Shown here in pieces: positions 1 through 37,659 of a stretch of DNA of 37,659 nucleotides. The stretch is from an uncultured Deinococcales bacterium. GTDB taxonomy: Bacteria; Deinococcota; Deinococci; Deinococcales; JAAFIG01. The notes under the pieces were generated by a model. The model saw only the letters and a list, made by a program, of their open reading frames with translations. It had not been told where the DNA came from and ran no database searches. Each line of letters starts with the position of its first letter. Positions within the stretch are counted from its first letter, which is position 1. The stretch spans positions 1 through 37,659 of the forward strand of contig CAXTTL010000018.1 in NCBI GenBank assembly GCA_964247135.1, in the 5' to 3' direction. A program made the position numbers and the translations under genes.

Positions 1-56
1 AGAAAGAGCAGGAACTTCTCGAGGCGTGGCATCAAAAAACCTAAATTATCGCCTCG

Positions 57-81
57 AGGATGGTCTAAGACCATCCCCTAC
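57..81 (-). repeat. GTAG-family REP-like palindrome overlapping the hemW stop codon
   Basis: Minus strand reads GTAG-GG-GGATGGTCT-T-AGACCATCC, a GTAG tetranucleotide followed by an inverted repeat. Confidence 0.6.
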
Positions 82-1250
82 AAAAATTCCCTAATGACTT
101 GATTTAACACCCACAAACCGTTCGTCGTGGCTCGCACGGTTTCACCTTCAAACTCGAGCAAACCTTGAGAAACCAACTTCTCGAATTGTGGCGCAAAATA
201 ATCTCGAGCGTTCAGTCCCGCTCGAGCGGAAATATCAGCTAAATTCACGCCAGAAAGCAAGCGCAAACCAGAAAAAAGTGCGTCGGTCACAAACGACTCT
301 CGAGTGACGGGTTCAATCTCGCCACGTTCGCCAGTTAACCAGTTTGAAAGGTGCGGGTTGGTGCGGCGGTAGGCAATGACTTGAGACTCGAGCGGCACAT
401 CTTGAAAACCAATCTCGCGGTTGGGGTAATGCCCTGCCGCGCCAGCGCCCAAGCCGTAGTAAAAACGGTTTTGCCAGTAGGCAATGTTGTGTTTGGATTC
501 AAAACCTGGTTTGGCATGATTGGAAACCTCGTAACGATTCAAACCAAACTCGGCGAGCACGGATTCGGCTAGCTCGAGGGAGCGTTCTTCGTCTTCGGCT
601 CGGACTTTGACGCCAGCGCGAAAAAAGGCTGTGCCTTCCTCAATCGTTAAAGTGTAGCAACTGATGTGCTCGAGTCCCAACGCGCCAAGTGTGCGCAAAT
701 CTTGTTCGACGTTCTGCCCTGGAACGGCTGTGATCGCGTCGCTGCTGACCTGAAATCCAGCCTCGAGCAGCGTCTCGAGTGCAAGGAGTGCTTGTTTGGC
801 GTCATGGGTGCGTCCCAAAAATTTCAGCACCGAATTTTGAGTGCTTTGCACACCCACACTGGCACGCGTAAACCCCAGTTCGCGCCAGAGTTTGGCTCGA
901 GCCGCGTTGACCGTTCCAGGGTTCACCTCGAGTGTTGCTTCTTGGTTTGCCCAACCAAAATACCTGCGAATGATGCCAGCAAGGCGCTCGAGTTCATGGT
1001 CACGCAAGAATGACGGCGTGCCGCCACCAACGTACAAGGTCGTCAATTCAGTGCCGCCGTATTGTTCTGATAAGACTCGGGCATCGTTTTCGAGTTCGCT
1101 CAAATACGCTTCGACCAGTCCAGCCCGCCGCTCGAGCACGTGAAAATCGCAGTACGGGCAGATGGTTGGGCAGAATGGAACGTGAACGTAAAGGTGGGGA
1201 ATCAAGGTGAATTCATTTTCGGCTCGAGAATGAATTCTGGCAAGGGTCAA
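78..1250 (-). CDS. hemW: Radical SAM heme chaperone HemW (HemN-like)
   Basis: LYVHVPFCPTICPYCDF (HxPFC plus CxxxCxxC), YVGGGTPS, YEVSN, HNIAYW motifs. Confidence 0.88.
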   Translation of the reverse strand: MTLARIHSRAENEFTLIPHLYVHVPFCPTICPYCDFHVLERRAGLVEAYLSELENDARVLSEQYGGTELTTLYVGGGTPSFLRDHELERLAGIIRRYFGWANQEATLEVNPGTVNAARAKLWRELGFTRASVGVQSTQNSVLKFLGRTHDAKQALLALETLLEAGFQVSSDAITAVPGQNVEQDLRTLGALGLEHISCYTLTIEEGTAFFRAGVKVRAEDEERSLELAESVLAEFGLNRYEVSNHAKPGFESKHNIAYWQNRFYYGLGAGAAGHYPNREIGFQDVPLESQVIAYRRTNPHLSNWLTGERGEIEPVTRESFVTDALFSGLRLLSGVNLADISARAGLNARDYFAPQFEKLVSQGLLEFEGETVRATTNGLWVLNQVIREFL

Positions 1251-1255
1251 CTGAT

Positions 1256-2509
1256 TTATTGCCAGCGAATCCGCCCCTCAGACTCAAGATTCTTGAGTTT
1301 CTCGAGCGCTTCGGCAATCAAAGGAATCGTGCCAGCAATCAGAATCAAACCGTTTTCGGGCGTGATTTCTTTGGCGAGTTTGAGTGCATTTTCAACATTG
1401 CTCGAGATTCGGGCGTTTTGGTAGTGTGGCGCGATGGTTTCGGGTTCGGCGGCTCGAGCGGAATAACTGGCTTTGGTGCAAATCACAAACCTCGAGATGG
1501 GTTGTAAAGCTCGAGCAATCTTGGCGAAATCTTTGTCGGCTTGGCTGCCCACAATCAACGTCAGGGGCTTGAGTCGATGCGCCATCACGAACGATGCCAA
1601 GGCTCGAGCGCCGTGCGGGTTGTGAGCGGCATCCAGAAGCACGCTCGGACTTCCAGGCAACCATTCGAGCCTGCCAGGGTTCACAGCCGTTTCTAAGCCA
1701 TACTGAATCGCTGCTGCGGGTATCTCGAGGATTTGGGCGGCGGCAACGGCGAGTGCCGCATTTGAAGCTTGATGGATTCCCAGCATCCTCGAGATACCAG
1801 AAATTGTCCCGAGCGGCGTTGAAACTGAAACCTCGAGTCCATGAAATCCCAAATCTGAAACCTCGAGTTTGATTTCACGGTTTAACACCCATATTGGGGC
1901 ATTCAGTTCTGCGGCTCGAGCTTCGATCACATTGAGCGCCGAACCTGTTGCGCCGGTCACCACGGGAATACCTGGGCGGATGATGCCCGCTTTTTCAAAC
2001 GCGATTGCCTCGAGTGTGCTGCCCAAAAACTGGGCGTGATCCAGGTCAATATTCGTGATGACACTGACGTTGGAATCCACCGCAGTCGTCGAATCGAGCC
2101 GTCCACCCAAACCAACCTCGAGCACGGCATGGGTCACTCGAGATTCATGAAAATGTAGCAAGGCAATCGCGGTAATCAATTCAAAAAAAGTAGCGCCAAT
2201 GCTTTCATTCACGGCTTGAAGGGTTTTGATGTGCCGCCCGAGGTCAACTTCTGGAATCTCGAGGTTGTTGACCAAGATTCGCTCAGAAAAGCGAAACAAA
2301 TGCGGGCTGGTGAACAACCCAACACTCGAGACTGACGAAATCATGGCGTTCAAAAATCTCGAGGTGCTGCCCTTGCCATTTGTGCCAGCGGTTTGCGCCA
2401 CAATCAAACCGCGTTCAGGATGCCCTAAAACCTCGAGCAAGGCTTTCATGCGCGACAATCCAGGATGGATACCGCGTTCTTGTTGCGACCACAACCAATC
2501 GATGCTCAC
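1256..2509 (-). CDS. folC: Bifunctional folylpolyglutamate synthase/dihydrofolate synthase
   Basis: AGTNGKGST, FTSPHL, EVGLGGRLDST, EKAGII, LDAAHNPHG motifs. Confidence 0.95.
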   Translation of the reverse strand: MSIDWLWSQQERGIHPGLSRMKALLEVLGHPERGLIVAQTAGTNGKGSTSRFLNAMISSVSSVGLFTSPHLFRFSERILVNNLEIPEVDLGRHIKTLQAVNESIGATFFELITAIALLHFHESRVTHAVLEVGLGGRLDSTTAVDSNVSVITNIDLDHAQFLGSTLEAIAFEKAGIIRPGIPVVTGATGSALNVIEARAAELNAPIWVLNREIKLEVSDLGFHGLEVSVSTPLGTISGISRMLGIHQASNAALAVAAAQILEIPAAAIQYGLETAVNPGRLEWLPGSPSVLLDAAHNPHGARALASFVMAHRLKPLTLIVGSQADKDFAKIARALQPISRFVICTKASYSARAAEPETIAPHYQNARISSNVENALKLAKEITPENGLILIAGTIPLIAEALEKLKNLESEGRIRWQ

Positions 2510-2521
2510 ACGTCAGTAAAA

Positions 2522-2557
2522 CACAAAAACCCCGCCACGAATGACTCGAGTGACGGG
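2522..2557 (-). terminator. Intrinsic terminator after hppA
   Basis: Minus strand CCCGTCAC-loop-GTGGCGGG followed by GTTTTTGTGT. Confidence 0.6.
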
Positions 2558-2573
2558 ATCACAAACGAACAGA

Positions 2574-5180
2574 CTATTTGTCGAGGAAAGCTTTTAAGTT
2601 CTTGTTCTTCGGTGTGCTGAATTGCACGTTGTTTTGACTCTTGTAGCCCTCGGCTTCCATGTTGTAGGTGTAATCGCCAGCCTCGAGGTTCTCGAACAAT
2701 TTTCCACTGATGCCGCTTTGCACCTCAGTGCCGCCTTTAAACAGCGTGATTTTAGCGTTTGAGACATTGGAGAAAACCCGCAAGAAACACGGACATTTGG
2801 CGTTGCTGGCATCGGTTCTGCCACTTGCGACGTTAACTTTCATTTCGCTGCCAAGGTTTTGACCGTCGGCTTGAAGTTGATAGGTGTAATCGCCAGCCGC
2901 AGGTTTCTCGACGGAGTAGACCCATTCGCCGTCGTTGCCAACGCTTTCACTACCGACTTTGCTGCCGTTTTGCAAAACGTCGAACATCATGCCTGGTTTG
3001 CCCGTGCCGCGCAGCATAAAGTCCTGGGCATCGAGTTGTTCGTTCAAGCTTGGGTAAGAGAATTTAAACTCGTTCATGCCGGCAGCCAGCGCCGTTCCAG
3101 TTGCTCCAGCGCTCGAGTCTGCCAGACCACCAAAGAGGCTCGAGCCTAAAAGCGGCACGATCAGCAGCGCGACGATGTTTGCAACTTTGATCATCGGGTT
3201 GATGGCTGGACCGGCGGTGTCCTTGTACGGATCGCCGACGGTGTCACCCGTGACGGAGGCTTGGTGCGCGAACGAACCTTTTTTCAGCACGACACCATTT
3301 TCGTCTTTCAAATCACCCGATTCGATGTACTTTTTCGCGTTGTCCCACGCTCCGCCACCCGTGGTCATTTGGATTGCCATGAAAATACCGACCACGATCA
3401 CGCCCATTAGAAGACCACCGAGCGCCTTTGGTCCGAGAATCAAACCCACCGCAATCGGTCCAAGCACGGGCAGCAACGCGGGAACGATCATTTCACGAAG
3501 CGCGGCGTCGGTGACAATACCGACCGCTTTGGCGTAATCGGGTTTTTGCGTGCCGAGCATGATGCCTGGCATTTCACGGAACTGACGGCGAACCTCGAGC
3601 ACCACCGCACCGGCGGCGCGTCCCACGGCTTCCATGCTCATGGCGGCGAAGAGACAGGGCAGAATGCCACCGATGAGCAAACCAGCGACCACCAGCGGAT
3701 CGCCGAGGTCAAAACGCAGCGGCAAGCCGCCAGCAGGAACGCGTTTGTCAAGTTCGGCGGTGTAAGAGGCGAATAGTGCCAGTGCAGCAAGTCCAGCCGA
3801 ACCGATGGCATAGCCTTTGGTCACGGCTTTGGTGGTGTTGCCCACGGCATCCAGAGGGTCAGTGACGCCGCGAACCTCGTCGCCCAACTCTGCCATTTCG
3901 GCGATTCCACCAGCGTTGTCGGTGATTGGACCGAACGCGTCCACGGTCACGATCACGCCGCACAAGCTAAGCATCGCCATCGCCGCAATTGCCACACCGT
4001 ACAGCCCAGCCAGAGCGAACGCGACCAGCGTTCCAGCCACAATCACCAAGACTGGAAACGCCGTGGATTTCATGCCCACAGCCAGACCGGCAATAATGTT
4101 TGTGCCGTGACCCGTGATGCTCGCCCTCGAGATGCCGCGCACGGGCGCAAATTCGCTCGAGGTGTAATAGTCGGTGATGTACATCAAGCCCATCGTGACT
4201 GCCAAACCGACCAGGCTGGCGAAGAACAGGTTCAGGGCGTTGATGCCGTCGCCCGAAACCATGGTGGATGCGAAGTAAAAGCCGATGGCGGCAAGAATCA
4301 CCGAAACCCAGACGCCACGATACAAGCTGCCCATGATGCCTTTTGGCGTGGCGTCTTTTGGCGCGTTGATAAAGAAAATACCGACCACCGACGCGACAAT
4401 ACCAAAACCGCCAACGATCAACGGATACCACATCACCGAATCGTTGGTCGGGAATTTGAGATGCCCGAGCAACAAGGCGGCAATCGCGGTGACAATCAAT
4501 GTCTCGAACAAATCGGCAGCCATACCGGCGTCGTCACCGACGTTGTCGCCGACGTTATCGGCAATCACGGCTGGATTGCGTGGATCGTCCTCGGGAATGC
4601 CAGCCTCGACCTTACCGACCAAATCCGCGCCGACATCGGCGGCTTTGGTGAAAATACCACCGCCCAGACGCGCGAACACCGAAATCAGGCTCGAGCCGAA
4701 ACCGAGTCCAATCAGGGCGTCTGGATTAAAAAGCCCTTGGGCGTCTCGAGGGGAAAAGTTGGTTAAAAGTGCCAGCACCACAATGCCCAAACCGACCACA
4801 AACAAGCCCGTGACCGCGCCGCCCCAAGTGGCAACGCGCATGGCTGGTCCAAGACCACCGTAAGCGGCTTGTGCCGTGCGCACGTTGGCACGAACGGCGA
4901 CGTTCATGCCGATAAACCCTGCGGCGGCAGAGGCGGCGGCGCCGATCAAAAAGTAAATCGCGCTGGTGATGCCCAGTGCTATCGCAATGAGTATCGCCAG
5001 CACCACCGCGACGATACCGACCGCCGTGTACTGTTTGGTCAGGTACGCTCCCGCGCCCTCTTGAATCGCGGCGGCAATTTGCCGCATTCGGTCATTGCCA
5101 TCTGGCAACCTGAGAATGTTCAGCGTCAAAAAAACGCCGGCTGCCAATGCGATCACACCTGCAATCAATGGAATTAACAC
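2574..5180 (-). CDS. hppA: Membrane H+-translocating pyrophosphatase (probably K+-independent) with a C-terminal ~190 aa beta-rich extension
   Basis: [46 protein letters not shown] (Lys at the K+-independence position), [22 protein letters not shown] upstream of the GTG start. Confidence 0.95.
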
Positions 5181-5302
5181 TCGTTCACCTCCGTAGAATT
5201 TCCCTCGAGATTAAATCGGGGTTTGGTTTTGGGACGAGTGCAATATAACCTTATGAGTTGCGTAAAGGGAAGCTCGAGTTCCTGACAAAGCCACATGATT
5301 CT

Positions 5303-5328
5303 GTAGGGGTGAACCTTGTGTTCACCCT
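5303..5328 (+). repeat. GTAG-family REP-like hairpin
   Basis: GTAG-GGGTGAAC-CTTGT-GTTCACCC, intergenic. Confidence 0.65.
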
Positions 5329-5368
5329 TCTGCACAGTAATTTCTCGAGATTCGAGGCTTGGTTCAGG

Positions 5369-6160
5369 TTATTGGTTTTTCATTTTCTCGAGCAAATCCG
5401 TTAGTGTCGCCGCGTCGAGCGCTCCAAATTTTCGCTCGAGAATTTGGGATTTCCTACCAATCAAAACCGTTGTGGGTAAACCAATAATCTGCAATTCACG
5501 CTGCAAGCTGCCAGCATCCAGCAAACTCGAGACTTGCAGGTTTTCAGTTTGCAAGTATTTTTGAATCGCGCTTGAGCTTTCGCCTGAGTTGACGAACACG
5601 ATTTGCGCCCCGTTTTTGGAGGCACTGGCAAGAAGCGGCATTTCTGAACGACACGGCGCACACCAAGTCGCCCAGACGTTGAGCAGCATCGGAGGTTGAA
5701 GATCAGAAAATTGAACATGCTCGAGGCTGCCGTTGATGTTGAGGCGTTGCAGACTGAGGTTGTCAGGAATCGGATTTGAATTGTTGCCGGCGGGTTTCAG
5801 TAGTAAGGGTACAAACGAAATCAGTCCCGCCAGCAAGCCTCGAGAAGCCAGTGACAGGGTTGAGCCTCGAGCCTTCCACAAAACCAGCATCAACGCCCCA
5901 GCCACACCCCAAGACCAGGCAAGCGCACCTTTGCGCGGGTCAAAAAGCTCGAGCGAGATCGAATTGAAGTGCTCGAGCGCGTAACCGAGACGACCGGCAA
6001 CCACATAAGCGAGAACTATGGGAAGCACAATCTGTTTGGGTTTAATGACTCGAGATTGTTCGACCAAAAGCAGGAGGGCAAACACGCCCAGCACAAAAGA
6101 CAACCGCGACCACTCGAGCACCAACGCGCCAATTTTCAGACCATCGGGCATGAATTCCAT
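5369..6160 (-). CDS. TlpA-family thioredoxin-like disulfide reductase with an N-terminal Lgt-like membrane domain
   Basis: LLNVWATWCAPCRSEMP (WCxxC), GLPTT cis-Pro loop; N-terminal TM helices with GRLGYAL; start set at ATG 6160 (TACCCT-N7-ATG) rather than 6370. Confidence 0.8.
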   Translation of the reverse strand: MEFMPDGLKIGALVLEWSRLSFVLGVFALLLLVEQSRVIKPKQIVLPIVLAYVVAGRLGYALEHFNSISLELFDPRKGALAWSWGVAGALMLVLWKARGSTLSLASRGLLAGLISFVPLLLKPAGNNSNPIPDNLSLQRLNINGSLEHVQFSDLQPPMLLNVWATWCAPCRSEMPLLASASKNGAQIVFVNSGESSSAIQKYLQTENLQVSSLLDAGSLQRELQIIGLPTTVLIGRKSQILERKFGALDAATLTDLLEKMKNQ

Positions 6161-6194
6161 TCGGTCTAGGGTACGACAATTTGCTGGCTCGAGT

Positions 6195-7502
6195 TCAATG
6201 GCTCGGCAACAACATTTTAAACACCGCACCGCCATCGGGGTGGTTTCCCGCCTCGAGTCTGCCGTGGTGCGCCTCGACAATCGCGCGGGCGATGGAAAGC
6301 CCCAGACCGCTCGAGCCGTCTGTGCCACGGGTGCGGCTGGCATCGCCACGGTAAAAACGCTCGAAGGCACGCTCGAGGTTCTCGTTGCTCAAACCCCGTC
6401 CGTGATCCCGAACGGCAATGGCAATCAATTCCAATTCGAGGCTGGCTGAAATCGTGATTTGTGTTGTACCAGAGTGCTTCAGGGCATTCTCGAGCAGGTT
6501 GTTCAGAACCCTGGTGAGCTGCGTTTGGTCCAATCTGGCTTTCAAATCTGCCGGAATCACCTCGAGTTTTAACGAGATGCCCGCCGAAGAAGCCCTCGGA
6601 GCGAAACTCTCGAGCACCGCAGCCAAAAAAGGCTGCACGGCGGTTTCTTTCAGCTCGAGTTTCATGCCGCCACTCTCGGCGAGGCTGAGGGTGCGCAAAT
6701 CGTCCACCAGCCTCGAGAGCAGCAAAACTTCGGAATGCAAACGATCCAGTCCAGCCTCGTCGGGCGTTCGGATGCCGTCCTGCATCGCCTCGAGTTCGCT
6801 GCGCATGACCGCGAGTGGCGTGCGCAGGTCGTGGGCGATATCGGCAACCATGTTGCGCCGCCAAGATTCTTGACGCTCGAGACTGGCAATCAGGCTGTTG
6901 AAAGCCTCACTTACCGTTCGCAATTCGTCGTTGCTGCTCGGCGGTTTGACCCGCACGCCGCGTTCGCCAGCCGCAATGCGGTTGGCGGCATCCTCGAGCG
7001 CGTTGAGTGGTCGGGTGACAAGTCGCGCGATGACGGCGGCGGCGGCGCTGGCAAAGAGAAATGACAAAAACGCCGCCAGCAGCGAAATTGAGGTTACACG
7101 CCCAAAAGCGTTACGCGCCGCCGCAAACCTGGGGTCATCGAAACCTTGAAATGATTCGTTTTCAATTGGACGATTCACACCCCCAAAGACCCGTGGACCC
7201 TGATCGATGAAAAACCGCACCGAGGCTTGCAGGGTCAACCAAGTGGTCAAGGACACGGCAACCAGCGCCACGACAGCAAAAAAAATCGTTAAGCGCCGCC
7301 TCAGACCCCAGTGGCGGTAATGCCAGCGCTGCTCTCGAGCGGCGGCTCTGGCAAATTTTCGCGCACCGGACCAATCGCCCTGTTTCCAGTGTTCCATCGC
7401 CGCTTGCCAGTTCGGATCGCCCTGCATTTGTTTCCAGCGTCTTTTCTGCCACCGTCGGCTCGAGAAAAACCAGAACGCCACAATCCCAAGAATCCACCAC
7501 AT
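6195..7502 (-). CDS. Sensor histidine kinase (HAMP-HisKA-HATPase, BaeS-like)
   Basis: ADIAHDLRTPL H-box, NLLENALKH, DHGRG, GSSGLGLSI; ATG overlaps the upstream stop (TGATG). Confidence 0.92.
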   Translation of the reverse strand: MWWILGIVAFWFFSSRRWQKRRWKQMQGDPNWQAAMEHWKQGDWSGARKFARAAAREQRWHYRHWGLRRRLTIFFAVVALVAVSLTTWLTLQASVRFFIDQGPRVFGGVNRPIENESFQGFDDPRFAAARNAFGRVTSISLLAAFLSFLFASAAAAVIARLVTRPLNALEDAANRIAAGERGVRVKPPSSNDELRTVSEAFNSLIASLERQESWRRNMVADIAHDLRTPLAVMRSELEAMQDGIRTPDEAGLDRLHSEVLLLSRLVDDLRTLSLAESGGMKLELKETAVQPFLAAVLESFAPRASSAGISLKLEVIPADLKARLDQTQLTRVLNNLLENALKHSGTTQITISASLELELIAIAVRDHGRGLSNENLERAFERFYRGDASRTRGTDGSSGLGLSIARAIVEAHHGRLEAGNHPDGGAVFKMLLPSH

Positions 7503-8173
7503 CAGACCCTCAAACGGTAACCCATACCGCGCACCGTCTCGAGCATTTCGCCGCACGCGCCAAGTTTGCGGCGCACATTTTTAATATGGGCATCGACGGT
7601 GCGTTCGTCGGCGTAACGTTCACTGTCGCCCGTTGCCGCCAACAATTCCGCGCGTTGTCGCACATGCCCTGGGGTTTTGGCGAGCACCGCCAGCAATTTC
7701 ACTTCGCTGGTGGTCAAACCGATCACTTCGCCCTCGCAACGCACCACAAAACTCGAGAGGTCAACCTCGAGCGTTCCGACGCGGTAAATTTCACTTGGCA
7801 TGACCGCTCCGCTGGCGCGGCGCAAGACCGCTTTGACCCTCGCCACAACCTCGCGCGGGCTGTAGGGTTTGACCACATAATCGTCGGCGCCCAAACCCAA
7901 ACCCAGGAGTTTATCGAGTTCTTCGTCGCGGGCGGTCAGCATGATGATCGGGGTGCTCGATTCGGCTCGAACCTTGCGGGCGACCTCAAAACCGTCAATG
8001 ATTGGCAGCATCAGATCGAGCAAAATCAAATCCGGTTTTGCCGCCCGCCAAAGTTCCAAGGCTCGAGCGCCGTCTTTGGCGCGTTCGACACGGTAGTTTT
8101 CGCGGCGCAGGTATTCCTCGAGAATGTCGCCGAGGCGGGTTTCATCTTCAACAATCAAGATCGTGGCTGACAT
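7502..8173 (-). CDS. OmpR-family response regulator
   Basis: ILIVEDE, LLDLMLP, MLTARD, GADDYVVKPYS, TVRGMGYRL; start at 8173 or 8182. Confidence 0.93.
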   Translation of the reverse strand: MSATILIVEDETRLGDILEEYLRRENYRVERAKDGARALELWRAAKPDLILLDLMLPIIDGFEVARKVRAESSTPIIMLTARDEELDKLLGLGLGADDYVVKPYSPREVVARVKAVLRRASGAVMPSEIYRVGTLEVDLSSFVVRCEGEVIGLTTSEVKLLAVLAKTPGHVRQRAELLAATGDSERYADERTVDAHIKNVRRKLGACGEMLETVRGMGYRLRV

Positions 8174-8198
8174 GCTTTGCATCCTAACCCCAAATAAA

Positions 8199-8228
8199 TG
8201 TAGGGTCGAGACGCGTCTCGACCCTACA
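8199..8228. repeat. Perfect 30-bp palindrome, GTAG-family REP-like
   Basis: TGTAGGGTCGAGACG|CGTCTCGACCCTACA; near-identical copy at 35846-35873. Confidence 0.8.
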
Positions 8229-8237
8229 CAGGTCAAC

Positions 8238-8666
8238 TTAATTTTCCAAAGCGCGGCGGATCATCTCGTACTCTTCGCTCGAGATTTCACCTTTTGCCAG
8301 GCGCATTCTGGCGACATTCAGCGCCGAATCGTTGGTTGACCAGTTACCGAAACGCTCTTTCCAATCGTGCTCGTCGTGGTCTGGTGCGGCTTTTTTGGTC
8401 TCGAGGCTCTTTTTGATCGTCTCGAATTGCTCGGGCGTGATCTCGCTTTTTGCCAGACGTTCGCGGGCGACGGTCATGGCTTGATCCTGGTTGCCCATCT
8501 GACCGAATTCGCTCCACATTTTTCTGCCCCAACCGCGACCGTGTCCCCAACCCCTCGAGTGCTTCATGCCACGGGCGAAGAAACGAATCACCCAAATAAA
8601 GGCGAACAACCAAAACAGCGACCAAATAAAGTGAAAAAATCCAAACATTCCAAAACCGTCGTGCAT
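8238..8666 (-). CDS. Membrane protein with two SHOCT domains
   Basis: N-terminal TM helix; two repeats ARERLAKSEITPEQFETIK and ARMRLAKGEISSEEYEMIR; RBS AAGGAGG. Confidence 0.8.
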   Translation of the reverse strand: MHDGFGMFGFFHFIWSLFWLFAFIWVIRFFARGMKHSRGWGHGRGWGRKMWSEFGQMGNQDQAMTVARERLAKSEITPEQFETIKKSLETKKAAPDHDEHDWKERFGNWSTNDSALNVARMRLAKGEISSEEYEMIRRALEN

Positions 8667-8726
8667 AAACTGCCTCCTTGTGCTCGAGTGTCCCTCGGGC
8701 TTGTGTCCATAAGGTAGTTCAAGGGC

Positions 8727-8765
8727 GGTGAAGGCAAGGTGGTCGGGGTGTGAACGTGGTATGAA
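8727..8765 (-). promoter_or_regulatory. Putative OmpR-family operator (phased TTCAYA repeats) upstream of the SHOCT-RR-HK operon
   Basis: Minus strand TTCATA-N5-TTCACA (8765-8749) plus TTCACC a further 22 bp on; -10-like TACCTT at 8716-8711. Confidence 0.45.
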
Positions 8766-8861
8766 TTGATTGATGAGAGAAGTCTAATGATTTGATTAAA
8801 TCCAAATGCACAGTCTGAAACGTAGACCGCTCTGAAATCCAGACTTATTAGGAGGGTCATT

Positions 8862-9293
8862 ATGAAACTAGTACAGGTTCTTGGTGTTTTGGTGGCTGTT
8901 GGCGTGATCGCGGCACCCATCAGCTCAGCGCGTCCAGCCTACCGACTGCAAGCCATCGCACAACTGGGGTTGACACCAGACGCTAACGGCAAAGCCACAA
9001 TCACCTGCCAGTTTTGTCATGAAGGTCCACGCGGTGGAAAACCCTGGAACGTTTTTGGTGAGACTGTTCGTGCCAACTTCTTTGGAGCCGCCGAAAAAAA
9101 CATCGCCCAAGCGCTTTACCTGACCATGAAAGAACGCAAAGATTCCGACGGCGACGGTTACGACGATGTACTCGAGGTGATTGGCGGGTCACGTCCAGGT
9201 GATGCAAAATCAATGCCCAGAACTCCAAAAGACACCCTCGAGGCACAACTGAAAGTCTGGGGCGGCGTGGACTACTTCAAACCAAAACCATAA
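8862..9293 (+). CDS. Secreted monoheme c-type cytochrome-like protein
   Basis: Signal peptide, single CQFCH heme motif, DSDGDGYDD acidic Ca-binding-like loop; RBS AGGAGG. Confidence 0.7.
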   Translation: MKLVQVLGVLVAVGVIAAPISSARPAYRLQAIAQLGLTPDANGKATITCQFCHEGPRGGKPWNVFGETVRANFFGAAEKNIAQALYLTMKERKDSDGDGYDDVLEVIGGSRPGDAKSMPRTPKDTLEAQLKVWGGVDYFKPKP

Positions 9294-9317
9294 CCAAAAT
9301 CTCTCTTTCACCCCCCA

Positions 9318-9347
9318 CCTCTCGAGCACGATCTCGGGAGGTTTTTT
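9318..9347 (+). terminator. Intrinsic terminator
   Basis: CCTCTCGAG-CACGAT-CTCGGGAGG-TTTTTT. Confidence 0.75.
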
Positions 9348-9349
9348 GC

Positions 9350-9397
9350 GGTGCATCTGTCCCGATGGTTTTTGGTGCATCTGTCCCGATGGTTTTT
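9350..9397 (+). repeat. Perfect 24-bp tandem duplication
   Basis: GGTGCATCTGTCCCGATGGTTTTT twice (9350-9373, 9374-9397). Confidence 0.95.
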
Positions 9398-9500
9398 AAC
9401 GTATACCAGTTTGATGAAGGCCTTTGCGACCTCGATTGACCGATTGCCCAGAACCCACGTTCTGAGAGGCTCGAGGTCGTGGTATCGTAGGTCGCGCATC

Positions 9501-10052
9501 ATGGTTGAACCTGAGATCACTGACGAACAATTGCTTCGCCTGATCGCCCAAGGCTCGGAAGTGGCGCTGAGCATTTTGTATAAACGCTTTAAAGACCGCG
9601 TCTATTCGCTGTCTTGGCGCATTTTGTACGACCAAAACGGCGTCGAAGAAAGCGTTCAGGATGTCTTTGTCAAAGTCTGGCAACGCGCCGGCGACTTTAC
9701 CGCGCTAAAAGGTTCAGTCAGCTCTTGGGTGATCGCCATCGCGCACCATACCGCCATCGATGCGCTTCGTCACCGCGAGCACCGCGCCACCGTCAACCTC
9801 GAGGAGGGCGAACTCGAGCAGAAAGCCATCACCGAAGACCGCTCAAACATCATGCTCGAGCGTGCCGACATCGACCGCGCTTTGGGTCGGCTCGAGGCTT
9901 CAGACCGCAAATTGATCCAAGCCAGTTACTTCGAGGGTTTGACCCAAACCCAGATTGCCCTCCGCGAAGACATTCCGCTCGGCACGGTCAAAACCAGAAT
10001 GCGCGGTATCTTTGCGCAGTTGCGCCAGGTTTTAAGGGAAGAAAATGCTTGA
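9501..10052 (+). CDS. ECF RNA polymerase sigma factor (SigK-like)
   Basis: EESVQDVFVKVW region 2, YFEGLTQTQIA...PLGTVKTRMR region 4; adjacent RskA-type anti-sigma; start uncertain. Confidence 0.9.
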   Translation: MVEPEITDEQLLRLIAQGSEVALSILYKRFKDRVYSLSWRILYDQNGVEESVQDVFVKVWQRAGDFTALKGSVSSWVIAIAHHTAIDALRHREHRATVNLEEGELEQKAITEDRSNIMLERADIDRALGRLEASDRKLIQASYFEGLTQTQIALREDIPLGTVKTRMRGIFAQLRQVLREENA

Positions 10053-10773
10053 CCTCGAGACAAAGGATTTGATCGCACTTTATGCACTCGATGCTTTGGA
10101 GCTTGCAGACCGTGAACGTGTCGAAAAATTGCTCGAGTACGATCAAGACGCGCAGCAAGAGCTGAAAGCCAACCTCGAACTGAGCGAAATGCTGGCGTCC
10201 ACAGTGCCCTCGAAAACGGCACCCGATGGACTTGAATTCATCGTGCTGGCAAAAATCCGTCAGCTTCAAACGCCACCAAAATCCAAAGCGCCAACCTTGG
10301 TCATGCGCCCTGCAACTCGAGTCGTCATTCCCTGGTTTGCCCGTGCCAGTTTGGGTTTTGCGCTGGCGGCAAGTTTGGCGGCGCTTTGGTTTGGGCTGCA
10401 AAACCAAAAGCTGGCGGTTGATTTAAAAGCCTTACAAGATCAAAAAACCACGCTCTCGAGCATCGTTGCCGACAACCGCGCCAGGGTCGTGGCACTGCTT
10501 GCGCCAGACGGCAAAACCGTGGTCGGTCAGGCGATCATCACCCAAGATGGACGTGTCCTGATGGCGCACAACATGGGCAAGTTGCCGCCTGGCAAAACCT
10601 GGCAAGCCTGGTTTTTGCCCAAGAAGTCCAAAACCCCGACATCACTCGGTATTTTCCGTGGTCCGAGCGTCGCTGCGACCATCCCGAACGAGGTCACGGC
10701 GGTTGGCATCAGCGAAGAACCCGATGGTGGCAGTCCAAAACCGACCACCCCTCGAGCCGTGGCAAGAATGTAA
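10045..10773 (+). CDS. Anti-sigma factor, RskA family
   Basis: IALYALDALE N-terminal domain, one TM helix, C-terminal TWQAW and ISEEPDGGSPKPT motifs; overlaps the sigma gene stop. Confidence 0.88.
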   Translation: MLDLETKDLIALYALDALELADRERVEKLLEYDQDAQQELKANLELSEMLASTVPSKTAPDGLEFIVLAKIRQLQTPPKSKAPTLVMRPATRVVIPWFARASLGFALAASLAALWFGLQNQKLAVDLKALQDQKTTLSSIVADNRARVVALLAPDGKTVVGQAIITQDGRVLMAHNMGKLPPGKTWQAWFLPKKSKTPTSLGIFRGPSVAATIPNEVTAVGISEEPDGGSPKPTTPRAVARM

Positions 10774-10778
10774 AACAA

Positions 10779-10811
10779 AAATCTCGAGACCAAAAATCAG
10801 TCTCGAGATTT
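10779..10811. terminator. Hairpin between convergent rskA and carD (probable bidirectional terminator)
   Basis: AAATCTCGAGAC-loop-GTCTCGAGATTT. Confidence 0.6.
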
Positions 10812-10821
10812 GAGTGAAACT

Positions 10822-11322
10822 TTAGTTTGCTTTGCTGTCCCAAGCACCCTCGAGCATGGTGCGAATCTCTTTTTGGTCGGCTTGCAAGACCTCGGAGATT
10901 TCGTCGCCCAAGAGTTTGATGCTGCGGGCGTAGGCTTGACGGTCGAGGTCGGGCAGACCGCGCTCGTCGTCCCAGCGGCGCAATTCGGCTGCCAGGTTGG
11001 CAATGCGGTACGGGTCGCCGGACGCCAGAATTTCGGTCACTTTGCGGTGACGGGCAGCCCATTGACGCGGCAATGAAACCTTGCCCGACTTCAGGCGACC
11101 CATGATTTCTGGCAGTTCGGACTCGGACAGCGCCGGGCGCAACCCGACGCTTTGCGGGGCGTTGACCGGCACAAAAGCCTTGCTGGTTCCGTTTGGAAAT
11201 TCGACCTGATAATAATCGTGGTCGTCGCCAGCCACTTTTTTGGTATGAATCCCGTGGACGACACCTACACCGTAAGGTGGGAGAACAACGCGGTCACCTG
11301 GGTTGTACTGTTCTTTCTTCAC
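10822..11322 (-). CDS. carD: CarD/CdnL RNA-polymerase-binding transcription factor
   Basis: PGDRVVLPPYGVGVV, LPRQWAARHRK, RGLPDLDRQA closely resemble Thermus CarD; GTG start 7 nt after GGAG. Confidence 0.92.
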   Translation of the reverse strand: MKKEQYNPGDRVVLPPYGVGVVHGIHTKKVAGDDHDYYQVEFPNGTSKAFVPVNAPQSVGLRPALSESELPEIMGRLKSGKVSLPRQWAARHRKVTEILASGDPYRIANLAAELRRWDDERGLPDLDRQAYARSIKLLGDEISEVLQADQKEIRTMLEGAWDSKAN

Positions 11323-11625
11323 GCTAAAGCTCCCTTCCGACATTCAGGTTTCGCCTGAACATTGAAAAAACACTGAAAGACGACACCGATAATCAATGCC
11401 GCACTGTTAAAAAAACCGATTTGTCTTGTGCTTGGCGCCTTGCGTCCCAGTTGGTTGAGGGTTAAACGCAGGCTCGTCGTCACAAGGGGGTACTGTAGCA
11501 GAAAAAGTCAGGGATTTCTAGGCTCAACTCACGATTGGTCAAGCTGATGTCAGGTGCAATGGTCAATCTGAGATCAAAACGAATCCCGGGGCATGTATAG
11601 TTATTCACGGAATCGACGACAAAAC

Positions 11626-12546
11626 ATGAACGAATTACACCCCAGTCCGAAATTCATTCCAAGAGGGCGTTTTGCGCCCTCACCAACTGGTGAAATGCAC
11701 CTGGGCAACGCCCGCACCGCCTTACTGGCATGGTTGCAAATCCGCGAATTGGGCGGTCGGTTCGTGCTCAGGCTCGAGAATTTGGACTTTGGACGCGTGC
11801 GACCTGGCGCAGATGATTTGATTTTACAAGACCTGGCGTGGTTGGGTTTGGACTGGGACGAGGGCTGGGACATCGGTGGAAAGTTCGGACCCTACCGCCA
11901 GACCGAACGCAATGAGCGCTACGCGGCGGCGGCGGCAAAACTCGAGACGTATCCGTGCACCTGCACCCGAACCGAAGTGCTTTTGAGCGCCTCGGCACGC
12001 CACAAAGAAACCGAAGCCCGTTACCCTGGCACGTGCTCGAACGGCGTGACACACCCGTCACGTCCGAGTGCCCTGCGCTGGCGCGTTCCCAAAAACACGG
12101 TTCGGTTCTGGGATTTAATCAAAGGCGAAGTTACCCAAAACATTAATGCCAGCGTGGGTGACATGGTCATTCGGCGCAACGACGGGGTTTGGGCGTATCA
12201 TCTGGTCTGTGCCTTGGACGACCTCGAGATGCAAATGACCAATGTGACGCGCGGCGAGGATTTGCTGACCAGTTCTGCCAGACAAATTTTGCTGATCGAT
12301 AAATTGGGCGGCATCGCACCACATTACGCACACGTTCCACTCATGCGGGATTATCGCGGTGAACGACTCGCCAAACGCGGCGGCGCACCCAGTCTCAAAG
12401 CCTTGCGCGACGGTGGCGCTCAGCCAAACGAGATCGTGCGTGACCTTGCCGCAAGTTTGGGTTGGAACGTTTCCAAACCCTGCCAGCCCAAAGATTTACT
12501 GGGGTTGTTCAACGGGTGGCTCGAGCGGTCAAATCATTTGGTCTGA
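11626..12546 (+). CDS. gluQ: tRNA glutamyl-Q(34) synthetase GluQRS
   Basis: RFAPSPTGEMHLGN, RGEDLL, RLAKRGG; about 306 aa, lacking the GluRS anticodon-binding domain. Confidence 0.88.
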   Translation: MNELHPSPKFIPRGRFAPSPTGEMHLGNARTALLAWLQIRELGGRFVLRLENLDFGRVRPGADDLILQDLAWLGLDWDEGWDIGGKFGPYRQTERNERYAAAAAKLETYPCTCTRTEVLLSASARHKETEARYPGTCSNGVTHPSRPSALRWRVPKNTVRFWDLIKGEVTQNINASVGDMVIRRNDGVWAYHLVCALDDLEMQMTNVTRGEDLLTSSARQILLIDKLGGIAPHYAHVPLMRDYRGERLAKRGGAPSLKALRDGGAQPNEIVRDLAASLGWNVSKPCQPKDLLGLFNGWLERSNHLV

Positions 12547-13016
12547 AGTTTGGCTTTGACATCCTCGGTCAAGTTTGTGGTGTCTGGATCGGCATAAATC
12601 ACCAGCCCGCTCGAGGCGGCAACCTCAGAGTTCATGACCACCGAAAACCCTTGGTCTTTGGCACTCTGGGCTATCGCTGGGTCAATCACCTGGGAAAAAC
12701 CCGAGTACGCCGCGTCAAGCTTGGCTTGGTATTCCTGAACTTTTTGCGTGTAATTACGTTGCAACAAATTTGCCTGAGCGCGGTCAGCCTCGCTGAGCGT
12801 TCCCGCCTGGGCTTGTTGGTTGTAGGTCCCAAGTTGGCTCTGAATGGGTTGAAGCTCAGTTGCGGCTGTTTGACGAACCTCGAGCACCGCCTTGCCTTCG
12901 GCGGTGGCTTCGAGCAATGCCCTGACCGAAACAAAACCAAGTTTGGTGCCAGACTCTTGGGCGATGGCACCAAAAGACAGGACCGCGACAGGCGCAAGCC
13001 AAAAAGAACGTTTCAC
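12534..13016 (-). CDS. skp: OmpH/Skp outer-membrane chaperone
   Basis: Signal peptide, KLGFVSV, Gln-rich coiled coil, YADPDTTNLTEDV C-terminus; TAGGAT-N6-GTG start. Confidence 0.8.
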   Translation of the reverse strand: MKRSFWLAPVAVLSFGAIAQESGTKLGFVSVRALLEATAEGKAVLEVRQTAATELQPIQSQLGTYNQQAQAGTLSEADRAQANLLQRNYTQKVQEYQAKLDAAYSGFSQVIDPAIAQSAKDQGFSVVMNSEVAASSGLVIYADPDTTNLTEDVKAKLQTK

Positions 13017-13084
13017 GGATTAATCCTAAAAAATTCGCATGAGACTCGAGTGATTGAGGTTTGATGGAACACCAAAGCTCGAGC

Positions 13085-13215
13085 CTCGAGAATCCTTTGG
13101 CGATGACGGTTTTGCGTTTTTGGTGGCGGGCAGTATTGCAATTGCTGGAGCGTTCTTGAGCCTCGGCATTCGGCGCAATCCACCGACCGCCATTATTCAA
13201 GTTGCTACAGATTAA
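13085..13215 (+). pseudogene. Orphan 3' end of a membrane protein gene (MFS-like last TM helix)
   Basis: RESFGDDGFAFLVAGSIAIAGAFLSLGIRRNPPTAIIQVATD*; the stop overlaps the convergent kinase stop; no full gene upstream. Confidence 0.45.
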
Positions 13216-14555
13216 CCTTCGTCCTCTTCCAAGGCGGGCAAGCTGACCGTAAACGTTGCGCCCTGACCAGGTTTGCTCGAGACCGCGATTTTGCCGTTGT
13301 GGGCGTGAACAATCTGGGCGACAATTGCCAGCCCAAGTCCAGCCCCGCCGCCAGGACCTTTGTAAAACTTCTCCCAGATTCGCGGCAGCACTTCGCTCGG
13401 GATGCCAGGACCATCATCACTCACGCTTAACTCGAGCATTTTTTGCTTCGCTTCAACCCGAATCAACACGCCCTCGCGGCGTCCTGCGGCTCGGGCGGCG
13501 TTCGAGACGAGGTTGCGGGTCACTTGGGTTAAACGGTCGGGATCACCGACCACCTCAAGGCGATCTTTGGGCAGCTCGAGTTTGACCCCAGGAAATTCGC
13601 TGGCGACATTGCGTGCCACGTCGGTCAGGTCCACCACGTGAGGCAAAATCTCGCGCACCACCTCGCCGCGCGAGAGTTGCAGCAAATCGGCAACCAAGCG
13701 CGTCATGCCGCCGGACACGCGCAGGGCATCCTCGAGCACTTTTTTTTGCTCGCCGCTCGAGTCTTTCAGCGCCCGTCGAATGTACCCCTCCAGCCCTGTT
13801 AACGGCGTCCTGAGTTCGTGGGCGGCTTCGGCGAGGAAGGTCCGCTGGGCGTCAAACGCCAATTTCAGACGTTCGACAAAACGGTTGATGGTTAAGGTGA
13901 GCGCCCCAAGTTCGTCGTGCGCCCCGTGGTACTCGAGCGGGCGCAAATTGGTTTCGTTTAAGGTTGTCGCCTCTCGAGCCACGCTGACCAGCGGACGCAA
14001 ACCCACTTGCGCCAAAATATAACCACCAATCAGCGCCAAAACCACCAGCACCAAGGTCACCAAAAACACCACCGTCTGAATTCTGGCTGCCAGGTCTTTG
14101 ATGTATTTGGCGTCTGCCGCCACGGCAAACACGCGTTTGACCGATTTGCTGACCAATTTCACGTCGATTGGGGCGAGCAAAACGCGGCGCGGGTTGGTTT
14201 CGTGATCCAAAATCAAATACTGCGGCTCACTCAGTTTCTCGAGGTTGGAGAGGTTGGAGAGTTTTAGCTCCGAACCGGACAAGTGCTTGCCGTTCAACTC
14301 GAGGAATTCGATTTTGACCCCGCCAAAGGTGATCGGATTGGCGACACCCAAGCGCTCCTTGCCGTACAATTCTTTAAATTTTTCCAAATCTTGCTCGAGC
14401 AGACTGTGCTGGTAATCCTCGAGGGTCGAATTGACGACCGCCAAGACCGCCGCACCCAGGACAAGCGCAAAAAATGCCAGCAACGCCGTGGTCAGCAGTG
14501 AGACGCGCCATTTCAGGCTGATGCCGGTTGGTTTTTTGGACTGCTCGAGGTTCAT
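13212..14555 (-). CDS. Sensor histidine kinase (HAMP-HisKA-HATPase)
   Basis: EAAHELRTPL, NLVSNAAR, DDGPGI, GAGLGLAIV; two TM helices; start at 14555 or 14576. Confidence 0.92.
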   Translation of the reverse strand: MNLEQSKKPTGISLKWRVSLLTTALLAFFALVLGAAVLAVVNSTLEDYQHSLLEQDLEKFKELYGKERLGVANPITFGGVKIEFLELNGKHLSGSELKLSNLSNLEKLSEPQYLILDHETNPRRVLLAPIDVKLVSKSVKRVFAVAADAKYIKDLAARIQTVVFLVTLVLVVLALIGGYILAQVGLRPLVSVAREATTLNETNLRPLEYHGAHDELGALTLTINRFVERLKLAFDAQRTFLAEAAHELRTPLTGLEGYIRRALKDSSGEQKKVLEDALRVSGGMTRLVADLLQLSRGEVVREILPHVVDLTDVARNVASEFPGVKLELPKDRLEVVGDPDRLTQVTRNLVSNAARAAGRREGVLIRVEAKQKMLELSVSDDGPGIPSEVLPRIWEKFYKGPGGGAGLGLAIVAQIVHAHNGKIAVSSKPGQGATFTVSLPALEEDEG

Positions 14556-14626
14556 GATTGAATTTAACCACTGCAAAATGAAGGACGAATCTTAAATTCG
14601 CCCTGATTGACGGCATCTGGCTTTAA

Positions 14627-15301
14627 CTACTGACCTTTTAAGGCGTAACCGATGCCGCGAACGGTTCGAATCACGCCGTAACCGTCCACGTCGCGCAGCT
14701 TGCTGCGAATGTTGGCCATGTGAACATCGACCACGTTGGAATTGGCGGGCAAATCCTCGCCCCAAACGCCGCGCTCGATCTCCTCGCGGGTGTAAACCCG
14801 TCCTGGTTGCCGCGCCAAAAATGCCAGCAGCTCGAACTCTTTGGGCGAGAAACGCACCTCTTTTTCGGCATAACGCACCAAGCGCTTCTCGGTATTGATC
14901 TCGAGTTGCCCCAGCACCACGCTTTCGCCGCCACGGTTGCGGCGCAGTTGCACCCGCACCCGAGCCAGCAATTCGGCGGGTTCAAAGGGTTTGGTCAGGT
15001 AATCGTCCGCCCCGCCCTCGAGCAAACTGACCTTACGGTCCAGCGCGTCCATGGCGGTCAAAATGATGATTGGAATGTCGGAGGTTTTGCGAATCCGACG
15101 CGCGATCTCTGCGCCGTCGAGGTCGGGCAAGCCCAAATCCAAGATCACGAGTTCGGGCGTGTGCTCGCGTGCCATCGTCAGACCGGTCACGCCGTCGCTG
15201 GCGTGCGAAACCCTGAAACCAGCCTCCTCGAGTTCAAAGCGGACCGCCTCTGCTACGTCTGCATCGTCTTCAACAATTAAAACATGTGGCGCATCAGCCA
15301 T
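14627..15301 (-). CDS. OmpR-family response regulator
   Basis: LIVEDD, ILDLGLPDLDG, GADDYLTKPF, RTVRGIGY; RBS GGAGG. Confidence 0.94.
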   Translation of the reverse strand: MADAPHVLIVEDDADVAEAVRFELEEAGFRVSHASDGVTGLTMAREHTPELVILDLGLPDLDGAEIARRIRKTSDIPIIILTAMDALDRKVSLLEGGADDYLTKPFEPAELLARVRVQLRRNRGGESVVLGQLEINTEKRLVRYAEKEVRFSPKEFELLAFLARQPGRVYTREEIERGVWGEDLPANSNVVDVHMANIRSKLRDVDGYGVIRTVRGIGYALKGQ

Positions 15302-15428
15302 GAATGCCTCCCAAGCATTGTGGTTCTGGCAGCTTTTTTGCTACTTTTTGCATTGTACCGCACTGAACGCCAAAAAATTCAATTTTGGGCAATCGCTTCA
15401 CAGAAGACCAACATTTTTAAAACTGATT

Positions 15429-15806
15429 TTACTTTTTCCACTCGAGCTTGACGCCGTAAGCCTCTTTCAAGGTTTGATTGAAAGAAACCTTGGTCGTGGT
15501 ATTGGCGTTGGTGAACTCGAGGTTGATGTCTGTACCATCTTTGCTGACCGTACCAGGAAAACTTTTGAGGTCAGACGTGTCTTTTGAAATCCAAACCGCA
15601 ACCTTGTCGAACGGCGTCAGTTTGCCGTGCAGAGCGCTCAGGGTCAGGACGCGCAACGCAACCGACCCTTTTGCCAGCTTTGATAGGGCGTCGCCACTGA
15701 CAATGATGACTTCCGTGCCGTCAGGCAAGCTGCCCACACCAGGAAGTGGTGGGAGCGCCGCCGCCAGGGCACTCGAAATGATCAGCAGTAATGACAGCAA
15801 CCTCAT
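15429..15806 (-). CDS. Hypothetical secreted protein
   Basis: Signal peptide MRLLSLLLIISSALAA; TACACT-N6-ATG leaderless start. Confidence 0.65.
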   Translation of the reverse strand: MRLLSLLLIISSALAAALPPLPGVGSLPDGTEVIIVSGDALSKLAKGSVALRVLTLSALHGKLTPFDKVAVWISKDTSDLKSFPGTVSKDGTDINLEFTNANTTTKVSFNQTLKEAYGVKLEWKK

Positions 15807-16047
15807 AACAGCAGTGTATCTGGAGTCTTTAAGCAGCACAGTAGGAGAATTCTAAACATTAGTTTAGGGAACAAATAGAGCTTATGACCAAAGTCCAAAC
15901 CCCAACCTTTGGGCACTTTACCTCGAATGCAAGAAAATCATGTCAGGCACTCGAGAATCACCAATCAGAAATAAATTCGTGTCGGTCAAACTCAAGGATT
16001 GATGAAGATTTTCACAAATAATAAAGAGTTTATGTGCCCTCGGACAA

Positions 16048-17082
16048 TCAGAAATCCCAATTCGAACTGCGCTCTCGGGCGCGGTCCGCACGCCTCGAGT
16101 CGCCCATCAGGTCAAACAAGCGTGCCAGTTCGTTCCAAACCGAATCGCTGTACGGTTCGTGTTGTGCGGCAAGATGTGCATACCAGGCTGCCTGCTGCAT
16201 GTTGTTTTGGCTTTCAAGAACCTTGCTGGCTTCGGTCAACAATCCCAAATGTGTGGCGTGCAAGGTGTCGCGTTGGTCCTCGCACCAGGCGGATTCAAAA
16301 CCCGCCATGTAACTTCCACGGTACAAGCCGGCGGCTTTGTCAAACAAGGACATATCTTTGGTGGCGTGCGCCCCCTTGGCGGCTGCCAGGTACTCTTGAA
16401 CGTCGTAGACAATTGCCAAATCGGGTGCGATGTAATAGCGCCGATTGGTGGATTGCACAATGTCCATTTCTAAAGTTTTGCGCAAACGGTGCAGGGTCGT
16501 GTGAAAAACGCTGGCGGCTTTGGATTCGTCCTTGTCTGGCCAGAGCGCCTCGGCTGCCTCCCAGGTGGTGACGCCGTTGGGATGCTCGAGCAAGAGAAAG
16601 AAAAATTCTGCGGCTTTTTTTGAACCCCAGACGACCTCTTGCCCCTTCCAGGACAAACTGGCTTCGCCCAAAGCGCGTGCCTCAATCGTGTCAATTCTGG
16701 CGGGACGCAATTCCTCGGAGCGACGAATCCGCACCTCGAGCGATTCGAGCAGTTCTTGGCTGGTGAAGGGTTTGGTCAGGTAATCGTCGGCGCCCTGGTT
16801 CATGCCCTCGCGCATGTCGCGGCGTTCAGCCAGTGCCGATAAGAAAATAAACGGCGTGAAATGAAAACGGTCTTTTTCACGCACCACGCGGCAAAATTCC
16901 AAGCCGTCCATGCCAGGCATGTTGATATCAGAAATAATCGCATCAGGCTCGAAGCTTTCCAGCGCCTCGAGCGCATCTTTGGCACGGGTGAAACTTCTGA
17001 CCTCATAACCTGCGCCGCTGAGGATGGCATCGATCAACCGACCAATTGACGGTTCATCATCGAGGACAAGCACTTGCGTCAT
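16048..17082 (-). CDS. Response regulator, REC plus wHTH plus BTAD (SARP-like)
   Basis: VLDDE/ISDINMP/GADDYLTKPF receiver domain; EALWP...FHTTLHRLRK wHTH; LYRGSYM...W BTAD/TPR region. Confidence 0.85.
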   Translation of the reverse strand: MTQVLVLDDEPSIGRLIDAILSGAGYEVRSFTRAKDALEALESFEPDAIISDINMPGMDGLEFCRVVREKDRFHFTPFIFLSALAERRDMREGMNQGADDYLTKPFTSQELLESLEVRIRRSEELRPARIDTIEARALGEASLSWKGQEVVWGSKKAAEFFFLLLEHPNGVTTWEAAEALWPDKDESKAASVFHTTLHRLRKTLEMDIVQSTNRRYYIAPDLAIVYDVQEYLAAAKGAHATKDMSLFDKAAGLYRGSYMAGFESAWCEDQRDTLHATHLGLLTEASKVLESQNNMQQAAWYAHLAAQHEPYSDSVWNELARLFDLMGDSRRADRARERSSNWDF

Positions 17083-17174
17083 GAATTCAGTTTAACCCGA
17101 AAATCTCAAAAACAATGAAAACAGCGCCCGTAACCGACAACGAAACAAGCAAACCCGAGCATAACCCAACAAGT

Positions 17175-18191
17175 TTAGGTTTTACGGGTCACAAAAGACC
17201 TGGCAGTCTCGAGGATTTCCAGCGCCGCCGCCTGAACGGGTAAATCTGCCAAGGCGTGCGCTAACAAATCCAAACCCCGGGTTTCAAAATCTGAGGCGAC
17301 CGATTGCGCAAAATCAATACTGCCGAGGGCACGCATCAACACCAAAATTTGTTTCACTTCCGCCGTGGTTTTTTGCAACCGTGGTTTCTCGAGAATGTGT
17401 ACAACTTCAGATTTTTCGGCTGGCGCCAAACGCTCGAGCATGTGCAACAGCATCAGCGTGCGCTTGCCCTCGAAGATATCGCCCGCAATTTCCTTGCCGT
17501 AACTGGCAAAATCGCCGTCGAGGTTGAGCACATCGTCTCTGATTTGAAACGCCACGCCCAAATCCAAACCCGCCAGTTCCAGCCGTTCGTCCGGCACACA
17601 ACCCGCCGCCAGCGCACCGAGTTTAAGCGGCGAAACCACCGTGTAACGCGCCGTTTTCAACCGCACCATCTCGAGGTAATCGCTTGGACTCACATCCCAA
17701 CGCGCCTGCGCGACCCAAGCCAAATCCATGTGCTGCCCCTCGGCGGTGCGGTGGATCATCTCGAGGAATTCCTCGAACGCGCCAGCGACCCCCGCCTGAT
17801 GCACGACTTGCCACATGTAAATGTGCAGCGCATCGCCGGCGTTGATGGCGAGCGCCGTCGGGTACAGACGGTGCAGTGCGGGTTTGCCGCGACGTTCATC
17901 TGAATCGTCCTCGATGTCATCGTGAATCAAAACCCAATTCTGGAACAACTCGAGCGCCGCCGCGAGCGCAAGCGCTTGCTCGAGTTTCGCGCCGTGCGCA
18001 ATGGCAGACGCGATCAGCAATTTGGAGCGAATCATTTTGCCTGGGCGCGACGGATACTCGCGCATCATGGCGTAGAGCTGCGCAATTTCGGGAATGGCAT
18101 GGGACTTGGGCAAAACGTCATCGATAAAACTGCCAATGGCGCTTGAAACTCGCTCCAAATCGATAATTGAGCTTGAAGTGGCGATGGTCAC
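17175..18191 (-). CDS. Polyprenyl (geranylgeranyl) diphosphate synthase
   Basis: GKMIR, LIHDDIEDDSDERRGKP (FARM), GQHMD, KTA, FQIRDDVLN (SARM); GTG start after TACAGT-N6. Confidence 0.9.
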   Translation of the reverse strand: MTIATSSSIIDLERVSSAIGSFIDDVLPKSHAIPEIAQLYAMMREYPSRPGKMIRSKLLIASAIAHGAKLEQALALAAALELFQNWVLIHDDIEDDSDERRGKPALHRLYPTALAINAGDALHIYMWQVVHQAGVAGAFEEFLEMIHRTAEGQHMDLAWVAQARWDVSPSDYLEMVRLKTARYTVVSPLKLGALAAGCVPDERLELAGLDLGVAFQIRDDVLNLDGDFASYGKEIAGDIFEGKRTLMLLHMLERLAPAEKSEVVHILEKPRLQKTTAEVKQILVLMRALGSIDFAQSVASDFETRGLDLLAHALADLPVQAAALEILETARSFVTRKT

Positions 18192-18242
18192 AAGCTTACT
18201 GTAAGCCGAGGCGCGAGGAAGATCAATCAACCTAGACTCCAA

Positions 18243-18809
18243 TCAGAGGTTTGGTTTTGCCAGAATCAAACCCGATTCGGTCACAAGATGGGTCATCGGA
18301 ATGTCAAAAGTATCTTTGGGCAACGGATGCTCGAGCAACAGCGCATCATGCGTCACGCCAATCAAGATCACATTGGGGCGCAACTTGGGCAGCAGGCGGT
18401 CGTAAAACCCAGCACCGTACCCCAGCCGCGTTCCAAAACGGTCAAACACCAAACCAGGCACGAGCACCACATCAACCAAACTTGGCTCGAGTTCGGGTTC
18501 AAAGACTTCAGGCTCGAGCATTCCGAATTTGTTGCGGGTTGTGGCGCTTAAAAATGGATGCAATGACAACCTGGAATTTGGGTTGACTCGGGTCGTCCAA
18601 AACTCGAGGTTCGGTAGGTTTTGCACGGGTGGCTCGAGGTTGATTTCACTTCCGAAGGCTTTGTAGGAAAGCACCACCCGAGCATCGGATTCGATCAAAA
18701 AGTGCTCGAGATGCCTGCAAATTTCACTGGAAACATCGGGCAAACCCGAGCGCAATTCTTTTGCCCAGGTTCGCCACTCGGCTTTGCTCGGGTTTGAATC
18801 TGGTGTCAA
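18243..18809 (-). CDS. 5-formyltetrahydrofolate cyclo-ligase
   Basis: VLVPGLVFDRFGTRLGYGAGFYDR, DIPMTHLVTE. Confidence 0.93.
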   Translation of the reverse strand: MTPDSNPSKAEWRTWAKELRSGLPDVSSEICRHLEHFLIESDARVVLSYKAFGSEINLEPPVQNLPNLEFWTTRVNPNSRLSLHPFLSATTRNKFGMLEPEVFEPELEPSLVDVVLVPGLVFDRFGTRLGYGAGFYDRLLPKLRPNVILIGVTHDALLLEHPLPKDTFDIPMTHLVTESGLILAKPNL

Positions 18810-19810
18810 CGAAACCGGTCCGTGTCGCGCAAATGCGCATTAAAATTGGTATTCGGTCTGAACTCGCCGTTGCGTCCGTGCAAAAAGTACAAATACTTCT
18901 GCCCACCCGCGTCGATGCGCTTTGCCGTCAGAATTGCCTCGAGCGCCGCGCTGCCAGGGTTGTTGATTGGGGTCGGCGGCAAACCCACGTGAAGGTAAGA
19001 ATTGTAGGGCGTGTCGGTTTTAAAATCGCCGTCGCGGCGGCTCAATTCGGGCAATCGCTTGTTCAAACCGTAAGCGATGATTGGGTCGGATTGCAACGCC
19101 ATACCAATCTCGAGGCGATTCAAGAAAACACCCGCAATCGTTGGCATTTCCGCATTGTTGCCCGCCTCGGCTTGCACCACGCTGGCAAGCGTCACCCATT
19201 CAAAAACACTGAGTTTCAAGGCTCTCAGTTTTGCCAACCTCGAGTCCGAAAGCTCTTGGTCAAAACGGTTCACCAGGGTCTTGGTGATGCTGGCGGGCGT
19301 GTCTTCTGGTTTAAACAAATAGGTGGCTGGAAACAAAAAACCTTCCAGACTTGGGGCGTTCTTGATTTCGGGCGCGAGGGATTTATTGGCGAATGCTTTG
19401 ACAAAATCTTCGGTCGAACCAAATTGCGTTTGACCAAACCGCGCGGCAATATCAACAAGGCGCAACCCCTCTGGAATCGCAACCCGCACCTCCCTGGGGC
19501 GACCTTTTAACGCCAGTTTTTTGGCAATCTCGAGGTTTGAGAGCGTTCCGTCAAGATCGTACAGACCCTCACGCACCACCACCTCTTGATTGGTGAGCTT
19601 CAACAAAGCCCGAAAGGCTTGCGAGGACCGAATCAAACCAGAATCCTCGAGTTTCTTGGCGACATCGGACAGGTTCATGCCTGGTTTGATCTCGAGTGTG
19701 ACCTTGCCGACGCCGGTGGGCGACACCAGTTTGGAGGCGTACAGCCAGCCGCCACCGAGCAGCAAGACCAGGGCGGCAACAACGACCAATAAAATGCGGA
19801 AGGGTTTCAC
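18806..19810 (-). CDS. mltG: Endolytic peptidoglycan transglycosylase MltG
   Basis: N-terminal TM anchor, IPEG, LEGFLFPATY, LASVVQAE, LQSDP, YNSY, GLPPTPINNPG. Confidence 0.93.
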   Translation of the reverse strand: MKPFRILLVVVAALVLLLGGGWLYASKLVSPTGVGKVTLEIKPGMNLSDVAKKLEDSGLIRSSQAFRALLKLTNQEVVVREGLYDLDGTLSNLEIAKKLALKGRPREVRVAIPEGLRLVDIAARFGQTQFGSTEDFVKAFANKSLAPEIKNAPSLEGFLFPATYLFKPEDTPASITKTLVNRFDQELSDSRLAKLRALKLSVFEWVTLASVVQAEAGNNAEMPTIAGVFLNRLEIGMALQSDPIIAYGLNKRLPELSRRDGDFKTDTPYNSYLHVGLPPTPINNPGSAALEAILTAKRIDAGGQKYLYFLHGRNGEFRPNTNFNAHLRDTDRFR

Positions 19811-19862
19811 GACGCGTCAGATTCTACAGTGAAACGATGAGGCTGTGCATGAAGCACGGATT

Positions 19863-21872
<2,010 letters not shown>

Positions 21873-21915
21873 CGGTTTTGGAATGCTCAAGCATGAAGAT
21901 CAAAACCCGAGCGCC

Positions 21916-21955
21916 AAACAAAAGCGAGTCTCGAGGTTTAAACCTCGAGACTCGC
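21916..21955 (-). terminator. Terminator containing a perfect 32-bp palindrome
   Basis: GCGAGTCTCGAGGTTT|AAACCTCGAGACTCGC (21924-21955) followed on the minus strand by TTTTGTTT. Confidence 0.75.
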
Positions 21956-21968
21956 CTCAAACCAAAAC

Positions 21969-23408
21969 TCAGGCTTTGTTTGGAACGCTGATGGTCAGAC
22001 GGTGCAAACCACTGGCGGCTTCGGGCAGGCTGTCGCGCTCTTCGCTGCCCTGAACCACACCATCGGCGTAACAACGCACGATAAACTGCCGTCCGCTCTT
22101 GATGTCTCCAAGGTCAGCCTTGCCAGCCTCTGCCGTCCAGTCGAGCGTCCACTGGGTCCAAGCCCACTTGCTGCGTTTGGGTTGCAGGGTCGCCTCGAGC
22201 CAAGTATCGCCGCCGTCGGTGGAAACTTCGACCTTGGTGATTTGTTTGTTGCCCGCCGCCGCAATCCCTTTGGCTTTGACGACCTCGCCAGGTTTAAACA
22301 CCAAGCCTCGGGTTGGGTAATCGATCCTCGAGAGTGGCGCGATGAAGGCGGTTTTGCTCCAGCCACGGTTTGCCCAGTAACCTGGTTTTTCTTCGCTTGT
22401 AAAGCTGATTTTGGTCAACCAACGCGGTTGTTTCATGCCAAAACGACCTGGAATCAACACCCGCAATGGAAAACCGTGCTTGTAATTGAGTGGTTCGCCG
22501 TTCATGCTGTAGACCAGCATCACATCCTGCTCGAGCGCATCGCGCAGGGCAATCGATTCGTAAAAACCGTCTTCGGCTTCCCAAGTCACCCATTTTGCGC
22601 CTGGCTGAACGCCGACTTTATCCATCAGGTCCTTAAACTTGAAACCCGTCCAGATGGCGTTGCCGATCAAATCGCCGCCAATCGGGTTGGAAATGCAGCA
22701 CATGGTCAACTCGAGATCGACGGGTTTGAAACTCTTCAGGTCGGCAAGCACAAACTTTTGCGGGGTTTTGACCAGACCATCGACCTCGAGCTTCCAGTTG
22801 TTTTCAGAAATGCGCGGGTCGAGGGCTTCGTTGTTGATCGAAACATAATAAAAATCTTCCTGGCTGGTGAGTCCCTCGAGCAACGGGGTTTTGCTCGAGT
22901 TTGCGGCGGTGACGGCATTGGTTTTGCCGCCCGAGGTGTTGAACAATGGACGCAATGCCCCTGCCACGCCAGCGCCAAACAAGCCAAGCGAAGCCAGACT
23001 TAAGGTGTTCAGCACACCGCGACGTTGCGGGTCGGTCTGAACGGGCGAGAGGGCAAAACGCAAACCAATATAAAGCAGTCCGTACACCAGCGCCCAGATT
23101 GGATTGACGAACAGCAGTGAAACCACCGCAACCACCAAACCGCCAATCATTGGCGGCACCAAACCCAACAAGGTCAGACCGCCGACCCAGACGAACAGCA
23201 CGCCGACAAAAGCAAAAATCTTGCCGCCCTCACCGAAGCCAAAAATCTTGTGCACCAACTGAAACAACGCCGGCACGCCGAGTTGGTAGGTCGCCCAGTT
23301 GTACAGTTTCTCGGCTGGGAACGGGGCGAGGTTGGCGAGTCGCGCCAGCAGTCCGACGGCTGACAGGGCAACGCTGGCAATAAATCCGATCAAGAGTGCA
23401 GGTATCAT
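21969..23408 (-). CDS. Membrane-anchored molybdopterin oxidoreductase, sulfite oxidase family
   Basis: N-terminal TM helices, internal Tat-like QRRGVL, TMCCISNPIGGDLIGNAIWTG, HGFPLRVLIPGRFGMKQPRWL, VEVSTDGG dimerisation domain. Confidence 0.88.
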   Translation of the reverse strand: MIPALLIGFIASVALSAVGLLARLANLAPFPAEKLYNWATYQLGVPALFQLVHKIFGFGEGGKIFAFVGVLFVWVGGLTLLGLVPPMIGGLVVAVVSLLFVNPIWALVYGLLYIGLRFALSPVQTDPQRRGVLNTLSLASLGLFGAGVAGALRPLFNTSGGKTNAVTAANSSKTPLLEGLTSQEDFYYVSINNEALDPRISENNWKLEVDGLVKTPQKFVLADLKSFKPVDLELTMCCISNPIGGDLIGNAIWTGFKFKDLMDKVGVQPGAKWVTWEAEDGFYESIALRDALEQDVMLVYSMNGEPLNYKHGFPLRVLIPGRFGMKQPRWLTKISFTSEEKPGYWANRGWSKTAFIAPLSRIDYPTRGLVFKPGEVVKAKGIAAAGNKQITKVEVSTDGGDTWLEATLQPKRSKWAWTQWTLDWTAEAGKADLGDIKSGRQFIVRCYADGVVQGSEERDSLPEAASGLHRLTISVPNKA

Positions 23409-23476
23409 GATTTAGCATACGCGCATCTGGTGAAAATGGTTCAAACCCAGAACACAAACTTTTTTCTCTCGAAGCT

Positions 23477-24433
23477 CTATTCCCAGCCGCGCTCGTTGTA
23501 CATCGTGTGCCAACGCTCAAGACGCGCATCCAATTCAGCTCGGGCGTCATCGATGTTGGTCAGGATGGTCGCGTCGGGTTCGGCTTTAAACCAGGTTTCT
23601 TGGCGTTTGGCAAGCTGACGGGTCGCCAAGTTGATGCGCCGTTCGACTTCCTCGAGTTGAATCACACCCGTCATGTGGTCTATGGCTTGCTTGTAACCGA
23701 TGGCTTGAAACGAGGTCAGGCGTTTGCCGTCTTTGACAAAATCCAGGCTCAGTTCGGCGGCTTCCATCATCAAACCCGCCTCAATCATGGCTTTGGTTCG
23801 GGCTTGTATTCTGGCTTCAAGCGATCCTCGAGGCGGCAAGAGCACCACTTTGGAATACAAAAATGCGGCTGGCTTTAGGGCAAAAAAACTGGGAGGCTTG
23901 CCCGTGGTGCGGTAAATCTCGAGCGCCCGCAAAACCCGTCTGGGGTTGCGCTCAGTTCGGATGGCATCTTCGGGGCTGGCTCTCTCGAGTTCCGCCAACA
24001 TGACTTCAAGCCCCTTGGCGGCAAGTTCTGCCTCGAGTTGCGCAATTGCATTTTGGTTTGAGGCTGGGGTGGTCGGCAAGCCCTGCGCCAAGCTGCGAAT
24101 GTAAAAACCGGTGCCGCCAACCACCAGTGGAATGCGTTTTCGCTTCAGAATATCGCCGATGGTTTTTTCGGCGTCGTTCACCCAAGCGCTGACGCTGTAA
24201 TCGTCGCCAGGTTCGATCAGGTCGATCATGTGATGCGGAACTTCGCCGCGCTCCTGTGGACCGGGTTTGGCGGTACCAATGTCCATCCCTCGGTAGACCA
24301 TCATGGCGTCGGCGCTGATGATTTCGACGGGGTAACGGGCAGCCATCTCGAGTGACAGTGCGGTTTTGCCGCTGGCGGTCGGTCCCGCGAGGACCGGAAT
24401 GGGCAGGGTTCTGGTGGCGGCGCTTCGAGTCAC
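23477..24433 (-). CDS. miaA: tRNA dimethylallyltransferase
   Basis: GPTASGKT, ISADAMMVYRGMDIGTAKP, VGGTGFY, QAIGYK, AKRQETWF; GTG start after TACAGT-N6. Confidence 0.95.
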   Translation of the reverse strand: MTRSAATRTLPIPVLAGPTASGKTALSLEMAARYPVEIISADAMMVYRGMDIGTAKPGPQERGEVPHHMIDLIEPGDDYSVSAWVNDAEKTIGDILKRKRIPLVVGGTGFYIRSLAQGLPTTPASNQNAIAQLEAELAAKGLEVMLAELERASPEDAIRTERNPRRVLRALEIYRTTGKPPSFFALKPAAFLYSKVVLLPPRGSLEARIQARTKAMIEAGLMMEAAELSLDFVKDGKRLTSFQAIGYKQAIDHMTGVIQLEEVERRINLATRQLAKRQETWFKAEPDATILTNIDDARAELDARLERWHTMYNERGWE

Positions 24434-24623
24434 GTTATTACTGTACCGTTCTGAGCAAAACCACACAATGCCAAAAAACCATTCGTGCCAAAAAACGGTT
24501 AATTCCAAAAAACCGTTATAGTGTTTTCAGGCGAGCCGTTTTCAAATGCTCGCAAATCGAAATCTGCCCGCCACACTCGAGTTTTTTCGGGTGTGGATTT
24601 TTTACCAAATTTTAAGGAGAACC

Positions 24624-25163
24624 ATGCCAAAACCAAATTTATACAACTTGCCCGCCGGCGAAAATGCGCCCGAAATCGTCAATGTGGTGATCGAAGTGCC
24701 ACGCGGCGGCTCGAACAAATACGAGTACGACAAAGACCTCGGCGTGGTGAAGCTTGACCGCGTCTTGTTCGCCAGCATGTCTTACCCTGGCGATTACGGC
24801 TTTATCCCGTCCACCCTCGGCGGCGACGGCGACCCTTTGGACGTGGTGCTGCTTTCGACCCACCCGTTTCATCCTGGCGTGCTGGTCGAGGCTCGAGTGA
24901 TTGGCATGTTGGTCATGAAAGACGACAAGGGTGAGGACGAAAAAATTTTGGCGGTCACCCACAACGACCCACGCTTTACCGACACCATTGAACTCGAGGA
25001 TGTTGCCGCGCACGTGCTGGACGAAATCGAGCACTTTTTTTCGGAGTACAAGACGCTCGAGGGCAAAGCGGTGGAGACCAAAGGTTGGCGGGGACGTTTG
25101 GAAGCGATGGAAGAAATTTTATACTGCATCGAGCGTGGTAAACGCGTGCCAATTGTTGGTTAA
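24624..25163 (+). CDS. ppa: Soluble inorganic pyrophosphatase (family I)
   Basis: KYEYDK, YPGDYGFIPST, DGDPLDV, DEKIL, HFFSEYK; RBS AAGGAG. Confidence 0.96.
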   Translation: MPKPNLYNLPAGENAPEIVNVVIEVPRGGSNKYEYDKDLGVVKLDRVLFASMSYPGDYGFIPSTLGGDGDPLDVVLLSTHPFHPGVLVEARVIGMLVMKDDKGEDEKILAVTHNDPRFTDTIELEDVAAHVLDEIEHFFSEYKTLEGKAVETKGWRGRLEAMEEILYCIERGKRVPIVG

Positions 25164-25326
25164 AAAACCATCGCGGCTCGAGCTTTTAACATCGAAGCCT
25201 TTGTGACTTTTGATGTCTTACAAAGGTTTTTTCGCTTAAATCTTGAGGTGGAAGGTTTTAGCGGTAGCATGTTAAAAGCTGTTGATTCGTCGAGTGAAGA
25301 CTGACTGGATTTCAGAGGAGCGAACC

Positions 25327-26337
25327 ATGCGCGTCTTTCTAACGGGTGGTACAGGTTTCATTGGAAAATCCCTGGTTCAAGCATTGCGACGACGCAATTG
25401 GGAAGTCACCGCGCTGGTGCGTCGCCCTGATAGCCAACAGGCAAAGGAAATTGCACATTTTGGGGCGCAACTTGTAGCTGGGGACGTAACGGATCGTGAA
25501 TCCATGCGGGATGCCATGACGGGGATTGACATTGTGATTCACAATGCTGGCTGGTACGAGTACGGATTGACACCCGAGGGTGCGCGGCAAATGCAACTCA
25601 TAAACGTCGATGGCACAAGAAACGTGCTGAGTTTGGCACTCGAATTGGGCGTTGGTAAAATCGTTCATGTCTCAACTATTGCCGCATTGGGTTTTACGGG
25701 GCAGCGACTCGAGGATGAATCTTTTGAACGTCAGCAGCCGACAACTTCTATTTATGAAGCCACAAAAACTCAAGCGCATGAAATTGCTCGACAATATCAA
25801 CGTCAGGGCGCACCTGTAGTGATTGCCAGTCCAGCCGTTGTCGTTGGTCCTGGCGATCACAGTTCTCTTGGGTATTTGGCTCGACTGTACGTGCGTGGTT
25901 ACGGATTGCCCTTGATGGCAATGGGTCAACGTGCAACCGTATATCTTGATGATTGCGCCCAAGCCATTGCTTTGACCGCCGAGAAAGGGAAAGTCGGCGA
26001 GAATTACATCCTCAGTGGCGGCATTTTGTCTGCCCAAGAGATGTTTGAAGTTTGGAAAACCACGGCTGGCGGTCCAAAATTCACAATTTACTTGCCTAAA
26101 ATTGTTGGCGAACTGGGTTGTAGCCTGCTTGAACCTATGCAAAGGCTGTTCCATTTACCAAACGTGCTCTCGAGGGAAGTTTTCACCACTGGTTCGTTAA
26201 ACTGGTGTTACTCGGGCGCTAAAGCCGAACGCGAATTGAACATGCGTTTTCGGGATGGGCGGCAAGCTTGGCTGGACACACTCGAGGTTGAACGGCAAAG
26301 GGCAAAATCGGGTAAAAGCTGGCGAAATCTTGATTGA
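25327..26337 (+). CDS. NAD-dependent epimerase/dehydratase (extended SDR)
   Basis: FLTGGTGFIG, HNAG, HVST, YEATK (YxxxK); RBS GAGGAG. Confidence 0.88.
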   Translation: MRVFLTGGTGFIGKSLVQALRRRNWEVTALVRRPDSQQAKEIAHFGAQLVAGDVTDRESMRDAMTGIDIVIHNAGWYEYGLTPEGARQMQLINVDGTRNVLSLALELGVGKIVHVSTIAALGFTGQRLEDESFERQQPTTSIYEATKTQAHEIARQYQRQGAPVVIASPAVVVGPGDHSSLGYLARLYVRGYGLPLMAMGQRATVYLDDCAQAIALTAEKGKVGENYILSGGILSAQEMFEVWKTTAGGPKFTIYLPKIVGELGCSLLEPMQRLFHLPNVLSREVFTTGSLNWCYSGAKAERELNMRFRDGRQAWLDTLEVERQRAKSGKSWRNLD

Positions 26338-26642
26338 GTCTTGAGCTTTTATTTTGATTTGTGTCATTTTGGAACATGCCCTACAAGCCCACTACGTATT
26401 GAATACTTCAGATTTGGTTTTGTAGATGGTTGATTAAATCGAGATTTGACGCGAACTTCAACGATATGTTACGCTAATTACAGATTCAATATCATCTTTT
26501 ACTCTCATCGACTAAGTTTTGATCCGTTCAAAGACCAAACTCAGCGCACTCGAGATCAAATTGCTCGAGTACAGGAGAATATTTTCTATCGCAACCAAAC
26601 AATCAGCAATTCGGCTTGCACTCACAAGCCAAAGGAGAACCT

Positions 26643-27098
26643 ATGAACACCGATTTGATCCTCGAGCATTGGATGGGACACCGCCGACTTTCACGCCGCA
26701 CCCTCGAGTTATTCCCCGAAGATCAACTGTTCAGTTTTAGTATTGGCAGTATGCGACCTTACGGCAAACTGGCGCACGAGATGCTGCAATTTATTCCGAC
26801 TTTAAACGGTGTGGTGACTGGCGAATGGAAATGGCAATCGGCACATGATGCTGCCAACAGCAAAGAGGCACTTTTAAAAGCCTGGGACGAAACCGACGCG
26901 CAATTGCTCGAGATTTGGAAGAACGTGACCGTGGATCGTTTGAACGCCATCGAAGCCGACAATTTCTGGATGCCCGAAGCCAGCAGCAACCTCTGGAAAG
27001 TCCAGTATTGGGTGGACAATGAAATCCATCATCGCGGTCAGGGTTATGTTTACTTGCGGGCGCTTGGCATTGAACCACCAGCATTTTGGGAACGCTAA
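26643..27098 (+). CDS. DinB/YfiT-family protein
   Basis: HWMGHRRL, LAHEM, DNEIHHRGQGYVYLRALGIEPP; RBS AAGGAG. Confidence 0.88.
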   Translation: MNTDLILEHWMGHRRLSRRTLELFPEDQLFSFSIGSMRPYGKLAHEMLQFIPTLNGVVTGEWKWQSAHDAANSKEALLKAWDETDAQLLEIWKNVTVDRLNAIEADNFWMPEASSNLWKVQYWVDNEIHHRGQGYVYLRALGIEPPAFWER

Positions 27099-27105
27099 AC
27101 AAAAC

Positions 27106-27150
27106 AAAAACTCGAGCACAGCCGAAATCAATGGCTGTGCTCGAGTTTTT
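27106..27150. terminator. Bidirectional intrinsic terminator
   Basis: AAAAACTCGAGCACAGCC-loop-GGCTGTGCTCGAGTTTTT (18-bp arms). Confidence 0.85.
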
Positions 27151-27394
27151 CATGAGACTTGAAATGCTGAATGGCGAGATCAAAGACTTGCGTCGCCAAT
27201 CGGTCAGCCTTTCAGGGTCCCAAAGCAAGACCTTTCAACACCGTTTGATTCAAAAACAGCTTCATCGACACCGTTAACAATGCGCGACCAGTTGTACTGA
27301 CCTGCAAGTTTACTCGAGCAAAACGCCAACCTCGAGCCGCTTGAATGTGGAGTCTCGGGCGGAGATTGATTTCGTCTCGAGGTCATGCTAATGT

Positions 27395-27419
27395 TTGGTT
27401 ACTTCACAAAGTAAACCAA
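27395..27419. promoter_or_regulatory. Candidate ROK-repressor operator
   Basis: TTGG-TTACTT-CACA-AAGTAA-A-CCAA inverted repeat just upstream of the ROK gene start. Confidence 0.45.
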
Positions 27420-27436
27420 CCAAGAAAGAGTGGACG

Positions 27437-28660
27437 ATGACCTCTAAAGGTGATCCCAGCAGCTTGCGTGCCTTCAACCGACGGGTTGTACTTGACCACG
27501 TGCGACGCATTGGACCAATCAGCCGCACCAGACTGGTCGAATTGACTGGACTGAGCGCTGCCTCGATCACTGGTGTCACCGCCGAACTCATTGAAGACCG
27601 CTGGTTGGTCGAACAAGGTATTGGAGAGGCAGGCTCGAGCGGGGGTCGACGCCCAATTTTCATGGACATCAACTACCAAGCGCACTACGCGGTTGGCTTG
27701 CAACTCAACGGACACGGACATCGTCTCGAGGGTGTCATCACGGATTTGTCCTTAAAGGTGCTCGCACACCTCCGCGAAGACCTGACCGAACACGATCCGA
27801 CCAAAGTGACCGCACAGATCGCGGCACTCTGCAAACGGCTTTACAAACGCGCCAAAGTCTCGAGCGAAGATGTGATTGGCATAGGCATTGGACTCTCCGG
27901 TGTGATCGATGCCTCGCGTGGCATTGCGGTTCATGCACCAGTCTTGGCGTGGCGACAGGTCAACATTGCGCAACTGGTTGGCGAAAAAACCGGGCTGCCA
28001 GTCTGGGTGGACAACGACGTGAACTCGCTCGCCGCTGCCGAAAGGCTGTTCGGACACGCCAAACATGCACGCAATTTTCTGGTCATTGCCATCGGACGCG
28101 GTTTGGGTGCAGCCATCATCTGCAATGGAGAGATTCACCGGGGACGTGATGGCGGCGCGGGCGAATTTGGTCACAACAAAATTCGGATCGGCGGGCGCAG
28201 GTGCAGTTGCGGACAGCGGGGTTGTCTCGAGGCGTACACGATTGAACCAGCACTGCTGGCGCAATTTGTGGCGCGTCACCCGAAGAAAAAAGGCATCGCC
28301 ATCCCAGAACTCGTGCAACTTGCCGAAGCTGGACACCAAGGCGCACTCGAGACCTTGCAAACCGCCGGGACATTGCTCGGATTGCACCTGTCGTACCTGG
28401 TCAACGCCTTCAATCCCGAATTGATCGTTGTCGCTGGCGAGGGGACGGAACTCGGTCCAACGTACTTTGAACCTCTTCGTGAAACCTTGCGGACTCGAGC
28501 CTTTGATGGTCTCGCCAACGAACTGCCCTTGATCGTCGTGCCCTGGCAGGACGACGGTTTCACGCCCTGGACGCAAGGAGCCGCCAGCCTTGTGGTGCAG
28601 CACGCCTTTGACACGGCAGCGCTCGAGAATTTGCAACGCACGCCTCAACTGGCTTTTTGA
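27437..28660 (+). CDS. ROK-family transcriptional regulator (NagC/XylR-like)
   Basis: N-terminal HTH (ISRTRLVELTGLSAASIT), GGRRP, DNDVN, GAGEFGH, CSCGQRGCLE. Confidence 0.93.
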   Translation: MTSKGDPSSLRAFNRRVVLDHVRRIGPISRTRLVELTGLSAASITGVTAELIEDRWLVEQGIGEAGSSGGRRPIFMDINYQAHYAVGLQLNGHGHRLEGVITDLSLKVLAHLREDLTEHDPTKVTAQIAALCKRLYKRAKVSSEDVIGIGIGLSGVIDASRGIAVHAPVLAWRQVNIAQLVGEKTGLPVWVDNDVNSLAAAERLFGHAKHARNFLVIAIGRGLGAAIICNGEIHRGRDGGAGEFGHNKIRIGGRRCSCGQRGCLEAYTIEPALLAQFVARHPKKKGIAIPELVQLAEAGHQGALETLQTAGTLLGLHLSYLVNAFNPELIVVAGEGTELGPTYFEPLRETLRTRAFDGLANELPLIVVPWQDDGFTPWTQGAASLVVQHAFDTAALENLQRTPQLAF

Positions 28661-28709
28661 TGTTTGTCCGCCATTGGACCCAAAGCCCTCAACCTTGAAG
28701 GAGAAGACC

Positions 28710-28765
28710 ATGAAAAACGCTCACTGACCGCCCTCGCTGCGCTCGGCACTGCTGGACTTTTGCCA
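28710..28765 (+). pseudogene. Frameshifted signal-peptide relic of a lost secreted (binding) protein gene
   Basis: AAGGAG RBS plus ATG; adding one A to the A5 run gives MKKRSLTALAALGTAGLL. Confidence 0.45.
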
Positions 28766-28945
28766 AAGCGCGAAGCAGAAAAGTTGTGTTCTGGTCGGTG
28801 CAGAATTTCGGGCAGGGGTTCACTTGAATCATCGAGAAGCTCAGTACCGAAAATAAACATCAAACGAACATGACCTGACAAGAACTTGCAATTAAGTGTG
28901 CAGTGTTGTTCAATAAAAATTACACCACAATCCAAGGAGGTATTC

Positions 28946-30250
28946 ATGTTTATCAGCACATCCCTCAGGCGGGGCGCTCTATTCATCAGCGGCGTGGCTC
29001 TCATGGGTCTCGCGCTCACCGTAGGCAGTATGGCAGCCGACAACCCAGTGACCATCTCGCTCCTGGCTGGCGGCAACGACGCTTCGGCACTTAAGTTTGG
29101 AAATGACCTCGCAAACAAATTCATGGCGGCAAATCCCACGATCAAGGTGACCGTGGAGACCAGACCTGGCGGGACGGACGGCGACAACCTGGTCAAAACG
29201 CGCCTGGCGACGAAGTCCATGAACGATGTCTTCTTTTACAACTCAGGATCGCTGCTACAGGCGCTCAACCCTGACAGCCAACTCGTGGACCAATCGAAAC
29301 AGCCGTGGGCAAAGCTCGTGACAGCGGATTTCAGACAGTCCGTCGGGACCGCGAACGGGATGTACGGCGCTCCCACCTCGAGCACCTTCGACGGTGGCAT
29401 CATGTACAACAAGAAGGTGTACGCGAAACTTGGCTTGAAAGTGCCCACGACCTGGGCAGCGTTCATCAGCAACAGCCAGAAGATCAAGGCGGCGGGCATC
29501 ATTCCGGTGCTCGTTTCATACGGCGATACCTGGACCAGTCAATTGTTCGTCCTGGCTGACTTCGCCAACGTCAGCAAACAGTCACCCGACTGGGCAACAA
29601 GGTATACAGCCAACAAGGCGAAGTACGTGGACCCCCCTGCGCTGGCTGGCTTCACGCACACCGCCGAAATTTTCAGCAAGCAGCTCATGAACAAGGACTT
29701 TGCATCCTTGACCTTCGTCAACGCGCTCAAACTCCTGGCGACTGGAGAGGCAGCCCAGTATCCGATGATCACCGTGGTCATCGGCAACGTCACCCAGTCC
29801 AACCCGGCTCAGGTCAACGACATCGGGTACTTTGCCATGCCAACCGATTCCGGAACGCCTCGCGCCACGGTGTGGGGGGCGGGCGGAGCCTATATTCCGA
29901 AAACCACGACTGGCGACAAACTTGCTGCGGCTGAGAAGCTGGTAGCCTTCCTCAATTCGCCTGCTGGCTGTGATATCCAGAACAACAGCGGTTCGGTGTC
30001 GGGTCCCTACGCCATCAGCACCTGCAAAGTCCCTGCCAATGCGCCAGCCCTCGTTGCCGACGAGCAGAAATACCAGGCACGCAAGCAGACGGGTCTCGCC
30101 CTGGAATTCCTCTCCCCGATCAAGGGACCGAACCTGGAAAAAATTCTCGTTCAGGTTGGATCCGGCATTTCCTCAGCGAAGACCGGAGCGGAATTGTACG
30201 ACCAAGATGTCGTCCAGCAAGCCCAGCAACTCGGAATTCCGGGTTGGTGA
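28946..30250 (+). CDS. Carbohydrate ABC transporter substrate-binding protein (CUT1)
   Basis: RBS AAGGAGG, signal peptide, FMAANPTIKV, YNKKVYAKLGLKVPTTW. Confidence 0.9.
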   Translation: MFISTSLRRGALFISGVALMGLALTVGSMAADNPVTISLLAGGNDASALKFGNDLANKFMAANPTIKVTVETRPGGTDGDNLVKTRLATKSMNDVFFYNSGSLLQALNPDSQLVDQSKQPWAKLVTADFRQSVGTANGMYGAPTSSTFDGGIMYNKKVYAKLGLKVPTTWAAFISNSQKIKAAGIIPVLVSYGDTWTSQLFVLADFANVSKQSPDWATRYTANKAKYVDPPALAGFTHTAEIFSKQLMNKDFASLTFVNALKLLATGEAAQYPMITVVIGNVTQSNPAQVNDIGYFAMPTDSGTPRATVWGAGGAYIPKTTTGDKLAAAEKLVAFLNSPAGCDIQNNSGSVSGPYAISTCKVPANAPALVADEQKYQARKQTGLALEFLSPIKGPNLEKILVQVGSGISSAKTGAELYDQDVVQQAQQLGIPGW

Positions 30251-30355
30251 ACGGATACCGGTTTCGGTAAATCCTTGCCCATTGCACCCTAGGAGGTCGG
30301 TGTCATCTGCCGACCTCCCACCATCTTCACCACCCAAATTCGAGGAGGAGTATCC

Positions 30356-31276
30356 ATGTCGACTGCCACCCCGAAATTGCCAGCGGCGACCCCCACGGAG
30401 CATCAATCGAAGAAACGCCGCATGTGGTCGACGTACCCCACCTGGTTCTTTGTGCCCACAATCGTTCTGTATGTCGTCTTCTTCGCACTTCCGACGTTCT
30501 CGTCGTTCTACTTCTCGCTAACCCGCTGGTCGCTGTTCGATGCCACCTTCATTGGGTTCGGCAATTACGTTCAGTTCTTCAAGAACCCGCAGCTCTACAC
30601 GAGCTTCATCCACACATTGATCTACGCGGCGCTCACCTCAGGAACAAAAGTCGTCCTCGGCTTCCTGATCGCCCTCCTACTCACCTCTCCGGTCATCGGT
30701 CGTGGCTACCTGCGTGCTGTCGTGTTCTTTCCAGTCCTGCTGTCTACCATTGGGGTGGGCATCCTTTTCAAATCTCTGCTTGACCCCTTCCACGGCATCG
30801 TCAACGCCATACTCGGGGTTTTCGGGCTTCCCCAGCCGGGCTGGTTCACCGACCCAAATCTTGCCCTGTACTCCATCGCTGGCGTCGACATCTGGAAGGG
30901 CGTCGGCATCGCCACCCTGATCTTCATGGCTGGCATCGTCGCCATTCCCAGCGAGTACTTCGAGGCAGCCCGAATTGATGGAGCGACCTCGAGGCAAGTG
31001 CTCCGTTCCATCACGATTCCGCTCTCCCGTAACGCGACTGTGACCGTCATCATCCTCTCCTTGATCGGTGGACTTCGATCCTTCGACATCATCTGGGCGA
31101 CCACAGGCGGTGGTCCCGGCTTCACCAGCGACGTTCTCGCCTCCGTGATCTACAAGGAATACCAGGCGGGTTTCTACGGTCTTTCGACGGCTGGCAACGT
31201 CGTCCTGTTCATGGTCGTCACCGCCATCATGGTTCCATTGTCCTACGTTCTCAACCGCAATCAGGTCGATCTATGA
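30356..31276 (+). CDS. Carbohydrate ABC transporter permease
   Basis: FIGFGNY, EAARIDGA (EAA loop), six TM helices. Confidence 0.93.
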   Translation: MSTATPKLPAATPTEHQSKKRRMWSTYPTWFFVPTIVLYVVFFALPTFSSFYFSLTRWSLFDATFIGFGNYVQFFKNPQLYTSFIHTLIYAALTSGTKVVLGFLIALLLTSPVIGRGYLRAVVFFPVLLSTIGVGILFKSLLDPFHGIVNAILGVFGLPQPGWFTDPNLALYSIAGVDIWKGVGIATLIFMAGIVAIPSEYFEAARIDGATSRQVLRSITIPLSRNATVTVIILSLIGGLRSFDIIWATTGGGPGFTSDVLASVIYKEYQAGFYGLSTAGNVVLFMVVTAIMVPLSYVLNRNQVDL

Positions 31277-32106
31277 AACCGAACCAACGGCGTGCTTGGA
31301 TCGTTGGTGTCCTTGCCATCCTGGTATCGATTGTGGTCTTCCTTGTCCCGTTCTCCTTCGTGGTCTTGCAGGCAGCGAAGAGTCCCGCCGAAGCCTCGAG
31401 TCTCGCATATTCCTTGCCATCGAAATGGCAGTTTTTTGAAAACCTGATGACGACCCTGGCTGCAAACGACGGTTTCTTGATTCGGGCACTCATCAACAGC
31501 GCCATCCTGACCGTCAGTTCCGTGACCCTCACGGTCATCATCTCTGCGATGGCGGGTTACGTGCTCGCCCGCAAACAAAGCCGATTGGGACCGCTGGTCA
31601 ACTTTTTCGTGCTCGCCGGATTGATCGTCCCACCGGCGGTCGTGCCCACCATCTGGGTGATGCAGAGCCTGCACCTCTTTGCCACCATGCCTGGCATGAT
31701 TCTCCTGGAAGCCACTTTCGGACTGTCGTTCAGCATCCTGCTCTTTCGGAGCTTTGTCAGCACCGTGCCTCGAGAAATGGACGAGGCGGCGGTTCTGGAC
31801 GGGGCTGGTCCGATCACACTGTTCACCCGAATCGTGCTCCCATTGCTGCGCCCCGTGATCGTGACGGTCATCGTCGTTCAGTCCGTCTTCGTGTTCAACG
31901 ACTTCGCGCTGCCCCTGTATTTCCTGCCCGGAGCGCAGGGTGTGACGGCTCAACTGGCGCTCTTTACCTTTTCGGGTCAGAACTTGAGTTTTTACAACCT
32001 GCTCTTCATGGCGATCCTCATCATTACCATCCCGCCACTTGTGGGTTACGTTTTTTTCAACCGACAGATCGTCGGCGGACTCACGGCTGGCGCGGTGAAG
32101 GGCTGA
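31273..32106 (+). CDS. Carbohydrate ABC transporter permease
   Basis: EMDEAAVLDGA, GLTAGAVKG C-terminus; ATGA overlap with the upstream gene. Confidence 0.93.
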   Translation: MKPNQRRAWIVGVLAILVSIVVFLVPFSFVVLQAAKSPAEASSLAYSLPSKWQFFENLMTTLAANDGFLIRALINSAILTVSSVTLTVIISAMAGYVLARKQSRLGPLVNFFVLAGLIVPPAVVPTIWVMQSLHLFATMPGMILLEATFGLSFSILLFRSFVSTVPREMDEAAVLDGAGPITLFTRIVLPLLRPVIVTVIVVQSVFVFNDFALPLYFLPGAQGVTAQLALFTFSGQNLSFYNLLFMAILIITIPPLVGYVFFNRQIVGGLTAGAVKG

Positions 32107-32184
32107 TGTACCTTGAACGGTTGATGGTCTTTCGACGACGGATCGACTCGAGCACATACTGTTCTATCGTCAGGAGTCACTGAA

Positions 32185-32382
32185 ATGACTCAACGTATCG
32201 CAGTGGTCACTGGTGCAAACCGTGGCATAGGCTTGGCAATCGTGCGTCAACTTGCGCAGGCGGGCATGAAAGTCATCGCAACCTCACGTGATGCCGAAAA
32301 GGGCAGGGCGGCGGGCCAGAAACTGGCTGGGCAGGGCGAAATCGAGTATGAAACCTTGGCAGTTGATGATGAGGCGACATGA
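32185..32382 (+). pseudogene. Truncated SDR oxidoreductase (N-terminal 65 aa only)
   Basis: IAVVTGANRGIGLAIVRQL Rossmann motif; ends before the catalytic region. Confidence 0.8.
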
Positions 32383-32621
32383 TCTTCTACACTTTGGGGG
32401 TGACACCTGCGGAGCCAGGGTATACCAAAGCACGGATCGCGCCGCGACTGGGAAGGCTGGTGTGGGCGAAAGGCAATGTTCCAACTCCACACGGCATGAT
32501 CTCGCTCGAGGTGAACGCTCATCAGGTGCTGATCGAATCACCCGTACCAGTAATCGTAGAACTTACGGGTCAGCCAGCCCACGACTTGCCCAGTGGAAGA
32601 CATGAGATCACGATCCAGTGA
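32376..32621 (+). pseudogene. C-terminal fragment of an alpha-L-rhamnosidase
   Basis: DMIFYTLGVTPAEPGYTKARIAP...GNVPTPHGMI parallels VAGLAPAAPGYKKLEIKP...TPYG in the intact GH78 gene downstream. Confidence 0.75.
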
Positions 32622-32717
32622 TCAACTGCGCAGCACTCGAGGATGCCAAGCTGTTGAATCACGTCTACGCTGCGCCATACCGGTTCATCAATCAATTGGA
32701 GACCCAGAAATGAACGA

Positions 32718-32848
32718 CTCGAGCTTTTCTGGGCGTGGCTGGACAGTATTCCACAAATGGAGCGCTTTGTGCGGCTGCGTTCATTGTGCTGCTGGCGTGG
32801 CGGGCAGGAAGGCGCGAGCCTGAAAAAAGTGAAATCGTAACGGCTTGA
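32718..32848 (+). pseudogene. Orphan 3' end of a membrane protein gene
   Basis: RAFLGVAGQYSTNGALCAAAFIVLLAWRAGRREPEKSEIVTA*; in-frame stop directly upstream and no start codon. Confidence 0.35.
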
Positions 32849-32966
32849 CTACCGTGACCACACGCAAAGCCAAACACGCGCTTGACTCTGTTAAAGGATC
32901 AAGCACACAAGATAAATGACACAACACTCGAGTTCCTTGATGTTCAAGGACTGCAAAGGACTGCAC

Positions 32967-35792
32967 ATGACAAGCCAAACGCAAACCGTCAACGTAACCA
33001 AGCCATCCCTCGAGCACCTTCACGAGCACCTCGGCATCGGCAACCCGCGCCCGAGAATTTCTTGGACAATTGAAACCGACACGCCAAACTGGTTGCAGAC
33101 CGCGTATGAACTCGAGCTTCACCAAAATGGAACTTCAGAATCCAGTGGCAAACTCGAGTCGAGTGAATCGGTGCTTGTGCCTTGGGTTTTTGAAAACCTC
33201 AAATCTCGAGGACAGTGTTCATTACGGGTTCGTGTTTGGGACAGTGCAAACCAGATTTCGGATTGGAGTGAACGTTTAGACTTCGAGCTTGGCTTGCTCG
33301 AGACTTCAGATTGGATGGCACGGTTTATCACACCCGATTGGGAAGAGGACATTTCCAAACCTCAACCCTCTCCCCTGCTGCGCCGAAAATTTGAACTGAA
33401 ATCTCGAGTCAAAAACGCAAGGTTGTACGTGACCGCGCTTGGCGTGTACGAGGCATACATCAACGGGACTCGGGTTGGAGATCATGTCCTTGCACCTGGT
33501 TGGACGAGTTACGACCACCGTATTCGCTATCAAACCTTTGACGTGACAAATCTGCTGCATGATGGTCAAAACGCCATTGGCGCGATGATTGGCGACGGTT
33601 GGTATCGGGGGGGACTCGGTTTTGGTGGCGGACGGCGCAACGTTTATGGCGACAAACTGGCACTGCTGGCACAACTTGAGGTTCTATTTGAAGATGGAAC
33701 AATGGAACGAATCGTCACGAACGATTCTTGGCGCTCGAGCACAGGTGCAGTCCAAAGCAGCGACATTTACGACGGCGAAATCTACGATGCCAGACTCGAG
33801 CAACACGGCTGGAATACGGCAAATTTCGATGCTTCAAAATGGTCTGGCGTGAACACCCTCGAGCGGGATTTCTCGAAACTCGAGTCACCCCTCAGTTCAC
33901 CAGTGCGCCAAATCGAAGAGGTTGCAGCAGTCAGCATCACCACATCACCAAGCGGTAAAACGCTGGTGGATTTTGGTCAAAATTTGGTGGGCGGGGTTCG
34001 ACTTTCAGTGCAGGGCGACGCTGGGCAAACCATCACGCTTCGTCATGCCGAAGTGCTCGAGCTAGGCGAACTTGGCACGCGACCACTGCGCCATGCTGCT
34101 CAAACCGATCAATACATTTTGCGCGGTGCTGAACTCGAGGTCTGGCAACCGCGTTTTACGTTTCACGGCTTTCGTTATGTCGAAATTTCAGGCTATCCAA
34201 GCGAGATCAAACTCGAGCATCTGGTGGCAGTGGTGCTGCATTCTGACCTCGAGCGCACGGGCTGGTTTGAATGCTCAGACCCACTGGTCAACCAATTGCA
34301 TCAAAACATTGTCTGGGGAATGCGCGGGAATTTCTTGGATGTCCCCACCGACTGTCCGCAACGCGACGAACGACTCGGTTGGACGGGCGACATTCAAGTG
34401 TTTGCACCAACCGCCAGTTTCTTGTTTGACAGCGCGGGTTTCCTCGAGTCCTGGTTAAAAGATTTAAAAGCCGAACAAGACAGCGATGGCGTTGTGCCAT
34501 TCACCATTCCAAACGTGCTGGGCGTGAGCGGTGTCACACCCATGACCGCCTGGGGCGATGCCGCCGTGATCGTGCCTTGGGTGCTTTACCAGCGTTACAA
34601 CGACCCCAGAATTCTCGAGGTGCAATTTGAGAGCATGAAAGCCTGGGTCGATCACCTCGAGCGCATCACAAAGCCCAGCCTGCTGTGGGACACAGGACCA
34701 CAATTTGGCGATTGGCTCGACCCGAGCGCCCCACCAGAAAATCCTGGGGACGCCAAAACGCCAAGTGCGGTGGTTGCCACCGCGTACTTTGCACGGTCTG
34801 CACAGTTGCTGGGACAATCGGCTCGGGTGCTCGAGAAAGCAACCGAAGCTCAACATTACCTCGAGCTTGCCGCCAAAGTTCGCGCCGCGTTTGTTGCCGA
34901 GTACATCACGCCAAACGGCAGAATCCTTGGCGATGCCACCACCGCTTACGCCCTCGCGCTCGAGTTTGAATTGTTGCTCGAGCCTCAACGACAACGGGCG
35001 CAAAAACGCTTGCTCGAGTTGGTGCGCAACAACGGCTACCGCATCAGCACCGGTTTTGTCGGTACGCCACTGGTTTGTGATGCCTTGTGCCAAGGTGGTT
35101 TTGTCGAAGCTGCCTACCGCCTGCTGTTGCAACGCCAGTGTCCAAGTTGGCTTTACCCCGTCACGATGGGCGCAACCACCGTCTGGGAGCGTTGGGACAG
35201 CATGTTGCCCGATGGTTCGATCAACCCTGGCGAGATGACCAGCTTTAACCATTACGCCCTGGGTGCGGTTGCCGATTGGTTGCATCGCTCGGTGGCTGGA
35301 CTCGCCCCCGCCGCGCCAGGGTACAAGAAACTCGAGATTAAACCGCTCTTGGGCGGGAATTTCAGCCACGCTCGAGCCAGTCACATCACGCCTTACGGTC
35401 TGGCAAGCTCGAGTTGGAAGATTGAAAACAACCAATTTGAACTCGAGGTTGTTGTTCCAGCCAACACCACCGCCACCGTGTACCTGCCAAATGCAAAAGA
35501 ATCTCTCGAGGTTGGCAGTGGCACACACCGTTGGACGCAACTGTACACGCCACCCGTGATTCAACGAGCGAAGTTAACGCTCGAGATCACTGAAGGCGAA
35601 TTGCTCGACGATCCTGAAGCTTACGCTGTGGTGTTGGAAACGGTTCGCCAGCACAACCCGACAGCGGTCACCAACGACGGGCGTTTGCGTCATACGGGCA
35701 GTATCAATTTGCGGCAAGTGACGGGTTTTATGCCCAAGTCGCTCGAGCTACAAGAAAAGCTGGAGCAGGCTTTACTTACATTGAATCGTTGA
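32967..35792 (+). CDS. Alpha-L-rhamnosidase, GH78
   Basis: VDFGQNLVG, FTFHGFRYVE, PTDCPQRDERLGWTGD, GATTVWERWD, SFNHYALGAV. Confidence 0.95.
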   Translation: MTSQTQTVNVTKPSLEHLHEHLGIGNPRPRISWTIETDTPNWLQTAYELELHQNGTSESSGKLESSESVLVPWVFENLKSRGQCSLRVRVWDSANQISDWSERLDFELGLLETSDWMARFITPDWEEDISKPQPSPLLRRKFELKSRVKNARLYVTALGVYEAYINGTRVGDHVLAPGWTSYDHRIRYQTFDVTNLLHDGQNAIGAMIGDGWYRGGLGFGGGRRNVYGDKLALLAQLEVLFEDGTMERIVTNDSWRSSTGAVQSSDIYDGEIYDARLEQHGWNTANFDASKWSGVNTLERDFSKLESPLSSPVRQIEEVAAVSITTSPSGKTLVDFGQNLVGGVRLSVQGDAGQTITLRHAEVLELGELGTRPLRHAAQTDQYILRGAELEVWQPRFTFHGFRYVEISGYPSEIKLEHLVAVVLHSDLERTGWFECSDPLVNQLHQNIVWGMRGNFLDVPTDCPQRDERLGWTGDIQVFAPTASFLFDSAGFLESWLKDLKAEQDSDGVVPFTIPNVLGVSGVTPMTAWGDAAVIVPWVLYQRYNDPRILEVQFESMKAWVDHLERITKPSLLWDTGPQFGDWLDPSAPPENPGDAKTPSAVVATAYFARSAQLLGQSARVLEKATEAQHYLELAAKVRAAFVAEYITPNGRILGDATTAYALALEFELLLEPQRQRAQKRLLELVRNNGYRISTGFVGTPLVCDALCQGGFVEAAYRLLLQRQCPSWLYPVTMGATTVWERWDSMLPDGSINPGEMTSFNHYALGAVADWLHRSVAGLAPAAPGYKKLEIKPLLGGNFSHARASHITPYGLASSSWKIENNQFELEVVVPANTTATVYLPNAKESLEVGSGTHRWTQLYTPPVIQRAKLTLEITEGELLDDPEAYAVVLETVRQHNPTAVTNDGRLRHTGSINLRQVTGFMPKSLELQEKLEQALLTLNR

Positions 35793-35845
35793 TGGTGCTC
35801 GAGGTGCTTCTCTAGGATTTGGCAATTTGACAAAAACGGTGTGCT

Positions 35846-35873
35846 GTAGGGACAAGACGCGTCTCGTCCCTAC
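35846..35873. repeat. GTAG-family REP-like palindrome (one mismatch)
   Basis: GTAGGGACAAGACG|CGTCTCGTCCCTAC, homologous to 8200-8227. Confidence 0.8.
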
Positions 35874-35957
35874 GCAATTTGGGCGTTTTTTGTGAATATC
35901 CCTAAACGACTTTGATTTCGCGTGATGAACAACATTTTTGAGGCAACTCGAGCTTGA

Positions 35958-35995
35958 TTCTGCCCTAGACAGAATCCGCTTTTTAATGGTATGAT
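35958..35995 (+). promoter_or_regulatory. gyrA promoter with an RDRM-like (DdrO) box over the -35
   Basis: TTCTGCCCTAGACAGAA (35958-35974) contains the -35-like TAGACA; extended -10 TGGTATGAT (TATGAT at 35990-35995), 18-bp spacer. Confidence 0.7.
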
Positions 35996-36102
35996 TGAGC
36001 GTTCGCAAACGGCGAGACTCAAATCGCCTTTTTCACGTCTGACTCGAGAAACACCACGCATCAAAACCGTTCAATCTCGAGCCATCAAATCACTGGAGGA
36101 AT

Positions 36103-37659
36103 ATGTCAAACGCCGTCATACCTGTCGAAATCACCGATGAAGTCAAAACCGCATTTATCAATTACGCCATGTCCACGATTGTGGATCGGGCGCTGCCCGA
36201 CGTGCGTGACGGCTTAAAGCCCGTACAACGCCGTATTCTGTACGCCATGTTGCAAGAGGGGCTTTCGCCAGGTCGTAAGCACCAAAAAAGCGCGGGTGTG
36301 GTCGGTGAGGTCATCAAAAAATACCACCCGCACGGCGACAGCCCGATTTACGAGGCGATGGTTCGCATGGCGCAATCCTGGAACTTGCGCTACCCCGTTG
36401 TGGACGGTCAAGGCAACTTCGGCAGCATCGACGGCGACCCCGCCGCCGCCTACAGGTACACCGAAGCCCGCATGACCCGAGCCGCCGAGGTGATGCTCGA
36501 GGATATCGAAAAAGAGACGGTCGATTTCAAACCGAACTTTGACGAAACCACCGAAGAACCCACCGTGCTGCCTGGTGGCTTTCCGTACATGCTGGTCAAC
36601 GGCGCGGTCGGCATCGCCGTGGGCATGGCGACCAACATTCCGCCGCACAACCTGACCGAGATTTGCAATGGTTTGCTCGAGATTATCAGAAACCCAGAGA
36701 TTAATTTGGATGATCTGATGAAAATTGTGCCAGGACCAGATTTCCCAACAGGTGGACGCCTGGGCAAAAAAGGCATCCGTGAGGCTTACGCCAGCGGTCA
36801 AGGCAGCATTCGAGTGCGCGGCAAAGCCAGAATTGAAGAAATCAAGGGTCGCAGCCAGATTGTGATTACCGAAATCCCGTATCAGGTCAACAAAACCAAT
36901 TTGCTGACCACGATCTCGGCGCAGTACCGCGAGGGTAAAATTCCTGATATTGCCGCATTGCGTGACGAATCGGATCGCACCACACCTGTTCGGATTGTCA
37001 TTGAACTCAAGCGCGGCACGCTGCCAGATTTGGTCTTAAACCAGCTCTACAAGCACACGCAACTCCAGACCAGTTTTAACATCATCAACTTGGCAATTGT
37101 AAACGGCGCTCCAAAAGTCTTGGCACTCAAAGAGGGCATGACGCTGTTCCTGGATCACCGCAAAAACGTGGTCACGCGCCGCGCCAGGTACGACCTTAAA
37201 AAAGCCCGAGAGCGCACCCACATTCTCGAGGGACTGCTTATTGCGCTCGATAACATCGACGAGATCATTCGGATCATTCGCGCCTCGCAAACGGGTGCGG
37301 AAGCCAAAGATGGTTTAATGGCGCGATTCAGCTTCTCCGAAATTCAAGCCCAAGCGATTCTCGACATGCGTTTGCAACGCCTGACCGGTCTCGAGCGCGG
37401 CAAACTCAACGAAGAATACAATGCGCTCCTCGAGACGATTGGTTTCCTCGAGTCGATTCTGGCAGATGAAAGCAAACTCTGGAACGAAGTCAAAAAAGAA
37501 ATCACGGTCATTCGTGACAAGTACGGCGACGAACGCCGCACGGTCATTACTGACTTATCCGAAGACATCAACAAAGAAGACCTGATCGCCATTGAAGACA
37601 TGGTGATTACCGTCACCAAAGGCGGTTACATCAAACGCACGACGCTCGAGGCGTACCGT
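36103..37659 (+). CDS. gyrA: DNA gyrase subunit A (5' part, runs off the window; missing from the ORF track)
   Basis: Translated by hand from [94 protein letters not shown]. Confidence 0.96.

Follow-up and report, generated by a model that had tools for sequence, protein, structure and literature searches.

The highly iterated palindrome CTCGAG in a family-level clade of uncultured Deinococcales

The window analysed here is the whole of a 37,659-base stretch (positions 1-37,659 of contig CAXTTL010000018.1) from the MAG of an uncultured Deinococcales bacterium (GCA_964247135.1). This genome is fragmented, with 5,091,702 bases in 386 contigs (longest 115,556 bases), and is 84% complete. The palindrome CTCGAG is found in the window at 6.6 per kb. 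Dinucleotide-preserving shuffles of the window contain on average 8.51 copies (sd 2.81, largest 16), and the observed count of 249 is reached in none of 100. The features that bear on the distribution of the word are as follows.

1-37659, no strand: the whole window; 249 CTCGAG and zero copies of the reversed word GAGCTC.
1-2000, no strand: the densest stretch named by the first-pass annotation; 27 CTCGAG; radical-SAM/HemN-like and Mur-ligase-like genes (Pfam families) with 12.0 and 14.4 per kb.
19863-21857, minus strand: NAD-dependent DNA ligase (LigA) gene; 15 CTCGAG; marker for fetching related loci.
27096-27394, no strand: an example of an intergenic spacer; five CTCGAG, at 27111, 27140, 27313, 27331 and 27376.
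28501-32500, plus strand: site-poor stretch, one of only three 4-kb stretches genome-wide with six or fewer CTCGAG.
32916-35792, plus strand: GH78 alpha-L-rhamnosidase gene (Pfam families); 30 CTCGAG, 10.4 per kb.

Recounting gives exactly the 27 copies that the first-pass annotation reported for bases 1-2000, and 30 where it had 'about 29' in the GH78 gene. Sugar ABC-transporter genes (28886-32103, SBP_bac_1 match) lie inside the site-poor stretch and have 0.7-2.4 CTCGAG per kb. By our own gene calls, 145 of the window's sites are read as CTC-GAG, 25 as xCT-CGA-Gxx and 36 as xxC-TCG-AGx, leaving 43 outside called genes; 14 of these 43 fall within a 333-residue ORF (5369-6370) that the gene caller dropped, so that about 29 are truly intergenic. 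The word does therefore occur in all three frames and between genes, as had been claimed, and we agree that no responsible gene is visible in the window. The lineage proposed from the letters alone, Deinococcota, is also correct; the six LigA loci nearest to that of the window all come from MAGs titled 'Deinococcales bacterium'.

CTCGAG occurs 33,925 times in the genome (6.66 per kb, about one per 150 bases), 24.8-fold above the zero-order expectation of 1,369, and is the top 6-mer, more than two-fold ahead of the next. Confinement of the excess to this contig, an outcome considered in the first-pass annotation, is not seen: the word is present on all 386 contigs (2.6-11.3 per kb) and at 5.8-8.4 per kb in six independently deposited MAG loci. 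Its spacing is irregular at the 5-kb scale, where counts are over-dispersed (mean 33.3, sd 7.9). The fragmented and incomplete state of the MAG might suggest that assembly, binning or library construction created the excess, but the chance of this is close to nil. A like density is found in 18 other species-level genomes in addition to the six loci, and the word lies in frame within conserved genes and at orthologous positions in two species; presence on all contigs, the other MAGs and the cross-species conservation of sites together refute an artefact. Composition-based binning may have lost foreign, site-poor DNA from this MAG, in which case the uniformity of the genome is overstated.

Leu-Glu demand, codon-pair bias or plain base composition could be proposed as the cause, given that 62% of coding sites lie in the CTC-GAG frame (17,970, with 4,259 in frame 1 and 6,620 in frame 2) and that in high-GC relatives codon usage supplies part of the excess (synonymous shuffles yield 0.7-1.2 per kb). 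However, called noncoding DNA of the source genome has 6.86 CTCGAG per kb versus 6.62 in coding DNA, and DNA without an open frame of at least 50 codons in any of the six frames has 146 in 28,744 bases (5.08 per kb versus 0.13 expected, 39-fold). Synonymous within-gene shuffles, which keep both the protein and the codon usage, give 4,003 ± 38 copies, and the 28,849 observed exceed this 7.2-fold. The dicodon expectation (a first-order codon chain) swallows most of the CTCGAG signal by construction, yet it is still surpassed 1.8-1.9-fold in frame 1 (2,350 expected) and frame 2 (3,545 expected). The excess thus stays at both the codon and the dicodon level, the two levels at which the first-pass annotation had suggested that it might disappear, and amino-acid demand alone is, as stated there, insufficient. 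When codons within the motif are set aside, 15% of Leu codons are CTC and 32% of Glu codons are GAG, and CTC-GAG encodes 77% of Leu-Glu pairs; these pairs occur at 2.35 times expectation, the reverse pair Glu-Leu at 1.01. A protein or codon cause is refuted by the synonymous shuffles, the open-frame-free DNA and the dicodon expectation, and we leave it only a very slight probability.

The pressure on CTCGAG is strong enough to have introduced extra Leu-Glu pairs into proteins. In 40 orthologues shared with a genome without the word (G020), Leu-Glu is found in G020 at 39 of the 183 positions where the source genome has CTCGAG-coded Leu-Glu; conversely, the source genome has Leu-Glu at 44 of the 79 Leu-Glu positions of G020. 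The same comparison for Glu-Leu, the control, gives 36/114 versus 36/90. The CTCGAG density of a gene tracks its Glu content (rho 0.50); the sites are thus partly substrate-limited and have no set point.

The favoured unit is the complete hexamer at the DNA level, not a sub-word, a codon pair or a longer repeat. The 18 one-off neighbour words of CTCGAG have observed/expected ratios of 0.5-1.8, save two that contain CTAG. The first-pass annotation had linked the word to its TCGA core, the TaqI site; this link fails, since CTCGAG is the only one of the 16 NTCGAN words in excess, with GTCGAC and TTCGAA reduced about ten-fold. No base exceeds 39% at any flanking position, and GCTCGAGC, which accounts for 12.5% of CTCGAG sites, is not above the product of the flank frequencies.

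Comparison with a sister species (G005; 237 kb aligned, 85% identity) reveals that 70-82% of sites are identical: 729/887 in frame 0, 175/250 in frame 1, 286/351 in frame 2 and 145/178 in noncoding DNA. In every class the figure for all hexamers taken together is 45%; for other Leu-Glu codon pairs it is 5-50%, and in noncoding DNA CTCGAG ranks first of 112 words in conservation. Differences between the species fall on all six positions of the word (53, 51 and 40 at position pairs 1/6, 2/5 and 3/4). Compensatory turnover is modest (58 of 351 sites against 39.5 ± 6.4 under a naive null). The sites arise by ordinary point substitutions and, once present, have a per-base retention about four-fold above that of the DNA around them, both inside and outside coding sequence; what the force acts on is the word as DNA. 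Site conservation of this kind cannot tell functional selection from biased conversion.

Each of the 19 family genomes sampled, from five genera, has 4.3-6.8 CTCGAG per kb, and the word is a genuine highly iterated palindrome (HIP) of this family-level clade. Elsewhere in the phylum, other families show the excess in weaker, graded form. Several other genera have one-quarter to one-half of the family density, equal in genes and spacers, and one genus (g7, 63 genomes) avoids the word (0.01-0.2 per kb). In each of six genomes that span a four-fold range of density, coding and noncoding DNA carry the word almost equally often.

The first-pass annotation likened the word to HIP1 (GCGATCGC) of cyanobacteria, and the likeness is close. 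Both are short exact palindromes in tens-of-fold excess that extend through a whole clade and lie in every frame as well as in spacers, and the function of both is unsettled; by the account of Xu et al. in its available text (PMC5861425), HIP1 is likewise strongly over-represented, and the sites of both words are conserved across species above control words. Four features of the HIP class (an excess of at least about 15-fold, occurrence in all frames and in noncoding DNA beyond what codon usage explains, cross-species conservation above control words, clade-wide sharing) are found for CTCGAG, which is very probably a true member of the class, upheld by a force that acts specifically on the site. 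It is not HIP1 proper: the HIP1 core CGATCG has only 47 copies in the source genome (observed/expected 0.03), so this is another word in another phylum. HIP1 has 8 bases and the Deinococcales word 6, and the latter reaches 6,663 per Mb against the 300-2,700 per Mb given for HIP1 in the available text of PMC4390886. HIP1 is accompanied by DmtA and DmtC, whereas no co-distributed orphan methyltransferase was found here among the eight genes profiled of the 12 in the source genome. The alternate HIPs (GGCGCC, GCsGC and rCCGGy; Elhai, 2015, PMC4390886, available text) are closer in form, being palindromes of 5-6 bases at HIP-like frequencies, each tied by Elhai to a resident methyltransferase; they are, however, described as sporadic in single cyanobacterial genomes, whereas CTCGAG spans a five-genus family and is weaker in other families.

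In the HIP model of Elhai, a methylation-directed mismatch-repair ratchet, a methyltransferase specific for CTCGAG or TCGA would mark the sites and repair would favour the methylated strand, so that sites are fixed and protected until saturation. The model, put forward for both HIP1 and the alternate HIPs, expects the density to level off where the reach of repair sets the limit, as set out in the available text (PMC4390886). The near-equal coding and noncoding densities in the six genomes would suit saturation, and the family is rich in methyltransferases, with 12 genes in the source genome and up to 13 C5-methylase matches in some relatives. However, none of the eight genes (of the 12) profiled across 18 relatives is family-wide, each having orthologues in 1 to 8 of the 18, and we found no methylase family both universal and uniform across the family, the source genome being 84% complete. 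Two genomes with zero C5-methylase matches (G008 and G015) nevertheless have 4.3 and 5.2 CTCGAG per kb, the single-contig genome G011 is without an N6_N4 methylase, and the Dam-like matches split into three different groups. Different enzymes could share one specificity. The even spread of species differences over the site indicates that it holds no 5-methylcytosine hotspot, and a repair bias acting on single positions would hardly raise a hexamer 25-fold with its neighbour words at baseline. The methylase- or repair-driven process of the first-pass annotation is thus not borne out, and we regard the ratchet as rather doubtful.

Very-short-patch repair beside a C5 methylase in E. coli biases CCWGG; the effect is modest and depletes particular one-off words. 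It too is a DNA-repair process that shifts the frequency of a methylase target word, but the excess of CTCGAG is 25-fold, the neighbour words are undepleted and the Vsr family has no match in the source genome at its 84% completeness. No match to the XhoI nuclease family was found either, in a search that is weak because its control matched in no genome. A bias of the word driven by restriction-modification or Vsr is not supported by these searches or by the near-expected neighbour words.

Direct selection is a further alternative: the sites would be bound by a nucleoid- or chromosome-organising protein, the reading of HIP1 by Xu et al., who argue for selection and a structural role in the available text of their paper (PMC5861425). 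The leading rank of CTCGAG in noncoding conservation and the under-representation of inter-site distances below 25 bp are consistent with such binding sites. Against them stand the lack of helical (about 10.5 bp) phasing in the inter-site distances, the over-dispersed 5-kb counts and the sizeable per-site benefit that individual selection on 34,000 sites needs, and a candidate protein was not found. We consider this improbable.

The explanation that we prefer, and hold to be somewhat probable overall, is a HIP-class palindrome kept at the DNA level as an own-DNA signal that would spread by biased transmission. A dimeric sequence-specific protein would read CTCGAG, which fits an exact 6-bp palindrome almost without flanking preference, and would most likely belong to a route of DNA uptake, processing or recombination. 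The word would mark DNA as 'own', and alleles that carry it would pass more readily than others from one genome copy or cell to another, a molecular drive as proposed for uptake sequences. No reader protein was identified. The over-dispersed 5-kb counts, the dependence of density on Glu content and the modest compensatory turnover also count against this explanation.

A link of the force to uptake or recombination in particular is possible, and we make it tentatively. The first-pass annotation had itself listed an uptake signal, and a chromosome signal, among its alternatives. The graded distribution at family and phylum level, as in uptake-sequence dialects, hints at such a link, as do the rarity of pairs closer than 25 bp and the excess of distances of 50-200 bp. 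The DNA uptake sequences of Pasteurellaceae (USS) and Neisseriaceae (DUS) are similarly shared at family level, lie in all frames in genes, affect protein sequence and are thought to spread by biased transmission. They are non-palindromic, 9-12 bases long and occur about once per kb, and their receptor in Neisseria is known; CTCGAG, a palindrome of six bases with 6.7 copies per kb, falls outside that definition. We know of no uptake bias in this Deinococcales clade. As in uptake-sequence systems, the word is common to related species and competence genes are present (ComEC and DprA in 5/5 family genomes searched); these genes are near-universal in bacteria, with matches in most control genomes too, and discriminate nothing. 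A six-base word that recurs every 150 bases would distinguish own from foreign DNA poorly, and the present data hold no direct tie of the word to uptake. According to the available text of two reports, HIP1 makes the transformation of a cyanobacterium more efficient (bioRxiv 10.1101/2024.09.10.611283) and its abundance correlates with DNA-uptake genes (PMC13756078); an own-DNA drive for CTCGAG would fit these results.

The distribution over the phylum permits a wider conjecture, to which we assign a rather low probability. One ancient candidate sequence-specific factor might read CTCGAG across Deinococcota, and the fate of the word would be set by the coupling of this factor: an own-DNA mark near saturation in the family, a lower density in other genera and purging in g7.

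To our knowledge, thirty years of work on HIPs have concerned a single phylum, and mismatch repair, nucleoid structure and DNA uptake still compete as accounts of what they do. We found no published report of CTCGAG hyper-abundance in the Deinococcales clade, which provides a second, independent and denser case with a different word in another phylum. Deinococcota are known for natural transformation and DNA repair. The case has no obvious partner methyltransferase and so tests which features of HIP1 are essential. Leu and Glu content rise with CTCGAG density, and the word distorts codon usage, amino-acid composition and k-mer signatures, which affects binning, gene prediction and the inference of horizontal transfer in such genomes. 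Comparative and experimental tests become feasible with the graded series within the phylum, which runs from purged to saturated; if a single reader does operate throughout Deinococcota, the phylum would be a natural dose series for dissecting HIP function, and one that may include cultured members.

The window contains 249 copies of the palindrome CTCGAG, against 8.5 ± 2.8 in dinucleotide-preserving shuffles (maximum 16 in 100 shuffles). The first-pass annotation had counted 27 copies in bases 1-2000 and about 29 in the GH78 gene; a recount gives 27 and 30. By our own gene calls the sites divide into 145, 25 and 36 in frames 0 (CTC-GAG, Leu-Glu), 1 (xCT-CGA-Gxx) and 2 (xxC-TCG-AGx), with 43 outside called genes, of which about 29 are truly intergenic after allowing for one ORF dropped by the caller. 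The whole assembly (5.09 Mb, 386 contigs, 52.7% G+C, 84% complete), of which the window is contig C18, holds 33,925 copies (6.66 per kb), a 24.8-fold excess over the expectation from composition; the next-commonest 6-mer has less than half of this count. The excess is not confined to the window's contig, as every contig has at least 2.6 sites per kb (range 2.6-11.3, median 6.8). Windows of 5 kb (n = 825) contain 33.3 ± 7.9 sites (lowest 8), and only three 4-kb stretches in the genome (12 kb in total, window 28501-32500 being one of them) have six or fewer, a uniformity that may be overstated, as composition-based binning of the MAG could have dropped foreign DNA. A maximal-order Markov null, under which observed/expected is just 1.24, was discarded because its conditioning 5-mers consist mostly of the CTCGAG motif.

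The force targets the DNA word itself, as an entire hexamer and regardless of coding. The 4,385 called genes (85.6% of the genome) carry 28,849 sites at 6.62 per kb, 17,970, 4,259 and 6,620 of them in frames 0, 1 and 2; the DNA outside them carries 5,108 sites at 6.86 per kb, despite a G+C content of 45.8% and an expectation of 0.20 per kb. The occurrence in all three frames and between genes that had been remarked on in the window therefore holds genome-wide. The strictest noncoding set (28,744 bases outside called genes and without an open frame of at least 50 codons in any of the six frames) still has 146 sites, 5.08 per kb versus 0.13 expected. Within-gene shuffles of synonymous codons yield 4,003 ± 38 copies in place of the observed 28,849, and codon-order shuffles 1,659. 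Even under the dicodon expectation, which conditions on codon pairs that are mostly the CTCGAG motif themselves, sites in frames 1 and 2 are still 1.8-1.9-fold more frequent than expected, and so the excess outlives both kinds of null. Leu-Glu pairs are written CTC-GAG in 77% of cases versus the 11% predicted by codon usage (outside CTCGAG, only 15% of Leu residues are encoded by CTC and 32% of Glu residues by GAG), in keeping with the earlier claim that amino-acid demand alone does not explain the sites. Gene-level density is weakly related to the codon-usage axes (rho 0.15 for PC1, with low-density genes not at an extreme) and to protein conservation (rho -0.20); it tracks Glu content (rho 0.50), which argues against a strict set point.

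The pressure for CTCGAG overrides codon choice and also some amino-acid choice. The proteome has 23,212 Leu-Glu pairs, 2.35 times the 9,877 that residue frequencies predict, the Glu-Leu control being at 1.01 times expectation, and across genes a higher site density goes with more Leu, more Glu and a larger Leu-Glu excess. Forty orthologues, aligned over 13,405 residues at 55% identity, were compared with those of G020, a genome of the phylum depleted of the word. Their aligned parts contain 212 Leu-Glu in this genome and 79 in G020; only 39 of the 183 positions with CTCGAG-coded Leu-Glu are also Leu-Glu in G020, and 44 of the 79 Leu-Glu of G020 are Leu-Glu here too. The Glu-Leu control is symmetric between the same two genomes (36 of 114 and 36 of 90). 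The pairs that most often stand opposite in G020 are conservative replacements (Leu-Asp, Leu-Ala, Leu-Gln, Ile-Glu and Val-Glu).

The hexamer on its own is the unit. No flanking base exceeds 39% at any position, and the frequency of GCTCGAGC does not exceed the product of the flank frequencies. Among the 16 NTCGAN words CTCGAG alone is enriched (GTCGAC and TTCGAA are approximately ten-fold depleted). The core TCGA, the TaqI site brought up in the first-pass annotation, is therefore not what drives the excess. The 18 hexamers one base away lie at 0.5-1.8 times expectation, except two that contain CTAG. Sites are on average 148 bases apart, with gaps below 25 bases under-represented, gaps of 50-200 bases in excess and no helical phasing seen in the inter-site distances. 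A gap of 6 bases never occurs, because such spacing would create GAGCTC.

The SacI site GAGCTC is missing from the whole 5.09 Mb, the window included, and reaches at most 25 copies in 16 of the 19 sampled genomes of the family, the Deinococcales clade to which this genome belongs. We link its absence to a SacI-type system: a SacI-family nuclease gene adjoins a Dam-like methylase on contig C320 (positions 1064-2985). Since just 8 of the 19 genomes yielded a homologue of this nuclease, GAGCTC is avoided more widely than the enzyme can be detected. Other palindromes are nearly absent genome-wide (GGGCCC 1 copy, CGGCCG 3, AGGCCT 4, CGTACG 5, GGATCC 7, CCGCGG 11, CAGCTG 15), GGCC occurs 380 times (0.02 of expectation), while CTAG stands at 0.07 of expectation; this scarcity points to a heavy, long-standing restriction load.

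CTCGAG is maintained between species. The comparison drew on 350 kb of G005, a sister species with 6.44 sites per kb; 237 kb of this are alignable to the present genome at 85% identity. Sites identical in G005 amount to 729 of 887 in frame 0, 175 of 250 in frame 1, 286 of 351 in frame 2 and 145 of 178 in noncoding DNA, as against 45% for all hexamers in each class, and CTCGAG ranks first of 112 noncoding words, third of 520 in frame 0, 27th of 489 in frame 1 and second of 483 in frame 2. Leu-Glu codon pairs other than CTC-GAG are 5-50% conserved. Turnover exists nevertheless, since alongside 1,338 shared sites there are 351 that only this genome has and 277 that only G005 has; gain and loss proceed almost wholly by single transitions to or from one-off words, and compensatory turnover shows a modest excess over a naive null. 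Xu et al. (PMC5861425) used the same between-species conservation for HIP1, the highly iterated palindrome of cyanobacteria, and the HIP1-like behaviour proposed for CTCGAG is borne out in this respect. Such conservation is compatible with selection as well as with biased conversion and cannot separate them.

The force is common to a family and, more weakly, to much of the phylum. The six closest LigA loci, all from MAGs labelled ‘Deinococcales bacterium’, carry 5.8-8.4 sites per kb, one of them at only 65% LigA identity. Each of the 18 remaining family genomes in the sample, which span five genera, has 4.3-6.8 per kb. Across the sampled Deinococcota, including 120 further genomes of the phylum (none from the family), the density is graded.

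CTCGAG density in other groups of Deinococcota
Genus g7 (63 genomes): 26-1,010 copies, about 0.01-0.2 per kb
Genus g9: about 0.6-1.1 per kb
Genera g13, g14 and g15: 1.4-3.4 per kb
Family f4: 1.7-2.9 per kb
Family f2: 0.6-2.0 per kb

Samples of 137-200 kb from three intermediate genomes and G020 were compared. The three intermediate genomes show the pattern of the present genome in weaker form, with noncoding sites at 10 (G086), 11 (G114) and 7 (G019) times expectation; G020 is depleted. Coding and noncoding densities lie within about 10% of each other in all genomes examined.

CTCGAG in intermediate genomes and G020 (coding and noncoding sites per kb; ratio to synonymous shuffle; Leu-Glu observed/expected)
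G086: 3.51 and 3.20; 3.0; 1.45
G114: 2.93 and 3.07; 4.4; 1.50
G019: 1.61 and 1.63; 1.8; 1.19
G020: 0.04 and 0; 0.2; 0.89

Genus g7 (family f3, e.g. loci L072-L081) is a whole sister genus that strongly avoids the word; a 200-kb sample has 0.2 times the synonymous-shuffle expectation and zero copies in 48.9 kb of noncoding DNA.

The first-pass annotation had proposed a methylase- or repair-driven process, or else a chromosome or uptake signal. A methylase- or Vsr-driven process finds no support here. No Vsr was found in this genome (84% complete), and the differences from G005 contain no methyl-cytosine-like hotspot within the site (position pairs 1/6, 2/5 and 3/4 differ 53, 51 and 40 times, following codon degeneracy). 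An XhoI-family nuclease had no match in this genome; the search control likewise had none in any genome, which makes this negative a weak one. Eight of the 12 methyltransferase-like genes were profiled over 30 relatives (the other four are the genes on C112 and C189, a fragment on C4 and the methylase of C320); all eight are patchy, with clear orthologues in 1-8 of 18 family members, and none tracks CTCGAG. The family genomes G008 and G015 lack any match to a C5-methylase, G011 lacks an N6_N4 methylase, the Dam-like matches are three unrelated groups, and TaqI/Eco57I-like matches are common and heterogeneous both within and beyond the family. Elhai's methylation-directed repair ratchet (PMC4390886) calls for a partner methylase; none was found among the genes profiled, and for this reason we rank it lower, as an unlikely explanation.

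Matches to PF07669 of approximately 490 aa in relatives were rejected as candidates: they form two subfamilies of methylase-like protein, some adjoining long ORFs of 688-1075 aa, are read as type I (HsdM-like) from their size alone, and are matched here by the C169 gene only, weakly. Locus L010 (contig C189, positions 4080-6798), a 258-aa N6_N4 methylase between genes with just 1.3 and 2.8 sites per kb, looks like a restriction-modification cassette of recent acquisition.

Among the 21 long genes poorest in CTCGAG, nine encode ABC-transporter solute-binding proteins with only 2-4% Glu and no Leu-Glu excess; secreted peptidases and permeases account for most of the other annotated genes, Pfam matches are lacking for five of the 21, and none matches transposase or phage families. 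The loci concerned are window 28886-32103 and L228, L229, L231, L233-L235, L242 and L243. Locus L088 (contig C238, positions 1958-6217) is a 1,419-aa ORF that weakly matches STAND NTPase and NB-ARC, has 44% G+C and only 5 sites in 4 kb, and was rejected by the codon-based gene caller. This STAND NTPase gene looks foreign and is probably a recent acquisition of defence type. Rfam identifies no RNA family on this site-poor contig.

Further features of the window
2574-5180 (-): H+-pyrophosphatase ORF, 868 aa; the pump domain runs to residue 674, and the tail beyond it (about 190 residues) weakly resembles CarboxypepD_reg
about 24.4 kb: synteny with L001 and L002, two related loci, breaks off
about 24400-31857: about 46-49% identity to L001/L002, i.e. 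no real alignment
28886-32103: sugar ABC-transporter genes, among them one of the nine site-poor solute-binding proteins

A search of article full texts, the HIP1 papers included, brought up no account of CTCGAG being hyper-abundant in bacteria; supplementary tables of methylome papers might list CTCGAG methylation in relatives. The single match on over-representation was for the honey-bee genome (PMC3903499). A Vsr-type single-position repair bias would be unable to lift a hexamer 25-fold with its neighbours at baseline, so that the favoured state is presumably recognised as the whole hexamer; its reader would most simply be a dimeric sequence-specific protein. That CTCGAG is a structural binding site seems to us improbable, more so than the ratchet. 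Uptake or recombination is the reading to which we tentatively give most weight among known ideas. Natural competence is a trait of the phylum Deinococcota; ComEC and DprA were found in all five family genomes searched, a presence needed for uptake and hardly discriminating. A scan of IMG/VR for triple-CTCGAG stretches, as might mark phages of the clade, gave only high-GC viral contigs among the matches listed. The uptake or recombination reading is favoured because of the sharing at family and phylum level and the competence of the phylum, together with recent HIP1 results (bioRxiv 10.1101/2024.09.10.611283; PMC13756078). Transformation assays with HIP1 donor DNA have been carried out in Synechococcus PCC 7002. 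CTCGAG could then possibly serve these bacteria as a self-DNA signal, spread via biased transmission.
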